Notes under the pieces: generated by a model
The model's input: the letters and a program-made list of their open reading frames with translations, nothing else
Told to the model about the DNA's origin: nothing
The model's database searches: none
Source: Phallusia mammillata
Lineage: Eukaryota
Length of the DNA stretch: 64,000 nucleotides
Assembly: GCA_965637545.1 (NCBI GenBank)
Contig: OZ281499.1
Span: 4,464,001-4,528,000 of the forward strand
Direction: 5' to 3'
Made by a program: the position numbers and the translations under genes
Part shown: positions 1-64,000 of the stretch, one piece after another
Layout of the letters: every line of letters starts with the position of its first letter
Position numbering within the stretch: position 1 is the stretch's first letter

Positions 1-851
1 GCCGATATGATTGTCACTTTTGTTGCACAAAATAAATCATTTTCAGCATGACTAAAGTTAACAATGTGTCGCTATAAAATGGTGTTTGTGCCCCACGACC
101 AACTAAGCCACACTGTCAGTATTTGAGACAAGACAGTTACGGTATGCGGTTATGTGCTTAACTTCACCACCTGTGGACAAGAAACTCATTGTAAATGTGA
201 GGTTGAAAAAACTCGAACTCTAAATTAAATTGCTTTAATCTTAACTTTGCTTATTTCGAAAAAACTAAATAGGCTATTACAGCTTAAAACAGGTTTTTAA
301 ACATGTCTTAAGAAAGTTTTTGAAATGCAGACATCGTAAATTATCTCCTTTGTCAGCAAACAAAACCGCTGAAGTTTAAATTAATTTGATGTTTGCTATC
401 CAATGTCCGATTTCGTGACTGTTATTTAGATATTTACCCAGTGTCATGCTGTTAAAGGATAATTTGGAAACAAACAAATTAAGTTCGAAAAAGGCCTCCA
501 AGCATACTATCGCGAGTTTTTCCACCCTGCAAACTAGAAAGAAGGCAAAAGATTACGTAGTCTCTTAATTGCAATACAGGCACTACATTTATTTTGTTAC
601 AATGATATTAGTCAGTTTGTAAGTGAAATGAGTAAACTTTTAGAATAACCTTGTTCACACATTCGTGTCGCAGAAGAATCGGTTTGGGTTTATAAAATAT
701 CAGTTAATTTATTGGTTTGTGTGCTTAACCCTAGCACCTGTGGGTGAGCTCCTCATTGTAAATGTGAGAAGTCACCAAACTCAGTTGAATAAGTTCAAAG
801 TCTAAATACAGCACCAAATTTTGGAAACAGACAAAGAGTTAAGTTTGCAGA

Positions 852-2080
852 ATGAGTTTGTCGTTTGAAAACGTGCTTGATTTGATGAACATAACCCTTA
901 AAGTTGGTGATCAAGATTCTGTAAGTCCAAAGAGATTTTCCGATTTTCAAGGAGCTTTTCGGGACGACCTCGAATCAAGAATTCTACACTATGCACAAAA
1001 AGGACAAACGTTTGCTTTTGATCATCTACAGTTTTACAAAATTGAGATTGGTGATTTAAAAGGCAAACAAGTTCTTCGAATGTTGATATCACTCACAAAC
1101 AACGAAGAGTTGATGAAACCTGGAAATTGTTTCGTGTTCCTTGTCAAAACCGAACCAGATACTTCACTGACTGTGCTTCATAAGTATTGTTTCCAAGCAC
1201 GAGGTGTTTCGGCTGAGTCTGGAGAAGAAAGAGGTTTGTTTGCAAGAGCATTTGATGACAAAACATGTTCCAAGCGTCAAAATAATCCCGAGTTTGTCAA
1301 CTACGATTCACAAACGCTTGAAAAATTTCGCTCCACATTATCTGAGCAATATGAAATATACATGAAAGAGAAAATTTTTAATTTGGAACCAAAATATCGT
1401 CGATTTTTTATTGGTGTTGTGTTCGAAATAGCCAAATGCCACGTGAGACATTGGAAAGTTTACAAACATTTAAAAAACTTTCCAACCTCTTCTCTAATCA
1501 AATTAGCACTTGATAATGAATGCAGTGGAAAGTTGCAGGCTGTTTTCAATGATCACAATTTGGATGAGGACATTGAAAATATTAAAAAACAGGCTGCCAA
1601 CAAAAGCTCAAGCCTAGATGAAGTTCACCAATACAAAGCAAATCTTCGTTTGAAGGGAGCTAAAACAATCATTGATCGGTGAGTAAACAGAATACCAACA
1701 GAAGTTTGTTTAAATATCTAGCTTCCATGTACTAAAAGGTAACGTCAATTAGAGTGTTTGTACATCCAGCACTACTGGCATTGTTTAAACAAAAGACTTT
1801 ATTACAAATGTATATGTGTTTACTTGTGATTATCAATTTGAAATAAGCCTTTTACTTTTCAAAAACAAACATTATACAAAAATCAATGAAATTTAGTTTG
1901 CGGTAAGTTCGCTCATGCAACAAACCGACGTAGACTTTAAAAGAAGCGAATATGCATAAACATGTTTAATTAAATTTCATTTTGTTTTGTCTCAGGATTT
2001 TTCCTCCCAATGCTAATGGAAAATATGATGGTGAAAAAGTGAAACAAGCAGCTGATGAGATAAGGAGATTTTATGAATGA
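852..2080 (+). CDS. Array copy 1, intact, tail A; exons 852-1678 + 1996-2080; 303 aa uncharacterised protein
   Basis: ORF 852-1682; donor CG|GTGAGT at 1679, acceptor CTCAG|G at 1995; splicing adds RIFPPNANGKYDGEKVKQAADEIRRFYE*. Confidence 0.9.
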
Positions 2081-2966
2081 AACATCAAATACGAACATTA
2101 TGATCGTTTTTTGTTTCTTTTTGTGTATATTGTAGAATAGAATCCTGTAGATCAGGTAATAGATGTTTACATTGCATTTAACAATGGCAGCTGAATTCTG
2201 TCTCTGTGTGTACAAATTGTAATTAATAAATTGTTCATTTTGTTACCAATGTGATGTATAAAAACATACTTTCTGTACCCAATTTAAGTTTTGCGAAATG
2301 TTTCTAATTGGTAGTGAAAACCTTTAAACGTTGATCAACAAATCATTTTCAGTATCACTAAATACAGCTATGAATATGGTGGTTGTGACCCACGACCATC
2401 AAAACAATACGGTCGCCATTTAAGACAGGACAGTTACGGTATTTGTTTGTGTGCTTAACCTCAGCACTTGTGGAGAAGGAACTCAGAAGGCAATAAATCA
2501 GGCGAATAGATTCGAAAAGTAATTGCAGTACCGAAATTCAAATGGTAGCAGAATGAGGTTGGAAACTTCCTTTTGTCAACATAAGTTGGTGATCAAGATA
2601 AAGTATACCAAACTATGTTGTGTCGATACAAATCGTTTTAATTTAACTGTTACTGCCATTATGCGTGTAGCGCAATTGGACCTGTACTGATCAAAAACAC
2701 TTGTAAGTTATATTCATAAGACCGATACAACCTTTGTTCGATTTTAACTTAAGCAACAGGGAGCACAGAGCCTACCCCTGTATGTTCAGTATTAAGAGGC
2801 AGATATTGGAAACAAGTACTTAAATAGAGTAAAAACATTAAAGTTGGTGATTACGATTTTGTAGATCTACAGAGATTTCCGGATTTTTTCAGAATGTTAT
2901 TCAAACGCCATTTTAATTCGTTCGTGTACCCGACTACAATCAATACACACCGTATCTATTTAATTT

Positions 2967-3180
2967 ATGACACAACGTTATTTGTGTTGGCCTGTGTGCT
3001 TAATCTTAGCACTTGTTGAAAGGGAACTCAATGTCATTTTGGAAAACCATCAGAATCAGTTGAATAAATTTCAAGCGTATACAAAGTACCAAAACTTGGA
3101 TACAGACAGAAACAGTCAGGTTCTCGACATAACTTTTGAAAACGTTTTGATTTGTTGATGATCAAGATTTTGTCTAAACA
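2967..3180 (+). pseudogene. Degenerate 5' relic of the family (sisters 29712-29942, 50054-50299)
   Basis: Matches conserved upstream block and runs into FENVL..(G)DQDF. Confidence 0.6.
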
Positions 3181-3795
3181 ATAGATTCTAGAATTTTCCT
3201 TTTACATTGCGAATGGATCATGGTCTTAAGTTTGCTTATATTTAAAAAAACTAAATTTTACAGCTTAAAACAGGTTCTTAAACATCCCAGCAGAAGATTT
3301 GGATCTGCAGAAATCGCAAATTATTTCAATTTGTCAGCAAACAAACCCGTTGAAGTTTAAATTAAATTACTGTTTTCTAACCAATGACCGATTAGTAGAC
3401 TTCAAAGGTTTTTTATGTAGTTTAGATATTTACCTAGTGTCACGTTGTTATAGCATAATTTGGAAACAAACGAATTAACTGAGGAAAAGGCCTCGAAGGA
3501 TAATATCGCGTGTTTTTGCACCCTGCAAAATACATAGGAGGCTGTAGCTTACGTAGTCTCTTAATTGCAATACAGGGCACTATATTTATGTTGTTCCATT
3601 ACAACGATATTGGCTATAGTGTATGTGAGTTAACGTTCAGCATAAATTGGCTCATACACTTTTATCGCACATGATTTGGATTTGGTTTATGTTTTAAGAT
3701 CGCTTTTATTCGATTACTCAAAGTTGTGGGTTGTCTGTAAAACATGATTGTTTAATTTATAACAGAAAATTACAGAAAAAAATCGAATTAACACC

Positions 3796-4894
3796 ATGAG
3801 TTTGTCGTTCGAAAACGTGCTTGATTTGTTGAACATAACCATTGAAGTTGGTGATCAAGATTCTGTAAATCCAAACAGATTTTCCGATTTTCAAGGATCT
3901 TTTCGAGACGACCTCAAATCAAGAATTCCACACTTTACAAATCAAGGAAACACATTTGCTTTTGATTATCTAGAGTTTTATAAAATTGAGACTGGTGATT
4001 TGAATGGAAAACAAGTTCTTCGAATGTTGATATCACTCACAAACAACGAAGAGTTGATGAAACCTGGAAATTGCTTCGTGTTTCTTGTCAACAACGAACC
4101 AGATATATCACTGACTGTGCTTCTCAATTATTGGATCGAAGCACGGGGTGTTTTGACTGAACTTGAACACGAAAGAGGTTTGTTTGCAAGAGCATTTTGT
4201 GACAAAACATGTTCTTGGCGCCAAAAGAACCCTGAGTTTGTCGGTTACGATTCGCAAACTCTTGAAAACATTCGCTCCACATTATCCGAACAATATGAGA
4301 CACACATGCAAACGAAGATGGTCGATTTAGAGCCAAAATATCGTCGATTGTTTTTTGGAGTTGTATTCGAAATAGCGAAGAGTCATGTGAGGCATTGGAA
4401 AGTTCACAAACATTTAAAACACTTTCCAACCGCTTCTCTTATTAAATTGGCAATTGATAATGGATGTAGTGGAAAGTTGCAGGCCGTTTTTAACGAACAT
4501 GATACCATGAAAAAATTGTTTAAAGAAATCAGTCATAAGCTTAGTGAAGAAGAAAGACTTTCTATCTACCATGCTCGTAAAGATGAACTGCGAAAAGAAG
4601 GAGCAAAGTTAATTATTGACAAGTAAGTTTGCTATGTTCTGTTGGAAAATGTCACCATTAGTGAAATGCTAAGTATGCAAATCGGGGGTGTGGCACACCT
4701 TAACTGCAAAAATGGCTTTAGAATGTACCAGTTCTTATGCTGTTTTTTCGTATACTACTAACATGAGACACATTGTTTTCGCAAACGCAAATTTCTTTTC
4801 TCATTTCAGAATTTTTCCGCCAACTGCTGAAGGAAAGTACGATAAAAGTGAAGTGACGAAAGTTGCAGATGAGATGAAATCATTTTACTTGTGA
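3796..4894 (+). CDS. Array copy 2, intact, tail B; exons 3796-4622 + 4810-4894; 303 aa
   Basis: Donor AA|GTAAGT 4623, acceptor TTTCAG|A 4809; last exon KIFPPTAEGKYDKSEVTKVADEMKSFYL*. Confidence 0.9.
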
Positions 4895-5461
4895 AAACGC
4901 CGAAAATGTCAAGATACCCGAGAACGTATATTGATCTTTTTCGATTCATTTTATTCCTAAACGTGTAAATCTGTAAATAAATAATGTATAGCTGTTGTCA
5001 GTCTATTGGCATCAAGCAAGTTACAATTGTCCAGAATTTCGACGTAAAATCTGTGTTGAGTATTAATCCTAAACTGGAAACATGTTACACAGCAATATTT
5101 AGTTGCAAAGGCAGCAGGAACAGATTTGGCAGCAGGAACAGACTAGTTTCTGCCAAGCGAAACTGAAGTTACTTGTTCGATTTTCACCTCTGTTCCAAAG
5201 GTCACAAAAGATATTATTTACAAAATGACTGGTGTTAACAATACGCCCGTTACGCAATTGATATTTGTTCGAAATCAAACGATACTGACGCTATTTGATA
5301 AGTAAATTGACAGTTGACGTGGTGGTTTGTGCACTTAACCTTAGAAACTGTGGAGAAGGAGCTCATTGTGAAATCGAGGTGTCATTACAAGCAGTTGAAT
5401 AAATTCAAACTTTAGTTCAGTACCAAAATCTGGAAACAGACAAAAAGAGTTAAGTTCGAGA

Positions 5462-6138
5462 ATGAGTTTGTCGTTTCAAAACGTGCTTGATTTGTTAAAC
5501 ATATCAATTGAAGTTGGTGATCAAGATTCTATAGATCCACAAAGATTTTCAGATTTTAAAGAAGCATTTCGAGAATATCTTCAGAAAGAGTTTTGTACTT
5601 TCGAAGCGAGGGAAGAGAGATTTCTTTTGAAAACTTACAATTTTACAATATTGAGATTGCTGATCTGAATGGAAAACAAGTTCTTCGAATGTTGATAACA
5701 CTTACAAACAACGAAGAGTTGATAAAAGATGGAAATTGCTTTGTGTTTCTTACCAACAACGAACCAGAAATTACACTGACTGTGCTTTGCAGATATTGGA
5801 TTGAGCTACGAACCGTTTTCGCTAAGTCTGATCAAGATAAGGGCAGTTGGCTAAGAGCTTTTGATGACAAAACATGTCAGGAGAAGCTGAACAACTCACT
5901 TTACATTGGGTTGGATGACAAAACTATTGAAGAGTTTCGTTTAACTTTGCCTGAGGAATATTCCAAGTACATGGAGCAAAACATGGCCGATTTGGAACCA
6001 AAATATCGTCGATTGTATTTTGGAATTGCATTCGAAATAGCAAAGTGTCACGTGAAACATTGGCTGGTTTACGAACACTTGAAGGACTTTCCCAGGTCGT
6101 CTCTCATTAAGTTAGTGATTGATAACGGATGCAAATAA
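5462..6138 (+). pseudogene. Array copy 3, frameshifted and 3'-deleted
   Basis: Frameshift near 5590 (ORFs 5462-5668 and 5593-6138); breaks at DNGC and joins C-type downstream flank (gcaaataaaacacgcc); tail and last exon absent. Confidence 0.85.
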
Positions 6139-6312
6139 AACACGCCTTTGTACAAATAAAAAACTCAGTGTAAATCTCTGCTAAAGGGAACTAGTTGGAG
6201 AAGTAAATCAGAACTTTTGGATTGAAGCAACAACAAATTGCGAGAAAGATGTAACGTTAAGGATTTAGTGTACATTGTTTGGAATACGAGACGAAATAAA
6301 TCAGAACCACAA

Positions 6313-6379
6313 GGGAATTCCCCTTTAAGGTGAGAAAGGTTCTCTTGCGTTCCGCCGTTCACGCATCGTTGTGACGTCA
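6313..6379 (+). promoter_or_regulatory. kB palindrome + CRE module
   Basis: GGGAATTCCC 6313-6322; TGACGTCA 6372-6379. Confidence 0.55.
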
Positions 6380-6470
6380 CACTTACTGGACGTACTGCTG
6401 TGTGATGAAACCAAGCAACACAAATCCATGTATGGTAGTGTGTCGGTTTGTTGTGCATCACCCTCTACAC

Positions 6471-6790
6471 CAAGGGCGGGCAACCTTTGTTACTGTTGGG
6501 GCAAATATAATAGCCAAAATTATATCGCGGACCGCACCAGTGTATAACAGAAGGTGGTTTTACTTTGTTGCTTACAAAATATGCTTAACTACAAGTAAAC
6601 TTGGAATTTGATTATTGCCACAAATTGCCTGGTCGCAGAAAAATACCATCGGGCGCTTTGTTCTGCTCAAAATATACATTATAGTTGGACTCGTATTCCA
6701 GTACATTTGAAATCCAAGCGTCTCTGCGGGCTGCACAATCTTTAATCAAGGGCCGCATTTTGCCCGCGGGCCGCAGGTTGCCCACCCCTG
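6471..6790. mobile_element. MITE, hAT-like TIRs
   Basis: Ends caagggcgggcaacc / ggttgcccacccctg; TSD not clear; absent from paralogous spacers. Confidence 0.6.
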
Positions 6791-7067
6791 CTGTTAACCC
6801 ACTCAATACCTTAAATTGCCTTTTGAAGTACCATTTGTGGAGTATTTCATTGTGAAGCGTCATTTTTTCATTTAATAGCCCAACCTGTTACCCCACTACA
6901 CACTTAAAGTAAATTACACATTAAATGTCTAAATTTAATGCGAATTGACTGGTTTTCACCCCGTATAGTATGAATATTTAGGCAGACTATCGATTACCGT
7001 GTTTCACTTCACATCGCAATACCTGGTGAATGCACGAACTTTTCATAATAAGCCGTAGTGTTTATGC

Positions 7068-7282
7068 CAGTAGTTCTCAAACTGTGCGTCGCGACGCCCT
7101 GGTGCGTCGTTTCAATTTTCCAAGGGCGTCGCAGAATAGTTCCGTTTTGCGAGTTTTTGTTGTTGTATCAATAAACACAACTTTAATAATAAGTTTCCTC
7201 ATTAAATTTTATTTGCTGGTCTGTCACAAGTCAAGAAAAACTTGTTCAGGGGCGTCGCAACAGAAAAGTTTGTGAACCACTG
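7068..7282. mobile_element. hAT-type MITE
   Basis: TIRs cagtagttctcaaact / agtttgtgaaccactg; 8-bp TSD gtttatgc / gtttgtgc; empty site gtttatgcaat at ~56151. Confidence 0.85.
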
Positions 7283-7642
7283 GTTTGTGCAATTGCAACA
7301 CATGCTAAGCCACCTTTCTAATAAATTCCTTAATCATTACAAAAGTGTGGCAATCGCGTGACATTAGTTATCTGTGCCACTAGTTTCTGCGAAGAGAAAC
7401 TAAAGTTATCACTTGTTTGATTGTCACCTGTGTTACAAAAGTCGTAAAACGGATCATTTTACGCTTGCCCCATGTTGACAATACGCCGCTACGCGATTGG
7501 TATTTGCGCGAAATTGCCGTAGCGGCTGTGGAGAAGTATCTCATTGTGTGTGTTTGGCACAAGCAGAGTCAGTTAAATAAAATCGAACTCTAAGTACAAT
7601 ACCAAAATTTAAGAAAATAGTCAAAACAGTTAAGTTTGCAGA

Positions 7643-8632
7643 ATGAGCTTGTCGTTGGAAAACGTGCTTGATTTGTTGAACATATCAATTGAAGTTGGTG
7701 ATCAAGATTCTGTAAAGCCACAAAGATTTTCAGAATTTGAAGAAACATTTCGAGAGGATCTTAGGAGAAGAATTTCCTACTTACAAAGCAATGGAAGAAC
7801 GTTTTCATTCGAAAATTTACAATTTTACAAATTTAAGATCGGTGATCTGAAAGGAAAACAAGTTCTTCGAATGTTGATATCACTCACAAACAACGAAGAG
7901 TTGATGAAAGATGGAAATTGCTTCGTGTTTCTTGTCAACAACGAACCAGATATTTCACTGATTGTGCTTTACAGATATTGGATTGAACTACGAGGTACTT
8001 TGACTGAAACGGATAAAGAAAAAGGAAATTGGTTTAAAGCTTTTGATGACAAATTATGTCAGAAAAGGCAAAATAATCCACATTTTGTTGGTTTGGATGA
8101 CGAAACTATTAAAAGAGTTTCGTTCCACTTTGCCTGAGGAATATACAAAATATATGGAGCAAAAAATGGCCAATCTGCAACCAAAATATCGTCGATTGTT
8201 TTTTGGAATTGCATTCGAAATAGCAAAGTGTCACGTAAAAAGTTGGCTGGTTTATGAACACTTAAAAGACTTTCCTAGGTCGTCTCTCATTAGGTTGGCA
8301 ATTGATAATGGATGTAGTGGAAAGTTGCAGGCAGTTTTCAACAACCATTTTTTGGATGTTTCTTGCATTCATAAAAAAACTACACATAGAAATGAACAAA
8401 TTACCAAAAATTCAACAACAGAAAGCCGAATGGCGCAGAGAAGGAGCAAAAGAGATTATTGATTGGTGAGTCAAACTTTTATAAATAGCAAAAAAGTAAC
8501 ACCATCAAGAGCCTATAGTTTGTTTAAACTAGTTTTGTTTGTCATAGGATTTTCCCACCAAATGCCGAAGGTAAATACGATGGTGAAGAAGTGAAAAAGG
8601 CTGCTGACAAGATAAAGAGATTTTATAAATAG
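7643..8632 (+). pseudogene. Array copy 4, tail C, two +1 frameshifts in A-runs; last exon 8548-8632
   Basis: Extra A at ~8111-8114 and ~8406-8410; donor TG|GTGAGT 8466 and acceptor CATAG|G 8547 intact. Confidence 0.85.
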
Positions 8633-9792
8633 TTCACGAATTTAAACCAACTGTACCGAATATTCATGGATATCACAAATTATGTCTTTACTGACAAAAT
8701 AACAACTTATCTGTTACTGACTGTATGCGGATAAAATCGACTTACCGCCATTAAAATTTTGACCATTCAAGATAAAAGCGATTAACGCAACAGTTTATTT
8801 CTACTTATAATTGATTTAACATAGAGAATTAGTTAACTTAAAGCGATATATCAAAATACGTATGACAGAATGCGTTTGCATGCGGTTGACTTTTTTTAGA
8901 CGTATTATATATATATTCCAGCTGTGAACTTTCATTCCTTGTTTTGCTGGCCGTCTGTTGGTGACTTTGTTTGTTTTATTATTTGCTCGTTTGCTGACTC
9001 AGTTTAATTGCTGGTTCTGAATTTTCTTGTGCTTGTGTGTTTTGTACGCTCGTGCGTGTGCGTAAATACACAAAAATTGCATTGTAACTACCTATCAAGG
9101 CAAATAAAACACGCCTTTGTGTAAGTTAAAAAGTCTGCGCAAATCTCTGCTGAGGGGGCCAGTTGAAAAAGAAAAGTAGAGGTTTTGGATTGAAGCAACA
9201 ATAAATTAGGACAAAGAAGTGACTCAAAAAAGGCCTCTGTAGTTTTGAACAAAGAACTACGAAAGAAAAAAAATCACGTCAGAACACTGGCTCCCATTTC
9301 AATCAAAAGAAAAAACCCTTCAACAAGAATACGATTTTTATGTGGTTGGGTTTTCACGCATCACTGTCACGTCATGCATACCAGAGTCACTGGTGTATGA
9401 CATCATGTATACCAGTGGCACTTGTAAGATTAACCTCTGTTACACAGGACCCATGCGAATTATTTTCAGCATGACTAATGATAACGATACGCAGCTATAT
9501 AAAAAGTATTTTCGCCCGTCGTTGTTTGAATTTGCATTAAAATGTTTAAACAAAGTTTCATTTTTGTCACAGGATTTTTACTCCCGCTGGAGTTAACCTT
9601 GTATTTGACATTGACTTGATGAATTGTGTCTATGTGTGTACAAATTATAATGTATAAACTGTACAATTGTAATTAATATGATATTTTATAACATATTCTC
9701 TGCACTTAATTTTAGTCGTATGTTGCGTAATATTTTAATTGGTAGTTACAACTTTTCAACGAGGCACAAGGCCCATTCGAACATAACCACAT

Positions 9793-9817
9793 GGGAATTC
9801 CCCCTTGGCGTGAGTAA
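9793..9817 (+). promoter_or_regulatory. kB palindrome + AP-1-like site ~190 bp upstream of copy 5
   Basis: GGGAATTCCC 9793-9802; TGAGTAA 9811-9817. Confidence 0.5.
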
Positions 9818-9988
9818 GGTTTTGTTGTGTATCGTCACGGAATGGTTTGTGCGGTTAACCTTAGCACACAAGCAGAAGTAAATCATTGTGAAAATCTGGA
9901 GCCACTAAAAACAGAATCAGTTGAATAAAATCGAACTCAAAATACAGCACCAAAGTTTAGAATCATACGAAAGAGTTTATCTTAGAGA

Positions 9989-10945
9989 ATGAGTTTGTCG
10001 TTTGCAAACGTGCTTGATTTGTTAAACATAACAATTGAAGTTGGTGATCAAGATTTTGTAGATCCACAACTATATTTCGAATTTCAAGGAGATTTTAGAG
10101 AATATCTTTAGGGAAGAGTTCCGTATTTTCAAAGCGAGGAAAGAGAGATTTCTTTTAAAAATTTACAATTTTATAAAATTGGCGTTGATCATCTGACCGG
10201 AAAACAAGTTCTTCGAATGTTGATATCACTTACAAACAACGAAAAGTTGATGAAAGATGGAAATTGCTTTGTGTTTCTTACCAACAACGAACCAGATATT
10301 TCACTGATTGTGCTTTACAGATATTGGATTGAAATACGAACCGTTTTGGCTAAATCGAATGAAGATAAAGGAAATTGGCCGAAAGCTTTTGATGACAAAA
10401 CATGTCAGGAGAGGCAAAATGACCCTCGTTATATTGGTTTAAACTACCAAACTATCAAAGAGTTTCGTTCCACTTTGCCTGAGGAATATACAAAATACAT
10501 GGAGCATAACATGGCTGATCTGCAACCAAAATATCGTCGATTGTTTTTTGGAATTGTATTCGAAATAGCAAAGTCTCACGTGAAAAATTGGTTGGTCTGT
10601 GAACACTTGCAAGACTTTCCTAGGTCGTCTCTCATTAAGTTGGCGATTGATAATGGATGTAGTGGAAAACTGCAGGCGGTTTTTAACCACTATTTTTGAG
10701 ATATAACTTTTATTTATGAAGAAACTACCGATAGACAGGAACAAGTTGCCAAAATCGAACAACAGAAAACCGAATGACGCAGAGAAGGAGCAAAGGAGAT
10801 TATTGATGGGTAAGTCTTTTATGTGCACCAAAATGTTGCTAACACCAATAGCCTGTTATTTCTGTAAACTCGTTTTGTCTGTCATCGAAATTTTCGGAAA
10901 ATACGATGGTGAAGAAGTGAAAAAAGCTGCTGACAAGATTCACTT
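9989..10945 (+). pseudogene. Array copy 5, tail C, three in-frame stops, damaged last exon
   Basis: ATG 9989 MSLSFANV; TAG 10109-10111, TGA 10697-10699, further TGA ~10775; donor 10810; acceptor and start of last exon corrupted. Confidence 0.85.
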
Positions 10946-12017
10946 TGCGTCTTTGTTTATTTCATTATGTGCTATTTTGTTTAATTGCTGGTTCTAGATC
11001 TTTTGTGCATGTGCGTGCGTAAATACATGAAATCTGTATTGTAAATAGACATTATTTGAAATGCAAGCAAAACACGTCTTCGTGTGACATAAAATGTTGC
11101 GTAAATCTCTGCTGAGAAGACCGATTGCAGAAAGAAAATTGAGATTTGTGATTGAAGCAACAACAAATTAAGACAAGGAAGTGACGCAACAAGGTCGCAG
11201 TCTCAAACAAATAACTACGGAAACAAATAACTAAGAAAAAAATCTCGCGTCAAAACCCTGGCTTTCATTTTAACCAAAAGGAACAAAAATTCAGTAAGAG
11301 TCAGGTTTTTATGCGGTTGGGTTGTCACGCACGATTGTGAAGTCATGTATACCAGAGTCACTGGTGTGTGGCGTCATGTATACTAGAGTGACTTGCATGA
11401 TTAACCCCTGTTACACAGGACCCATATGAATTTTTTTCAGCATGACTAATATTAACAATACGCCGCTATATATAAAATGGTGTTTGTGCCTCAAGACCAA
11501 CAATGCCAGTATTTGAGATAAGAAAGTTACGGTATTGGTTTGTGTGCTTAAAATTGACAGCTGTGGAGAAGCTAGTCATTGTAATTGTGAGAAAGCAATA
11601 AATCAGTTGAGTAAATTCGAAATCTATTTACGATACCAAAATTCGAAAAACAGACAAAAGAGTTAAGTTTGCAGAATGAGTCGTTTGAAAACGTGCCTGC
11701 TTTGTTTACCATAACCATTGAAGTTGGGGATCAAGTTAAAGTATGCAGCATAATATTGTAATGCCAAGACTCTGTTGTGTCTATACAAACTGTTAGTTCA
11801 ACTGTTCTGTCGATATGCGTGTCGCGTAATTGGACCTGCACTTATTGAAAACACTTGTAAGTGTGTTTGGGTTTATTGGACCGATACAGCTTTTGTTCGA
11901 TTTTAACTTAAGCATCAGGGAGCACAACGTTTCTGCTCCTGTTAGTTGAGTATTATTCCTGAAGTGGACAGTGCAAAACTATATCTAAAATAAAGAGAAA
12001 ACATTCAAAGTTGCGGA

Positions 12018-12838
12018 ATGAATTTGTCGTTTGAAAACGTGCTTGATTTATTAAACATAACCCTTGAAGTTGGTGATCACGATTCTGTAGATTCAAAGAG
12101 ATTTTCCGATTTTCAAGGATTATTCCGAGAAGACCTCGAATCAAGAATTCCACGCCTTCCAAACGCAGGACAAATGTTTTCATTTTCAAGTCTTCAATAT
12201 TACAAAATTGAGATTGGTGATTATAACGGAAAACGAGTTCTTCGAATGTTAATATCACTTACAAACAACGAAGAGTTGATGAAAGATGGAAATTGCTACG
12301 TGTTTCTGGTTAACAACGAACCAGATTCTTCACTGACTGTGCTTCTCAGTTATTGTTTCGAAGCACGAGGTGCATTGGGTGAATCGGGAGAAGAAAGAGG
12401 TTTGTTTGCTAGAGCATTTGATGACAAAAGGTGTTCCCAGCGTCAAATGTATCCAAACTTTGTCGGCTACGATTCACAAACACTTGAAAAATTTCGCTCC
12501 ATATTATCTGAGCAATATGAGATGTACATGAAACAGAAGATGTCCAATTTGAAACCAAAATATCGTCGATTGTTTTTTGGGGTTGTGGTCGAAATAGCAA
12601 AATGTCACGTGAGACATTGGAAAGTTCACACACATTTAAAAAACTTTCCAACCTCTTCTCTTGTCAAATTAGCACTCGACAATGGATGTAGTGGAAAGTT
12701 GCAAGCGGTTTTTAACGACCACAATTTGGATATTTCATCCATTATGAGACAAACAAGGGATAGAGAAGAACAAATTGCGAAAGTCCACAAAGAAAAAGCC
12801 AGATTACGTTTAGAGGGGGCAAAGATCATCATTGACTA
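12018..12838 (+). CDS. Array copy 6, tail D; stop codon formed at the splice junction (273 aa); last exon 12922-13006 would be untranslated
   Basis: Exon ends GAC TA|GTAAGT; acceptor CACAG|G supplies G, giving TAG whether spliced or not. Confidence 0.75.
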
Positions 12839-13361
12839 GTAAGTTAAAGAATTAGACGGGCACAATAAGTGAACCAAATCACATCGAGTATGGTGTGTCT
12901 AAACTTTTCTGTTTAACACAGGATTTTTCCACCGAATGCCGAAGGAAATTATGATAGTGAAAAAGTGAGACAAGTCGCTGATGACATGAAGAAATTTTAT
13001 GAATGAGATATCAAATATTGTACGAACATTTTGTGCTATTAAAGATTACGCTTCAGTTAAATTCTTCCTCTCATTTCGAATTATAGCTAATGAATTATGT
13101 TGTAACTCTCTATATATTATAATGTTGGTGTAGAATTGTGTGTGTAAATACGACACATTTATACTGTAAATAAATGTAACGCTTTTGTAGCAAATAAAAC
13201 ATATTTTCATAGGATTAAAATGTCTTTGTTGAGAGCCAAAGCGATAAAGGGCAATTTGGTAGGGATCCAAACAGTAAAATTCGAAAACTTGCACCAGTTT
13301 CAGATCAAATGCCCTCACAAATATTGTCTCGCATCGAGTATTACTCAACCGTCGCACGAAA

Positions 13362-13423
13362 GGGAATTCCCCATCGGTGTGAGTCAAGTTTTATGGTGTT
13401 GGTCGCGAAATGTTGTGACGTCA
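13362..13423 (+). promoter_or_regulatory. kB + AP-1 + CRE module
   Basis: GGGAATTCCC 13362-13371, TGAGTCA 13380-13386, TGACGTCA 13416-13423. Confidence 0.6.
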
Positions 13424-14542
13424 CACATAACAGAATCACCGATGTGCGGCGAGCAAAATTCAATTAATTTATTGCTCCCAATTTAGACACAAAGGGTTAA
13501 TTCACACAAATCAGGTTTGTAATTTCCTTTCATACATTTAAGTTACATTTAGCTCCTATTCAAGTTAGCAGCACAACAAAATAACGTTGTGAACCGAAAA
13601 ACCATACGATGCGGGCTTGCAGGATGTTTCTTTTTTGTTGATAACAACCAAGTTGTCGTTTTAACTTAGTTATTAAAGTATGGCGTTATTTCCCTACAAC
13701 GCATTTAATTGAAACCATTTGGATTTTGTCGTTTCTTTCATAACCGCTAAAATTCAAAAGATTATAATAGTGGATCACAAAAATCACAAAAACTCAGCTC
13801 TCGTAGTTGTGAGCAAGTCCATTATGTAAATGGGTGAATGATCTGTGTTTACCAGAATAAAGCAAACACTTTAATTTAAGTTTGACGTGTACGAGACGAC
13901 TAGTGCTGCATTCGACCATTAAATGTTAATTTTGCGTAGAGAAGACTAGAACAGCAGAATCTCTTAACAGACCCGTTCTTCGTATGAAATAAAACACTAT
14001 ACCAATGTAACTCACAATAACAACTTTAGACCAAATTTTCAGTTACAGATGCAGGTCATTTCTCTAGGTTAAAAAAATACTAAAGAGGAATGCTGCGTTT
14101 GTCAGAATTAGTTTTTGGTATGACCAATGGTGTCGACCGAAACGTAGTTTTCCACTATGCCGGTTAGCGTGTACCTGTAACTTAAGGGATGACAAGTTCA
14201 ACTTTAACAGACAAAAGCGACCTCTTTATAATTTTTACGAGCGCAGGGGGGACAGGTAATAGCTGTATATTAAACATATAGCCCTGGATTTTACTTGGGG
14301 CATTACTTTACACAAAAGAATTAGTTTAAGACGTGTTTGATTTGTTCAACGTTACTTTGAAGTTGGTGATCAAGATTATGTTAATGTAAAAAGATTTTCA
14401 GATTTTGAAGGGCGCAATAAACCTGCAATATTCTAAAAAACATGAAAGAGCACAAATAACATCTGAGAACTGGAACCTAATTCGATTCTATGGGAAAGCC
14501 CCTTCAGTAAGAGGAAGGTTGTCCATGTGATATGGAGCGTTA

Positions 14543-14603
14543 CGATTCTTGGTTAGACTTCAGGTAAGGGTTCGATTCTTGGTTAGACTTCAGGTAAGGG
14601 TTC
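14543..14603. repeat. 30-bp tandem duplication
   Basis: cgattcttggttagacttcaggtaagggtt x2; related single copy near 44310. Confidence 0.85.
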
Positions 14604-15363
14604 ATTTTATAGCTTCACCATTTGGACACAAATATATCTATTATAAATGTTTATACCAATCCAATGTTTATGTCTATTTGTACGAGACTGTATAGAGCTA
14701 CATTCGTGTCTTAAATGTTAATTTGGCGTAGCTAAGACTATATTTAGAGCTGCAGAAATCTCGTTACAGACCGGTTCATCGTATGCGGTGATTGATTGTA
14801 ATGAACACTATGCCACTGTAACTGACAATTACAATCTTAGACAAACTTTCGGTAACAAATACACTCATTTTTCTAGGTGGAAACAATACTAAAGTAGAAT
14901 GTTGCATTTGTTTAGCATAAACAATGGTGTTCCCCAAGAGAAAAGTTACATTAGTCAATAGTAGGTTTAGTATGTAGTTGAAATCTGTTTCAGGTGATAA
15001 ACCACTGTGGTTTTAGGCGACAAATTGACCGAACGTAGTTTTCTACCATGTCGGTTAGTGTGTACTGTGTACCTGTAACACAAGGGACGACCAGTTTAAA
15101 TTCAGCAGACCAAACACAACTGTAACGTCACGTAGTTTGTTAATGTGATATGTCAACCATATATGATTCAATTGTTTGTGTCAATATGCGGGTCGCGTAA
15201 TTGGATATGTAGTTATTGTAAGTCATACTGTACGAACGATGTAGCTTTTGTTCGATTTTGGGTTATACGCAGAGAGCACAAGGTTCCTACACCTGTATGT
15301 TGATCATTATACCTGAGGCAGACATTTGGAACGTAACCTTAATAAGCAAAAACTAGTTACAGA

Positions 15364-16481
15364 ATGAGTTCGTCGTTTGAAAACGTGCTTGATTTATTAA
15401 ATTTCACTATTGAAGTTGGAGATCGAGATCCTGTGGATCCACAAAGATTTTCAGATTTTGAAGGAAGGTTTCGTGACGAACTGGAAAAAAGATTCAAATC
15501 ATTTCAAGATGAAGGAGCAACATTTTCTTTTTCACATTTTCAATATTACAAGATTCAGATTGACAATCTCAATGGAAAACAAGTTCTTCGAATGTTGATA
15601 TCACTCACAAACAACGAAATTTGGATGCAAGATGGAAATTGCTTTGTGTTTCTTGTCAACAACGAACCAGATACTTCACTGACTGTGCTTCGCAGTTATT
15701 GTTGGTTTGAACCTAGAAGTGTTTTGGCTAAGTCTGGAGAAGAAAAAGGAAGACACGCAAGAGCATTTGATGACAAAACATGTTACAAGCGCCAAAAGAA
15801 CCCTGAGTTTGTCGGCTACGATTCACAAACACTTGAAAAGTTTCGCTCCACATTATCTGAGCAATATGAGATATACATGAAAAAGAAGATGGCCAGTTTG
15901 GAACCAAAATATCGTCGATTGTTTTGCGGAGTTGTGTTCGAGATAGCAAAGTGTCACGTGAGACATTGGAAAGTTCACAAACATTTAAAACACTTCCCAA
16001 CAGCCTCCCTTGTCAATTTGGCACTTGATAATGGGTGTAGTGGAAAGCTGCAAGCGGTTTTTAACGAACATAATATCATGAAAGATTTGTTTAAAGAAAT
16101 CAGCAAACAGCTGAGTGAAGAAGAAAGACTTTCTATCTACCATGCTCGTAAAGATGAACTACGAAAAGAAGGAGCAAAGTTAATTATTGACAAGTAAGTT
16201 TTCTGCCTTCTGTTTGAACTAGTCACCATTAGTGAAATGCTAGCTATGCAAATCGGATGTAACAGCATAAAAGCAACTGGCACACACAATGGGTCCAAAA
16301 ATGGCTTTAAACGTACCTTTTTTCATTTTTTTGTTTCTATATTATTAACACGAGACACATTGTTTTCGCAAACACAAATTCCTTTTCTCATTTCAGAATT
16401 TTCCCACCAACCGCTGAAGGAAAGTATGATCAAACTGAAATAACAAAAGTTGCTGATGAGATGAAATCATTTTACTTGTAA
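15364..16481 (+). CDS. Array copy 7, intact, MSSSF-type head, tail B; exons 15364-16193 + 16397-16481; 304 aa
   Basis: Donor 16194 GTAAGT, acceptor TTTCAG 16396; last exon IFPPTAEGKYDQTEITKVADEMKSFYL*. Confidence 0.9.
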
Positions 16482-16882
16482 AAACGTTTACAGAAAATGT
16501 CAAAATGTCCGAGAACATATATTAATCTTTATCGATTTATTTTATTCCTAAACGTGTAAATCTGTAAATAAATAATGTATAGCGGTTGTCAGTCTATTGG
16601 CATCAAGCAAGTTACAATTGTCCAGAATTTCGACGTAAAATCTGTGTTAAGTATTATTCCTAAACTTGGAACATGTTACACAATATTTAGTTGCAAAGGC
16701 AGCAGGAACAGATTTGTTTAACGTTAACTTACGATTTTACCCTAGAATGTTTTTTTGCATCAAAAAAATAGTCTTAAAAAATGGTATGCAACCTTGAGAG
16801 AAAGTAGTTGAAACAATATGTAAACGGTAAGGATTTAGTGTACATTGTGTGTTATACGAGACGAAATAAATCAGAACAGCAA

Positions 16883-16949
16883 GGGAATTCCCCCTTAACG
16901 TGAGAAAAGTTTTGTTGCGTTTCTTCGTTCACGCATCGATGTGACGTCA
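16883..16949 (+). promoter_or_regulatory. kB + CRE module
   Basis: GGGAATTCCC 16883-16892; TGACGTCA 16942-16949. Confidence 0.55.
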
Positions 16950-17487
16950 CACTTACCGGACGCACCGCTGTGTGGCGACACCAAACGACACAAAATCAAA
17001 GTATTGTTTTGAGATTAATGTATGGTAGTGTGTCGATTGTTGTGCATTACCCTAGACACCCACCCTTTACGCCACTGCCCACCTAACATAACCTAGGAGG
17101 AATTTAAAAAACAATACCTGAACTGAATTTTTAAGTGTAAGTTTCCATTTGTGGAGTATCCGTATGTGAAGCGTCACTTTGTTTACTTTACCGCCCTACC
17201 TGCTACCCCACTACACACTGAAATATATTACATATTAAACCTTAAATGTCTTCATTTAATGCAAATTGACCTGATTTTGCCCAATATAGTACGAATATTT
17301 TGGCAGACTATTGATCGCCGTGTTTCATTTCACATCGCAATACCTATGGTGAATGCACAAACTTTTTATGATACGCCAAAGTGTATATGATATTGCAACA
17401 TATGCTAAGTCACGTTTCTAGTTATTTTCTTAATCATTACGCAAGTGTGGCAATCGCATAACATAAGTTTAAACTACCTGTGTCATT

Positions 17488-17511
17488 AGTTTCCGTGAAG
17501 CGAAACTGAAG
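17488..17511 (+). promoter_or_regulatory. IRF-E/ISRE-like element ~290 bp upstream of ATG (representative of ~10 copies)
   Basis: AGTTTC-N8-GAAACT inverted half-sites containing AAGCGAAACTGAAG; related motifs at 5155, 7392, 22513, 26477, 32122, 36974, 46818, 56259, 58229. Confidence 0.45.
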
Positions 17512-17801
17512 TTATTTGTTTGATTATGACCTCTGCTACAAAGATAACAAAAGAGACCAATTTCAAAATGACTGGTGTTAACAATACGCCGTTACACAAC
17601 TGACATTTGTGCGAAATCACAATATTGATGCTATTTTATTACTGAATTGACAGTTACGGTGTTGGTTTGTGTACTTCACCTTAGAAACTGTGAAGAAGGA
17701 ACTCATTGCGAATGTGAGGTGCCATTACATGAAGTTAAAAAAATTCACACTTTAGTGCAGTACCAAAATCTGGAAACAGACAAAAAGAGTTAAGTTCGAG
17801 A

Positions 17802-18781
17802 ATGAGTTTGTCGTTTCAAAACGTGCTTGATTTGTTGAACATAACCATTGAAGTTGGTGATCAAGATTCTATGGATCCACAAAGATTTTCAGATTTTCAT
17901 GGCACATTTCGAGACCACCTTAAAAAAAGAGTGGCATACTTTGAAAGTGAAGGAAACACATTTCTATTTGACGATCTTCAATTTTACAAAATGGAGACTG
18001 GTAATATGAATGGAAAACAAGTTCTTCGAATGTTGATATCACTCACAAACAACGAAACTTGGATGCAAAATGGAAATTGTTTTGTTTTTCTGGTCAACAA
18101 CGAACCAGATACCTCCTTAACAGTGTTACGCAGGTACTGGTTTGAACTAACCACCGTTTTGTTTCATTCAAAACAAGAAAGGGGCAATTGGGTGAGAGCG
18201 TTTGATGACAAAAGATGCGAGAAACGGCAAAATAACCCTCAAAAATATGTCGGGTTGGATTCACAAACGATCATCATATTTCGCTCCAAATTATCTCAGC
18301 AATATGAGATGTATATGAACCAGAAGATGGCCAACCTGCAGCCTAATTATCGTCGATTGTTTTGGGGCGTTGTGTTCGAAATAGCGAAGTGTCACGTGAC
18401 CCATTGGAAAGTTTACAAACATTTAAAAAACTTTCCAACCTCTTCTCTTGTCAAATTAGCACTTGATAATGGATGCAGTGGAAACTTGCAGGCGATTTTT
18501 AACGATCACAATTTGGATATTTCGTCACAATCGAGTCAAACAAGTAGTAAAGAAGAACATATTGCGGAAGTCCACAGCATAAAAGCCAAACTACGTTCGG
18601 AGGGGGCAAAGGTCATCATTGACAAGGGCACAATAGTTAAAACAAATCACATTGAGTATGGTTTGTCTAAACGCCAAACTTTTCTGTTTATCACAGGATT
18701 TTTCCACCGAATGCTGAAGGAAATTATGATGGTGAAAAAGTGAGACAAGTCACTGATGAGATGAAGAAATTTTATGAATGA
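17802..18781 (+). CDS. Array copy 8, tail D', canonical donor deleted; read-through ORF 17802-18743 (313 aa) or cryptic splicing to last exon 18697-18781
   Basis: GACAAG|GGCAC here versus GACAA GTAAGTTAAAGAATAAGAAG GGCAC in sister copy (~38096-38125): 19-bp deletion between AAG repeats. Confidence 0.7.
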
Positions 18782-19135
18782 GATATTAAATATTGTACGA
18801 ACATTTTGTGCTATTAAACATTACGTTGCAGTTAAATTCTTCTTCTTATTGCGAATTATAGCTAATGAATAATCTTGTAACGATCTATATATTAATGTTG
18901 GTGTAGAATTGTGTGTGTAAATACGATACATTTTACTGTAGATAAATGTAACGCTTTTGTGCTAAATAAAACATATTTTTAGACAATTGAAATGTCTATG
19001 TTGAAGCCAAAAGCGGAACATACGAAATTTGTAGCGAATCAATAAGTAAAAAAGTAATAAAGTTGCAGCAGTTTCAAACCAAATACTTCAACAAACAAAG
19101 TTTCACATTGAGAATTGCTTTAACGTCACCCGAAA

Positions 19136-19180
19136 GGGAATACCCCATCGGTGTGAGTCAAGTTCTTTGTTGTGACGTCA
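19136..19180 (+). promoter_or_regulatory. Variant kB + AP-1 + CRE module (sister at 38631-38690)
   Basis: GGGAATACCC, TGAGTCA 19154-19160, TGACGTCA 19173-19180. Confidence 0.5.
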
Positions 19181-20370
19181 CACATAAAAGAATCACTGAT
19201 GCGTGGCGACAGCAAGCGAAATTCAATCGATTTGTTGGTCCTATTTTAAACACAAAGAGTTAATTCACACAAATCATGCTCCTAAATTCCTTTCATGCAT
19301 TTAAGTATAAGAGATAGCTCCCTGGAAGTTCTAAATTATAAGCACATAAAACTGCTATTCAAGTTAGCAGTACAACAAAAAAAAAACGTTGTGAACCGAA
19401 AAAAACCACACGATGCAGGTTTGGAAGATGAAATTTTTTGATACCAACCAAGTTGTTGTTTAACTAAGTGTTTTGAATATGGCAAATATTCCCTTCAGCG
19501 CATTTAATTAAAACCACTTTGAATTTGCCGTTTCTTTCATAACCGCTAAAATTCAAGAGGTTGTAGAAGCGGACACCCCACAAATGACCAAACGGGAGCT
19601 AAAACTTAACTACGGATGGGTATATGATGTGTGTTGCGAGATTAAAGCAAACATTTTAAGTGAAGCTTGTCTTGCACGGGACTGTATAGAGCTACATTCG
19701 CGTCTTGTTAATTTGGCGTAGCTAAGACTATATTTAGAACTGCAAAAAATCTCGTTACAGATCGGTTCATCGTATGAGGTGCTTGATTGTAATGAACACT
19801 ATGCCACTGTAACTGACAATTACAATCTTAGACAAATCTTCGGTTACAGATGCACGTCATTTTTCTAGGTGGAAACAATACTAAAGAGGAATGTTGCATT
19901 TGTTTAGCATAAACAATGGTGTTCCCAAAGAGAGATAAAAAAATAGAAAAGCTACATTAGTCAATAGTAGGTTTAGTATGTAGTTGAAATCTGTTCCAGG
20001 TGATAAACCACTGGGGTTTTAGGCGACAAATTGACCTAACGTAATTTTCCACCATGTCGGTTAGCTAGTACTTGTAACACAAGGGACGACCAGTTTAAAT
20101 TCAGCAGACCAAACACAACTGTAACGTCACGTGACGTCGTGTGTTAATGTGATATGTCAACCATATATGATTCAACTGTTTGTGTCAATATGCGAGTCGC
20201 GAAATTGGAAATGTAGTTATTGTAAGTCATACTATATAAACGATGCAGCCTTTGTTTGATTTTGGCTTAATCGCAGGGAGCACAAGGTTTCTACAGCAGT
20301 ATGTTGAGCATTATACCTGAGGCAGACATAGGGAACATGTAACTTTAATAAAGGAAAAACAAGTTACAGA

Positions 20371-21461
20371 ATGAGTTCGGCGTTTGAAAACGTGCTTGAT
20401 TTATTAAATTTCACTGTTGAAGTTGGTGATCGAGATTCTGTGGATCCACAAAGATTTTCAGGCTTTGAAGGAAGGTTTCGTGACGAACTGGAAAAAAGAT
20501 TTAAATTATTTCAAGATAAAGGAGCAACATTTTCTTTTTCACATTTTCAATATTACAAGATTCAGATTGACGATCTCAATGGCAAAGTTCTTCGAATGTT
20601 GATATCACTTACAAACAACGAAATTTGGATGCAAGATGGAAATTGTTTCGTGTTTCTTGTCAACAACGAACCAGATCTTTCACTGACTGTGTTTTACTGG
20701 TATTGCTGGTGTGAACCTGGAAGTGTTTTGGCTATATCTGGAGAAGAAAAAGGAAGACACGCAAGAGCATTTGATGACAAAACATGTTACAAGCGCCAAA
20801 AGGTACCTGACTTTGACGGCTACGATTCACAAACACTTGAAAAATTTCGCTCCACATTACCTGAGCAATATGATATATACATGAAACAGAAGATGTCCAA
20901 TTTGGAACCAAAGTATCGTCGGTTGTTTTTTGGAATTGTGTTCGAAATAGCAAAGTGTCACGCGAGACATTGGAAAGTTCACAAACATTAGCAATTGATA
21001 ATGGATGTAGTGGAAAGTTGCAAACAGTTTTTAATGATCACAACTTGCAGGAGGACATTGAAAATATTAAAAAACAGGCTGCCAACAAAAGCTCAAGCGT
21101 AGATGAAGTTCACCAATACAAAGCAGGCCTTCGTTTGAAAGGAGCTAAAGTAATTATTGATCTGTAAGTAAACAGAATACCACAAGAAGTTTGTTTGAAT
21201 GTTGTTTATCTGTTTGTTTGTGTTTATCATTTTAAAACATGACTTTCAGACAGAACTTTAAGTAAATAATTTGTATCAGTTTGATTTAAGTTCGCTCATA
21301 AAATAAACCGACGTAAACTTGTAATGAAGCTAATATGCATCAACATGTTTAAACAAAGTTTTTATTTTTATCTCAGGATTTTTCCTCCCAATGCTGAAGG
21401 AAAATATGACGGTGAAAAAGTGAAACAAGCAGCTGATGAGATAAAGAGATTTTATGAATGA
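20371..21461 (+). pseudogene. Array copy 9, MSSAF head, tail A, ~34-bp frameshifting deletion; last exon 21377-21461
   Basis: ORF stops at KH* 20991; tail continues in another frame (20955-21167); splice sites intact. Confidence 0.85.
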
Positions 21462-21762
21462 AATATCAAATACCATCATTGTCATCGCTTGCAGTTTCTT
21501 TCTAGTGTATATAGCAGCATACAACCTTGTAGATGTTAACCTTGTATTTAACATTGGCTTGATGAATGTCTCTGTACGTACAAATATGATGTAAATACTG
21601 TGCAATTTTGAAACCAATATTATATTTTAACACATACCATCTGCACTAATTTTAGTCGTTGTTTGCAAAACATTGCTAAATGGTAGTTAAAACTTTTGAA
21701 TGAGGCTTAAAGGTGACATGATATATTTGTTATTTGATGAGCGAAATCAGACACAACAGCAA

Positions 21763-21787
21763 GGGAATTCCCCTGTGTGCTGAGTAA
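21763..21787 (+). promoter_or_regulatory. kB + AP-1-like site (sister at 33911)
   Basis: GGGAATTCCC 21763-21772 followed by TGAGTAA. Confidence 0.5.
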
Positions 21788-22780
21788 GGTTTTGCTTCGT
21801 CGTTTTTGCCTCGATGTGACGTTACAAGCTCTGTTATGTGGCGACACAAAGGTTTTTGGTTTATAATGTGTCATGAACTGCAACACACTGAACCGCACAC
21901 ACCTCCCAGAGGTATAAGAATGCTGTATTTTACGGTCGTGGCGCTTTTATACAAGGATACCAGGCACATGTTACGTGGGGTGACACCTGGTGAATAACTA
22001 GCATAAACATAAACATCACAATAATGTAAACGAAATAGGCCAAAAATTGTAAGCCACTGCGTCGTGTTTGGTTTTCGAGCAATAACTTAGGTTTAAAGAA
22101 GTGAGAAACATGTTTATGTGAGAAATTTGCAATACAAAGACGTAGAATACTGACATATGATTATAAAATACTTTTACCTTGTATTAATCATGATCTAGAA
22201 CCTATATTTTTGTTTTTATTTCCGTAATATATGAAATTAAACCAGGTTGTTATTTCCATTTAACCTAAACTTTAGTTTGCTAACAAATTAAAAATGTGTT
22301 CAGGGAGATCAATGTCTGCGAAATTAAATGACGAGTTTGTATCAAATTGTTTATAATCGTTGATTTATTAAGCTTGTTGTATTTGCATTGGTGTTGTAAC
22401 ATTGCAAACAGTTATTTGAATAAAAGAGAAATTATAATAACCAAAGAATATTGACCTAATGATGACGATCTCGTGACTTTAGTTCTACGCTACCTGTGTC
22501 ATTAGTTTCTGCGAAACGAAACAGAAGTTGCTTGTGTGATTGTTACCTGTGTCGTTAGCAATAGGCCGCTGTATGCTTGGTATTCGCGTCTGGTGTCAAT
22601 GAGTGACGCTAGGTGATACAGGATACAACAGTTACGGTGCTGGTTTGGGTGCTCCGTTGCACCAACCGTAGCACCAGTCGTAAAGTAACTCTTTGTGAAT
22701 CTAAGGGGTCATCAAATCAGGTGAAAAAATTCAAGCCCTAAATCAAAATTTAGATACAGACGAAAGAGTTATTCTTGAGA

Positions 22781-23735
22781 ATGAGCTTGTCATTTGAAAA
22801 CGTGCTTGCTTTATTAAACATAACCATTGAAGTTGGTGACTTAGAATCTGTAGATCCACAAAGATTTTCTGAATTTGAAAGAACTTTTCGATACGATCTT
22901 AGGAGAATAATTTCCTACTTTCAAAGCAATGGAAGAATGTTTTCATTTGAAAATCTGCAATTTTACAAATTTAAGATTGGTGATCTTAATGGAAAACAAG
23001 TCCTTCGAATGTTGATATCAATTATAAACAACGAAGAGTTGATAAAAGATGGAAATTGTTTCGTGATTCTTACCAACAACGAAACAAAAATTTCACTGAT
23101 TGTGCTTTACAGATATTGGATTGAACTTTACAGATATTGGATTGTCTAAATCAGATAAAGAAAAGGGAAATTGGTTTAAAGCTTTTGATGACAAATTATT
23201 ACAGGAAAGACAAAATAACCCTCGTTCTTATTGGGTGGGATAAACAAACTATCAAAGAGTTTCGTTACACTTTGCCCGAGCAATATTCAAAATAGATGGA
23301 GCAAAAACATGGCCGATCTGCAACCAAAATATCGTCGATTGTTTTTTTTGCATTACATTGGAAGTAAAAAAGGATCACGTGCAACATTGGCTGGTCTACG
23401 AACACCTAAAAGACTTTCCTAGGTCGTCTCTCATTAAGTTAGCAATTGATAATGGATGTAGTGGAAAACTGCAGGCGGTTTTTAACCACTATTTTTGGGA
23501 TATTACTTTTATTTATGAAGAAACTACCGATAGACAGGAACAAGTTACCAAAATCGAACAACAGAAAACCGAATGGCGCAGAGAAATAGCAAAGGACATT
23601 ATTGATGGGTAAGTCTTTTATGTGCACCAAAATGTTGCTAACACCAATAGCCTGTTATTTCTGTAAACTCGTTTTGTCTGTCATCGAAATTTTTCGAAAA
23701 TACGATGGTGAAGAAGTGAAAAAAGCTGCTGACAA
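22781..23735 (+). pseudogene. Array copy 10, tail C, multiple lesions
   Basis: Internal repeat ctttacagatattggattg (~23105-23145), frameshifts, TAG; damaged last exon identical in form to copy 5. Confidence 0.85.
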
Positions 23736-24760
23736 TATTCACTTTGCGTCTTTGTTTATTTCATTATGTGCTATTTTGTTTAATTGCTGGTTCTAGATCT
23801 TTTGTGCATGTGCGTGCGTAAATACATGAAACCTGTATTGTAAATAGACATTATTTGAAATGCAAGCAAAACACGTCTTCGTGTGAAATAAAATGTTGCG
23901 TAAATCTGTGCTGGAAAGACCGATTGCAGAAAGAAAATAGAGGTTTGTGATTGAAGCAACAACAAATTAAGACAAAGAAGTGACGCAACAAGGTCGCAGT
24001 CTCAAACAAATAACTACGGAAACAAATAACTAAGAAAAAAATCTCGCGTCAAAACCCTGGCTTCCATTTTAACCAAAAGGAACAAAAATTCAGTAAGAGT
24101 CAGGTTTTTATGCGGTTGGGTTGTGACGCACCACTGTGACATCATGCATACCAGAGTCACTTGCAAGATTAAACCCCTGTTACACAGGACCCATATGAAT
24201 TTTTTTCAGCATGACTAATATCAACAATACGCCGCTATAAAATGGTGTTTGTGCCTGTGTTAAGACCAACAATGCCAGTATTTGAGACACGAAAGTTACG
24301 GTATTGGTTTGCGTTAACCTTACCACCTGTGGAGAAAGAACTCATTGTGAGAAGGCAATAAATCAGTTGAATAAATTCGAAATCTATTTACAATACCAAA
24401 ATTCGAAAAACAGACAAAAGTGTTAAGTTTGCAGAATGAGTCGTTTGAAAACGTGCCTGCTTTGTTTACCATACCCATTGAAGTTGGGGATCAAGATAAA
24501 GTATGCAGCATAATATTATAATGCAAAAACTCTGTTGTGTCTATACAAACTGTTAGTTCAACTGTTCTATCGATATGCGTGTCGCGTAATTGGACCTGCA
24601 CTTATTGAAAACACTTGTAAGGGTGTTTGGGTTAATTGGACCGATACAGCTTTTGTTTGATTTTAACTTAAGCATCAGGGAGCACAACTGTATGTTCAGC
24701 ATTAATCTTAGGGTAGACAAACTAAAACTAAAATACAGAGAAAACATTCAAAGTTGCAAA

Positions 24761-25757
24761 ATGAGTTTATCGTTTGAAAACGTGCTTGCTTTGTTGACCA
24801 TAACCCTTGAAGTTGGTGATCAAGATTCTGTAGATCCAAAGAGGTTTTCCGATTTTCAAGGACCTTTTCGGGACGACATCGAATCAAGAATTCCACACTA
24901 TGCAAATAACGGACAAACGTTTGCTTTTAATAATCTAGATTTTTACAAAATTGAGATTGGTGATTTGAATGGAATACAAGTTCTTCGAATGTTGATATCA
25001 CTCACAAACGACAAAGATTTGATGAAACCTGGAAAATGCTTCGTGTTTCTTTTCAAAAACAAACCAGATACTTCACTGACTATGCTTCAAAGTTATTGGT
25101 TCGAAGTACGAGGCATTCCAGCTGAGTCGGGACACGAAAGAGGTTTGTTTGTAAGAGCATTCGATGACAAAACGTGTTCCAATCGTCAAAAGAACCCTAA
25201 ATTTGTCGGTTTCGATTCAAAAACCCTTGAAAAACTTCGCTCCACATTATCTGAGCAATATCAGATATACATACAACAGAAGATGGTCAATTTAGAACCA
25301 AAATATCGTCGATTGTTTTTTGGAGTTGTGTTCGAAATAGCCAAATGTCACGTGATCAACTGGAAAGTACACAAATATTTGAAAAACTTTCCAACGGCTT
25401 CTCTGATCAAATTAGCACTCGATAATGGATGCAGTGGAAAGGTAAAAGCGGTTTGTAACGATCGCAATTTGGATATTTCGTCTGGATATTTCAATTTGAG
25501 TCAAACAAGTAGTAAAGAAAAACATGTTGCGGAAGTCCACAGCATAAAAGCCAGACTACGTTCGGAGGGGGCAAAGGTCATCATTGACAAGTAAGTTAAA
25601 GAATTTAAAGGGCACAGTGGTGAAACAAATCACATTAAGTTTGGTTTGTCTAAGCATTTCTGTTTATTACACGATTTTTCCACCGAGTGCTAAAGAAAAA
25701 TATAATGCTGAAAAAGTGAGACAAGCAGTTGATGAGATAAAGAAATTTTATGAATGA
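24761..25757 (+). CDS. Array copy 11, tail D'; exon 24761-25590 open, last-exon acceptor mutated AG>AC
   Basis: ttattacac|gatttttcc at 25672 versus ttatcacag|gatttttcc; unspliced product 277 aa; in-frame cryptic acceptor TAAG at 25654. Confidence 0.7.
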
Positions 25758-27591
25758 GATTTCAAAAACGAACATTATGATCGCTGGCAGTTTCTTTATT
25801 TAGTGTATATAGCATCATATAATCTTTTAGTTATTATACCTTGTATCTAACATTGCCTTGATCAATTCTATCTCTGTACGTACAAATTATAATGTATAAA
25901 CTGTACAATTTGAAATTAATTTAATACGTTACAACATATTTTCTGTACTTAATTTTAGTGATATTTTGAGCAACATCGCTAAATGGCAGTTAAAACTTTT
26001 CAATGAGGCGTAGGGGTCATATGACAATTAGTTGTTATTTGATGAGCGAAAACAACCACAACAACAAGGTAATTCCCCTAAGTAGTGAGTAAGGTTTTGT
26101 TAAGTTTTGTCGTTCACACATCGATGTGACGTCACACTTACGAAACGGTTTATTCTGTGGCGACACCAAGCGACACAAAATCAACTTATATCTTAACTGT
26201 TCAAAGGTTTGATGCTAACAAAACCGACCAAAAAAATTTTAGTCACAGTATCTCGCTGTCATTTGAGCAATAAGAAACAACATCAATTTACGCATGGAAT
26301 TTTTTATACACTTTATAGTAGTTCGTCTCTTATTAAAATCGGAACGTTGATTTGCAGTTAAACTGTGATTTTGCAAACAGTGGTTTGAGCCAAAAAGCGA
26401 AAGTTATAATAATCAAAACTATTGGGGTCGATCGCGAGACTTCAGTTTCAATCTACTTGTGGCATTAAGTTCTTCGAAGCGAAACATACGTTACTTGTGA
26501 TGATTATTTTCCCTCTGTTACCAAGGCCACAAAATAAATCATTTTCAGCATGACTAATGTTAACAATACCCCGCTATCAAAATGGTGTTTGTGCCCCACG
26601 ACCATTAAAACATCACCGTCAGTATTTGAGACAAGACAGTTACGGTATTGGTTTGTGTGCTTAACCTTACCACCTATGGGGAAGGAACTCATTGCGAGAA
26701 GGCAATAAATCAGTTGAATAAATTCGAAGTCTAAATACAGCAGCAAAAGTCGAAAGTTTGCAGAATAAGGTTGCAAACGTGCTTGCTTTGTTTACCAAAA
26801 GTTGGTGATCAAGATACAAATCGTTTTCATTTCAGCTGTTTATGTCAATATGTGTGTCGAGAAATTGGACTTGTTTAAATTGCTTTCATCTGAAGTGTGC
26901 TTGTTTTGAAAAAAACTAATTAGGCTACTTCAACTTAAAACAGGTTTTTAAACATGTCTTAATGAGCTTTTGATATGCAGACACCGTAAATTATCTCATT
27001 TTGTCAGCAAACAAAACCGCTGAAGTTTAAATTAATTTGATGTTTGCTATCCAATGTCCGATTTCGTGACTGTTATTTAGATATTTACCCAGTGTCATGC
27101 TGTCAAAAGGATAATTTGGAAACAAACGAATTAAGTTCGAAAAAGGCCTCCAAGTATACTATCACGAGTTTTTCCACCCTGCAAACTAGAAAGGAGGCTA
27201 AAGATTACGTAGTCTCTTAATTGCAATACAGGCACCACATTTATTTTGTTACAATGATATTAGTCAATTTGTCACCTATGTGAGTATGCGTTTAGCATAA
27301 CTTTGTTCACACATTTTTGTCGCAGAAGGATTGGTTTGGGTTTATAAAACCACATTTATTCGATTACCCGTGTTTGTTCGTTGTTCGTAACACATGATTA
27401 TGTAATTACAAACGGAATATATCTATGGTTGTCACTTTTGTTGTTACTTTATTGGTTTGTGTGCTTAACCCTAGCATCTGTGGGTGAGCTCCTCCTTGTA
27501 AATGTGATAAGCCTCCAAACTCACTTGAATAAGTTCAAAGTCTAAATACAGCATCAAATTTTGGAAACAGACAAAGAGTTAAGTTTGCAGA

Positions 27592-28816
27592 ATGAGTTTA
27601 TCGTTTGAAAACGTGCTTGCCTTGTTAAACTTAACCTTTGAAGTTGGTGTTCAAGATTCTGTGGATCCAAAGAGGTTTTCAAATTTTCAAGGATTATTCC
27701 GAGAAGACCTCGAATCCAGAATTCTATGCCTTCAAAACGAAGAACAAATGTTTTCATTTGAAAAACTAGAATTTTACAAAATTGAGATTGGTGCTCGAAA
27801 CGGAAAACAAGTTCTTCGAATGTTGATATCACTCACAAACAACAAAGAATTGATGAAACCTGGGAATTGTTTCGTGTTTCTTGTCAACAACGAACCAGAC
27901 AATTCACTGACTGTGCTGCAAAGTTATTGTTTCGAAGCACGAGGTGTGCCGGCTGAATCTGGAGAAGAAAGAGGTTTGTTTGCAAGAGCGTTTGATGACA
28001 AAACGTGTTTTAAGCGTCAAAAGAACCCTGAGTTTGTCGGGTACGATTCAAAAACGCTTGAAAAATTTCGTTTCACTTTATCTGAGCAATATGAGATATA
28101 CATGCAACAGAAGATGACCAATTTGGAACCAAAATATCGTCGATTGTTTTGGGGAGTTTTGTTCGACATAGCCAAATGTCACGTGATCAGCTGGAAAGTA
28201 CACAAATATATAAAAAACTTTCCAAAAGCCTCCTTTGTCAAATTAGCAATTGATAATGGATGTAGTGGAAAGTTGCAGGCGGTTTTTAACGACCACAATT
28301 TGAATGAGGACATTGAAAATATAAAAAAACAGGCTGCCAACAAAAGCTCAAGCCTAGATGAAGTTCACCAATACAAAGCAGATCTTCGTTTGAAGGGAGC
28401 TAAAACAATTATTGATCGGTGAGTAAACAGAATACCAACGTTTGTTTGAATATCTAGCTTCCATGTACTAAAAGATAACATCAATCAGAGTGTTTGTACA
28501 TCCATAACTACTGGCATTGTTCAAACAAATGGCTTGATTACAAATGTATGTGTGTTTATTTGTGATTATCAATTTGAAATAAGCCTTTTACTTTTCAAAA
28601 ACAAAAATTATACAAAAATCAATGAAATTTAGTTTGCGGTAAGTTCGCTCATGCAACAAACCGACGTAGACTTTTAATGAAGCGAATATGCATAAACATG
28701 TTTATTTAAATTTCAGTTTGTTTTATCTCAGGATTTTTCCTCCCAATGCTGAAGGAAAATATGATGGTGAAAAAGTGAAACAAGCAGCTGATGAGTTGAA
28801 CAAATTTTATGAATGA
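27592..28816 (+). CDS. Array copy 12, intact, tail A; exons 27592-28418 + 28732-28816; 303 aa
   Basis: Donor CG|GTGAGT 28419, acceptor CTCAG 28731; last exon open. Confidence 0.9.
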
Positions 28817-30276
28817 AACATCAAATACGAACATTATGATTGTTTTTAGTTTCTCTTGGTGTATATAGTAGCTTATAATCCTGTAGATCAGGTAATAGAT
28901 GTTTGCATTGCATTTAACAATGGCAGATGAATTCTGTCTCTGTGTGTACAAATTGTGATTAATAAATTGTTCGTTTTGTTACCAATGTGATGTATAAAAA
29001 CATACTTTCTGTATCTAATTTTAGTTTTGCGAAATGTTTCTAATTTGTAGTTAAAACCTTTAAACGTTGATCTACAAATCATTTTCAGTATCACTAAATA
29101 CAGCTATAAATATGGTGTTTGTGCCCCACGACCATCAAAACAATACGGTCCCCATTTAAGACAAGGCAGTTACGGTATTGGTTTGTGTGCTTAATCTTAG
29201 CACTTGTGGAGGAGGAACTCATTGTGAGAAGGCAATAAATCAGACGAATAAATTCGAACAGTAACTACAGTACCGAAATTTGAAAGTTAGCAGAATGAGG
29301 TTGCAAACGTGCTTCCTTTGGTCAACAAAGGTTGGTGATTAAGATAAAGTATACCAAACTATGTTGTGTTGATACAAATTGTTTTAATTTAACTGTTAAT
29401 GCCATTATGCATGTAGCGTAACTGGACTTGTACTGAAAAAAAACAAAACATTTGTAAGTTATATTTATACGACCGATACGGCCTTTGTTCGATTTCAACT
29501 AAGCAACAGGGAGCACAGAGCCTTTACACCCGTGAGCTGAGCATTAAGAGACAGATATTTGAAACAAATACTTAAATAGAGTAAAAACATTAAAGTTGAT
29601 GAATACGATTTCCAGAAAGATTTTCAGATATTTTACTAATGTTGTTTAAAGGCCATTATCATTCGTTCGTGTACCCGACTACAATCAATACACACCGTAT
29701 CTATTTAATTTATGACTCAAGGTTATTTGTGTTGGTCTGTGTGCTTAATCTTAGCACTTGTTGAAAGGGAACTCAATGTCATTTTGAAAAACCATCAGAA
29801 TCAGTTGAATAAATTTGAAACGTATACAGAGTACCAAAACTTGGATACAGACAGAATAGGTCAGGTTCTCGAAATAGCTTTTGAAAACGTTTTGAGTTGT
29901 CAAACATTACAGTGGTTTTTGGCTGATCAAGATTTTGTATAAACAATAGATTTTCAAAATTTCTTTTTACATTGCAAACGGACTATTGACTCGCATTCGG
30001 CTTTTACCATTATTTTTTTAAAACCACCGTACAAGAAAAGAAATACGACTTTTTTTAAATTTCTTTAATCTTAAGTTTGCTTACACCAATAAAACCAAAT
30101 AGGCCACTACAGGTTAAAACAGGTGTTTAAACATGCCTTAAGAAAGATTTGGATATGCATCGTAAATTATTTCAATTTGTCAGCAAACACAACCGCTGAA
30201 ATTTAAAATAATTTGATGTTTGCTATCCAATGTCAGATTGCCGTAAAACATTACAAACAGAAAAAAAATTGACACA

Positions 30277-31393
30277 ATGAGTTTGTCGTATGAAAACGTG
30301 CTTGCCTTGTTAAACATAACCATCGAAGTGGGTGATCAAGACTCTGTAGATCCAAAGAGGCTTTCAAATTTTCAAGGAGCTTTTCGGGACGAGCTGGAAT
30401 CCAGATTTCCACACTACGCAAATAAAGGACAAATGTTTGCTTTTGATCATCTAGAGTTTTACAAAATTGAGATTGGTGATCTCAATGGAAAACAAGTTCT
30501 TCGAATGTTGATATCACTTACAAACAACGAAGAGTTCATGAAACCTGGGAATTGTTTCGTGTTTCTTGTCAACAACAAACCAGATACTTCGCTGACGGTG
30601 CTTCACGGTTATTGTTTCGAAGCACGAGGTGTTTCGGCTGAATCGGGAGAAGAAAGAGGTTTGTTTGCAAGAGCATTTGATGACAAAAGGTGTTTCAAGC
30701 GTCAAATGTACCCAAACTTTGTCGGCTACGATTCACAAACACTTGACAAATTTCGTTCCTCATTATCTGAACAATATGAGATATACATGCAACAGAGAAT
30801 GTCCAATTTGGAACCAAAATATCGTCGATTGTTTTTTGGTGTTGTGTTGGAAATAGCAAAATGTCACGTGAGGCATTGGAAAGTTCACAAACATTTAAAA
30901 AACTTTCCAAGGTCGTCTCTTATCAAATTGACAATTGATAATGGATGTAGCGGAAAGCTGCAGGCTGTTTTTAACGACCATGATATCATAAAAGATATAT
31001 TTAAAGAAATCAGTCCACGGTTTAACGAAGAAGATAGACTTTCCCTCTATTATGCTCGTAAAGATGAACTACGAAAAGAAGGAGCAAAGTTAATTATTAA
31101 CACGTAAGTTTGCTACCTTCTGTTAGAAAAAACTCGCCATTAGTAAAATGCTAACTATGCAAATCGGTTGTAACAACATAAATGCAACCGACACACATGT
31201 CAAGTCCAAAAATGGTTTTAAAATGGACCAGTATTTCATTGCTTTTTTATATACTACCAACATGAAGCATAGTGTTTTCGCAAACGCAAATTCCCTTTCT
31301 CATTTCAGAATTTTCCCACCAACTGTTGAAGGAAAGTACGATAAATGTGAAATAACAACAGTTGCAGATGAGATGAAATCATTTTACTTGTAA
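30277..31393 (+). CDS. Array copy 13, intact, tail B; exons 30277-31103 + 31309-31393; 303 aa
   Basis: Donor AC|GTAAGT 31104, acceptor TTTCAG 31308. Confidence 0.9.
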
Positions 31394-32437
31394 AAACTTT
31401 TGCAGAAAATGGCAAGAAGCCCGAGAACGTATATTGAAGTTTTGCGATTTATTTTATTTCTAAACGTGTGAATCTCTAAATAAATAATGTGTAGTGATTG
31501 TCAGTCTATTGGCGTCATGCAAGTTACAATTGTCCAGAATTTCGACATAAAATCTGTGTTGAGTATTAATCATAAACAGGAGATGTTACACAATATTTAG
31601 TTACAAAAACACCAAATTTGATGAACGTTATACGATTTTACCCTTTAATGATTTTATGGCATCAAAAAACATATAGTCCTATAAATGATATGCAACCATG
31701 TGAGAAAGTAACTCAAACAATTTATAAACGGTTAGCATTTCGCGTACATTGTGTACAAGAGTAGACGAAATGAACCAGAACAGCAAAGGGAATTTCTTCT
31801 TAACGTGAGAAAGGTTTTCTTGCGTTTTGTCGTTCACGCTTGGATGTGACGTCACACTTACCGGACGCACTGCAGTGTGGCGACACCAAGCGACACAAAC
31901 GTTTTTCACCCCGTATATTACGATATATTTATGCAGAATATACATCACCGTATTTCACTTTACGACACAATATCTTCAGTGAATGTACAATTTGTTTCAC
32001 GATAGTCCGCTGTGTATGTACAATAGCAACTTATGTTAAGCCATATTGCTAGTTATTTTGGAAATCATTGTGGCGATCGCATGGCATAAGTTTAAATCTA
32101 CCTGTGTCAATAGTTTCTGCCAAGCGAAACTGAAGTTACTTGTTTGATTGTCACCTCTGTTCCAAAGGTCACAAAAGCTATCATTTACAAAATGACTGGT
32201 GATAACAATAAGCCGTTACGCAATTGATATTTGTTCGAAATAAAAACGTGCAAACAACATTTGATACGTGAAAAGTAAGTTACGGTGTTGGTTTGTGTGC
32301 TCAACCTTAGAAACTGTGGAGAAGGAACACATTGTGAAAGTGAGGTGTCATTACAAGCAATTGAATAAATTCAAACTTTACTGTACTGTAGTACAGTACC
32401 AAAATCTGGAAACAGACAAAAAGAGTTAAAGTCGAGA

Positions 32438-33606
32438 ATGAGTTTGTCGTTTCAAAACGTGCTTGATTTGTTAAACATAACAATTGAAGTTGTTGATCAA
32501 GATTCTGTAGATCCACAAAGATTTTCAGATTTTGAAGGAACATTTCGAGACGATTTGGAAAAAAGAACGTCGTACTTTCAAAGCCAGGGACGTAAGTTTT
32601 CGTTTGAAAACTTACAATATAACAAAATTGAGATTGGTGATCTCAATGGAAAACAAATACTTCGAATGTTGATATCACTCACAAACAACGAGGAGTTGAT
32701 GAAAGATGGAAACTGCTTTGTGTTTTATGTAAACAACGAACCAGATACTTCATTGACTGTGTTTTACAGTAAATACTGGTTCGATGCAAAAAGTGTTGCT
32801 GCCGAATCTGATGAAGATAAAGGCAACTGGGCTAAAGCTTTCGATGACAAAACATGCCAGGACAGGCAACATTACTCACGTTATGTTGGGTTGGATGACC
32901 AAACTATCAAAGAGTTCCGTTCTATTTTGCCTCAGCAATATTCAAAGTACATGACGAAAAGAATGGTTGATTTAGAGCCAAAATATCGTCGACTGTTTTG
33001 GGGAGTTTTGTTCGAAATTGCTAAGTGTCACGTGAGAGGTTGGAAAGTTTACAAACATTTAAAAAACTTTCCAAGCGCCTCCCTTATAAAGTTAGCAATT
33101 GATAATGGAAGTAGTGAAAAGTTGCAGACAGTTTTCAATGATCACAATTTGGATGAGGACATTAAAAAAATTAAAAAACAGGCTGCTAACAAAAGCTCAA
33201 GCCTAGATGAAGTTCACCAATACAAAGCAGGTCTTCGTTGGAAAGGAGCTAAAACAATTATTGATCGGTGAGTAAACAGAACACCAACGTTTGTTTGAAT
33301 ATCTAGATTCCATGTACTAAACGATAACATCAGTAGAGTGTTTGTACATCCATAACTACTGGCATTATTCAAACAAATGACTTGATTACAAATGTATGTG
33401 TATTTATTTGTGGTTATCATTTTGAAATATTTTAAAACAGCTGTGGGAAAATCAATGAAATTTAATTTTAGTTTAGCGAATATGCACAAACTTGTTTAAT
33501 TAAATTTTCGTTTTGTCTTAGGATTTTTCCTCCCAATGCTGAAGGAAAATATGATGGTGAAAAAGTGAAACAAGCAGCTGATGAAATAAAGAGATTTTAT
33601 GAATGA
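32438..33606 (+). CDS. Array copy 14, intact, tail A; exons 32438-33267 + 33522-33606; 304 aa
   Basis: Donor CG|GTGAGT 33268, acceptor CTTAG 33521. Confidence 0.9.
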
Positions 33607-34386
33607 AATATCAAATACGAACATTATGATCGCTTGCAGTTTCTTTTTAGGGTATTAAGTAGTAAATAACCTTGTCAATGTTTACCTTGTATTTGTCATT
33701 GGCTTGATGAAATGTCTCTGTACGTACAAATATGATGTAAATACTGTGCAATTTTGAAACCAATATTATATTTTAACACATACCATCTGCACTAATTTTA
33801 GTCGTTGTTTGCAAAACATTGCTAAATGGTAATTAAAACTTTTGAATGAGGCTTAAATGTCACATGATAAATATTTGTTATTTGATAAGCGAAATCAGAC
33901 ACAAAAGCAAGGGAATTCCCCTGTATACTGAGTAAGGTTACGCTCTGTTCTGTGGCGACACAATACAAACTCATACCTTAAATATTAAAACAAGGTTATG
34001 GTTTAATACAATTTAGAAAAAAGAAATAGACCAAAAATTGCAAGCTACTGCGTCGTGTTTGGTTTTCGAGCAATAACTCAGATCTAAAGAAGTGGAAAAC
34101 ATGTTTATATGAGAAATTTCCAATACAAAGATGAAGAATACTGTGATTGTTACCTCTGTCGTTAACAATAGGCCGCTGTATGCTTGGTATTCGCGTCTGG
34201 TGTCAATAATTGAGACGGGTGGTACAGGATACAACAGTTACGGTGCTGGTTTGGGTGCTCCGTTGCACCAACCGTAGCACCAGTCGTAAAGTAACTCTTT
34301 GTGAATCTAAGGGGTCATCAAATCAGTTGAAAAAATTCAAGGCCTAAATCAAAATTTAGATACAGACGAAAGAGTTATTCTTGAGA

Positions 34387-35376
34387 ATGAGTTTGTCATT
34401 TATAAACGTGCTTGCTTTGTTAAACATAACCATTGAAGTTGGTGACTTAGATACTGTAGATCCACAAAGATTTTCTGAATTTAAAAGAACTTTTCGATAC
34501 GATCTTAGGAGAAGAATTTCCTACTTTCAAAGCAGTGGAAGAACGTTTTCATTTGAAAATCTGCAATTTTACAAATTTAAGATTGGTGATCTTAATGGAA
34601 AACAAGTTCTTCAAATGTTGATATCAATTATAAACAACGAAGAGTTGATAAAAGATGAAAATTGTTTTGTGATTCTTACCAACAACGAACCAAAAATTTC
34701 ACTGATTGTGCTTTACAGATATTGGATTGAGCTACAAGGTACTTTGTCTAAATCAGATAAAGAAAAGGGAAATCGGTTTAAAGCTTTTGATGACAAATTA
34801 TGGCAGGAAAGGCAAAATAACCCACGTTCTTATTGGGTTGGATAAACAAACTATCAAAGAGTTTCGTTCCACTTTGCCTGAGCAATATTCAAAATAGATG
34901 GAGCAAAACATGGCCGATTTAGAACCAAAATATCGTCGATTGTTTTTTGGAATTACATACGAAATAGCAAAGTGTCACGTAAAAAGTTGGTCCGTGTACG
35001 AACACTTGAAGGACTTTCCTAGATCGTCTCCCATTAAGTTATCGATTGATAGTGGATGTAGTGGAAAATTACAGGCGGTTTTTAACCACCATTTTTTACA
35101 TGTTTCTTTTGTTCGTGAAACAACTACAGATCGACAGGAACAAATTACCAAAACTCAACAACAAAAAGCCGAATGGCGCAGAGAAGGAGCAAAGAAGATT
35201 ATTGATTGGTGAATCAATCTTTTATAAGCAGCTAAATAGAATATTAACACTAATAGTTGATTATTTGTGTAACTAATTTTGTCTGTCACAGGATGTTTCC
35301 ACCAAACGCAGAAGGAAAATACAATGGTAAAGAAGTAAAAAAGGCTGCTGACAAGATAAAGAGATTTTACGAATAG
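34387..35376 (+). pseudogene. Array copy 15, tail C, +1 frameshift (~34832) and TAG (~34895); last exon 35292-35376
   Basis: ORFs 34381-34845, 34706-34897 and 34898-35212 each carry part of the family sequence; lesions shared with copy 10. Confidence 0.85.
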
Positions 35377-36066
35377 ACCACGAGTTTAAACCAATATGAA
35401 TTGAACTGTAGCGAAAAGACATGAGCATCGTGAATGTAACTAGCGAAAAAAAAACACTTAAATTTTTAGATATTTAAGGCCAAAGCGATTTACCTTACAA
35501 TTTAATTTCCCCTACAATTTATTTCGTATATCGAATCAGTAAATTGAAACTCTTCATCAATCCGTTTGTGCGTTTGATCTTTGCAATGACACGTGTATTT
35601 CAGCTGTAAACTTTCACTCTTCTTTCCAGCCTTTCTTCGTTTGCTGACCATTAGTTCGCCGCTTTGTTTATATCATTTTTTGTCCCTTTGTTGAATAAGT
35701 TTAACTGCTGGTTCTAATAAGTTTTGTACTTGTGTGTATGTACGTCCATGCGTGTGAGTAAATACACAGAACTTGCATTGTAAATAGGCTTGTCGTTTAG
35801 GGCAAATAAAACACGCCTTTGTACAAATAAAAACGTCAGTGTAAATCTCTGATAAAGGGAACCAGATGGAGAAGTAGAATTTTTTGATTGAAGCAACAAT
35901 AAATTACGACAAAGGTTTAACGCAAAAAGGCCGCTGTAGTCTCCAACAAGAACCACGAAAGAAAAAAACCTCACGTCAGAACACTGACTTTCACTTTAAA
36001 CAAAGGAAAAACAAACCTCCAGTAAGAGTAAGATTTTTTATGTGATTGGGTTGTCACGCACGATTG

Positions 36067-36105
36067 TGACGTCATGCACACCAGAGTCACTGGTGTATGA
36101 CGTCA
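36067..36105. repeat. Inverted repeat with two CRE sites in C-type spacer
   Basis: tgacgtcatgcacaccag-agtca-ctggtgtatgacgtca; related at ~60147, ~9367, ~11338. Confidence 0.6.
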
Positions 36106-36144
36106 TGTATAACAAATTTTCTGGTAAGATTCCTCTGTTACAAG

Positions 36145-36577
36145 TAGTGATGGGACAAAACCAGGTTTTGAAGCGCGTACCGATACCGAGTACGAATACC
36201 ACATGTATATACCTTCGATACCAAGCACCGAGTACTTGAGTGTAGTGTTGTACTTAGCTGTATATCACTGGCTAGTTTATCTGCCATGGCCGGGGTAAAG
36301 CCATGCACACACACATGTAGAAAAATGTAATTTCCATAATTCTCCATCCATACAATAGCAAAAAAATGTGGGTAACCTGGCGGAACTTTTCCCAATTTTG
36401 TGCTGTCCGAGGTAAATACTGGCATAAAGTTGCCCGTATTCTTATGGTGTAAATCGGCCTTAGGTACTCACACGTTGGTATAAAAAACCGAGACAAAATA
36501 TTTCGATACGAGTATCGATACCACTAAAATCGTTCGATACCGTCGATACCGAGTACCGGATATCCGTCCCATCACCA
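36145..36577. mobile_element. hAT-type MITE (TAGTGATGGG ends)
   Basis: TIRs tagtgatgggac / gtcccatcacca; perfect 8-bp TSD gttacaag; internal gatacc/gtaccgag repeats. Confidence 0.9.
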
Positions 36578-36820
36578 GTTACAAGGGTCACAAATGTGAT
36601 CATTTTCAGCATGACTGATGTTAACAGTACGGCGCTGTATGCTTGGCATTTGTCCCTGACGATAACGTGATGCGTGACGCGACAGTTACGGTCTTGTTTT
36701 GTGCGCTGTGGATAAGGAACTCATGATAAATGTGAGGTACCATAAAAATCACTTAAATAAATTCGAACTTTAAAGACAGTACAAACATTTGAAAACGAAA
36801 AAGAGAGTTAAGATTGCAGA

Positions 36821-36884
36821 ATGAGTTTGTCGTTTGAAAACGTGCTTGATTTGTTGAACATAACCATTGAAGTTGGTGATCAAG
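36821..36884 (+). pseudogene. 5' stub of a deleted copy (MSLSFENVLDLLNITIEVGDQ) fused to the next promoter
   Basis: Upstream flank matches that of copy 24; after ggtgatcaag the sequence jumps to ccacgtttctagttatttt promoter sequence. Confidence 0.8.
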
Positions 36885-37278
36885 CCACGTTTCTAGTTAT
36901 TTTGGTAATCATCACGCAAGCGTGGCAATCGCATGACATGAGTTGAAAACTACCTGTACCACTAGTTATTGTGAAGTGAAACCGAAGTTACTTGTTTGAT
37001 TGTCACCTGTGTTACAAAGGTCACAATTGAGATTAATTTCAAAATGACTGGTGTTAACAATACGCCGTTAAGCAATTGATATTTGTGCGAAATCACGCTA
37101 TTGACGCTATTTGATAAGCGAATGGACAGTTACGGTGTTGGTTTGTGTGATCAACCTTAGAAGCTGTGGAGAAGGAACTCATTGTGAAAGTGAGGTTCCA
37201 TTACAAACAGTTAAAAATTCGTTACACTTTATTACAGTACCAAAATCTGGAAACAGACAAAAAGAGTCAAGTTCGAGC

Positions 37279-38275
37279 ATGAGTTTGTCGCTTCAAAACG
37301 TGCTTGATTTGTTAAACATATCAATTGAAGTTGGTGATAAAGATTCTGTAAATCCACAAAGATTTTCAGATTTTCATGGCACATTTCGAGACCACCTTAA
37401 CAAAAGAGTGGCATACTTTGAAAGTGAAGGAAACACATTTCTATTTGACGATCTTCAATTTTACAAAATGGAGACTGGTAATATGAATGGAAAACAAGTT
37501 CTTCGAATGTTGATATCACTCACAAACAATATAACTTGGATGCAAGATGGAAATTGCTTTGTGTTTCTTGTCAACAACGAAGCAGACACCTCTTTAACAG
37601 TGTTACGCAGGCACTGGTTCGAATTAATCGCCGTTTTGTTTAATTTGAAACAAGAAAGGGGCAAAGGTGAGAGCGTTTGATCACAAAACATGCGAGAAAC
37701 GGCAAATAAACCCTCAAAAATATGTCGGGTTAGATTCACAAACGATCAACATATTTCGCTCCAAATTATCTCAGCAATATGAGATGTACATGAACCAGAA
37801 GATGGCCAACCTGCAGCCTAATTATCGTCGATTGTTTTGGGGCGTTGTGTTCAAAATAGCGAAGTGTCACGTGACCCACTGGAAAGTTTACAAATATTTA
37901 AAAAACTTTCCAACCGCTTCTCTTATCAAATTAGCACTTGATAATGGATGCAGTGGAAACTTGCAGGCGACTTTTAACGAATACAATTTGGATATTTCGT
38001 CGAAGACGAGTCAAACAAGTAGTAAAGAAAAACATGTTGCGGAAGTCCACAGCATAAAAGCCAGACTACGTTCGGAGGGGGCAAAGGTCATCATTGACAA
38101 GTAAGTTAAAGAATAAGAAGGGCACAATAGTTAAAACAAATCACATTGAGTATGGTTTGTCTAAACGCTAAACTTTTCTGTTTATCACAGGATTTTTCCA
38201 CCGAATGCTGAAGGAAATTATGATGGTGAAAAAGTGAGACAAGTCACTGATGAGATGAAGAAATTTTATGAATGA
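37279..38275 (+). pseudogene. Array copy 16, tail D', single 2-bp frameshift (~37665); last exon 38191-38275
   Basis: ggggcaaaggtgagag versus ggggcaattgggtgagag in sister copy 8; splice sites intact. Confidence 0.8.
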
Positions 38276-39913
38276 GATATTAAATATTGTACGAACATTT
38301 TGTGCTATTAAACATTACGTTGCAGTTAAATTCTTCCTCTTATTGCGAATTATAGCTAATGAATAATCTTGTAACGATCTATATATTAATGTTGGTGTAG
38401 AATTGTGTGTGTAAATACGATACATTTATACTGTAGATAAATGTAACGCTTTTGTGCTAAATGAAACATATTTTTAGACAATTGAAATGTCTATGTTGAA
38501 GCCAAAAGCGGAACATACGAAATTTGTAGCGAATCAATAAGTAAAAAAGTAATAAAGTTGCAGCAGTTTCAAACCAAATACTTCAACAAACAAAGTTTCA
38601 CATTGAGAATTACTTTAACGTCACCCGAAAGGGAATACCCCATCGGTGTGAGTCAAGTTCTTTTGTGGCGCTTGTACTGTTGTGACGTCACACATAAAAG
38701 AATCACTGATGTGTGGTGACAGCAAGCGAAATTCAATCAATTTATTGGTCCTAATTTAAACACAAAGAATTAATTCACACAAATCATGCTCCTAAATTCC
38801 TTTCATGCATTTAAGTATAAGAGTTAGCTTCCTGGAAGTTCTAAATTATAAGCACATAAAACTGCTATTCAAGTTAGCAGTACAACAACAAAAAAACGTC
38901 GGGGAAAACCATACGATGCGGGTTTGGAAGATGAAATTTTTTGATACCAACCAAGTTATTGTTTAACTAAATGTTTTGAATATGGCAAATATTCCCTTCA
39001 GCGCATTTAATTAAAACCACTTCAAATTTGCCGTTTTTTTTTCATAACCGCTAAAATTCAAGAGGTTGTAGAAGCGGACACCCCACAAATGACAAAAACG
39101 CAAATCTCGTTGATGTGACCAAGCAAATCATCCAAATGGGAGCTAAAACTTAACTACGGATTTGAAAATGATGTGTGTTGTGAGAATAAAGCAAACATTT
39201 TAAGTGAAGCTTGTCATGCACGAGACTGTATAGAGCTACATTCGGGCCTTATATGTTGATTTGGCGTAGCTAAGACTATATTTGAACTGCAAAAATCTCG
39301 TTACAGATCGGTTCATCGTATGAGGTGCTTGTTTATATTGAACACTATGCCACAGAACTGACAATTACAATCGTAGACAAACTTTCAAATCGTAGACAAA
39401 CTTTCAGATGCACGTCATTTTTCTAGGTGGAAACAATACTAAAGAGGAATGTTGCATTTGTTTAGCATAAACAATGGTGTTTCCAAAGAGAAAAGCTACA
39501 TTAGTCAATAGTAGGTTTAGTATGTAGTTGAAATCTGTTCCAGGTGATAAACCACTGTGGTTTTAGGCGACAAATTGACCGAACGTAATTTTTCACCATG
39601 TCGGTTAGCGTGTACCTGTAACACAAGGGACGACCAGTTTAAATTCAGCAGACCAAACACAACTGTAACGTCATGTGACGTAGTTTGTTAAGGTGATATG
39701 TCAACCATATATGATTCAACTGTTTGTGTCAATATGCGGGTCGCGTAATTGGATATGTAGTTATTGTAAGTCATACTGTACGATCGATGTAGCTTTTGTT
39801 CGATTTTAGCTTATTCGCAGGGAGCACAAGGTTTCTAAAGCAGTATGTTGATCATTATACCTGAGGCAGACATTGGGAACATGTAACCTTAATAAGGAAA
39901 AACTAGTTGCAGA

Positions 39914-41132
39914 ATGAGTTCGTCGTTTGAAAACGTGCTTGATTTACTAAACTTCACTGTTGGAGTTGGTGATCAAGATTTTGTGGTTCCACAAAAATTT
40001 TTAGATTTTGAAGGAAGGTTTCGTGACGAACTGGAAAAAAGATTTCAATCATTTCAAAATAAAGGAGAAAAATTTTCTTTTTCACATTTTCAATATTACA
40101 AGATTCAGATTGACAATCTCAATGGAAAACAAGTCCTTCGAATGTTGATATCACTTACAAACAACGAAGAGTTGATGAAAGATGGAAATTGTTTCGTGTT
40201 TCTTGTCAACAACAAACCAGATACTTCACTGACTGTGCTTCACAGTAATTGTTGGTGTGAAACGCGTAGTGCTTTGACTGAATCAAATGAAGATAAAGGA
40301 AGACATGCAAGAGCATTTGATGATAAAACATGTTTCAAGCGCCAAAAGAACCCTGAGTTTGTCAGCTACGGTTCACAAACACTTGAAAAATTTCGCTCCA
40401 CATTACCTGAGCAATATGAGATATACATGAAGCAGACGATGTCCAATTTGAAACCAAAGTATCGTCGGTTGTTTTTTGGAATTGTATTCGAAATAGCAAA
40501 GTGTCACGTGATCAACTGGAAAGTACACAAATATTTAAAAACCTTTCCAACCTCTTCTCTTATCAAGTTAGCACTTGATAATGGATGCAGTGGAAAGTTG
40601 CAAGCGATTTTTAATGACCACAATTTCGATATTTCCTCCATTATGAGACAAACAAGGGATAGAGAAGAACAAATTGAGAGAGTCCATAGCGAAAAAAACA
40701 GACTACGTTTGGAGGGGGCAAAGGTCATCATTGACAAGTAAGATAAAGCAGTGGTCAGCAAGCTCCGGGACGCGGCCGGTGCCGGTCCGCGAGGAGTTTG
40801 TTACCATACTTTTTTATGTTATATCTTACATTTTTAAACATTTTGCCCATACATCCCGGGGATGATAAACTAATTTAAGCGTTTTCGTTGTTTGTAAAGG
40901 CCGGTCCGCGATAAAACTTCAGTTCCCCAAACGGTCTGCAGTACAATTATGGTTGTCGACCCCCGAGTTAAAGAGTTTGAAGGGAACGTTAGGCAAAATA
41001 AACCACATTGACAGTTTGGTTTGTCTAAACTTTTCTGTTTATCACAGGATTTTTGCACCCAACGCAGAAGGAAAGTATGATGGTGACAAAGTGAGACAAC
41101 TTGCTGACGCGATAAAGAAATTTTATGAATGA
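39914..41132 (+). CDS. Array copy 17, intact, MSSSF head, tail D; exons 39914-40737 + 41048-41132; 302 aa
   Basis: Donor GTAAGA 40738, acceptor CACAG 41047; MITE in intron. Confidence 0.85.
40749..40965. mobile_element. hAT-type MITE in the intron of copy 17
   Basis: Imperfect TIRs cagtggtcagcaa / ttgtcgacccccg; 8-bp TSD agataaag / agttaaag. Confidence 0.8.
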
Positions 41133-41494
41133 GATATCAAATACTGTGTGAACATTTCGTGCTATTAAAGATTACGTAGCGGTTAATTCTTCCTGTAATT
41201 GCGCTTAATAGCTAATCAATAATCTTGTAATTATGTGTATTTTTAGAAATGTTGGTGAATAATTTCTATGTATGTGTGTAAATACGATACATTTATACTG
41301 TAAATAGATGTGACACTTGTGTGGTAAATAAAACATATTTTGAGTTGAATAAAATGTCTTTGCTGAGGGCAAAAGCCAAAAAGGGCAATTTTGTAGGAAA
41401 CCAATCAGCAAAATTCGAACATGCAGCAGTTTCAGATTAAATACCTTTACAAATATTATCTCATGTCGAGAATTACTCTTAACTTCATATGAAA

Positions 41495-41504
41495 GGGAAT
41501 TCCC
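41495..41504 (+). promoter_or_regulatory. kB palindrome (others at 46404, 52618)
   Basis: GGGAATTCCC. Confidence 0.5.
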
Positions 41505-41773
41505 CATGGGTGTAAGTAAAGTTTTCATGTGGTGCTTGTCGTGTACTATTTTCGTCACACATAACACAATCACTGATATGTGGCGACACCAAGCGAAATT
41601 TATACAGTTCGTTTTTAAATTTACAACACAGGGATTAATTCAATAACTCAAATAATAAATTTCTTTTCATGTTTTTAAGGTAAGTAATTAGCTTGATAGA
41701 ACCGCTAGATCAGTGCTACTCCAACTGTGGAACACGTACCGGTAGAAATTAATTGATGCTTTGCCGTCATAAG

Positions 41774-41860
41774 AGTTTACTATCTCACGCTGAAGGAAAA
41801 TACAATGGTGAAAAAGTGATAAGATGTTGATGAGATGAAGTACCTTTACGAAAATGTTAC
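41774..41860 (+). pseudogene. Orphan degenerate copy of the last exon (tandem pair at ~52897-53000)
   Basis: cataag|agtttac...gctgaaggaaaatacaatggtgaaaaagtg...gatgagatgaag = AEGKYNGEKV...DEMK. Confidence 0.65.
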
Positions 41861-41930
41861 AATGTTATGCCTTCAAAGTTTTTATTTGGAAATAGATTTA
41901 TCTCACCAGATAGAAAATTTTCATTTAGAG

Positions 41931-42074
41931 CAGTGGTTCTTAACCTTTTCCTTGCTCCACCCCTTTCAAATCACCAACCAATTAACCAATCTTAATGATT
42001 CAGCATCCCCGGACCCCCTAGGAACAGTTCTCGCACCCCTTGGGGATGCGTGCACCCCAGGTTAAGAACCCCTG
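41931..42074. mobile_element. hAT-type MITE, 144 bp
   Basis: TIRs cagtggttcttaacc / ggttaagaacccctg; perfect TSD atttagag. Confidence 0.9.
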
Positions 42075-43735
42075 ATTTAGAGGTTGTGTGATCTGGAGCT
42101 ATTGGTTGCTAGAATTTGCCTCGTATTTAGAAGTTAAGAGTTCCTTTACTTCACTTTCATCCTTCAAGTTATGTAGTTTGAAATGTTCCAGGACACAAAC
42201 TATAGCTATTTTGGGGTACACACATAAATATTAAAGCAAATGCAGATCAACGTATTCCATTTAAACATCAGCGAACGCTTGTGTACAACAGTATACCTCT
42301 CATATTTGTCACGACGCCGTACTATACACATAGTTCCGTCTTTTTCCGCATCGCAATTGTGGAAATGCAAAGCATTAGGAAATGAGTGAGCACCGATAAT
42401 TTACAGCTGAAATATAGTAGGTTGAAAAAGTTCAATATTGCAAATATGATAATAATGCACAGTTAGGTTTCTACGAATAGTGTGATATGATCGAAATTTG
42501 CAACGCGGTTTCCGTTTGAAAGGAAATTGATGGGTATAACATGCAAATGTTACACCACACATAACATAAACAGTTCGTTTTTACTATTAAATCGTGAAAA
42601 AACGGCAAATAGTCTTTCAGTCAAGTAGGATTGCCGTTTGCAACGATATGACACACACTACTAAGAAACACTTCTAAACCGCGCTACTACGGGCAGGAGT
42701 ATACCATCCTTACAGTTACCCCAATATCAGTCAATAAAAACATAACCTAAAAAGCCGTAAACATAAATTAGACTTACTTATACAATGTAACGTCAGAAAT
42801 TTGCGCGTCTGGTACCGCGCCGGCGTCACACTAGATCAGAAGACCAATTTCTGGAAACGCGTGAATTTTATCTGAGCACATACAGTACAGTTGCAATCAC
42901 GTCAACTATGCGACTCACGTAAACATGGTCAAATCGGTTTTCCGCAAAGAAAATTTAAACTAAAAAAATGGGAAACGAAAATTAATTTTATTCCGGCAAA
43001 CGCTTACCAAAGTTTTAGACCAGGTTATCACAGATATACATAGCTTAAAATCATCAGAAAGCATTCTACACATAAAAACGTATACTTTAAATATTTAGTG
43101 CAAAATCATGCTCACCTTACAAAAGCAACATCATTCCTTTCATCTGAGTTATAAATTAAGCATTATGACCTATTAATGACAAACAAATTATATTTAGGCT
43201 AGTTACTTCCCTTACTTTAGTGAAAGTTTGCAAATTCAAGCCAGCAACTAACAAACTACACGTGGTCCAAACTAAACTCAATACTAAATGGCGAAAAAGC
43301 ACAGCAGAAAGAAGCTACAAGGGTATTGTTATGTCATAGGGGATTCTGGCATTGTAGTGCAATCACACAACATGAGATGTGACGTAGGTATACTGTTGAG
43401 AGATTTACGATGTTCCATACAAGATAAACTCGATCTTTATTTCTTTATTCTTAGTTATATCAGGGCCTCTTACCTTGTGTTTTAGATGTTCAAGTGGCGT
43501 TTGTTGTTGCTGTTACACACATGTTCGAAAGTTATATTCCTGTTTTTTTTTTTACCAAACCCAAAGTTTCACTAAGGTGATCTTTTTTGCCTGCAACACC
43601 TCGCACAATGACCAAAAATGTGAATTTCACAAACTCGGCTGGAAAACGTTATACCTGGAAAGCACTCTTTGCAACATTTCTCTGAAAACGATAGCATCGT
43701 ACTCGTTAATTACTTCAACCCTGGTCCCTTTAGGC

Positions 43736-44157
43736 CAGCGGTTCCCAAACTGGGGTCCGCGGTTCTTTAGGTGTCCGTGGGGCAATTTTTGGGGGACCGC
43801 GAAGCGGTTAAAGTAATTGTATAATCTTTTTTGGCGTCAGTTTGTGCCACTAAATAAGTTGAAATCAAAGTGAAAGCGAGAATCGACTGCCTCCATTGCT
43901 AAACAATGGCCTTTATTGAATGACAACTATCAAAAATGCAATTGTTCGCGCACAGTCGTAATGTTTTTGTCCTATTTGTGATGTCATATGCTATCTTTGG
44001 ATGATTGTTATGCGCAATTTTGCATAATTAGCTAAAATCCTGCAATCAACTTTAGTTTTTATGAAATACACATTTAGGCTTAAGGACCGCGAGTCCTCGA
44101 AATAATGGCAAAGGGACCGTTTTGAAAAAAAAATATGAAAAAGTTTGGGAACCACTG
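43736..44157. mobile_element. hAT-type MITE, 422 bp
   Basis: TIRs cagcggttcccaaact / agtttgggaaccactg; perfect TSD ctttaggc. Confidence 0.9.
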
Positions 44158-44860
44158 CTTTAGGCAGTTGTTGTGAAGTAAGGTCTTCTGGAAGCGATTG
44201 TCCTAAAAGCCGATAACCCTAGTCATTCCTCAAGGGCTAGGCAGTTGTTGTGTAGTAGGCAATCAGGGAAGCGATTGTCCTTCAGGCCTATAATCAAAGC
44301 GTAGAGCGTTACGATTCTTGGCTAGGCCCCAGGAAAAGTTTTGTTTTATAACTTTACTATTCGGACACAAAATATCTATTACCCAATGTTTACTATCGTA
44401 ATTTTTAGCCTTACATTGCTTCATGTGAAATTACAGATATCTGCAGTCATGAAGCATATCTCTACTGCCAGATCGGATCCGGTTTAAATTAATGAGACTT
44501 GCGACCAAATGAAGGTGAGTATAAAGTCAGGCCTGAATCAAACCCGTTTTCAATCCAGATCAAGTTATTTCGCCACGCTTTAAAAATGAAAAGTAATTAA
44601 CGAAAAGTAACTACGAGACGAAAGGTCAAATCATCGGCGAAAACCCACGCAGCCATCCAAGGCAAACTAAACACGCCTCGTTTGGCAAATCTATGCTGAG
44701 GGACGGGTTAACACAAGTGCCACAAGATAAATAACTGTTATTTGATGAGTGAATTCAAGCATAACCACAAATGAAATTACCCCTTGACGTCACCCCTTGT
44801 AGCACAACAAGAAGAAGTAACTTATTGTGAATATAGGGAGCAACTAAAAACAGAAATCAG

Positions 44861-44966
44861 TTGAATAAAATCGAACTTAATGTACAGTACCAAAGTTTGG
44901 AAACAGACGAAGAAGTTAAGTCTTGGAGAGTTAGTTTGTCGTATGAAAAGGTTCTTGAATTGTTTA
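44861..44966 (+). pseudogene. 5' relic in which the upstream block is in frame with SLSYEKVL
   Basis: LNKIELNVQYQSLETDEEVKSWRVSLSYEKVLELF. Confidence 0.6.
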
Positions 44967-45125
44967 CGCCGCTACGCGATTGGTATTTGCGCGAAATTAC
45001 CGTAGCGGCTGTGGAGAAGCAAGTCATTGTGAGAGTGTGGAACAAGCAGAGTCTATTAAATAAATTCGAACTCTAAGAACAATACCAAAACTTAAAAAAA
45101 TAGTCAAAACAGTTACTTTTGCAAA

Positions 45126-46109
45126 ATGGGTTTGTCGTTGGAAAACGTGCTTGATTTGTTGAACATATCGATTGAAGTTGGTGATCAAGATTTTGTACAT
45201 CCACAACTATTTTTCGAATTTCATGGAGAATTTCGGGACTACCTTGAAAGAAGAATTCCATACTTACAAAGCAAGGGAAGAACATTTTCATTTGAAAACT
45301 TTTGTCATTACAAAATTGAGATTGGTGATCTCGACGGAAAACAAGTTCTTCGAATGTTGATATCACTCACAAACAACGAAGAGTTAATGAAAGATGGAAA
45401 ATGTTTCGTGTTTCTGGTCAACAACGAACCAGATAGTTCACTGACCGTGTTTTACGAATATTGGTTTGAAACTCAAAGTGCTGCATCAGTAAGTGAGAGA
45501 CACAATTGGGCGAGGGCTTTCGATGACAAAACTTGCGAGAAACGTCAAAACAATCCAGAAAGATATCTTGGATTAGATCCACAAACGATGCACAAATTTC
45601 GCTCCACATTACCTGAGCAATATGAGATGTACATGAAACAGAAGATGGCCAATCTGCAACCCAACTATCGTCGATTGTTTTTCGGAGTTGTGTTTGAAAT
45701 TGCAAAATGCCACGTCAAGCATTGGAGACTTCACAAATCTTTAAAATACTTTCCAACCGCATCTCTTATCAAATTAGCAACCGATAATAAATGTAGTGGA
45801 AAGTTGCAGGCGATTTTTAACGACCACAATTTGGATATTTCATCCATTATGAGACGAACAAGGAATAGAGAAGAACAAATTGCGAACGTCCACAAAGAAA
45901 AAGCCAGACTACGTTTGGAGGGAGCAAAAGTCATCATTGACAAGTAAGTTAAGAAATTTAAAGGGCACATAGGTGAAACAAATCACATTGACAGTTTGGT
46001 TTGTTAAAACTTTTCTGTTTATCACAGGATTTTTCCTCCCATTGCTGAAGGAAAATATGATGGTGAAAAAGTGAAACAAGCAGCTGATGAGATAAAGAAA
46101 TTCTATTAA
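45126..46109 (+). CDS. Array copy 18, intact, tail D; exons 45126-45943 + 46028-46109; 299 aa
   Basis: Donor 45944, acceptor 46027; last exon ends ...IKKFY*. Confidence 0.88.
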
Positions 46110-47925
46110 TGAAACAATACGAATGAACATTGTGATCGCTTTCAGAATCTTTTTAGGACATTGAGTAGCATATAACCTTGCAGATTACATTGTATTTAAC
46201 GTTGGTTGACGAATTGTGTCTCTATGTATACAAATTATAATGTATAAACTGTGCAGTTTTGCAACCAATATGATATTTTATAACACTACTTTCTGCACTA
46301 TTTTTTTTTCGTTTTTTGCGCAACATGAAAACTTTTGAATGAGGCGCAAGGGTCATATGATAAATAATTGTTACTTGATGAAAGAAATCAAACACAACCA
46401 CACGGGAATTCCCCTTTGTAGTGACTAAGGTTTTGTTAAGTTTCGTCGTTCACACATTGATATCACGTCACCCTTACGAGACGCTTTATTCTGTGGCGAC
46501 ACCAAGCGACACAAAATCAACTTATATTTTAACCGTTAGTGACAAAGTTTTGAGTTTAATGGTAACAGAACAGGACAAACACCTTTAGCCACAGTATCAC
46601 GTTGTCATTTGAGCAATAAGAAACAGCATCAATTTACGCATGGAATTTTTGTACACATTGTAGTAGTTCTTCCTTTAATTGAATCGAACGTTGATTTGCA
46701 GTTAAACTGTGACTTTGAACAGTGGTTTGAGTAAAAAAGCGAAACTTATAATAATCAATACTATTGGGGTCGATTGCGAGACTTCAGTTTTAATCTACCT
46801 GTGCCATAAGTTCTGTGAAGCGAAACAAATGTTACTTGTGTGATTTTTCCCTCTGTTACAAAGGCCACAAAATAAATCATTTTCAGCATGACTAATGTTA
46901 ACAATACACCGCTATAAAAAAGGTGTTTGTGCCCCACGACCATTTGAAACAAGACAGTTACGGTATGGTTTGTGTGCTTAACCTTACCACCTGTGGGGAA
47001 GAAACTCATTCTGAGAAGGCAATAAATCAGTTTAATAAATTCCAACTCTAAATACAATACCAAAAGTCGAAAGTTTGCAGAATGACGTTGCAAACTTGCT
47101 TGCTTTGTTTACCATAAGTTGGTGATCAAGATACAAATCGTTTTCATTTCAACTGTTTATGTCAATATGCGCATCGCAAAATTGGACTTATTGTCAATGA
47201 AAACACTTGCAAGTTATGTTTAAATTGCTTTCATTTAAAGTGTGCTTGTTTTGAAAAAACTAATTAGGCTACTTCAGTTTAAAACAGGTTTTTAAACATG
47301 TCTCAATGAGATTTTGATATGCAGACACCGTAAATTATCTCATTTTGTCAGCAAACAAAACCGCTGTAGTTTAAATTAATTTGATGTTTGCTATCCAATG
47401 TCCGATTTTGGGACTTTAAAGGATTTATCTGATTTGATGTTTACCAAGTGTCATGCTGTTAAAGGATAATTTGGAAACAAACAAATTAAGTTCGAAAAAG
47501 GCCTCCAAGTATAATATCGCGAGTTTTTGCACCCTGCAAACTAGAGAAGAGGCTAAAGCTTACGTAGTCTCTTAATTGCAATACAGGCACCACATTTATT
47601 TTGTTACAATGATATTAGTCAGTTTGTAACTTAAGGGAATAAACGTTTAGCATAACTTTGTTCACACATTTGTGTCGCAGAAGAATTGGTTTGGGTTCAT
47701 AAAACCATTTTTGTTCTATCACCTGTGGTTGTTCGTTTTTTGTAACACATGATTATATAATTACAAACGGAATATATCAGTTACTTTATTGGTTTGTGTG
47801 CTTAACCCTAGCACCTGTTGGTGAGCTCCTCATTGTAAATGTGAGAAGCCACCAAACTAAGTAGAAGTTCAAAGTCTACATACAGCATCAAATTTTGGAA
47901 ACAGACAAAGAGTTAAGTTTGCAGA

Positions 47926-49155
47926 ATGAGTTTATCGTTTGAAAACGTGCTTGATTTAATGAACATAACCATCGAAGTGGGTGATCAAGACTCTGTGGAT
48001 CCAAAGAGGTTTTCCGATTTTCAAGGAGCTTTTCGGGACGACATCGAATCAAGAATTCCACGCTTTGCAAATAAAGGACAAATGTTTGCTTTTGATCATC
48101 TACAGTTTTACAAAATTGAGATTGGTGATCTCAACGGAAAACAAGTTCTTCGAATGTTGATATCACTCACAAACAACGAAGGGTTGATGAAACCTGGAAA
48201 TTGTTTTGTGTTTCTTGTCAACAACAAACCAGATAATTCACTGACTGTGCTGCAAAGTTATTGTTTCGAAGCACGAGGTGTTTCGGCTGAATCTGGAGAA
48301 GAAAGAGGTTTGTTTGCAAGAGCATTTGATGACAAAACGTGTTTCAAGCGTCAAAAGAACGCTGAGTTTGTCGGCTACGATTCAAAAACGCTTGAAAAAT
48401 TTCGTTTCACTTTATCTGAGCAATATGAGATATACATGCAAAAGAAGATGTCCAATTTGGAACCAAAATATCGTCGATTGTTTTGGGGAGTTTTGTTCGA
48501 CATAGCCAAATGTCACGTGATCAGCTGGAAAGTACACAAATATATAAAAAACTTTCCACAAGCCTCCTTTGTCAAATTAGCACTTGATAATGGATGTAGT
48601 GGAAAGTTGCAGGCGGTTTTTAACGACCACAATTTGAATGAGGACATTGAAAATATAAAAAAAACAGGCTGCCAACAAAAGCTCAAGCCTAGATGAAGTT
48701 CACCAATACAACGCAGATCTTCGTTTGAAAGGAGCTAAAACAATTATTGATCGGTGAGTAAACAGAATACCAACAGAAGTTTGTTTAAATATCTAGCTTC
48801 CATGTAGTAAAAGGTAACATCAATCAGAGTGTTTGTACATCGAGAACTACTGGCATTGTTCAAACAAATGGCTTGATTACAAATGTATGTGTGTTTATTT
48901 GTGATTATCAATTTGAAATAAGCCTTTTACTTTTCAAAAACAAACATTATACAAAAATCAATGAAATTTAGTTTGCGGTAAGTTCGCTCATGCAACAAAC
49001 CGACGTAGACTTTAAAAGAAGCGAATATGCATAAACATGTTTATCTAAATTTCATTTTGTTTTGTCTCAGGATTTTTCCTCCCAATGCTAATGGAAAATA
49101 TGACGGTGAAAAAGTTAAACAAGTAGCTGATGAGATAAAGAGATTTTATGAATGA
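47926..49155 (+). pseudogene. Array copy 19, tail A, single +1 in A8 run (48657-48664); last exon 49071-49155
   Basis: A8 versus A7 in sister copy 12; otherwise open with intact splice sites; could be a homopolymer assembly error. Confidence 0.65.
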
Positions 49156-50760
49156 AACATCAAATACGAACATTATGATCGTTTTTAGTTTCTCTTTGTA
49201 TATATAGTAGCTTATAATCCTGTAGATCAGGTAATAGATGTTTACATTGCATTTAACAATGGCAGATGAATTATGTCTCTGCGTGTACAAATTGTAATTA
49301 ATAAATTGTTCATTTTGTTACCAATGTGATGTATAAAAACATACTTTCTGTACCTAATTTTAGTTTTGCGAAATGTTTCTAATTGGTAGTAAAAACCTTT
49401 AAACGTTGATCAACAAATCATTTTCAGTATCACTAAATGCAGCTACAAATATGGTGTTTGTGCCCCACGACCATCAAAACAATACGGTCACCATATAAGA
49501 CAGTACAGTTACGGTATTGGTTTGTGTGCTTAACATTAGCACTTGCGGAGAAGGAACTCATTGTGAGAAGGCAATAAATCAGACGAATAAATTTGAACAG
49601 TAATTACATTACCGAAATTCGAAAGGTAGCAGAATGAGGTTGCAAACCTGCTTCCTTTGGTCAACATAAGTTGGCGATGAAGATAAAGTATACCAAACTA
49701 TGTTGTGTCGATACAAATCGTTTTAATTTAACTGTTAATGTCATTATGCGTGTAGCGTAATTGGACCTGTACTGATTAAAAACACTTGTAAGTTATATTT
49801 ATACGACCGATACGGCCTTTGTTCGATTTTAACTTAAGCAACAGGGAGCACAGAGCCTCTACACCCGTGTGCTGAGCATTAAGAGACAGATATTAGATAC
49901 AAATACTTATATAGAGTAAAAACATTAAAGTTGGTGATTACGATTCTGTAGATCCACAAAGATTTTCGGATATTTTTACAATGTTATTCAAACGCCATTT
50001 TAATTCGTTCGTTTACCCGACTACCATCAATACAAACCGCATCTATTTAATTTATGACACAACGTTATTTGTGTTGGCCTGTGTGCTTGATCTTAGCACT
50101 TGTTGAAAGGAAACTCAATGTCATTTTGAAAAACCATCAGAATCAGTTGCATAAAGTTGAAGCGTATACAAAGTACCAAAACTTGGATACAGACAGAAAC
50201 AGTCAGGTTATCGAAATAACTTTTGAAAACGTTTCGATTTGTTCAACACTACAATGGTTGTTGTCTGATCAAGATTTTGTATTAACAATAGATTTTTGAT
50301 TTGCTGTTACATTGCTAACTTGCACTCGGCTTTAACCATTATTATTTGAAACACCTCAGCGCAAGAAAAGCAATACGTCGTTTTTTAATCCATTTAATCT
50401 TAAGTTTGCTCATATTTAACAAACTAAGTAATACAGCTTAATACAGGTTTTTAAACATCCCAGAAAAAAGTTTGGATATGCAGACATTTAATATTATTTG
50501 TCAACAAACAAACCTGCTTAAGTTTAAATTAAATTAATGTTTGCTATCCAATGTCCGATTACGGAACTTGAAAGGTTTTTCTGTGGTTTAGATATTTGCG
50601 CAGTGTCTTGTTGTTAAAGTTAATTTGGAAACAAACAAAATAAGTTCGGAAAAGCCCTCCAAGTATAATATCGCGTGTTTTTGCATCCTGCAAACTAAAG
50701 AGGAGGCTATAGTTAACGCAGTCTCTTAATTGCAATTCAGGGCACTATATTTATGTTGTC

Positions 50761-51074
50761 CTTCCCAAACTATGCGCCGCGGCACACTGGTGTGCCGCCA
50801 GATGTCATTAGGTGTGCCGCAAAAAATATTGAAATTATAATCAATTAAGTAGAGTAGTAGTACCAGGTGCTTAGACAACTAGGCCAACATGCTCCACGTC
50901 TCTGAGATGTTCAACTAGGCTATTTAACTATGAAAGTGACCTGTATAGCGGCTTTATGACCTCATAGTTAGTGCCTTTGTCAGCTAAAAAAAGTATTCAA
51001 ATGTTCGAAGTGCGCCAAATAATTTTTGTTTTTTCTAAAATGCGCCTTAAAAGAAACAAGTTTGGGAACCACTG
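50761..51074. mobile_element. MITE with truncated left end, upstream of copy 20
   Basis: Right end agtttgggaaccactg, left remnant ttcccaaact; absent from paralogous region ~3585-3605. Confidence 0.75.
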
Positions 51075-51252
51075 CATTACAATGATATTCGCTATGTTGT
51101 ATGTGAGTGAACGTTTAGCATAACTTGGCTTAAACACTTTTATCGCAGATGATTTGCATCTAGTTTATGTTCATAAGATCGTTTTTAACCGATTGCTTGA
51201 GGTTGTTGGTTGTCTGTAAAATATTACAAACAGAAAAAAACGAATTAACACA

Positions 51253-52246
51253 ATGAGTTTGTCGTTTGAAAACGTGCTTGCCTTGTTAAACATAACACTT
51301 GAAGTTGGTGTTCAAGATTCTGTGGATCTAAAGAAGTTTTCAAATTTTCAAGGATTATTCCGAGAAGACCTCGAATCAAGAATTCCGTACTTTCAAAACG
51401 AAGGACAAATGTTTTCATTTGAAAAACTAGAATATTACAAAATTGAGATTGGTGATCGAAACGGAAAACAAGTTCTTCGAATGTTGATATCACTTACAAA
51501 CAACGAAGAGTTGATGAAAGATGGAAACTGTTTCGTGTTTCTTGTAAACAACGAACCAGATACTTCACTGACTGTGCTTCATAGGTATTGTTTCCAAGCA
51601 CGAGGTGTTTCGGCTGAATCTGGACACGAAAGAAGTTTGTTTGCAAGAGCATTTGATGACAAAACGTGTTTCAAGCGTCAAATGTACCCAAACTTTGTCG
51701 GCTACGATTCACAAACACTTGAAAAATTTCGCTCCACATTACCTGAGCAATATGAGATATACATGAAGCAGAGGATGATCGATTCGGGACCAAAATATCG
51801 TCGATTGTTTTTGGGAATTGTGTTCGAAATAGCAAAGTGTCATGTGAGGTTTTAGAAAGTTTACGAACATTTGAAACACTTTCCAACCGCTTCCCTTATC
51901 AAGTTAGCAATTGATAATGGATGTAGTGGAAAGTTGCAGACAGTTTTTAACGACCACAATTTGGATATTTCATCCATTATGAGACAACCAGGGAACAGAC
52001 AAGAACAAATTACAAACGTCCACAAAGAAAAAGCCAGATTACGTTTAGAGGGTGCAAAGATCATCATTGACATGTAAGTTAAATAATTTGAAGGGCACAA
52101 TAAGTGAAACAAATCACATTGACAGTTTAGTGTGTTAAAACTTTTCTGTTTGTAATCACAGGGTTTTTCTACCCAATGCTGAAGGAAAATATGATGGTAA
52201 AAAAGTGAGACAAGTTGCAGATGAGATAAAGAAATTTTATGAATGA
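51253..52246 (+). pseudogene. Array copy 20, tail D, nonsense TAG at 51853-51855 (Trp position); last exon 52162-52246
   Basis: ORFs 51253-51855 and 51871-52077 are in the same frame. Confidence 0.8.
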
Positions 52247-53633
52247 GATTTCAAACACTGTGTAAAAAATTTTCCTGTTTAAGATTACGCTGCACTTAAA
52301 TTCGTTTTGTATTTCCGCTTTATAGGTAATGAATAATCTTGTAATTATGTAATTTTAGAAATGTTGGTGATGAATTTGCATGTGAATGTGTGTATAAAAG
52401 ACATTTCGTTACATTTGTATTGTAGATAAATGTAATGCTTCTGTGGAAAATAAAGCATATTTTAGTTGATTAAAATGACTATATTAAGGACAAAAACAAA
52501 ACAGGCAATTCTTGAGGAATCCAAAAAGTTAAAACCGAAAACGTTGCAGCAGTTTCAGATCAAATACTTTCACAAATATTATCTCATGTCGAGAATTACT
52601 CTTAACTTCACATAAAAGGGAATTCCCCACAAGTGTAAATAAAGTTTTCATGTGGTGTGCTTGTCACGCTCTGTTATGGCGTCACACACAACAAAGTCAC
52701 TGATGTGTATCGACACCATGCGATACTTAATCAGTTTGTGTTTTAAATTCAAAACAAACTTATTTCAATAACTTAGACCGTAAGTGTGTTTTCCATAATG
52801 TTTTCGGGTAAGTAATTAGCTTTATAGAATAGATCAGTGCTACTCAAACTGTGGAACACGTACCGGCAGAAATTAGTCCATGTTTTTCCGTCATAAGAGT
52901 TTACCATCCCACGCTGAAGAAAAAAATACAAATGGTGAAAATATTTTCCTTCATAAAAGTTTACCATCCCACGCTGAGGAAAAATACAATGGTGAAAGAA
53001 TTTGCCTGGTATTTAGGAGTTTAAAATGCCTTTCCTTCACTTTTATCTTCCAAGTTATGTATTTTGAAATGTTTCAGGGCACAAGCTAAATGTGTTTTGG
53101 GGTACACAAAAATATTAAAGCAAATGTAGATCAACGTATTCGATTTAAACATCAGCTACTGCATCTCTATTTAAATTTAATTACACGCTTATGTACAACA
53201 TCATACCTCTCATATTTGTCATGACGTCGCACTATACACATGGTTCCGTCTTTTTCCGCATCGTATTTGTGGAAATGTCAAGCATTAAAAATGAGTGACA
53301 ATTTACAGCTGAAAAATTGTTGATTGGAAAAGTTTAGTGTTGCAAATATGATAATAATGCACGGTTAGGTTCCTACGAATAGCGAGATATGATCGAAATT
53401 TGCAACGCGGTTTCCGTTTGAAAGGAAATTGGTGGGCATAGCATGCAAATGTTACACCACACATAAACAGTTCGTTTTTACTATTAGATCTTGAAAAAAA
53501 CGGTAAATAGTCTTTCAGTCGGTAAAAGTAGGGTATTTGCAACGATATAACACGAACTACTTAGAACCACTTTTAAACTTTTTTACGGGCAGGAGTATAC
53601 ACACTTACAGTTACCGCAATATCAGCATAAATA

Positions 53634-53785
53634 TTGGTGATCAAGATTCTGTAGGTTAACCAGGTTTAATAGATTGTCACGAGACATTTCAAGACGATCC
53701 AGAGAAAATTTGCACATTTTCAAATCAAAGAAGAAGGTTTTTTGCAATTGTCCAATATTACTAAATTAAGATCGGTACTCTTAAC
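53634..53785 (+). pseudogene. Highly decayed 5' exon fragment
   Basis: ggtgatcaagattctgtag...gagacatttcaagacgat...caatattactaaattaagatcggt aligns by eye to roughly codons 18-70 of the family. Confidence 0.55.
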
Positions 53786-54047
53786 AAAAATAGCTTTTAC
53801 CAGCTTAAGTAAGCTGAAATCTGTCAGCAATACAAACACACTGTTTTGTAAAGTAGTTGGCTTTTCAATCCAACCCAGGATTGTCGCGTTTTGGGACATT
53901 GATTAACCTACCAAATGTAACTTGAAGTTTATAGTCAAAATAGTTCATTATTTGACAGCCTTAAATCACACCAAACGTTTAAGTTTAGGGTAAGTGAAAT
54001 CCAAAATTTGTAGACATTACCTAATCAAACCACACTGACACGTAAAA

Positions 54048-55352
54048 ATGAGTTTATCATTTGAAGAAGTCCTTGACCTGCTAAGCATCACTGTTGAAGT
54101 AGACGACAACGATTTTCCGAAAATTCAGGAGATGCCCAACTTTGAGGGACAATTTAGGCAGTTTCTGGAAGGAAAACTACAGCACTACCTAAAAAAAGGA
54201 AAAGTGACACAACTTTTCAATTTTGAATATTACAAAATTGAAATTGGCGAGTTAAACGGAAAACAAATTCTTCGAATGTTGATATCACTAACAAACAACG
54301 AGGAGTTGATGAAAGACGGAAATTGTTTCGTGTGCTGTGTAAACGATGTCGGAGAAAATTCAGTTATTGTATTCTCAAAATATTGCATTGAATCAAGAGG
54401 TGCCGTTGCAGAGAACGAAGAAGAGCGAGGAAACTGGTCTAAGGCATTTGATGAAAAAGCATGCATCCTACAACGCAGAAATCCAAGATATCTTGGTTTA
54501 GACAAACAAACAATCAAACAGTTTTGTTCAACTTTATCAAAGCAATACAACAGCTTTTTGTCAACAAAAATGGCGGATTTGCAACCACAATATCGTCGGT
54601 TGTTTTTCGGAGTTGTGTTCGAAATTGCAAAGTGCTATATCAGACATTGGGATGCTTACAAACATTTAAAAACCTTTCCAACTGCTTCTCTTATCAAGTT
54701 GGCAATTGATAATGGATGTAGTGGAAAGTTGCAGGCTGTTTTTAACGAACATGATATCATGAAAGATTTGTTTAAAGAAATCAGCAAACAGCTTAGTGAA
54801 GAAGAAAGACTTTCTGTCTACCATGCTCGTAAAGATGAACTACGAAAAGAAGGAGCAAAGTTAATTATTGACAAGTAAGTTTGTTACCTTCTGTTGCAAA
54901 AAGTCACAATTAGTAAAATGCTAACTCTGCAAATCGGCTGTAACAGCATAAAGGTAACTGACACACACGTTAGGTTAAAAAATGACGTTAGAATGTAGCA
55001 TTTTTTACATGAGACATATTGAGATTAGAGGCCCAATCATTTGTTATCGCGCGGTGTTTTCGTTGCGTTGTGACGTGCTTGCGGTTCCTTCCTTTTCCCT
55101 TTTTTTATCGTGCACTGTACTAGTCGCATTCAGTGTTATTTACCCTGATGAATACGACCTGTATAGGACGTCGAAACGTCGGAATAAAATTACATTTGCC
55201 AGAAGAGCTCTACAAACTTGATGAGACATATTGTTTTCGCAAACGAACATTTCCTTTCTCGTTTCAGAATTTTCCCACCAACTGCTGAAGGAAAGTACGA
55301 TAAAAGTAAAGTAACAAAAGTTGCTGATGAGATGAAATCATTTTACTTGTGA
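54048..55352 (+). CDS. Array copy 21, intact, most divergent head, tail B; exons 54048-54874 + 55268-55352; 303 aa
   Basis: Donor 54875, acceptor TTTCAG 55267; intron carries the hammerhead-bearing insertion. Confidence 0.88.
55022..55220 (+). mobile_element. 199-bp Penelope-like / retrozyme-like non-autonomous insertion with 13-bp TSD
   Basis: Flanked by atgagacatattg at 55009-55021 and 55221-55233; empty site present once in paralogous B introns (e.g. ~4765-4777); contains hammerhead core. Confidence 0.8.
55136..55187 (+). ncRNA. Minimal type I hammerhead ribozyme motif
   Basis: CTGATGA 55145-55151, stem II acg-a-cct/gtat/agg-a-cgt, GAAA 55173-55176, ACGT palindrome with GUC site ending 55180, stem I ttatt(ta)cc / ggaataa. 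Confidence 0.75.
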
Positions 55353-55720
55353 AAACAAGATGCCCAAGAACGTATATTGATGTTTTTCGATTAATTCTGT
55401 TCCTAAATGTGTAAATCTGTAAATAAATAATGTATAGCAATTGTCAGTCTATTGGGGGAAGCAAGTTACAATTGTCCGGAATTTCGACGTAACATCTGTG
55501 CTGAGTATTAATCCTAACCCGAGAACATGTTACGCAATGTTTACTTGCATAGGCAGCAAAACCAAACGATTTTCCCCTCCAAAGGTTTTATTGCATCAAA
55601 AATGATATAGTCTTAAAGATGGTATGCAACCATGCGAGAAAGTAGTTGAAACAATTCATAAACTTCATGCATTTAGCGTACATTGTGTGGAATACGAGAC
55701 GAAATAAATCAGAGCCGCAA

Positions 55721-55787
55721 GGGAATTCCCCCTTAATGTGAGAAAGGTTTCTTTGTGTTTCTTTGTTCAAGCATCGATGTGACGTCA
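55721..55787 (+). promoter_or_regulatory. kB + CRE module (sisters 57896-57962, 62424-62490)
   Basis: GGGAATTCCC 55721-55730; TGACGTCA 55780-55787. Confidence 0.55.
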
Positions 55788-56375
55788 CACTTACAGGACG
55801 CACTACCGTATGGCGAAACCAAGCGACACAAAACCAATGCATGGTTTTGATTGATGTTGGGTTGTGTGTCGAATGTTGTGCATTACCTACCACCTACACA
55901 CCCACCCTTTACCCCCCAGGCTATCTAAATTTTAAAGGAATCGTACAATTTATAGACTAAGCCACTACAAAGCGTCACTTACTGAGTTTCATCTTGTAGC
56001 CCTACCTGTTTACCCGCTAACATTCTAAAGTAGAATAAGCATTTAATAATGTATGATTTTATTGAGATTTGCACCCCTTATAGCTTGTTTATTTAAGCAG
56101 AATATTAATTCTGCTAAATAGCCGTGTTTCACTTTATAATAAGCCATACAGTTTATGCAATAGCAGCATATGCTAAGCCACCTTTCTATTTTTTGAAACC
56201 ATTACGCAAGTGTGGTGATCGTGTTACAAAGATGCTACCTGTACCACCAGTTTCTGTCAAGCGAAACTGAAGTTACTTTTATAATTGTCTTTTATGATTA
56301 AAAGCAGTTGAATAAATTCTACCTTTAAGTACAGTACCAAAATTTGAAAACAGGCAAAAAGAGTTAAGTTCGAGA

Positions 56376-57492
56376 ATGAGTTTGTCGTTTCAAAACGTGC
56401 TTGATTTGTTAAACATAACAATTGAAGTTTGTGATCAAGATTCTATAGATCAACAAAGATTTTCAGATTTTAACGGAGCATTTCGAGAATATCTTAAGGA
56501 AAAAGTTTTGTACTTTCAAAACGAGGGAAGAAAGATTTCTTTTGAAAATTTACAATATTACAAAATTGAGATTGCTGATCTGAATGGAAAACAAGTTCTT
56601 CGAATGTTGATATCACTTTTAAACAACAAAGAGTTGATAAAAGATGAAAATTGCTTCGTGTTTCTTACCAACAACGAACCAGATACTGCAATGACTGTGC
56701 TTTGCAGATATTGGATTGAGCTACGAGGCACTTTGACTGAAACGGATAAAGAAAAAGGAAATTGGTTTAAAGCTTTTGATGACAAATTATGTCAGAAAAG
56801 GCAAAATAACCCACGTTATATTGGCTTGGATGACAAAACTATTAAAAAGCTTCGTTCCACTTTGCCAGAGGAATATATAAAATACATGGAGCAAAACATG
56901 GCCGATCTGCAACCGAAATATCGTCGATTGTTTTTTGGAATTGTATTCGAAATAGCAAAGTGTCACGTGAAAAATTGGCTGGTCTACGAACACTTAAAGG
57001 ACTTTCCTAGGTCGTCTCTAATTAAATTAGCGATTGATAATGGATGTAGTGGAAAGTTGCAGGCCGTGTTTAACGACCATGATATCATAAAAGGTTTGTT
57101 TAAAGAAATCAGTCAACAGCTTAGTGAAAAAGAAAGACTTTCTGTCTACCATGCTCGTAAAGATGAACTACGAAAACAAGGAGCAAAGTTAATTATTGAC
57201 AAGTAAGTTTGCTACCTTCTGTTGGAAAATGTCACCATTAGTAAAATGCTAGCAATGCAAATCGGGTGCAACGGCATAAAGGTAACTGGCGCACACGTTA
57301 AGTGCAAAAATGGCTTTAAAACGTACCTTTTTTTCATTGTTTTTTTAATATATTACCAACGTGAGACATATAGTTTTCGCCAAAGCAAATTCCCTTTCTC
57401 GTTTCAGAATTTTCCCACCAACTGCTGAAGGAAAGTACGATAAAAGTGAAATAACGAAAGTTGCTGATCAGATGAGATCATTTTACTTGTAA
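56376..57492 (+). CDS. Array copy 22, intact, tail B; exons 56376-57202 + 57408-57492; 303 aa
   Basis: Donor 57203, acceptor 57407. Confidence 0.9.
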
Positions 57493-58522
57493 AAACTTTT
57501 GCAGAAAATGTCAAGAAGCCCGAGAACGTATATTGATCTTGTACGATTCATTTTGTTCTTAAATGAGGAAATCTGTAAATAATAAATGTATAGCAATTGT
57601 CAGTCTATTGGCGTCAAGCAAGTTACAATTGTCCAGAATTTCGACATAAAATCTGTGTTGAGTATTAATCCTAAACCGAAGAGATGTTACACAATATTTA
57701 GTTACAAAAACAGCAAAACCAAATTTGATGAACGTTAGCTTACGATTTTACCCTTTAATGATTTTATGGCATCAAAAAACATATAGTCCTAAAATGATAT
57801 GCAACCATGTGAGAAAGTAATTCAAACAATGTATAAACGGTGAGCATTTCGCGTACATCGTGTTGAGTACGAGACGAAACGAACCAGAACAGCAAGGGAA
57901 TTCCCCCTTAACGTGAGAAAGGTTTTCTTGCGTTTTGTCGTTCACGCTTGGATGTGACGTCACACTTACCGGACGCACTGCTGTGTGGCGACACCAAGCG
58001 ACACAAACGTTTTTCACCCCGTACAGTATGAATATTTAAGCAGAATATACATCACCGTATTTCACTTTACATCACAATATCTTCAGTGAATGTACAATTT
58101 GTTTCACGATAGTCCGCTGTGTATGTACAATAGCAATTTATGCTAAGCCACATTGCTAGTTATTTTGGAAATCATTGTGGCGATCGCATGGCATAAGTTT
58201 AAATCTACCTGTGCCATTAGTTTCTGCCAAGAGAAACTGAAGTTACTTGTTTGATTTTCACCTCTGTTCCAAAGGTCATTTACAAAATGACTGGTGTTAA
58301 CAATACGCCGTTACGCAATTGATATTTGTTCGAAATCAAAACGTGCAAACGATATTTGATACGTGAAAAGTAAGTTACGGTGTTGGTTTGTGTGCTCAAC
58401 CTTAGAAACTGTGGAGAAGGAACACATTGTGAAAGTGAGGTGTCATTCCAAGCAATTGAAAAAATTCAAACTTTATTACAGTACCAAAATCTGGAAACAG
58501 ACAAAAAGAGTTAAGTTCGAGA

Positions 58523-59511
58523 ATGAGTTTGTCGTTTCAAAACGTGCTTGATTTGTTAAACATAACAATTGAAGTTTGTGATCAAGATTTTATAGACCCA
58601 CAAAGATTTTCAGATTTTAAAGGAGCATTTCGAGAATATCTTCAGGGAAGAGTTTTATACTTTCGAAGCGAGGGAAGAGAGATTTCTTTTGAAAAATTAC
58701 AATTTTACAAACTTGAGATTGGTGATCTTAATGGAAAACAAGTTCTTCGAAGGTTGATAACACTTACAAACAACGAAGAGTTGATAAAAGATGGAAATTG
58801 ATTTGTGTTTCTTACCAACAACGAACCAGAAATTGCCCTGACTGTGCTTTGCAGATATTGGATTGAGCTACGAACCGTTTTGGCTAAGTCCGATCCAGAT
58901 AAGGGCAGTTGGCCAAGAGCTTTTGATGACAAAACATGCCAGGAGAAGCTGAACGACTTACGTTATATTGGGTTGGATGACAAAACTATTAAAGAGTTTC
59001 GTTCAACTTTGCCTGAGGAATATTCAAAATACATGGAGCAAAACATGGCCGATTTGCAACCAAAATATCGTCGATTGTTTTTTGGAATTGCATTCGAAAT
59101 AGCAAAGTGTCACGTGAAACATTGGCTGGTTTACGAACACTTGAAGGACTTTCCCAGGTCGTCTCTCATTAAGTTAGCGATTGATAACGGATGCAGTGGA
59201 AAGTTGCAGGCGGTGTTTAACCACCATTTTTTACATGTTTCTTTTATTCGTAAAACAACTACCGATAGACAGGAACAAATTACTAAAATTCAACAACAGA
59301 AAGCCGAATGGCGCAGAGAAGGAGCAAAAGAGATTATTGTTTGGTAAGTCAATCTTTTATACACAGCAAAATAGAAAATTAACCCCAATAGTTGATTATT
59401 TCTGTAACTAGTTTTGTCTGCCATAGGATTTTTCCACCCAATGCTGAAGGAAAATACGATGGTGAAGAAGTAAAAAAGGCTGCTGACAAGATAAAGAGAT
59501 TTTACGAATAG
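58523..59511 (+). pseudogene. Array copy 23, tail C, nonsense TGC>TGA at 58799-58801; last exon 59427-59511
   Basis: ORFs 58523-58801 and 58805-59347 in the same frame; splice sites intact. Confidence 0.8.
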
Positions 59512-60203
59512 ACCACGAGTTTAAACCAATATGAGTTGAACTGTAGCGAAAAGACATGAGCATCGTGTATGTAACTAGCGAAAAAAACAACACTTAAACA
59601 CAAAATTAAAAACACAAATTTTTAGATATTCAAGGCCAAAGCGATTTACCATCAAAATGTGTGTGACAGAATCCGTTTGTGCGTTTGATCTTTGCAATGA
59701 CCCGTGTATTTCAGCTGTAAACTTTCACTCCTCTTTCCAGCCTTTCTTCGTTTGCTGACCATTAGTTCGCCACTTTGTTTATTTCATTTTTTGCCCTCTT
59801 TGTTGAATAAGTTTAATTACTGGTTCTAATTAGTCTTGTAGTTGTGTGTATGTACGTCCGTACGTGTGAGAAAATAAACAGAACTTGCATTGTAAATAGG
59901 CTTGTCGTTCAGGGCAAATAAAACACGCCTTTGTATAAATAAAACGTCAGTGTAAATCTCTGCTAAAGGGAACCAGTTGGAAAAGGAAAGTAGAACTTTT
60001 TGATTGAAGCAACAATAAATTACGACAAACATGTAAAGAACGAAAAAAACTTCGCGTCAGAACACTGGCTTCCATTTTAACCAAAGGAAAAACAAACCTT
60101 CAGTAAGAGTAAGATTTTTATGTGGTTGGGTTGTCACGCACGATTGTGACGTCATGCACACCAGTGTGACTGGTGTATGACGTCATGTATAACATATTTT
60201 CAG

Positions 60204-60643
60204 TAGTGATGGGACGAAACCAGGTTTTGAAGCGCGTACCGATACCGAGTACGAATACCACATGTATATACCTTCGATACCGAGTACTTAAGTACAGTGT
60301 TGTACTTAGTTGTATATCACTGGCTAGTTTATCTGCCATGACCGGGGTACAGGCATGTACACACACATGCAGAAAAATGTAATTTCCATAATTCTCCATC
60401 CATACGATTGCAAAAGAAAGTCGGTAACCTGGCGGAACTTTTCCCGATTTTGTGTTGTCCGAGGCAAATATTGGCATAAAGTTGCCCGTATTCTTATGAT
60501 GTAAATCGGCCTTAGGTACTCACACGTTGGTATCAAAAACTGAAACAAAATATTTCGATACCGAGTACGAGTATCGATACCACTAAAATCGTTCGATACC
60601 GTCGATACCGAGTACCGAGTACCGGGTACCCGTCCCATCACTA
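60204..60643. mobile_element. Second copy of the same MITE at the homologous site
   Basis: TIRs tagtgatgggacg / cgtcccatcacta; same right flank gttacaag, left TSD deleted; copied with the segment. Confidence 0.85.
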
Positions 60644-60923
60644 GTTACAAGGGTCACAAATGCGATCATTTTCAGCATGACTGATGTTAACAGTGCGCAG
60701 CTGTATGCTTGGCATTTGTCCCTGACGATAACAAAAAACGACGTTGACGCTACGTGATGCGTGACGCGACAGTTTCGGTGTTGTTTTGTGCGCTTGAACC
60801 TTGGCACCTCTGGATATGGAACTCATTATAAATGTGAGGTATCATAAAAAATCACTTAAATAAATTCGAACTTTAAAGACAGTACAAACATTTGGAAACG
60901 GAGAAGAGAGTTAAGATTGCAGA

Positions 60924-62037
60924 ATGAGTTTGTCGTTTGAAAACGTGCTTGATTTATTAAACATAACCATTAAAGTTGGTGATCAAGATTCTGTCAGTCC
61001 ACAAAGATTTTCAGATTTTAAAGGAACATTTCGAGACCATCTTGAAAGAAGAATGTCGTACTTTCAAAGTCAGGGACGTACGTTTTCATTTGAAAACTTA
61101 CAATATTACAAAATTGGGATTGGTGATTTGAATGGAAAACAACTTTTTCGAATGTTGATATCACTCACAAACAACGAAGAGTTGATGAAACCTGGAAACT
61201 GCTTCGTGTTTCTTGTCAACAACGAACCAGATACTTCACTGACTGTGTTTCACAGTTATTGGTTTGAACCACGAGCTACTTCTGGATCGGATAATGATAG
61301 AGGAAATTGGACTCGAGCCTTTGATGACAAAACACGACAGGAGAGGCAGAAATATCCTTTTTCCTTTGGATATGACAACCAGGCCATCAAAGAGTTTCGC
61401 TCCACATTATCTGAGCAATATGTGAATTATATGAAGCAAAAAATTGCCAATATAAAACCAAAATATCGCCGGTTGTTTTTCGGAGTTGTGTTTGAAATTG
61501 CAAAGTGTCATGTGAGGTATTGGGAAGTTTACAAACATTTGAAAAACTTTCCAACGGCTTCCCTTATCAAATTGGCAATTGATAATGGATGTAGTGGAAA
61601 GTTGCAGGCCGTGTTTAACGACCATGATATCATAAAAGGTTTGTTTAAAGAAATCAGTCAACAGCTTAGTGAAAAAGAAAGACTTTCTGTCTACCATGCT
61701 CGTAAAGATGAACTACGAAAACAAGGAGCAAAGTTAATTATTGACAAGTAAGTTTGCTACCTTCTGTTGGAAAATGTCACCATTAGTAAAATGCTAGCAA
61801 TGCAAATCGGGTGCAACGGCATAAAGGTAACTGGCGCACACGTTAAGTGCAAAAATGGCTTTAAAACGTACCTTTTTTTCATTGTTTTTTTTATATATTA
61901 CCAACGTGAGACATATAGTTTTCGCAAAAGCAAATTCCCTTTCTCATTTCAGAATTTTCCCACCAACTGCTGAAGGAAAGTACGATAAAAGTGAAGTAAG
62001 GAAAGTTGCTGATCAGATGAGATCATTTTACGTGTAA
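60924..62037 (+). CDS. Array copy 24, intact, tail B; exons 60924-61747 + 61953-62037; 302 aa
   Basis: Donor 61748, acceptor 61952. Confidence 0.9.
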
Positions 62038-62734
62038 AAACTTTTGCAGAAAATGTCAAGAAGCCCGAGAACGTATATTGATCTTGTACGATTCATTTTG
62101 TTCTTAAATGAGGAAATCTGTAAATAAATAATGTATAGCAATTGTCAGTCTATTGGCGTCAAGCAAGTTACAATTGTCCAGAATTTCGACATAAAATCTG
62201 TGTTGAGTATTAATCCTAAACCGAAGAGATGTTACACAATATTTAGTTACAAAAACAGCCAAACCAAATTTGATGAACGTTAAGTTACGATTTTACCCTT
62301 TAATGATTTTATGGCATCAAAAAACATATAGTCCTAAAATGATATGCAACCATGTGAGAAAGTAATTCAAACAATTTATAAACGGTGAGCATTTCGCCAG
62401 TACGAGACGAACCAGAACATCAAGGGAATTCCCCCTTAACGTGAGAAAGGTTTTCTTGCGTTTTGTCGTTCACGCTTGGATGTGACGTCACACTTACCGG
62501 ACGCACTGCTGTGTGGCGACACCAAGCGACACAAACGTTTTTCACCCCATATAGTATGAATATTTAAGCAGAATATACATCACCGTATTTCACTTTACAT
62601 CACAATATCTTCAGTGAATGTACAATTTGTTTCACGATAGTCCGCTGTGTATGTACAATAGCAACTTATGCTAAGCCACATCGCTAGTTATTTTGGAAAT
62701 CATTGTGGCGATCGCATGGCATAAGTTTAAATCT

Positions 62735-63397
62735 GCTTTACGGATATTGGATTGAACTACGGACCGTTTTGGCTGTCGGATGAAGATAAGGGTAGTTGGC
62801 CAAGAGCTTTCGATGACAAAACATGCCAGGAGAAACTGAACGACTCACGTTACATTGGGTTGGATGACAAAACTATTAAAGAATTTCGTTCCACTTTGCC
62901 TGAGCAATAATCACAATACATGGAGAAAAACATGGCCGATCTGCAACCAAAATATCGTCGATTGTTTTTTGGAATTGCATTTGAAATAGCAAAGTGTCAC
63001 GTGAAAAGTTGGCTGGTCGACGAACACTTGAAAGACTTTCCTAGGTCGTCTCTAATTAAATTAGCGATTGATAACGGATGTAGTGGAAAGTTGCAGGCAG
63101 TTTTTAACCACCATTTTTTGGATATTACTTTTATTTATGAAGAAACTACCGATAGACAGGAACAAGTTACTAAAATTCAACAACAGAAAGCCGAATGGCG
63201 CAGAGAAGGAGCAAAAGAGATTATTGATTGGTAAGTCAAACTTTTACAAAAAGTAAAAATGTTATAAACACCAATGGTCTATTATTTCTGAAACTCGTTC
63301 TGTCTTTTATAGGATTTTTCCACCAAACGCTGAAGGTAAATACGATGGTGAAGAAGTGAAAAAGGCTGCAGACATGATAAAGAGATTTTATGAATAG
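62735..63397 (+). pseudogene. Array copy 25, tail C, 5'-deleted (first ~105 codons and proximal promoter) with internal TAA; last exon 63313-63397
   Basis: Promoter sequence tttaaatct joins directly to gctttacggatattgg (mid-exon); TAA at ~62907. Confidence 0.85.
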
Positions 63398-64000
63398 GCC
63401 ACGAATTTAAACCCCTGGAGTTGCTGCAGCAAATAATCATGAGATTCATGGATATCACGAATTGTGACTTAACAGAAAATATATAAATAATTAATTGCTG
63501 CTGTATGCTAAAGAAGAAAAGCGATGTGTTGCCTTCTAACATTTTAGTGTTCAAGATAACGCCATAGTTTAGCCAATCAGTTACCTCACAGCTCATCATC
63601 AAAATGTGTGTGACAGAATGCACGTACATGTGTTTAATCTTTTAATGGCGTCTTATATTTATTCCAACTGTGAACTTCCATTCCTTGTTTAACCTTCATT
63701 GGTTTGCTAATTCACTAGTTCATGACATTGTTTATTTCATTTCTGCTCTTTTGACTCAGCTTAAATACCGCTTCTACTTGTGCTTGTGTGCAAATACACA
63801 AAACCTGCATTGTAAATAGACCTACCGTTCAAGGCAAATAAAACACGCCCTTGTTTTATATAAAAACTGTTGCGTAAATCTCTGTTGAGTGGACCAGTTG
63901 AAAAAGAAAAGTAGAGGTTTTGGATCAAAGTAACAACAAATTAGGACAAAGATGTGACGCAAAAAGGCCGCTGTAGTCTCGAACAAAGAATTACGTACGA

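What the first reader, a model, noticed from the sequence alone, without database searches (positions are those of the whole stretch)
1510..61640. Combinatorial head/tail mosaics switching at the DNGCSGKLQAVFN motif
Seen: five C-terminal cassettes, each linked to its own intron and last exon. A = DEDIENIKKQAANKSSS (copies 1, 9, 12, 14, 19). B = DIMKDLFKEIS..SEEERL (2, 7, 13, 21, 22, 24). C = HFLD/HV..ETTDRQEQ (4, 5, 10, 15, 23, 25). D = DISSIMRQTRDREEQ (6, 17, 18, 20). D' = DISS.SSQTSSKE (8, 11, 16). The same head occurs with different tails: the MSSxF head with B (7), A (9) and D (17); the SGEERGLFARAF head with A, B, D and D'; the GNWFKAFDDKLCQKRQN head with C (4) and B (22). The switch falls at the near-invariant gataatggatgtagtggaaagttgcag stretch. 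Inference: recombination inside the conserved core shuffles modules and generates a combinatorial repertoire.
Basis: partly seen in the sequence, partly recalled or inferred. Interest (0 to 1): 0.85.

Follow-up and report, generated by a model that had tools for sequence, protein, structure and literature searches.

The report
Mosaic tandem gene array in sea squirt
A sea-squirt chromosome carries more than 50 tandem copies of an unstudied 303-residue protein gene whose front parts and four or five very different C-terminal cassettes have been reshuffled by recombination between copies, which is real but is the usual way such arrays evolve.

Summary
The window holds 25 same-strand copies of a two-exon gene. 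They belong to an array of at least 54 copies over about 170 kb.

Head and tail trees conflict strongly in both directions (AU p 6e-5 to 8e-48). The class signal jumps at nt 690-720 of exon 1, just after DNGCSGKLQAVFN.

- Mapped junctions lie anywhere in nt 610-720, not at one site.
- The head is itself a mosaic: its two halves reject each other's trees, and significant breakpoints occur throughout.
- A third junction cluster separates the tail from the last exon.
- D and D' share one intron type.
- About half of the window's copies are broken.

Homology shared by all copies runs from -150 to +700 of each unit and then collapses to within-class homology. The "switch" is therefore the 3' edge of shared homology.

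Best reading: a birth-and-death array reshuffled in the germ line by gene conversion and unequal crossing-over. The old tail cassettes are too diverged to recombine internally.

The protein family is restricted to tunicates among named hits. It has no Pfam or fold match, and its function is unknown. A useful "repertoire" is untested.

The parts
1..64000 (+). Part of a tandem array of at least 54 same-strand copies. The array spans about G000:C6:4.402-4.574 Mb. The unit is about 2.1-3.3 kb.
852..2080 (+). Copy 1 (c20), tail A. Exon 1 852-1678, last exon 1996-2080. Intact, 303 aa.
3796..4894 (+). Copy 2 (c21), tail B. Exon 1 3796-4622, last exon 4810-4894. Intact, 303 aa. Used for the structure model.
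5462..6138 (+). Copy 3. A head fragment ending at IDNGCK, with no tail. Broken.
7643..8632 (+). Copy 4 (c22), tail C. Frameshifted.
9989..10809 (+). Copy 5 (c23), tail C. Stop codon in the tail; no last exon of its own found within 1 kb.
12018..13006 (+). Copy 6 (c24), tail D. Stop codon at the exon junction, giving 273 aa.
15364..16481 (+). Copy 7 (c25), MSSSF head with tail B. Intact, 304 aa.
17802..18774 (+). Copy 8 (c26), tail D'. The frame reads through where the splice donor should be; I infer the donor was deleted.
20371..21461 (+). Copy 9 (c27), MSSAF head with tail A. Broken.
22781..23608 (+). Copy 10 (c28), tail C. Broken.
24761..25757 (+). Copy 11 (c29), tail D' with an A-type 3' flank. 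Intact, 304 aa.
27592..28816 (+). Copy 12 (c30), tail A. Intact, 303 aa.
30277..31393 (+). Copy 13 (c31), tail B. Intact, 303 aa.
32438..33606 (+). Copy 14 (c32), tail A. Intact, 304 aa.
34387..35376 (+). Copy 15 (c33), tail C. Broken.
37279..38275 (+). Copy 16 (c34), tail D'. Broken.
39914..41132 (+). Copy 17 (c35), MSSSF head with tail D. Intact, 302 aa. The intron is enlarged to 310 nt by an insertion.
45126..46112 (+). Copy 18 (c36), tail D and D-type intron, but an A-like last exon and a 3' flank unlike the usual D type. 299 aa.
47926..49155 (+). Copy 19 (c37), tail A. Frameshift in the tail.
51253..52246 (+). Copy 20 (c38), tail D. Broken.
54048..55352 (+). Copy 21 (c39), tail B. Its head belongs to a divergent clade that carries only B tails. 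Intact, 303 aa. The intron holds a repeat insertion.
56376..57492 (+). Copy 22 (c40), intact, 303 aa. The clearest recent chimera. From -450 to +650 it is about 96% like C-class copy c13. From +650 onward it is about 99% like copy 24.
57026..58206 (+). Shared tract of copy 22, about 99% identical to window 61574-62734 of copy 24. It covers the tail, intron, last exon and about 700 nt of 3' flank. Both ends are mapped.
58523..59511 (+). Copy 23 (c41), tail C. Broken.
60924..62037 (+). Copy 24 (c42), tail B. Intact, 302 aa.
62870..63397 (+). Copy 25 (c43), tail C. Truncated at the 5' end.
4405..4515 (+). Example of the switch zone (nt 610-720 of exon 1, copy 2). It encodes FPTASLIKLAIDNGCSGKLQAVFN plus the first tail codons. 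Homology shared by all copies ends at about nt 700.

Best explanation
This is a lineage-specific array that evolves by duplication and decay (birth and death). It encodes an uncharacterised, apparently cytosolic ascidian protein. Its copies have been repeatedly reshuffled in the germ line by homologous recombination between non-allelic copies. Most events look like short-tract gene conversion (about 0.1-1.2 kb). Unequal crossing-over has also duplicated multi-gene blocks.

All copies share homology only from about 150 nt upstream of the ATG to nt ~700 of exon 1. Downstream of that point lie four old sequence lineages: A, B, C and D, with D' a sub-variant of D. Each lineage comprises the tail, the intron and the 3' flank. 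The lineages are saturated at synonymous sites and cannot pair with each other, so each moves as one block.

A junction that replaces a tail must therefore lie in the head. On the other side it must lie in the conserved last exon or in a downstream island of homology. Short tracts put the head junction next to the edge of homology, in nt 610-720.

Shown: the incongruence, the breakpoint landscape, the homology landscape, and one tract with both ends mapped.

Inferred: conversion rather than crossover as the main process, and that the clustering is an edge-of-homology effect.
For: - Reciprocal AU rejections between head and tail.
- Tail classes need 15 changes on the head tree; the minimum is 4.
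- The class signal per site is flat at 0.22-0.32 over the head, 0.35-0.41 at nt 480-660, then 0.52 at nt 690-719 and 0.77 or more after nt 720.
- The one-breakpoint scan plateaus at nt 549-698, with a gain of about 1530 lnL.
- The head is also mosaic.
- Universal homology runs from -150 to +700 and is class-only beyond that point.
- Tail synonymous difference is 0.16 within a class and 0.67 between classes. In the head it is 0.44 and 0.48. Tails therefore coalesce more recently than the heads they sit on.
- Tail class is tied to intron type and mostly to the 3' flank for 400-600 nt.
- The tail of gene i is not linked to the head of gene i+1 (r = -0.08). It is linked to its own head (r = 0.31, p = 5e-4). 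This argues against simple single-junction crossovers.
- Copy 22 carries a 1.18-kb tract with both ends defined.
- Junctions also gather modestly at another conserved stretch: about six of the 56 switches lie at nt 197-288, around the most conserved window at nt 211-240.
- Nine junctions fall between the tail and the last exon.
Against: - The peak at the motif is measured where the right-hand flank is unusually informative, so part of the 2-fold local excess may reflect detection power.
- I ran no simulation of uniform breakpoints on this homology landscape.
- Painted switches are not independent events.
- Conversion and double crossover cannot be told apart from one haplotype.
- Selection against chimeras inside the head could also shape the pattern.
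- The assembly of the array was not checked against reads across junctions.
Confidence: 0.75

Rival explanations
1. The 27-nt motif is a dedicated recombination hot spot or signal. It has been kept because it shuffles head and tail modules into an adaptive combinatorial repertoire.
For: The strongest boundary of the gene lies here. Deep-clade exchange is 3-4 times higher than inside the head. Fourteen of 30 possible combinations of head clade and tail class are seen. The motif is the second most conserved 27-nt window of exon 1.
Against: Junction intervals scatter over nt 610-720, and several lie upstream of the motif. The motif is a conserved peptide in distant paralogues and in Ciona and Clavelina, where I found no such large array. 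Synonymous divergence over codons 220-234 is ordinary (pS 0.41). A more conserved stretch at nt 211-240 is only a weak junction cluster. Many copies are pseudogenes. No expression was seen for three copies in four RNA-type runs.
Confidence: 0.1
2. Recombination junctions arise evenly along the homologous head. Chimeras joined inside the folded head are mostly lost by selection, so survivors are enriched for junctions in the linker before the C-terminal helix.
For: The tail starts in the least confident stretch of the C-terminal half of the model (residues 231-240, pLDDT about 56), between the head and a long helix at 251-275. Deep head clades stay largely coherent across nt 1-600.
Against: Many well-supported switches inside the head exist in copies with intact frames. 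Broken copies, which are free of selection, were not analysed separately. This is compatible with the best explanation rather than exclusive of it.
Confidence: 0.25
3. There is no recombination. Tails simply evolve fast or converge, and the classes reflect rate differences.
For: The tail has the highest pN/pS of the protein, about 0.8.
Against: Non-coding introns and 3' flanks follow the tail class. Within a class, tail synonymous difference (0.16) is far below that of the attached heads (0.44). AU tests reject congruence in both directions.
Confidence: 0.01
4. The chimeric copies are assembly artefacts of a repetitive array.
For: The array consists of units 75-99% alike. Two DNA runs hold only about half of the sampled words.
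Against: Chimeras differ from their closest donors by 1-10% on both sides, whereas a mis-join would be identical. The same head-tail combinations recur in diverged duplicates. There are no N runs in the 194 kb examined.
Confidence: 0.03

Closest known systems
Mosaic tandem multigene families shaped by gene conversion and unequal crossing-over between copies (for example primate KIR, MHC, plant NLR clusters; from my own knowledge, not tested here)
   Same: Same-strand tandem paralogues. Strong incongruence between gene segments. Hybrid genes that join the front of one lineage to the back of another. Many pseudogenes. Block duplications.
   Different: The protein family is unrelated and of unknown function. 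The 3' cassettes are unusually discrete: saturated synonymous divergence, class-specific introns and an abrupt end of homology within about 30 nt.
Staphylococcus aureus tandem paralogue cluster, in which the evolving unit spans the 3' part of one ORF, the spacer and the 5' part of the next ORF (PMC2568036; abstract only, seen)
   Same: A tandem paralogue array in which parts of a gene, rather than the whole ORF, have separate histories.
   Different: Here the tail of gene i shows no linkage with the head of gene i+1 (r = -0.08). The evolving units are a head block (about -450 to +650) and a tail block (about +650 to +1800), bounded on both sides.
Cassette-type antigenic variation and chicken immunoglobulin pseudogene conversion (from my own knowledge)
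   Same: Diverged cassettes flanked by conserved sequence are copied whole. Pseudogene copies could serve as donors.
   Different: No single expression site exists: every unit is a complete gene. The events are old germ-line events, with donor and recipient 90-99% alike. There is no evidence of programmed or somatic change.
Ciona intestinalis LOC100175694 (XP_002129972.3) and Clavelina lepadiformis CAK8672537.1 / CAK8672149.1, uncharacterised proteins
   Same: Same family by profile (E 1e-35 to 4e-26). Same length of about 300 aa. Same motif position. In Clavelina, the same intron position before a homologous C-terminal peptide.
   Different: Within ±10 kb the Clavelina gene has one paralogous neighbour, not a 50-copy array. 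Nothing is known about their function either.

Membership tests
Ascidian LOC100175694-like uncharacterised protein family | Full-length profile similarity to the Ciona and Clavelina proteins | tested here: met
   The profile of 19 paralogues hits P0006 (Ciona) at 1.2e-35 over positions 1-273. It hits P0011 and P0013 (Clavelina) at 4e-27 and 4e-26.
Ascidian LOC100175694-like uncharacterised protein family | Two coding exons, with the intron directly after the ...AK.II.. helix, and a short conserved C-terminal exon | tested here: met
   Here the donor is AA|gtaagt and the last exon encodes IFPPNAEGKYDG...FYE. The annotated Clavelina gene splits at ...AAKEIILQ|gtaagt with an intron of about 135 nt.
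Mosaic multigene family formed by recombination between non-allelic copies | Statistically supported incongruence between gene segments | tested here: met
   AU tests. Breakpoint scans.
Mosaic multigene family formed by recombination between non-allelic copies | Identifiable donor-like and recipient copies with mapped tract ends | tested here: met
   Copy 22 is c13-like up to +650 and copy-24-like from +650 to +1830. Thirteen of 23 tail-sharing pairs have 5' tract ends at nt 631-695.
Mosaic multigene family formed by recombination between non-allelic copies | Conversion rather than reciprocal crossover as the process | tested here: inconclusive
   The absence of linkage between tail i and head i+1 and the tract with two ends favour conversion. 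One haplotype cannot exclude double crossovers.
Tandem cluster with an evolving unit that spans two adjacent genes (S. aureus type, PMC2568036) | The 3' part of gene i co-evolves with the 5' part of gene i+1 | tested here: not met
   Mantel r = -0.08 (p = 0.98) over 39 adjacent pairs.
Variable-exon / constant-exon clusters (protocadherin, UGT1 type) | Many variable exons share one set of downstream constant exons | tested here: not met
   A last exon lies 60-620 nt downstream of the tail in nearly all copies with a mapped donor; in two (copies 5 and 10) none was found within 1 kb.
Programmed cassette diversification (expression site with silent donors; VLR-like assembly) | One incomplete or unique acceptor gene plus partial donor cassettes | tested here: not met
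   Units are complete genes, each with an ATG, tail, intron and last exon. Eleven of the 25 window copies have a fully intact spliced frame.
Programmed cassette diversification (expression site with silent donors; VLR-like assembly) | Somatic or ongoing rearrangement | not testable with these tools
   This needs tissue-resolved long reads.

The most novel reading that the evidence does not exclude
The array encodes a real combinatorial repertoire of intracellular recognition proteins. Variable head loops (codons 43-57 and 116-130) and interchangeable C-terminal helix cassettes would be separate specificity modules. Selection would keep four or five old tail types and favour reshuffling at the linker, for example for ascidian innate immunity or self/non-self discrimination.
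Probability: 0.1. Interest if true: 0.7.

Novelty: new member of a known kind. Interest (0 to 1): 0.4.

Why it matters
The array is a very clean natural example of how the landscape of shared homology dictates where paralogues can exchange parts. One 850-nt block is shared by all copies, and it is followed by cassettes that can only move whole.

It also flags a large, unstudied expansion of a gene family found, among named hits, only in tunicates. The family has no recognisable fold or domain. If the tails and variable head loops turn out to be binding surfaces, the array would be a candidate diversified recognition family in a chordate invertebrate.

As it stands, the mechanism is ordinary and the function is unknown.

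Tried and rejected
- **Function.** I found no lead. Pfam gave nothing on three window copies and ten homologues. PDB sequence search gave nothing. The word-indexed protein search gave nothing. Foldseek against the PDB had no hit with E at or below 0.001. VIA-align wide gave a best Z of 4.9, on helices only. The ESM Atlas gave TM 0.35 or less by shape and 0.78 or less by features.
- **Expression.** Four RNA-type runs laid on window 51001-57000 covered only repeats, not copies 20-22. Three other RNA-type runs hold 19-23% of the words of window 27400-33500.
- **Megablast tract catalogue.** A catalogue of high-identity tracts failed. HSPs ran on into the 80%-identical heads and were removed by the identity filter.
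- **Threshold tract lengths.** These were noisy because intron indels break the windows.
- **First painting.** It over-called switches and mishandled missing last exons. I replaced it with a stricter model plus Fisher tests.
- **Papers.** No paper mentions the Ciona locus name.
- **Earlier scan notes.** None describes this array.


Full report
**What is there**

The window is G000:C6:4464001-4528000 of a 240-Mb genome in 312 contigs. GC content is about 35%. Earlier notes of this scan call the genome a sea squirt, one naming Phallusia mammillata. I did not verify the species. The only named homologues I found are from the ascidians Ciona and Clavelina.

The 27-nt motif occurs 23 times on the + strand at 3 or fewer mismatches, against 0 expected. 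I fetched the flanks. The array then has 54 motif-bearing copies over about 170 kb, all on one strand, and there are no N runs in the 194 kb examined.

Each unit is a two-exon gene.
- Exon 1 has about 275 codons and ends ...IID(K/R/W), with a split codon before gtaagt or gtgagt.
- The intron is short.
- The 85-nt last exon encodes IFPPNAEGKYDG...FYE.

An annotated Clavelina homologue has its intron at the same place. The Ciona and Clavelina proteins carry a homologous C-terminal peptide.

Of the 25 copies in the window:
- 11 have a fully intact spliced frame of 302-304 aa;
- one ends one residue early;
- one stops at the exon junction;
- the others are frameshifted, carry stop codons, have lost the donor or are truncated, including all six C-class copies.

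**Check of the observation**

Intron type follows tail class, apart from a few outliers outside the window, in the 52 copies examined. D and D' share one intron type, and D' lies inside D in the tail tree.

The last exon is distinctive only for B. Elsewhere it is similar between classes and sometimes exchanged, together with the 3' flank:
- c03 (outside the window) has a D tail with a C-type last exon and flank;
- copy 18 has a D tail with an A-like last exon;
- copy 11 has a D' tail with an A-type flank.

**Is it recombination?**

On the head tree, the tail classes need 15 changes. The minimum is 4 and shuffled labels need 28. I then used 44 copies with near-identical duplicates removed.
- Head nt 1-600 rejects monophyly of each class: AU p is 8e-48 for A, 2e-7 for B, 6e-5 for C, 5e-6 for D and 2e-13 for D'.
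- In the tree of tail plus last exon, A, B and C are clades with 100% support.
- The same tail data reject the MSSxF, SGEERG and c40+c09+c13 head clades, with p from 6e-5 to 2e-45.

Rate differences or convergence cannot explain this.
- Non-coding introns and 400-600 nt of 3' flank follow the tail class.
- Synonymous difference in tails is 0.16 within a class and 0.67 between classes, which is near saturation.
- In heads the same figures are 0.44 and 0.48.

Tail blocks are therefore younger than the heads they are attached to, and the classes themselves are very old.

**Where are the junctions?**

- *Class signal per site.* It is flat at 0.22-0.32 over the head and 0.35-0.41 at nt 480-660. It is 0.52 at nt 690-719 and 0.77 or more after nt 720.
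- *One-breakpoint likelihood scan.* It has a plateau at nt 549-698 (gain about 1530 lnL, dAIC about -2870) and drops steeply beyond nt 698.
- *Second breakpoint.* Placed anywhere in nt 200-550, it adds about 440-457 lnL (dAIC about -700) with no preferred site.
- *Head halves.* Trees of nt 1-300 and nt 300-600 reject each other (dlnL 340 and 499; AU 0.0017 and 8.5e-5).
- *Local test with ±150 columns and column-shuffle nulls.* It shows excess incongruence at every boundary in the head (96-196 lnL, z of 7 or more). The peak is 327-344 lnL at nt 638-698, and the value inside the tail is 59.
- *Copying-model painting with Fisher tests.* It gave 56 significant switches: about 15 at nt 610-720, about 30 spread over nt 70-575, and 9 at the junction between tail and last exon.
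- *Deep clades.* The normalised exchange index is 0.39-0.57 across the motif boundary and 0-0.25 across boundaries inside the head.

So the motif zone is the main boundary, but it is not the only one. It is a zone of about 100 nt, not a site.

**Why there?**

Homology shared by all of the roughly 54 copies runs from about -150 to +700 of each unit. It then falls abruptly to 5-20 copies, that is, to members of the same class. A partial island of shared homology sits at the last exon. The boundary is therefore the 3' edge of shared homology.

The motif itself is a conserved peptide. It is present in distant paralogue clusters of this genome (C6 at 1.48-1.55 Mb and C1 at 9.44-9.48 Mb) and in Ciona and Clavelina. 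Codons 220-234 have ordinary synonymous divergence (pS 0.41). The 27-nt core is the second most conserved window of exon 1 (mean pairwise difference 0.108). The most conserved window is nt 211-240 (0.05), and it shows only a modest local rise in incongruence.

The tail of gene i is not linked to the head of gene i+1 (r = -0.08). It keeps a weak link with its own head (r = 0.31, p = 5e-4). Simple single-junction unequal crossovers, which would give the S. aureus type of unit described in the abstract of PMC2568036, are therefore not the main process.

The clearest recent event is copy 22. From -450 to +650 it is about 96% like c13 (class C). From +650 to about +1830 it is about 99% like copy 24 (class B). 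After that, similarity is lost.

**Most likely mechanism**

Shown: the segments have different histories; the head is mosaic; the cassettes are old and move whole; and junctions concentrate next to the heterologous sequence.

Inferred: most events are short-tract gene conversions or gap repairs that use the nearest homology on each side of a non-pairing cassette. Unequal crossing-over adds block duplications, for example c44-c45 and c51-c52, which share 5.5 kb at more than 96% identity.

Selection against chimeras joined inside the folded head may add to the pattern. In the AlphaFold model (pLDDT 74.6, pTM 0.72), the tail starts in a low-confidence linker at residues 231-240, before a long helix at 251-275.

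**The protein**

I found no Pfam family, solved relative or fold match. By eye, the N-terminus does not look like a signal peptide. A profile search of 1.84 billion proteins found 49 relatives. The named ones are ascidian 'uncharacterised' proteins. The Clavelina locus has one paralogous neighbour within ±10 kb, not an array.

pN/pS is highest at codons 43-57 (0.79), 116-130 (0.69) and 235-261 (about 0.8). It is lowest at codons 1-15 and 190-234.

Expression is not established. See the expression entry under Tried and rejected.

**Verdict**

This is a new, very clean member of a known kind of evolving gene array, in a protein family of unknown function.

Noticed in passing
The surrounding gene is not covered. 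It behaves like an abundant, transcribed dispersed repeat.
   Followed up: partly
window 36821-36884, 11680-11735, 24440-24497 (also 2833-2887, 14328-14411, 49920-49974, 53634-53732): Solo fragments of the first 60-100 nt of exon 1, some with about 20 nt of leader, lie 320-1330 nt upstream of the next full copy. Three break off after GGTGATCAAG (nt ~64). Nt ~75-85 is also a recurrent switch point in the painting. They are probably scars of truncated copies.
   Followed up: partly
exon 1 nt 211-240 of every copy (for example window 4006-4035): The stretch that encodes LRMLISLTNN is the most conserved of the gene, even at third codon positions (mean pairwise difference 0.07, against 0.34 for the head). 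This suggests nucleotide-level homogenisation or constraint that I did not explain.
   Followed up: no
G000:C6:1476001-1550000 and G000:C1:9440001-9480000 (L014-L021): Two further clusters of the same family, 25-45% identical to the window copies. The C6 cluster seems to be two inverted near-duplicate blocks. Their tails after the VFG motif are also the most variable part.
   Followed up: partly
array copies c05, c07, c12, c19, c39, c45, c48, c49, c52 (in the window: copy 21, 54048-55352): A divergent head clade (branch length 0.31, support 100/100) carries only B tails. It seems not to exchange tails with the rest of the array.
   Followed up: no
window 40740-41047 (intron of copy 17) and L005 (intron of c10): Class D and D' introns are enlarged by unrelated insertions of about 226 nt and about 530 nt. 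These are likely transposable-element fragments.
   Followed up: no

What the first reader, a model, noticed from the sequence alone, without database searches (positions are those of the whole stretch)
852..63397. 25-copy tandem array of an unrecognised ~303-aa two-exon gene family
Seen: 25 same-strand paralogues at ~2.5 kb spacing, a hidden 85-nt last exon, and a status split of 11 intact, 3 splice-altered and 11 disrupted. Conserved blocks (LRMLISLTNN, AFDDKxC, KYRRLFxGxxFEIAKCHV, DNGCSGKLQ, GAKxIIDxIFPP) alternate with highly variable segments (about aa 28-60, 105-150 and 235-275). I cannot assign the protein to any family I know. Inference: birth-and-death evolution with localised hypervariability is typical of host-defence loci, so this may be an undescribed cytosolic immune receptor or effector family.
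Basis: partly seen in the sequence, partly recalled or inferred. Interest (0 to 1): 0.85.

Follow-up and report, generated by a model that had tools for sequence, protein, structure and literature searches.

The report
Shuffled sea-squirt array, unmatched protein fold
This sea-squirt genome stretch holds 25 side-by-side copies of a gene for an undescribed soluble protein whose confidently predicted shape matched nothing in the structure libraries searched; the copies swap variable segments and share a conserved NF-kB-type DNA site, which hints at, but does not show, a defence role.

Summary
In detail: 25 same-strand two-exon loci, 11 intact, 3 splice-altered, 11 disrupted. The family is not confined to this genome. 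A profile search found 33 distant relatives (15-30% identity). The named ones are 'uncharacterized' Ciona and Clavelina proteins that share the intron position and the C-terminal helix. An AlphaFold2 model of a Ciona member is confident (pLDDT 90.6, pTM 0.89) and has no match in PDB, viral or ESM Atlas libraries; the N-terminal lobe was only weakly tested alone. The 'hypervariability' is mosaic module shuffling, not detectable positive selection. Segment trees conflict strongly, dN/dS is below 1 in every segment, and the single-tree selection signal is reproduced by simulations with no selection. A perfect palindromic kB site plus CRE is the best-kept spacer sequence, which supports inducible defence or stress expression, but binding and induction are untested. 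Best reading (0.45): an NF-kB-inducible intracellular binding protein diversified by recombination. The scan noted this before on adjacent DNA: the upstream window lists 20+ probably identical-family copies and the same kB module.

The parts
852..2080 (+). copy 1, intact (exon 1 852-1678, exon 2 1996-2080), 303 aa
3796..4894 (+). copy 2, intact (exon 2 from 4810), 303 aa
5462..6135 (+). copy 3, disrupted: frameshift near aa 40, 3' end and exon 2 missing
6313..6380 (+). example of the spacer module: palindromic kB site, AP-1-like box, CRE 57 nt downstream. Perfect kB sites also at 9793, 13362, 16883, 21763, 33911, 41495, 46404, 52618, 55721, 57896, 62424
7643..8632 (+). copy 4, disrupted: frameshifts near aa 158 and in the C-terminal module
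9989..10960 (+). copy 5, disrupted: three in-frame stops, exon 2 start eroded (3' end approximate)
12018..13006 (+). copy 6, splice-altered: the exon junction reads as a stop after aa 273
15364..16481 (+). copy 7, intact, 304 aa
17802..18781 (+). copy 8, splice-altered: donor lost; the unspliced frame runs 313 aa with a different C-terminus
20371..21461 (+). copy 9, disrupted: 34-nt deletion near aa 206
22781..23760 (+). copy 10, disrupted: several frameshifts, exon 2 start eroded (3' end approximate)
24761..25757 (+). copy 11, splice-altered: acceptor reads AC
27592..28816 (+). copy 12, intact, 303 aa
30277..31393 (+). copy 13, intact, 303 aa
32438..33606 (+). copy 14, intact, 304 aa
34387..35376 (+). 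copy 15, disrupted: frameshift near aa 146 and a later stop
37279..38275 (+). copy 16, disrupted: frameshift near aa 128
39914..41132 (+). copy 17, intact, 302 aa
45126..46109 (+). copy 18, intact, 299 aa
47926..49155 (+). copy 19, disrupted: frameshift near aa 244
51253..52246 (+). copy 20, disrupted: single stop at codon 201
54048..55352 (+). copy 21, intact, 303 aa; most divergent N-terminal half joined to a C-terminal module 98% identical to copy 7's
56376..57492 (+). copy 22, intact, 303 aa
58523..59511 (+). copy 23, disrupted: single stop at codon 93
60924..62037 (+). copy 24, intact, 302 aa
62734..63397 (+). copy 25, disrupted: 5' third missing, internal stop

Best explanation
An ascidian host gene family encodes a soluble, about 300-aa intracellular protein with a two-part fold: an N-terminal alpha/beta part and a helical part closed by the exon-2 helix. 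In this species one lineage expanded into a large tandem array. Unequal crossing-over and gene conversion, mostly within the conserved block at aa 179-234, recombine older N-terminal variants with five C-terminal module types (aa 237-268), while purifying selection keeps the core (shown). A kB+CRE module in the spacers makes copies inducible through NF-kB and stress signalling (inferred from sequence conservation). The proteins most likely act as non-enzymatic binding effectors, sensors or decoys in cell-internal defence, and the variable segments would set partner specificity (inferred; no binding partner known).
For: Family, intron and fold. A spliced full-length cDNA-like contig of a relative exists. 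No signal peptide or membrane helix. Mosaicism: neighbour-incompatibility test p=0.0005; AU tests reject N-terminal trees for the C-terminal segments by 130-340 lnL units; 10 distinct module combinations among 11 intact copies. Twelve perfect kB palindromes; the kB and CRE 10-mers are the most widely shared exact 10-mers among 25 flanks and cross 4-5 otherwise dissimilar flank lineages. The same palindrome is a standard NF-kB EMSA probe (PMC8677719), and predicted kB sites went with LPS induction of Ciona peptide genes (PMC7387483). No invariant His/Cys/Ser/Asp catalytic set across 30 diverse members. One Clavelina copy sits beside a SAMHD1-like gene and the Ciona pair beside a fibrinogen-C gene (weak).
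Against: No positively selected sites after correcting for recombination, unlike many pathogen-facing receptors. No transcript of a window copy was seen: one 211-nt contig at about 92% identity in a run only guessed to be RNA. kB-like sites near homologues in other species are scattered at roughly chance frequency and lack the adjacent CRE. The module sits 300-400 nt after the preceding gene and at a variable distance from the next start, and it is missing from about 11 spacers. Copies of the module are not independent events. Orphan tandem arrays are common in this genome.
Confidence: 0.45

Rival explanations
1. A stress- or xenobiotic-inducible enzyme or small-ligand-binding protein with a new or highly diverged fold; the paralogues broaden substrate range rather than recognise pathogens.
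For: A few polar residues are near-invariant across 15-30% identity: K/R129, D132 and R158 (Ciona numbering), plus two helix N-cap motifs (TG at 69-70, SGK at 226-228) of a kind that can bind phosphate (inference). One ESM Atlas row is a small GNAT domain (TM 0.53 by the 118-aa target, 0.25 by query). NF-kB and CRE sites also drive stress genes.
Against: No GNAT in the top VIA rows; the GNAT motif-A glycines are not conserved; no invariant catalytic triad; several family-conserved polar positions are changed in the window clade.
Confidence: 0.22
2. A recombination-prone array of largely redundant copies with an ordinary cellular role; copy number and mosaic pattern are by-products of unequal crossing-over under relaxed constraint, and only dosage matters.
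For: 14 of 25 loci are damaged. About 32% of codons fit omega=1 and none fit above 1. dS rises with dN in the variable segments. The aa 237-268 module is shortened or missing in many distant homologues. One subfamily is dead in all its copies.
Against: Core codons are under strong purifying selection (68% at omega 0.19). Five distinct C-terminal types persist, one of them intact in 6 of 6 copies. The kB module is kept across diverged flanks.
Confidence: 0.2
3. A reproductive or allorecognition protein family (gamete or somatic self/non-self interactions).
For: Ascidian self-sterility and fusion loci are highly diverse and lineage-restricted (own knowledge). Expression was not assessed.
Against: No signal peptide or membrane helix, and no site-level positive selection.
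Confidence: 0.08
4. A gene captured from a virus, transposon or bacterium and then amplified.
For: Compact, nearly intronless gene with narrow taxonomic range.
Against: The same phase-2 intron occurs in Ciona, Clavelina and six metagenome-derived loci. No hit in viral contigs, prokaryote genomes, PHROGs, PADLOC or BFVD. No inverted copies or element ends define the unit.
Confidence: 0.05

Closest known systems
Uncharacterized ascidian proteins: Ciona intestinalis XP_002129972, XP_009860047, XP_018669229; Clavelina lepadiformis XP_076809964, XP_076819564, XP_076820825, CAK8695974
   Same: True homologues (profile E from 1.8e-28): same length, same intron, same C-terminal helix; tandem pairs in both genera.
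   Different: About 21-30% identity. Only pairs or dispersed copies were seen in the 20-kb loci fetched, not a 25+ array. No name, domain or paper.
C. elegans pals genes (intracellular pathogen response; PMC6347328)
   Same: Works-like analogy: a lineage-expanded family of unknown biochemical function (39 genes, 25 induced by intracellular infection).
   Different: No sequence relationship (no Pfam hit for any member). Induction is shown for pals genes and untested here.
Sea-urchin SpTransformer (Sp185/333) genes (own knowledge)
   Same: Two-exon clustered genes with mosaic segments, diversified by recombination and conversion.
   Different: Those have a leader peptide, are largely disordered and are strongly infection-induced; this protein has no leader and a well-folded globular model.
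Plant NLR clusters and fish NLR/finTRIM/GIMAP arrays (own knowledge)
   Same: Tandem birth-and-death, chimeric paralogues, many pseudogenes.
   Different: No NACHT/NB-ARC, LRR, B30.2, TIR, death-fold or GTPase domain, and no positive selection at sites.
GNAT acetyltransferase fold
   Same: A strand-helix-three-strand-helix order in residues about 58-140; one weak ESM Atlas row.
   Different: No motif-A glycines, no strands after the central helix, no Foldseek or VIA support.

Membership tests
Known Pfam/NCBIfam/PDB protein family | Significant profile match | tested here: not met
   best E-values 0.002-0.08, in at most 3 of 85 members, none consistent.
Known fold in PDB, BFVD or ESM Atlas | Whole-protein structural match (TM >0.5 or Z well above background) | tested here: not met
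Known fold in PDB, BFVD or ESM Atlas | Match of the N-terminal alpha/beta part folded on its own | not testable with these tools
A sequence profile of that part alone found nothing.
GNAT acetyltransferases | Motif A loop R/Q-x-x-G-x-G/A before the central helix | tested here: not met
   Alignment A4 and conservation table: no conserved glycines there.
GNAT acetyltransferases | Two further strands after the central helix forming the V-shaped CoA cleft | tested here: not met
   The model is helical from residue 128 apart from a short hairpin near 280-287.
NLR / STAND, TRIM, GIMAP, cGAS-like immune receptors | P-loop NTPase, LRR, B30.2, death-fold, TIR or nucleotidyltransferase domain | tested here: not met
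   No such Pfam or fold match; the CD-NTase rows have TM 0.13 and rmsd 20.
Diversified host-defence multigene family (functional class) | Tandem birth-and-death with pseudogenes and chimeric paralogues | tested here: met
Diversified host-defence multigene family (functional class) | Positively selected sites in variable regions | tested here: not met
   Partitioned M1a/M2a 2dlnL 0, M7/M8 p=0.53; power 14/14 and single-tree false positives 12/14 in simulation. Branch-site (episodic) selection not tested.
Diversified host-defence multigene family (functional class) | Conserved immune transcription-factor sites | tested here: inconclusive
   The kB+CRE footprint is real within the array but not seen near homologues; binding untested.
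Diversified host-defence multigene family (functional class) | Induction by infection or microbial patterns | not testable with these tools
   No challenge RNA data; searches show DNA holders only.
SpTransformer (Sp185/333) | Signal peptide and disordered Gly/His-rich mature protein | tested here: not met
Transposon- or virus-encoded gene | Element ends, mobile-element domain or viral homologue | tested here: not met
   intron conserved across genera.

The most novel reading that the evidence does not exclude
An ascidian-specific class of NF-kB-inducible intracellular immune sensor or effector built on a protein fold not yet in the PDB, whose repertoire is generated combinatorially by recombining N-terminal variants with five C-terminal modules in an array of 45 or more loci.
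Probability: 0.25. Interest if true: 0.85.

Novelty: new variant of a known kind. Interest (0 to 1): 0.6.

Why it matters
Ascidians are the closest invertebrate relatives of vertebrates, and their intracellular defence toolkit is poorly known. A family kept across Ciona, Clavelina and this species, with a high-confidence model that matched no searched structure, is a ready target for structure determination whatever its function. The array gives directly testable handles: a single conserved kB/CRE module for reporter tests, five exchangeable C-terminal modules for partner mapping, and low-copy homologues in the model species Ciona. It is also a clean example of a naive site-model test giving a false 'arms race' signal in a recombining array.

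Tried and rejected
Word-indexed protein searches found no new relative; only the full HMMER scan did. One of its 34 hits, P0032, is a repetitive spurious ORF. ESM Atlas feature searches were blank. The first fold, from 14 window copies, was unusable (pLDDT 37). Weak sequence rows were rejected as noise: glucan phosphorylase (E 0.017-0.3), Unr cold-shock domain (0.08), vaccinia K1L ankyrin repeat (0.06). Weak fold rows were rejected too: CD-NTase, DEAH helicase, bunyavirus nucleoproteins, I7L protease. Single-tree positive selection (2dlnL 25.2) was rejected as an artefact. IRF/ISRE, heat-shock and metal-response motifs showed no recurrent site. The AG just before many start codons is not a conserved acceptor. 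No Rfam family was found. Accession searches in papers were blank. The host species of the metagenome contigs could not be confirmed. No splice joint was seen in laid contigs because the covering runs are DNA.
Full report
OBSERVATION. The window (about 35% GC, no N) carries 25 loci of one gene family, all on the + strand, from 852 to 63397, with a median spacing of 2,438 bp. Each complete locus has an exon 1 of about 827 nt, a phase-2 intron and an 85-nt coding exon 2. Eleven copies are open with GT..AG introns (1, 2, 7, 12, 13, 14, 17, 18, 21, 22, 24; 299-304 aa). Three are splice-altered: in copy 6 the junction reads as a stop, copy 8 has lost its donor, and copy 11 has an AC acceptor. Eleven are disrupted by stops, frameshifts or truncation. 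The open-frame copies are 50-80% identical as proteins. The longest repeat pairs are multi-gene blocks at 85-92% identity, for example 24717-30239 against 45079-50560, so the array grew by segmental duplication and is not a doubled haplotype. Short-read contigs from two DNA runs match unique stretches exactly, though one may be the assembly's own sample. An earlier scan note (s1-364012) lists 20+ copies of what is probably the same family in the upstream window; I could not read that DNA.

WHAT THE PROTEIN IS. Pfam, NCBIfam, PDB sequences, PHROGs, PADLOC and the ESM Atlas feature search gave nothing significant. A full HMMER scan of 1.84 billion representatives with the window profile gave 34 hits, 19 of them at E below 1e-10; one is spurious. 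The 27 that I aligned are 15-30% identical to copy 1. Thirty were looked up: every named one is an 'uncharacterized' protein of Ciona intestinalis or Clavelina lepadiformis, and the rest come from unnamed metagenome or sequencing-run contigs. The annotated Ciona and Clavelina genes have a phase-2 intron at the same position and a last exon encoding the same helix. Five of six metagenome-derived loci show a GT donor exactly at the end of the open frame and the sixth a few codons earlier; four show an exon-2-like peptide downstream. These are eukaryotic host DNA. One relative lies on a 1,193-nt contig with the exons joined, as in a cDNA, so the family is transcribed and spliced somewhere. The window copies form one clade on a long branch (quick tree), that is, a lineage-specific radiation. 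No named hit came from Stolidobranchia or from outside tunicates, but absence was not tested genome by genome. The source genome is most likely an ascidian (inference from homologues; other scan notes say the same).

HOW THE DIVERSITY ARISES. For this local analysis I joined the two exons of the intact copies inside a script; copies 6, 8 and 11 were joined at the homologous positions only to classify their splice changes and were left out of all tree and selection tests. No joined sequence went to a search or folding tool. Neighbouring informative sites are far more compatible than distant ones (0.377 against 0.534, p=0.0005). Trees from the N-terminal segments are rejected for aa 235-275 and for exon 2 by 200-340 lnL units, and the reverse holds too. 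Copies 22 and 24 are identical at aa 235-275 but 68% identical at aa 105-178; copy 21 has the most divergent N-half yet a C-module 98% identical to copy 7's. The aa 237-268 segment falls into five types, each shared by 3-6 loci, and the 11 intact copies show 10 different combinations of segment types. Per-segment omega is 0.19-0.51, and dS is two- to three-fold higher in the variable segments than at aa 61-104. A single-tree site model appears to show selection (2dlnL 25.2, omega 3.5 at 3.8% of sites), but with segment-specific trees the signal vanishes (M1a/M2a 0.0; M7/M8 p=0.53). Simulation settles which to trust: the partitioned test detected that level of selection in 14 of 14 runs, while data simulated without selection gave false positives on one tree in 12 of 14 runs, up to 25.6. 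These are my own implementations of the codon models, with few replicates. The variable segments are best read as older variants reshuffled between conserved blocks that conversion keeps similar. Balancing or episodic selection on whole modules is not excluded. One pattern is unexplained: C-module type 1 is intact in 6 of 6 loci, while the subfamily of copies 3, 4, 5, 10, 15, 23 and 25 is dead in all seven, by mostly different lesions.

REGULATION. A motif scan turned up a perfect palindromic kB site 12 times (0.01 expected in shuffles), usually 300-400 nt after a stop codon and followed 50-57 nt later by a CRE. Because the unit is duplicated, the count alone proves little. The fairer test is alignment-free: the kB and CRE 10-mers are the most widely shared exact 10-mers among the 25 flanks, and they cross 4-5 flank lineages that are otherwise dissimilar. 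In an alignment of 14 modules the two boxes are 95-96% conserved against 62% upstream, 72% between and 77% downstream (biased upward because I anchored on the kB site). The palindrome is a standard NF-kB binding probe (PMC8677719), and predicted kB sites accompanied LPS-inducible Ciona peptide genes (PMC7387483). Against this: homologous loci in other species show only scattered kB-like sites without the CRE, another scan note reports a CRE excess elsewhere in this genome (s1-355952, unchecked), about 11 spacers lack the module, and which gene it serves is unknown. Expression in this species is unshown: one 211-nt contig at about 92% identity in a run guessed to be RNA.

MECHANISM AND VERDICT. 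Shown: a real ascidian gene family, a conserved two-exon structure, a confident model without a match, purifying selection on the core, mosaic module shuffling, and a conserved kB+CRE footprint. Inferred: NF-kB-driven induction, a binding rather than catalytic role, and a place in intracellular defence (0.45). Rivals: an inducible enzyme or ligand-binding protein (0.22), a redundant drifting array (0.20), a reproductive or allorecognition role (0.08), a captured mobile gene (0.05). It works like lineage-expanded defence families such as the C. elegans pals genes (PMC6347328), but it is a member of no named family that I tested. The genomic kind, a recombining tandem array, is known and this genome has several orphan arrays; the protein family and probably its fold are undescribed. 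Interest 0.6.

Noticed in passing
window 55010-55233: An insertion of about 200 bp between 13-bp direct repeats in the intron of copy 21, with a CUGAUGA..GAAA core typical of a minimal hammerhead ribozyme. Rfam found nothing; folding z-score -2.3. Already noted as s1-369016.
   Followed up: partly
window near 134, 2431-2599, 2977-3158, 11525-11735, 14325, 24294-24497, 26637, 29167, 29722, 36706-36884, 44854, 46966, 49506, 50064: At least 14 extra relics of the upstream region and the first codons, without the rest of the gene; the array has had more births than the 25 counted loci.
   Followed up: partly
window 9542-9585 and 41777-41836: Orphan remnants of the intron end and exon 2.
   Followed up: no
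window copies 2, 7, 13, 21, 22, 24 against 3, 4, 5, 10, 15, 23, 25: One C-terminal module type is intact in all six loci, while another subfamily is dead in all seven by mostly independent lesions; unexplained.
   Followed up: partly
window about 6470-6790, 7050-7285, 41930-42080, 43735-44160: Short elements with terminal inverted ends, MITE-like, seen by eye in the spacers; 41900-44700 is the only long stretch without family repeats.
   Followed up: no
window 41680 and about 52800: A GTAAGT donor-like site about 185 nt after the kB site in two spacers; it might mark a non-coding first exon driven by the module.
   Followed up: no
L011/L012 15107-20525: The Clavelina homologue lies between a P450 gene and a SAMHD1-like HD-domain gene; this block occurs twice, about 257 kb apart, on the same chromosome.
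   Followed up: partly
L010 2838-7570 and 13632-14646: The Ciona pair lies next to a fibrinogen-C-domain gene, with an unannotated 124-aa gene and a further 5' fragment of the family between the two copies.
   Followed up: no
L013 17012-21072: An LTR retrotransposon (protease, RT, RNase H, integrase) downstream of the Clavelina pair.
   Followed up: no
protein aa about 213-233: The helix pair resembles a single ankyrin-type repeat (weak row to vaccinia K1L, E 0.06).
   Followed up: no

What the first reader, a model, noticed from the sequence alone, without database searches (positions are those of the whole stretch)
1550..62734. The duplication unit is phase-shifted: tail of gene n + spacer + head of gene n+1
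Seen: the 5' type of each copy is predicted by the tail before it. After B tails the next start is gttcgagaATG..SFQNV (copies 3, 8, 14, 22, 23). After long A spacers it is ttxacacxATG (2, 13, 20). After short A spacers it is ttcttgagaATG (10, 15). After the D/D' spacers of copies 6, 8 and 16 it is the MSSxF head (7, 9, 17). After C spacers it is cattcaaagttgc..ATG (6, 11) or agattgcagaATG (stub 36821, copy 24). Inference: unequal crossovers resolve within coding sequence, so each expansion or contraction creates a new chimeric gene while promoters travel with heads.
Basis: partly seen in the sequence, partly recalled or inferred. Interest (0 to 1): 0.7.

Follow-up and report, generated by a model that had tools for sequence, protein, structure and literature searches.

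The report
Mosaic tandem gene array, sea squirt
A sea-squirt-type genome carries a row of about 60 copies of an unstudied two-exon gene whose front and rear parts have been reshuffled by recombination, often inside the coding sequence; the proposed fixed copying unit (tail + spacer + next head) holds for only part of the array, and the process is a well-known one.

Summary
The window lies inside a 172-kb, same-strand array: 51 full-length copies plus fragments of a two-exon gene. Exon 1 is 827 nt, the intron 62-620 nt, and exon 2 encodes 27 aa. The only relatives found are uncharacterised ascidian proteins.

Tail types A, B, C and D lead to 2, 1, 3 and 4 head types respectively. The rule "B tail, then SFQNV head" holds 5/5 in the window and about 3 of 10 times outside it.

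Across the array, each unit falls into two linkage blocks:
- about 200 nt upstream plus exon 1 nt 1-600;
- exon 1 nt 691-827 plus intron, exon 2 and about 500 nt of 3' flank.

The break between them is sharp and sits in the conserved DNGCSG-coding stretch. The tail block is linked to the next head (z -5.0) but more strongly to its own head (z -8.4). Only inside the window does the next-head link match or exceed the own-head link.

Ends of high-identity diagonals are enriched in exon 1 within the window (1.65-1.7x) and roughly proportional to length array-wide. Some duplicated blocks start and end inside exon 1. Others are gene-phased.

Verdict: chimeric genes made by recombination inside the coding sequence are real. 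A fixed phase-shifted unit is not. This is a known mechanism in a new family.

The scan also noted this same array earlier (s1-368982).

The parts
852..63443 (+). Window part of the tandem array: 23 full-length exon-1 copies, truncated copy 3 (5462-6133), 5'-truncated copy 25 (62732-63229) and short head stubs. The whole array spans about G000:C6:4402299-4573625.
   Evidence: tblastn and nhmmer maps; whole-genome search
27592..28418 (+). Exon 1 of copy 12, used as the example of an intact gene model: 827 nt, 275 codons plus 2 nt. The apparent stop codon is part of the GTGAGT splice donor.
   Evidence: GTAAGT/GTGAGT donor kept in 50 of 51 copies; dN/dS about 0.3
28419..28731 (+). Intron of copy 12 (313 nt). 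Intron sequence and length are specific to the tail type: A about 313 nt, B about 200 or 400, C about 82, D about 85.
28732..28816 (+). Exon 2 of copy 12. It follows an AG acceptor, completes the split codon and encodes 27 further residues (IFPPNAEGKYDGEKV...FYE) before the stop. Its variants go with the tail type.
   Evidence: the only block conserved across all spacer types
28192..28281 (+). Conserved stretch of exon 1, nt 601-690 (FP..SLIKLAIDNGCSGKLQAVFN). It is the boundary between the 5' and 3' linkage blocks and the zone where retained breakpoints are enriched.
   Evidence: mean pairwise distance 0.19; Mantel block boundary; two-fold excess of mosaic switches
10611..12119 (+). Phase-shifted shared block: tail of copy 5, spacer and head of copy 6. 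It is 95% identical to 23410-24862 (copies 10 and 11) and runs from exon-1 nt 623 to exon-1 nt 102. The bodies on either side differ.
   Evidence: identity profiles
57033..59232 (+). Phase-shifted shared block of about one repeat period. It runs from exon-1 nt 658 of copy 22 to nt 710 of copy 23 and is 96.9% identical to 61578-63119 (copies 24 and 25).
34552..40511 (+). 5.9-kb three-gene block, from exon-1 nt 166 of copy 15 to exon-1 nt 595 of copy 17. It is 93.4% identical to a block 69 kb upstream in the array (window coordinates -34897 to -28370). Both ends lie inside exon 1.
5905..10687 (+). 4.8-kb block from exon-1 nt 445 (truncated copy 3) to exon-1 nt 699 (copy 5). It is 95.4% identical to window coordinates -22953 to -17327.
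258..3156 (+). Counter-example, a gene-phased block: copy 1 with 594 nt upstream and about 1.1 kb past exon 2. It is 92% identical to 47253-50243 (copy 19). Both ends are intergenic.
36821..36884 (+). Head stub: exon-1 nt 1-64 joined to DNA that lies about 390 nt upstream of SFQNV-type genes. This is a non-homologous junction, and it is older than the 5.9-kb block duplication because the paralogous block carries it too.
53634..53785 (+). Head stub (exon-1 nt 53-210) about 260 nt upstream of the divergent copy 21. The same kind of stub precedes this gene type at the eight other places where a stub of this kind was mapped. Further stubs lie at 2836-2888, 11679-11735, 14326-14413, 24439-24497 and 49923-49972.

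Best explanation
This is an old birth-and-death tandem array of a protein-coding, ascidian-specific orphan gene. Its copies have been repeatedly rearranged by homologous recombination between misaligned paralogues (unequal crossover, long-tract gene conversion, or both), together with some non-homologous deletions.

The junctions have no fixed phase.
- Many fall inside exon 1, which holds the longest runs of perfect identity between diverged units.
- Retained junctions are concentrated at nt ~600-700, the DNGCSG-coding stretch. This is also where the predicted fold passes from the main domain to the C-terminal helices.
- About as many junctions fall in intergenic DNA.

The result is two modules.
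- 5' module: about 200-400 nt upstream plus exon 1 nt 1-600.
- 3' module: exon 1 nt 691-827, the type-specific intron, exon 2 and about 500 nt of 3' flank.

The modules are shuffled against each other at both joints. A 'tail + spacer + next head' family such as B then SFQNV is one of several junction families that were later copied. It is not the general unit of duplication.

Shown: the gene model from sequence, the mosaicism, the linkage blocks and the distribution of breakpoints. Inferred: the recombination mechanism, and the idea that chimeras are kept more often when the junction sits at a domain boundary.
For: Gene model and coding status:
- The donor is kept in 50/51 copies and exon 2 is conserved.
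- 37/51 exon-1 ORFs are open and 32/51 full models are intact. dN/dS is 0.28-0.32 in the body, 0.17-0.20 around DNGCSG and 0.5 in the tail.

Linkage:
- The Mantel map shows two linkage blocks with the break at nt 601-690.
- On the nt 1-600 tree, tail types need 15 changes (minimum 3, shuffled mean 26.9). Linkage is real but has been broken at least 12 times.

Breakpoints:
- Pairwise identity profiles show sharp switches.
- The mosaic parse gives 37 switches at cost 8 and 76 at cost 5. Of these, 10.0 and 18.3 fall in nt 601-700, against 4.5 and 9.2 expected.
- Strict-score chains include blocks with both ends in exon 1 and blocks with both ends intergenic.
- Density of chain ends: exon 1 1.29x and intergenic 0.79x array-wide; exon 1 1.65-1.73x and intergenic 0.49-0.70x in the window.
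- B-type 3' modules are collinear for about 400-750 nt past exon 1 and then join different distal spacers and heads.

Recombination substrate and other points:
- The longest exact match between two units lies in exon 1 in 80% of 1275 pairs, with modes at nt 201-250 and 651-700.
- Adjacent copies are no more alike than random pairs (0.264 against 0.264), so neighbours are not being homogenised.
- Mosaic copies are intact as often as non-mosaic ones (19/27 against 13/24).
- In the AlphaFold2 model, confidence drops at residues 231-260, just after the joint.
Against: - The intron, exon 2 and the correctness of the assembly therefore rest on sequence logic alone.
- Ends of high-identity chains partly reflect uneven constraint along exon 1 rather than recombination. 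Starts near nt 181 and ends near nt 330-350 bracket the conserved nt 201-300 stretch.
- Chain ends and mosaic switches are not independent events, because breakpoints are inherited by later duplicates.
- The longest identity runs are at nt 201-250, yet retained switches are not enriched there. Homology alone therefore does not explain the nt 600-700 hotspot, and the retention argument offered for it is only inference.
- Only one block (nt 658 to 710, copies 22/23 and 24/25) has the equal-phase ends expected of a single unequal crossover, and its two copies are not adjacent.
Confidence: 0.72

Rival explanations
1. The array grows and shrinks in units of 'tail of gene n + spacer + head of gene n+1', because unequal crossovers essentially always resolve within exon 1. 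The preceding tail would then predict the head better than the gene's own tail does.
For: - Within the window, the nearest-neighbour link head(n+1) to tail(n) has z=-4.8, against -2.4 for the own gene.
- Within the window, tail to next upstream region has z=3.0, against -0.4 for the own gene.
- 52-57% of diagonal ends fall in the 33% of the window that is exon 1 or stub.
- The five B then SFQNV junctions are collinear over the whole spacer.
- Blocks 10611-12119 and 57033-59232 have exactly this shape.
Against: - Array-wide, the own-gene link is stronger: z -8.4 against -5.0, and 13 against 18 changes on the body tree.
- The Mantel correlation of tail(n) with head(n+1) is about 0 (-9 to +13 x0.01).
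- 'B then SFQNV' fails at about 7 of 10 junctions outside the window.
- Tail-sharing chains reach the own ATG in 29% of pairs and the next ATG in 8%. Head-sharing chains reach the own tail in 41% and the previous tail in 10%.
- Gene-phased duplications exist.
- The head is linked to the body up to nt 600. The 'head' is therefore not a short separate piece.
Confidence: 0.12
2. Duplications are whole-gene and gene-phased. The chimeras arise afterwards, purely by non-reciprocal gene conversion that overwrites the 3' cassette (tail, intron, exon 2) or other tracts. No crossover junction lies in coding DNA.
For: - Several large recent blocks have intergenic ends.
- Phase-shifted blocks have unequal start and end phases (nt 623 to 102, 166 to 595, 445 to 699), which a single unequal crossover does not produce.
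- The two copies of the nt 658-710 block are separated by a full period rather than adjacent.
Against: - Tracts of 1.4-5.9 kb that span unalignable spacers and whole genes are long for conversion.
- The data cannot separate conversion from crossover followed by further events. Either way the junctions lie in exon 1 and chimeric genes result.
Confidence: 0.25
3. The mosaic pattern is an artefact. Either a repetitive array was misassembled, or constraint varies along the exon and mimics breakpoints.
For: - No reads could be laid on the region.
- Some chain ends bracket conserved stretches.
Against: - Copies differ by 3-40%, far above long-read error, so chimeric joins are unlikely.
- Non-coding introns and 3' flanks co-vary with tail type.
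- Switches go from 98% to about 35% identity, or from about 75% to 100%, within tens of nucleotides.
- Junctions such as the 36821 stub recur in paralogous blocks at about 93% identity, so they were inherited.
Confidence: 0.05

Closest known systems
[quoted passage not shown]
   Same: - Recombination between misaligned tandem paralogues resolves inside the gene.
- The 5' part, with its upstream regulatory DNA, of one paralogue becomes joined to the 3' part of another.
- Chimeras can be retained as working genes.
   Different: - Here there are about 60 copies rather than two to a few.
- Many successive events are superimposed.
- Four deep 3'-cassette types combine with about 13 body types.
- No expression or population data exist, and the gene function is unknown.
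Tandem gene arrays with region-dependent phylogenies, as surveyed in Trypanosoma brucei (PMC1855330)
   Same: Different regions of the repeat unit give inconsistent phylogenetic affinities among duplicates. This is attributed to recombination or conversion within the arrays.
   Different: - The trypanosome arrays evolve largely in concert (homogenised).
- In this array, neighbours are as different as random pairs and copies are old (median dS about 0.7). That is birth-and-death evolution with shuffling, not concerted evolution.
Plant NLR/R-gene and vertebrate KIR/MHC-type clusters, where unequal crossover and conversion create chimeric paralogues (from my own knowledge, not checked here)
   Same: - Large, fast-turnover tandem families.
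- Intragenic breakpoints.
- A mixture of intact genes and pseudogenes.
- Modular reassortment of domains.
   Different: - No evidence here for a recognition or immune role.
- dN/dS is below 1 everywhere measured.
- The protein has no signal peptide-like N-terminus and no known domain.
Uncharacterised ascidian proteins: Ciona intestinalis XP_002129972.3 and XP_009860047.1, Clavelina lepadiformis CAK8695974.1
   Same: - Detectable homology over the whole of exon 1 (profile E-values 1e-36 to 1e-11, about 20-28% identity).
- Similar length, about 280-320 aa.
   Different: - These are distant relatives.
- No close homologue was found in the 5.8-billion-protein word search.
- I did not examine whether those species also have arrays.

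Membership tests
Tandem array remodelled by unequal crossover / gene conversion (Lepore-type chimeras) | Same-orientation tandem paralogues with enough homology to misalign | tested here: met
   51 full copies on one strand with a period of about 2-3 kb. The longest exact match between two units has a median of 34 nt and lies in exon 1 in 80% of pairs.
Tandem array remodelled by unequal crossover / gene conversion (Lepore-type chimeras) | Chimeric genes: the 5' and 3' parts of one gene have different closest relatives, with sharp switch points | tested here: met
   Identity profiles, the mosaic parse, 15 tail-type changes on the body tree and the Mantel block structure.
Tandem array remodelled by unequal crossover / gene conversion (Lepore-type chimeras) | Crossover signature: a duplicated segment one or more periods long, with the same phase at both ends, and the two copies adjacent | tested here: inconclusive
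   One candidate has near-equal phase (nt 658 to 710, 57033-59232 and 61578-63119), but its copies are separated by a period. The other blocks have unequal phases.
Tandem array remodelled by unequal crossover / gene conversion (Lepore-type chimeras) | Copy-number polymorphism, or reciprocal products, in populations | not testable with these tools
   Array-wide, the own-gene link has z -8.4 and the next-gene link -5.0. Changes on the body tree are 13 against 18. It is met only within the window on some measures.
   Window: exon 1 1.65-1.73x, intergenic 0.49-0.70x. Whole array: 1.29x against 0.79x for chains of 400 nt or more, and 0.91x against 0.90x for chains of 800 nt or more. Part of the excess reflects constraint rather than recombination.
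Concerted evolution (homogenised array) | Neighbouring copies are more alike than distant ones, with low within-array divergence | tested here: not met
   Adjacent copies differ by 0.264, the same as all pairs (0.264). The Mantel correlation with physical distance is r=0.10 for the body and -0.03 for the tail. Median dS is about 0.7.
Ascidian orphan protein family (Ciona LOC100175694-like) | Sequence homology to the named ascidian proteins, and no known domain | tested here: met
   The profile search found 34 hits, the named ones all ascidian and 'uncharacterized'. There is no Pfam family. There is no PDB or ESM Atlas fold match for a confident model with pLDDT 88.

The most novel reading that the evidence does not exclude
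The conserved DNGCSG-coding stretch may be more than a passive patch of homology. It could be a selected joint that lets four C-terminal cassettes (tail helices, their own intron, exon 2 and 3' flank) be recombined with about 13 body types. That would give an orphan ascidian protein family with an unmatched predicted fold a combinatorial repertoire. One hint: the longest identity runs lie at nt 201-250, yet retained switches are enriched at nt 600-700 instead.
Probability: 0.12. Interest if true: 0.6.

Novelty: new member of a known kind. Interest (0 to 1): 0.3.

Why it matters
The array is a clean, large example of how a tandem gene family diversifies by reassorting a 5' module (upstream DNA plus main domain) with a 3' module (C-terminal helices, intron, last exon, 3' flank). 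About 60 copies are laid out in one contig.

It also corrects an appealing but over-general rule drawn from a single window. The phase of duplication is not fixed, and extending the analysis by 108 kb reverses the apparent balance of linkage.

The biology of the family itself is open: it is ascidian-specific, under purifying selection, and has a confident predicted fold with no structural match. The recombination mechanism is textbook.

Tried and rejected
- Pfam on the protein and on spacer ORFs: nothing.
- Word-based protein search: nothing.
- Foldseek against PDB, VIA-align wide and the ESM Atlas on a confident model: no convincing match. The best was Z 4.5, on the C-terminal helices only.
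- Rfam at gathering thresholds over the window: no match.
- TRF: no rows, because the period exceeds its limit.
- Mantel tests on fixed-offset 100-nt windows lose register more than about 300 nt from an anchor because of indels. I therefore did not rely on them for the distal spacer and used chained BLAST HSPs instead.
- Categorical leave-one-out prediction was uninformative, with 13 head classes and small N.
- I tried to reconstruct the copy 22-25 region as a single unequal crossover. The order of the products does not fit, so I leave crossover versus conversion open.
- A metagenomic contig carrying a distant relative (P0001) showed a single copy, not an array, and added nothing.
- Local homogenisation of neighbours (concerted evolution) was tested and rejected.
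- The exon 1 + exon 2 joined protein was not built or searched. All protein work used exon 1 alone, by reference.

Full report
WHAT IS THERE

The window is G000:C6:4464001-4528000, in a 240-Mb assembly. Earlier notes of this scan call the organism a sea squirt. My own search agrees: the only named relatives of the encoded protein are uncharacterised proteins of Ciona intestinalis and Clavelina lepadiformis.

tblastn and an nhmmer profile find 23 full-length plus-strand copies in the window. They also find a copy truncated at exon-1 nt 673 (5462-6133), a 5'-truncated copy (62732-63229) and several short head stubs. I fetched the flanks. The whole array spans about 172 kb, with 51 full-length copies plus fragments. 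More distant paralogue clusters lie elsewhere on C6 and on C1.

GENE MODEL (from sequence only)

- The 276-codon ORF does not really end at a stop. The TGA/TAA overlaps a GTGAGT/GTAAGT splice donor that is kept in 50 of 51 copies.
- The only block conserved in all spacer types lies 62-620 nt downstream. It follows a pyrimidine-rich tract and an AG, completes the split codon and encodes 27 more residues before a stop.
- The gene is therefore exon 1 (827 nt), intron, exon 2 (85 nt), giving about 303 aa.
- 37 of 51 exon-1 ORFs are open and 32 of 51 full models are intact.
- dN/dS is about 0.3 in codons 1-200, about 0.2 around DNGCSG, and 0.5 in the tail among same-type tails. These are real coding genes of some age: median dS in the body is about 0.7.
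- There is no Pfam domain.
- An AlphaFold2 model of the exon-1 protein is confident (pLDDT 88, pTM 0.86) but has no convincing match in PDB or the ESM Atlas.

The last ~45 codons of exon 1 fall into four deep types, each with its own intron (unalignable between types) and its own exon-2 variant.
- A: NLDEDIENIKK.
- B: DIMKDLFKEIS.
- C: HFLHVSF...QQKAEWRREG.
- D: NLDISS.

- B tails (copies 2, 7, 13, 21, 22) are followed by gttcgagaATG/SFQNV heads.
- A tails are followed by two head types, depending on spacer length.
- The D tails of copies 6, 8 and 16 are followed by MSSxF heads.
- C tails are followed by caaagttgc heads or agattgcaga heads.

The five B then SFQNV junctions are collinear through the whole spacer at about 80-89% identity, so this is a real junction family.

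The rules nevertheless cover only 17 of 24 junctions. D tails are followed by four head types and C tails by three. The rules also need tails to be subdivided by spacer, and the 3' end of a spacer is the next head's upstream region.

IS THE PRECEDING TAIL THE BETTER PREDICTOR?

I measured pairwise distances in 100-nt segments along the unit for all 51 copies and correlated the distance matrices.

Within one gene there are two blocks.
- About 200 nt upstream plus exon 1 nt 1-600: r 0.45-0.82 among the exon segments, 0.26-0.46 with the first 200 nt upstream.
- Exon 1 nt 691-827, intron, exon 2 and about 500 nt downstream: r 0.6-0.84 in the core, 0.3-0.46 with the flank.
- Between the blocks r is 0.14-0.35. 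The conserved nt 601-690 segment is the boundary.

Across genes, tail(n) against upstream/head(n+1) gives r of -0.09 to +0.13.

Tests that focus on close relatives give a positive but weaker cross-gene link.
- Nearest-neighbour test, all copies: own gene z=-8.4, next gene z=-5.0.
- Parsimony changes of tail type on the nt 1-600 tree: 13 for the own tail and 18 for the preceding tail, with about 23.5 when shuffled.
- On a -200..+200 head tree: 16 and 15.

Within the window alone the next-gene link is as strong or stronger.
- Nearest-neighbour z: -4.8 against -2.4.
- Mutual information with the upstream 100 nt: z=3.0 against -0.4.

Outside the window the balance reverses, and 'B then SFQNV' holds for about 3 of 10 junctions. 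B-type 3' modules stay collinear for roughly 400-750 nt past exon 1 and then join at least three or four different distal spacers and heads.

WHERE ARE THE BREAKPOINTS?

I ran a self-comparison with a strict score (+1/-4), so that HSPs stop where identity falls below about 80%. I chained HSPs across indels and mapped the chain ends onto the gene model.

Large blocks with both ends in exon 1 exist.
- 34552-40511, matching a block 69 kb upstream: nt 166 to nt 595 three genes later, 5.9 kb, 93%.
- 5905-10687: nt 445 to nt 699.
- 10611-12119 matching 23410-24862: nt 623 to nt 102.
- 57033-59232 matching 61578-63119: nt 658 to nt 710.

Gene-phased blocks exist too.
- A 5.7-kb, 97%-identical two-gene block just right of the window, running from -120 of an ATG to 230 nt past an exon 2.
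- 258-3156 matching 47253-50243.

Densities of unique chain ends:

| Set | Exon 1 | Intergenic |
|---|---|---|
| Window | 1.65-1.73x | 0.49-0.70x |
| Array, chains of 400 nt or more | 1.29x | 0.79x |
| Array, chains of 800 nt or more | 0.91x | 0.90x |

Array-wide, however, there is no strong preference for exon 1. Part of the exon excess comes from uneven constraint, because ends bracket the conserved stretches.

Chains that share a tail reach nt 600 in 73% of pairs, nt 500 in 49%, the own ATG in 29%, exon 2 in 47% and the next ATG in 8%. Chains that share a head reach the own tail in 41% and the previous tail in 10%.

MOSAIC GENES

Identity profiles show sharp switches.
- Copies 22 and 24 are 58-92% identical up to nt 660 and 100% from nt 661 on.
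- Array copy 13 and window copy 22 are 97-98% identical to nt 600 and about 35% in the tail.
- Copies 12 and 19 are 73-83% identical to nt 180 and 92-100% afterwards.

A minimum-cost mosaic parse of exon 1 finds 37 switches in 27 copies at a switch cost of 8 mismatches, and 76 switches in 34 copies at cost 5. The parse accepts a switch only if it saves more mismatches than the cost, and spreads each breakpoint over its interval of ambiguity. Switches are spread over nt 150-700 with a two-fold excess at nt 601-700.

Mosaic copies are intact as often as others (19/27 against 13/24).

WHY THERE?

For 80% of unit pairs, the longest uninterrupted identity lies in exon 1, with modes at nt 201-250 and nt 651-700. 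Exon 1 is therefore the best substrate for homologous recombination between diverged units.

The strongest identity patch (nt 201-250) is not the richest in retained switches. This suggests that retention also matters. Residue ~232 is where the model passes from the main body into two C-terminal helices of lower confidence, so chimeras joined there may keep both modules whole. That step is inference.

Neighbours are not homogenised, so this is birth-and-death evolution with shuffling, not concerted evolution.

Head stubs in the spacers, and the non-homologous junction of the 36821 stub (which recurs in the paralogous block), show that illegitimate deletions have also contributed.

COMPARISON WITH WHAT IS KNOWN

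Chimeric genes formed by unequal crossover or interparalogue conversion, in which one paralogue's promoter and 5' part become joined to another's 3' part, are classic in the beta-globin cluster (PMC4041002). Region-dependent phylogenies within tandem arrays have been described in T. brucei (PMC1855330). I found no paper naming the Ciona relative.

The finding is a new, large example of a known process in an unstudied family.

VERDICT

It is true as listed, incomplete in the window, and not general across the array.
Intragenic recombination and chimeric genes are real, and upstream DNA does travel with heads. A fixed phase-shifted duplication unit is not supported. Crossover versus conversion remains unresolved.

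Nothing in this work called for a referred step.

Noticed in passing
window 2836-2888, 11679-11735, 14326-14413, 24439-24497, 36821-36884, 49923-49972, 53634-53785: Short fossil fragments of the 5' end of exon 1 (model nt 1-64, 8-66, 15-103, 45-97, 53-210) sit inside the spacers at fixed distances upstream of particular gene types. A ~200-nt stub precedes the divergent 'MSLSFEEV' type at nine places in the array. Spacers therefore contain decayed gene heads.
   Followed up: partly
window 18626-18743 (copy 8) and 12837-12839 (copy 6): Copy 8 has lost the splice donor through a small deletion, so its ORF reads on to 313 aa. In copy 6 the split codon is TA+G, so a stop forms at the exon junction and the exon-2 residues would be missing.
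   Followed up: no
window copies 4, 5, 10, 15, 23 (7643, 9989, 22781, 34387, 58523): All five C-tail copies in the window have a broken exon 1. Array-wide, 6 of 11 C-tail copies are broken, against 3 of 19 B-tail copies.
   Followed up: partly
1-2 nt before the ATG of most copies, e.g. window 845-851, 27585-27591: Most copies have ...ttgcagA or ...cgagA directly before the ATG. This looks like a 3' splice acceptor, possibly for SL trans-splicing or a 5'-UTR intron as is common in ascidians. Copies 2, 13 and 20 lack it. A similar AAGTTGCAG occurs in the KLQ codons at the body/tail joint. Not testable without RNA.
   Followed up: no
window 40742-45125: An unusually long spacer (4.4 kb) between copies 17 and 18. 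It begins with a G+C-rich stretch and has raised GC and reversed GC skew. Its ORFs have no Pfam match. Probably an insertion of unknown kind.
   Followed up: partly
Rfam at gathering thresholds gave no match anywhere in the window. A minimal motif could fall below those thresholds, and I did not test further.
   Followed up: partly
G000:C1:9442559-9477702 (minus strand), G000:C6:1477775-1547606, C6:4100098-4100928, C6:26410951-26411777: Further members of the family lie outside the array: a cluster at 35-42% identity on C1, a cluster of about 17 hits at 22-26% identity on C6, and two isolated copies at 49% and 65%.
   Followed up: no
exon-1 protein, e.g. window 27592-28419: The AlphaFold2 model is confident (pLDDT 88, pTM 0.86), with an alpha/beta core and helical C-terminal part. 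No PDB match passes Foldseek E 0.001 or VIA Z 5, and no ESM Atlas match passes TM 0.5 over the model. It is possibly an undescribed fold, but single domains were not searched separately.
   Followed up: partly

What the first reader, a model, noticed from the sequence alone, without database searches (positions are those of the whole stretch)
6313..62490. Recurrent NF-kB / AP-1 / CRE module in the spacers
Seen: 12 perfect GGGAATTCCC palindromes (6313, 9793, 13362, 16883, 21763, 33911, 41495, 46404, 52618, 55721, 57896, 62424) and 4 variants (19136, 26068, 31788, 38631). They are retained in spacer families whose surrounding sequence differs strongly, usually with TGAG(T/A) ~8-10 nt downstream (perfect TGAGTCA at 13380, 19154, 38649) and TGACGTCA ~35-60 nt downstream. 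Known: these match Rel/NF-kB, AP-1 and ATF/CREB consensus sites, a combination typical of inducible animal immune genes. Caveats: the copies are not independent, and the GTGAG could instead be a splice donor of a non-coding first exon.
Basis: partly seen in the sequence, partly recalled or inferred. Interest (0 to 1): 0.72.

Follow-up and report, generated by a model that had tools for sequence, protein, structure and literature searches.

The report
Conserved kB-CRE module in sea-squirt gene array
Most of the roughly 25 tandem copies of an uncharacterised sea-squirt gene have, in the spacer ahead of them, the same short set of DNA motifs, led by a perfect NF-kB-type palindrome, kept intact while the DNA around it has diverged beyond recognition; this looks like a shared regulatory switch, but no binding or expression test was possible.

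Summary
There are 12 exact GGGAATTCCC sites (0.01 expected by chance) and the 4 listed variants. All lie on the + strand in spacers of a tandem array of about 25 copies of a ~276-aa orphan gene.

The motif is much better conserved than its flanks. Between three spacer families, identity is 0.92 over AAGGGAATTCCCC, 0.33 in the 5' flank and 0.61 at four-fold coding sites. It is the best-conserved 10-mer in a 500-nt alignment.

Three more conserved blocks follow:
- GTGAG, then RGTTTT at a fixed +14 spacing from the kB site
- TGTGACGTCAC (CRE; 15 exact sites against 1.1 expected)
- a second, degenerate CRE-like box

The AP-1 reading fails: TGAGTCA occurs in 3 copies of one family and is not enriched (9 against 10.1 expected).

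In Clavelina, a distantly related sea squirt, kB-like sites followed after about 14 nt by GTTTTC stand ahead of two homologous genes. This points to a DNA-level element older than this species.

The most likely reading is a Rel-type kB plus bZIP promoter or enhancer module. Rel binding, inducibility and an immune role were not tested. RNA contigs showed no transcripts here, and the rival splice-donor reading of GTGAG stays open.

The scan noted the same module 52 kb upstream in this genome (s1-364059), with no follow-up.

The parts
6252..6431 (+). Family A module. kB GGGAATTCCC at 6313, GTGAGA, AGGTTC, CRE TGACGTCA at 6372. Ahead of the broken copy at 7643.
9742..9896 (+). Family C module, short form. 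kB at 9793, GTGAGT, AGGTTTT, no CRE. It runs straight into the proximal block, 196 nt before the ATG at 9989.
13286..13488 (+). Family B module. kB at 13362, GTGAGTCA (exact TGAGTCA at 13380), CRE at 13416. Ahead of the intact copy at 15364.
16804..17019 (+). Family A module. kB at 16883, CRE at 16942. Ahead of the intact copy at 17802.
19060..19251 (+). Family B module. Variant kB GGGAATACCC at 19136, TGAGTCA at 19154, CRE at 19173.
21683..21851 (+). Family C module. kB at 21763, CTGAGT (no GT), TGACGTTA. The downstream copy at 22781 is broken and lacks the TACAG acceptor.
25987..26203 (+). Family C module. Variant kB GGTAATTCCC at 26068, CRE at 26127. Ahead of the intact copy at 27592.
31708..31924 (+). 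Family A module. Variant kB GGGAATTTCT at 31788, CRE at 31847. Ahead of the intact copy at 32438.
33829..33964 (+). Family C module. kB at 33911, CTGAGT, CRE block deleted. Ahead of the broken copy at 34387.
38555..38761 (+). Family B module. Variant kB GGGAATACCC at 38631, TGAGTCA at 38649, CRE at 38683. Ahead of the intact copy at 39914.
41418..41619 (+). Family B module. kB at 41495, GTAAGT, half CRE (CGTCAC). It lies 3.6 kb before the next ATG at 45126.
44763..44792 (+). Decayed C-type module: ATGAAATTACCCC, then TGACGTCA at 44785. It is followed by a broken 5' gene fragment.
46326..46540 (+). Family C module. kB at 46404, GTGACT, TCACGTCA.
52542..52754 (+). Family B module. kB at 52618, GTAAAT, TGGCGTCA. 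Ahead of the intact copy at 54048.
55642..55853 (+). Family A module. kB at 55721, CRE at 55780. It lies 655 nt before the ATG of the intact copy at 56376.
57817..58030 (+). Family A module, used as reference. AAGGGAATTCCCC at 57894-57906, GTGAG at 57913, AGGTTTTC at 57920, TGTGACGTCACAC at 57952, GTGGCGACACCAAGCGACAC at 57985.
62362..62558 (+). Family A module. kB at 62424, CRE at 62483. Ahead of the truncated copy at 62761.
11298..11376 (+). kB-less sister module (type E). It keeps GAGTCAGGTTTTTATG and the CRE-like boxes. In place of kB it has CTGGCTTTCATTTTAACC. Others of this type are at 9333, 24097, 36026 and 60101.
36026..36105 (+). Type E module with two exact TGACGTCA sites 31 nt apart (36067, 36098). 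A MITE follows it.
60101..60185 (+). Type E module with two exact TGACGTCA sites (60147, 60178). Ahead of the intact copy at 60924.
58179..58522 (+). Proximal block before the ATG, the most widely shared non-coding island (up to 18 of 23 spacers). It holds an ISRE-like GAAACTGAAGT at 58233, AACCTTAG, GTGAGG, and a conserved ..TACAG|TACC acceptor about 40 nt before the ATG.
56376..57203 (+). Main coding exon of an intact copy (276 codons). The apparent stop codon TAA sits inside a GTAAGT donor.
57407..57492 (+). Small 3' coding exon of that copy. It is conserved in 19 units, and AATAAA follows at 57581.

Best explanation
The recurrent motifs form a roughly 125-nt cis-regulatory module that acts at the DNA level. 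It belongs to a tandemly amplified, ascidian-specific gene family.

The module has four parts:
- a high-affinity palindromic Rel/NF-kB-type site, AAGGGAATTCCCC
- a box RGTTTTY exactly 14 nt further on, whose binding factor is unknown
- a palindromic CRE, GTGACGTCAC, for ATF/CREB-type bZIP dimers
- about 33 nt further on, a second, degenerate CRE-like box, TGTGGCGACAC

I infer that it is the inducible promoter or 5' enhancer of the gene that follows it in each unit. A separate, more widely conserved proximal block next to the ATG would carry the 5' UTR, its splice acceptor and possibly the core promoter.

Shown here: the motifs, their order, spacing and strand, and conservation well above both flanks and silent coding sites. 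The kB, N14, GTTTTC arrangement also stands ahead of two homologous genes in one Clavelina locus.

Inferred only: which proteins bind, which gene is controlled, and inducibility.
For: The counts exceed chance: GGGAATTCCC 12 against 0.01 expected, and TGACGTCA 15 against 1.1 expected, 14 of them inside modules and 1 in the decayed module copy near 44770.

Between-family identity is 0.92 for the kB block, 0.84 for GTGAG and 0.78 for RGTTTT. The 5' flank is 0.33 and the 6-nt spacer 0.24. Silent four-fold coding sites of the same genes are 0.61 and median dS is 0.68.

The four best-conserved 10-mers in a 500-nt alignment are GGGAATTCCC (0.94), GAGAAAGGTT (0.77), TGTGACGTCA (0.72) and GACACCAAGC (0.67), against a median of 0.36.

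Conserved blocks of 5-13 nt are separated by unconserved spacers of fixed length. This argues against gene conversion or recent duplication as the cause.

There is no RNA covariation and no Rfam match.

In Clavelina locus L006, four kB-like sites on the + strand lie ahead of two homologous genes. Each is followed after about 14 nt by GTTTTC or ATTTTC. That is 4 composite sites (5 overlapping pattern matches) against 0.27 matches expected in 72 kb.

GGGAATTCCC is the standard palindromic kB probe, bound by NF-kB from protists to vertebrates (PMC8677719), and it is the DNA in the p50 crystal structure 1NFK (PMC10527052). Ciona has a canonical NF-kB pathway that responds to LPS (PMC7347617).
Against: There is no binding, accessibility or expression evidence. 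Contigs of four small RNA-type runs cover only a transposon in the 6 kb that I laid, so the transcription start site and the exons are unknown.

Intact and broken genes carry perfect kB sites equally often, and 3 of the 4 variant sites stand ahead of intact genes. The link to the downstream gene's fitness is therefore not shown.

The module sits at a near-constant 299-352 nt after the upstream gene's poly(A) signal, but 196-3631 nt before the next ATG. Its type also tracks the upstream gene's C-terminal cassette. It could therefore serve the upstream gene or the whole cluster.

Seven other loci of distant homologues have no such composite: L001-L004, L005 and L007-L009, of which L001-L003 carry one and the same protein. 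Nine copies in this window lack a kB site.

Other factors that bind a GGGAA core cannot be excluded.
Confidence: 0.58

Rival explanations
1. GTGAG is the splice donor of a short non-coding first exon. The transcript would start just upstream of, or at, the kB palindrome. The palindrome would lie in exon 1, and the GTTTT and CRE blocks in intron 1. This reading can coexist with DNA-level factor binding near the start site.
For: GT is kept in 14 of 16 copies. The substitutions seen (GTGAGA, GTGAGT, GTAAGT, GTAAAT, GTGACT) fit donor rules, whereas GTAAGT and GTGAGA break an AP-1 site.

Four of the five kB-less type E modules have GTAAGA within 2 nt of the same place; 9333 has no GT there.

The two CTGAGT copies (21763, 33911) are exactly those whose downstream TACAG acceptor is deleted.

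Short-form copy 9989 gives a neat 52-nt GTGAGT...AACCTTAG interval.

DNA after the module is the fastest-diverging part of the spacer and is full of insertions, as expected for an intron.

The gene has other small introns.
Against: No transcript or splice junction was seen.

Except for the kB site, the sequence upstream of it, where the core promoter and exon 1 would lie, is not conserved between families. The supposed intron holds three conserved blocks.

Three of the four Clavelina modules keep kB and GTTTTC at the same spacing with no GT between them.

The co-loss of donor and acceptor is a single evolutionary event in two sister pseudogenes.

Ascidians also trans-splice, so the acceptor need not have a cis donor (own knowledge; scan note s1-408621).
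Confidence: 0.35
2. The module has no function of its own. It is repeated only because the units are recent duplicates or are homogenised by gene conversion.
For: The copies are paralogous, and some units are 95-97% alike. Pseudogenes keep perfect sites.
Against: Between families the flanks are at random-level identity (0.33) while the motif is at 0.92, above silent coding sites at 0.61. The conserved tracts are only 5-13 nt long and are separated by diverged spacers of fixed length, unlike conversion tracts. A similar composite occurs in Clavelina.
Confidence: 0.05
3. The module belongs to the upstream gene or to the array as a whole. It could be a 3' enhancer, an insulator or termination element, or a shared cluster enhancer, rather than the promoter of the next gene.
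For: In 10 of 11 measurable units the kB site is 299-352 nt after the upstream poly(A) signal, across families A, B and C. Module type tracks the upstream gene's C-terminal cassette: A follows ..LIIDK, B follows the ..DISS.. cassette, and E follows ..IIDW. Within families, DNA upstream of the module is better conserved than DNA downstream of it.
Against: Physical closeness alone explains the linkage. The three spacers ahead of the differently headed genes at 3796, 30277 and 51253 lack the module. In Clavelina, one module sits about 520 nt before a family gene's ATG, with a plausible donor and acceptor between them.
Confidence: 0.12
4. The palindrome is bound by a factor other than Rel that recognises a GGGAA core, for example an Ikaros-like zinc finger or a CSL-type factor.
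For: No binding data exist. The conserved block AAGGGAATTCCCC is longer than, and not symmetric beyond, the 10-mer.
Against: The 10-mer is an exact match to the optimal palindromic kB site used as the NF-kB probe across eukaryotes (PMC8677719, PMC10527052). The Clavelina variants GGGAATTTCC and GGGACTTCCC fit GGGRNWYYCC, and GGGTATTCCC fits it on the opposite strand; the fourth, TGGAATTTCC, fits on the opposite strand in a register shifted by 1 nt (GGGAAATTCC at 6399). CSL needs TGGGAA, which is not present (sequence; own knowledge).
Confidence: 0.12

Closest known systems
kB sites of Rel/NF-kB-dependent inducible promoters (palindromic class, GGGAATTCCC)
   Same: There is an exact match to the optimal palindromic kB 10-mer. 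It lies close to bZIP (CRE) sites in a compact block upstream of genes, and it is kept under selection across diverged paralogues.
   Different: There is no evidence of Rel binding or induction. The target genes are an orphan family of unknown function. The position relative to the transcription start is unknown.
Interferon-beta enhanceosome and E-selectin-type promoters, which combine NF-kB with ATF/CREB (and IRF) sites (own knowledge)
   Same: kB and CRE-type sites are combined within about 60 nt, with fixed spacing of some elements. An ISRE-like GAAACTGAAGT lies in the proximal block of 8 units.
   Different: Order and spacings differ. The RGTTTTY partner box matches no factor that I could assign. 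Nothing shows cooperative binding.
AP-1 site (TGASTCA)
   Same: Three family-B copies read TGAGTCA.
   Different: The other 13 copies read TGAGAAA, TGAGTAA, TAAGTAA, TAAATAA or TGACTAA. The motif is not enriched in the window and is absent from the Clavelina modules.
Non-coding first exon with its 5' splice site
   Same: There is a GTRAGW consensus at a fixed place, with a conserved acceptor before the ATG.
   Different: No transcript evidence exists. Conserved blocks lie on the supposed intron side, and Clavelina lacks the GT.

Membership tests
Rel/NF-kB binding site (kB) | Sequence fits GGGRNWYYCC | tested here: met
   12 exact GGGAATTCCC. The two GGGAATACCC variants fit on the opposite strand (GGGGTATTCC), while GGTAATTCCC and GGGAATTTCT do not fit. 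Every consensus hit in the window but one (14493) lies in a module.
Rel/NF-kB binding site (kB) | Conserved above neutral background | tested here: met
   Between-family identity is 0.92, against 0.33 in the flanks and 0.61 at four-fold coding sites.
Rel/NF-kB binding site (kB) | The organism encodes a Rel homology factor | not testable with these tools
   Only this window can be read. Ciona has NF-kB, IkB and IKK (PMC7347617). Scan note s1-382239 reports an IkB-zeta-like gene in this genome (unchecked).
Rel/NF-kB binding site (kB) | Bound by Rel protein; mutation alters induction | not testable with these tools
   This needs gel-shift, CUT&Tag or reporter assays.
CRE (ATF/CREB bZIP site) | TGACGTCA palindrome, enriched and conserved | tested here: met
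   15 sites against 1.1 expected: 10 of the 16 kB modules have an exact site, there are 4 in type E modules, and 1 in the decayed copy. Between-family identity is 0.72.
AP-1 site | TGASTCA present and conserved in the module | tested here: not met
   It is exact in 3 of 16 copies, all in family B. The window has 9 against 10.1 expected.
5' splice site of a non-coding exon | GT at +1 and +2 with a GTRAGT-like context | tested here: met
   GT is present in 14 of 16 copies, and +3 is a purine in all 16.
5' splice site of a non-coding exon | A junction seen in RNA | tested here: inconclusive
   The laid contigs showed no joints and no coverage of the genes.
Inducible immune gene family | Recognisable immune domain, or induced expression | tested here: not met
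   There is no Pfam, PDB-sequence or fold match. Expression was not seen. dN/dS is 0.34, which is not diversifying overall.

The most novel reading that the evidence does not exclude
kB, N14, GTTTTC and a bZIP site may form an ancient composite enhancer. Its exact geometry would have been kept since the split of the phlebobranch and aplousobranch sea squirts. It would drive a tunicate-only multigene family, with a confidently predicted fold that has no solved relative, as an NF-kB-induced effector set.
Probability: 0.25. Interest if true: 0.65.

Novelty: new member of a known kind. Interest (0 to 1): 0.48.

Why it matters
If the module is a working Rel/ATF switch, it marks a large, unannotated, tunicate-specific gene family as a probable target of NF-kB signalling. 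There are about 25 copies in this window, and the array continues at least 52 kb upstream. That would give sea-squirt immunology a new effector candidate and a compact natural promoter to test. The exact kB-to-GTTTTC spacing shared with Clavelina also offers a defined composite element for asking which partner factor works with Rel in invertebrate chordates.

Tried and rejected
- **RNA evidence.** One run search and one read-laying run were allowed. The four RNA-type runs covered only a MITE at 60203-60645 and traces of coding sequence. That gave no start site or junction.
- **Protein identity.** The word search was blank. Pfam and PDB sequence searches were blank.
- **Structure.** The first AlphaFold model, built from paralogues only, was useless (pLDDT 38.8). 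The second, with 32 diverse sequences, was good (pLDDT 88.5). It had no fold match: Foldseek best E 0.69, and VIA best Z 4.9 on the last helix only. Weak Foldseek rows for nucleotidyltransferase folds (MiD51, CD-NTases, cGAS) did not survive re-alignment, so I dropped that idea.
- **More relatives.** The search for related loci on metagenome contigs found none. An exact-protein look-up found nothing.
- **Structured RNA.** Rejected: no covariation and no Rfam match.
- **Spliced-leader remnant.** TTGAATAAG in the proximal block is only a 9-mer, with no full leader.
- **TATA boxes.** TATA-like stretches about 45-50 nt before the kB site occur in families B and C but not in A, which is too inconsistent to use.
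- **Literature.** Searches for the Ciona homologue accessions found nothing. A search for ascidian Rel gene names found nothing relevant.
- **Spliced product.** The joined two-exon protein was not built or searched. Only the main exon was used, by reference.

Full report
**What is in the window**

The window is a head-to-tail array of one gene family, all on the + strand. tblastn with one copy finds about 25 copies, 53-78% identical in protein. Fourteen have an intact main exon of 273-277 codons.

The apparent stop codon lies inside a conserved GTAAGT or GTGAGT donor. A small 3' coding exon and a poly(A) signal follow 70-380 nt later. A conserved acceptor (..TACAG|TACC) lies about 40 nt before most ATGs. 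I searched the main exon only, by reference; the joined two-exon product was not built.

The family has no Pfam, PDB-sequence or word-search relative. A profile search of 1.84 billion representatives gave 34 hits. Those I looked up that carry a name are uncharacterised proteins of Ciona intestinalis and Clavelina lepadiformis. The rest are from gene-poor, eukaryote-like metagenome contigs. Identity is 28-31%.

The genome is therefore an ascidian's. Another scan note names it Phallusia mammillata (unchecked).

With those homologues in the alignment, AlphaFold gives a confident model (pLDDT 88.5, pTM 0.87). It matches no solved fold. Median dN/dS is 0.34 and median dS is 0.68.

**The observation**

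All 12 exact GGGAATTCCC sites are present, against 0.01 expected. The 4 variants are as listed. Each sits in a block of about 200 nt that nhmmer finds 16 times.

The blocks fall into three families:
- A: 6313, 16883, 31788, 55721, 57896, 62424
- B: 13362, 19136, 38631, 41495, 52618
- C: 9793, 21763, 26068, 33911, 46404

Between families they are only 42-50% identical over 500 nt, which means they are effectively unalignable.

**Is the motif more conserved than its surroundings?**

Yes. I compared only pairs from different families, which removes the non-independence of close copies. Identities were:

| Segment | Between-family identity |
|---|---|
| 5' flank, positions -60 to -4 | 0.33 |
| AAGGGAATTCCCC | 0.92 |
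| next 6 nt | 0.24 |
| GTGAG | 0.84 |
| RGTTTT, positions +25 to +30 | 0.78 |

Four-fold degenerate sites of the same genes are 0.61 identical.

I then ranked all 10-nt windows of the 500-nt alignment. The top four are GGGAATTCCC (0.94), GAGAAAGGTT (0.77), TGTGACGTCA (0.72) and GACACCAAGC (0.67), against a median of 0.36.

The conserved tracts are 5-13 nt long. They are separated by diverged spacers whose length is kept. This is the pattern of protein-binding footprints, not of recent duplication or gene conversion.

Across whole spacers there are only three islands shared between families: the 3' coding exon, this module, and a 150-340-nt block next to the ATG.

**Motif by motif**

- **kB.** Every match to GGGRNWYYCC in the window but one lies in a module.
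- **CRE.** TGACGTCA occurs 15 times against 1.1 expected. Ten sites are in kB modules, four in sister modules and one in a decayed copy. The conserved form is the 10-nt palindrome GTGACGTCAC. About 33 nt later, the block TGTGGCGACAC is a diverged second copy of it. The kB-less sister modules have two exact CREs 31 nt apart.
- **AP-1.** Not supported. TGAGTCA occurs 9 times in the window against 10.1 expected, and in only three modules, all of family B. The conserved letters are G-T-R-A-G, followed by variable letters.
- **RGTTTTY.** G+26, T+27 and T+28 are invariant in all 16 copies.

**Sister modules**

Five spacers (9333, 11298, 24097, 36026, 60101) carry a related module. It has the GTTTT and CRE part, but CTGGCTT(C/T)CA(T/C)TTTAA(C/A)C stands where the kB site would be. 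It resembles an IRF site by eye only. The three spacers ahead of 3796, 30277 and 51253 have no module.

**Evidence from another species**

Two family genes in Clavelina locus L006 are preceded by four kB-like sites on the gene strand: GGGTATTCCC, GGGAATTTCC, TGGAATTTCC and GGGACTTCCC. Each is followed after 14 nt (13 in one case) by GTTTTC or ATTTTC, in the same register as in the window.

The composite pattern gave 5 overlapping matches at these 4 sites, against 0.27 matches expected in 72 kb of Clavelina DNA, with a maximum of 2 in 200 simulations. In two of the four, a bZIP-like TGAYGCA lies about 50 nt after the kB site. There is no GT in the 14-nt spacer in three of the four.

The other loci of distant homologues have no such composite. 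It is therefore a feature of some subfamilies, not of the whole family.

**How it probably works**

GGGAATTCCC is the standard palindromic probe bound by NF-kB proteins from protists to vertebrates (PMC8677719). It is also the DNA in the p50 homodimer structure 1NFK (PMC10527052). Ascidians have the canonical pathway (PMC7347617).

The simplest reading is a compact Rel plus bZIP response module, with a third, unidentified partner held at a fixed distance from the kB site.

Which gene it serves is inferred, not shown. The kB site lies 299-352 nt after the previous gene's poly(A) signal in 10 of 11 measurable units, but 196-3631 nt before the next ATG. Module type also tracks the previous gene's C-terminal cassette. 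The DNA after the module is the fastest-changing part of each spacer and carries insertions. This fits a first intron or a loose enhancer-to-promoter interval.

**The splice-donor alternative**

- The substitution pattern is donor-like.
- The sister modules keep GTAAGA nearby.
- The two CTGAGT copies are the ones that have lost the downstream acceptor.
- Copy 9989 has a 52-nt GTGAGT...CCTTAG interval.

Against it:
- The supposed exon side is unconserved apart from the kB site.
- The supposed intron side holds three conserved blocks.
- Clavelina keeps the kB-to-GTTTTC geometry without a GT.

The two readings are compatible, because a kB site can lie at or just after a start site. RNA would settle it. 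The one read-laying run allowed showed only a transposon. The silence of the genes in those small runs is compatible with inducible or adult-restricted expression, but it proves nothing.

**Verdict**

The AP-1 part is rejected. The immune-inducible role is untested.

This is a new instance of a known kind of element. It has two points of interest: the cross-species fixed-spacing partner box, and the orphan gene family it accompanies.

The scan noted the same kind of module 52 kb upstream in this genome (s1-364059), and kB-like cassettes ahead of other arrays (s1-399170, s1-355954). None of these was followed up.

Noticed in passing
window 852-63228 (e.g. 56376-57203): The array's gene is a tunicate-only family. 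The only named relatives are uncharacterised Ciona and Clavelina proteins (28-31% identity). The AlphaFold model is confident (pLDDT 88.5) but has no PDB fold match, so the fold may be undescribed.
   Followed up: partly
window, last ~45 codons of each main exon (e.g. 57070-57203, 12700-12836, 1545-1679, 59200-59338): The C-terminal tail comes in four discrete cassettes (..DELRKEGAKLIIDK, ..DISS..RLRLEGAKVIIDK, ..NKSSSLDEVHQYKA..TIIDR, ..DRQEQITK..EIIDW). They are shuffled among otherwise different gene bodies, and dN/dS is highest there (0.72).
   Followed up: partly
window 60203-60645 and 36143-36594: A MITE of about 440 nt with terminal inverted repeats TAGTGATGGGACG. The two copies are 90% alike and sit at the same place after two type E modules. 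Sequences like it are very abundant in the RNA-type contigs laid on the window.
   Followed up: partly
window 5159, 7396, 17502, 22518, 32126, 36978, 56263, 58233 (+ strand): An ISRE-like GAAACTGAAGT (13 hits with up to 1 mismatch, against 2.4 expected). Eight are on the gene strand, seven of them about 250-315 nt before an ATG and one (56263) 113 nt before it, inside the conserved proximal block. This may be an IRF-type site.
   Followed up: partly
L005 (Clavelina, GCA_961645235.1 CAUIVY010000125.1): A Clavelina family member lies between two genes for HD-domain (PF01966) proteins of about 500 aa.
   Followed up: no
window 55001-55225: A stretch unique to this unit lies inside the 3' intron of the copy at 54048; no other spacer aligns to it. 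It coincides with the hammerhead-bearing insertion noted by another reader (s1-369016).
   Followed up: partly
window 44800-45125: A broken 5' gene fragment (degenerate ATGAGTTTGTCG... start) lies between a decayed module and the intact copy at 45126. This shows local rearrangement.
   Followed up: no
window 52884-52997: A 60-nt tandem duplication (1.9 copies, 89% match) lies just after the family B module at 52618.
   Followed up: no
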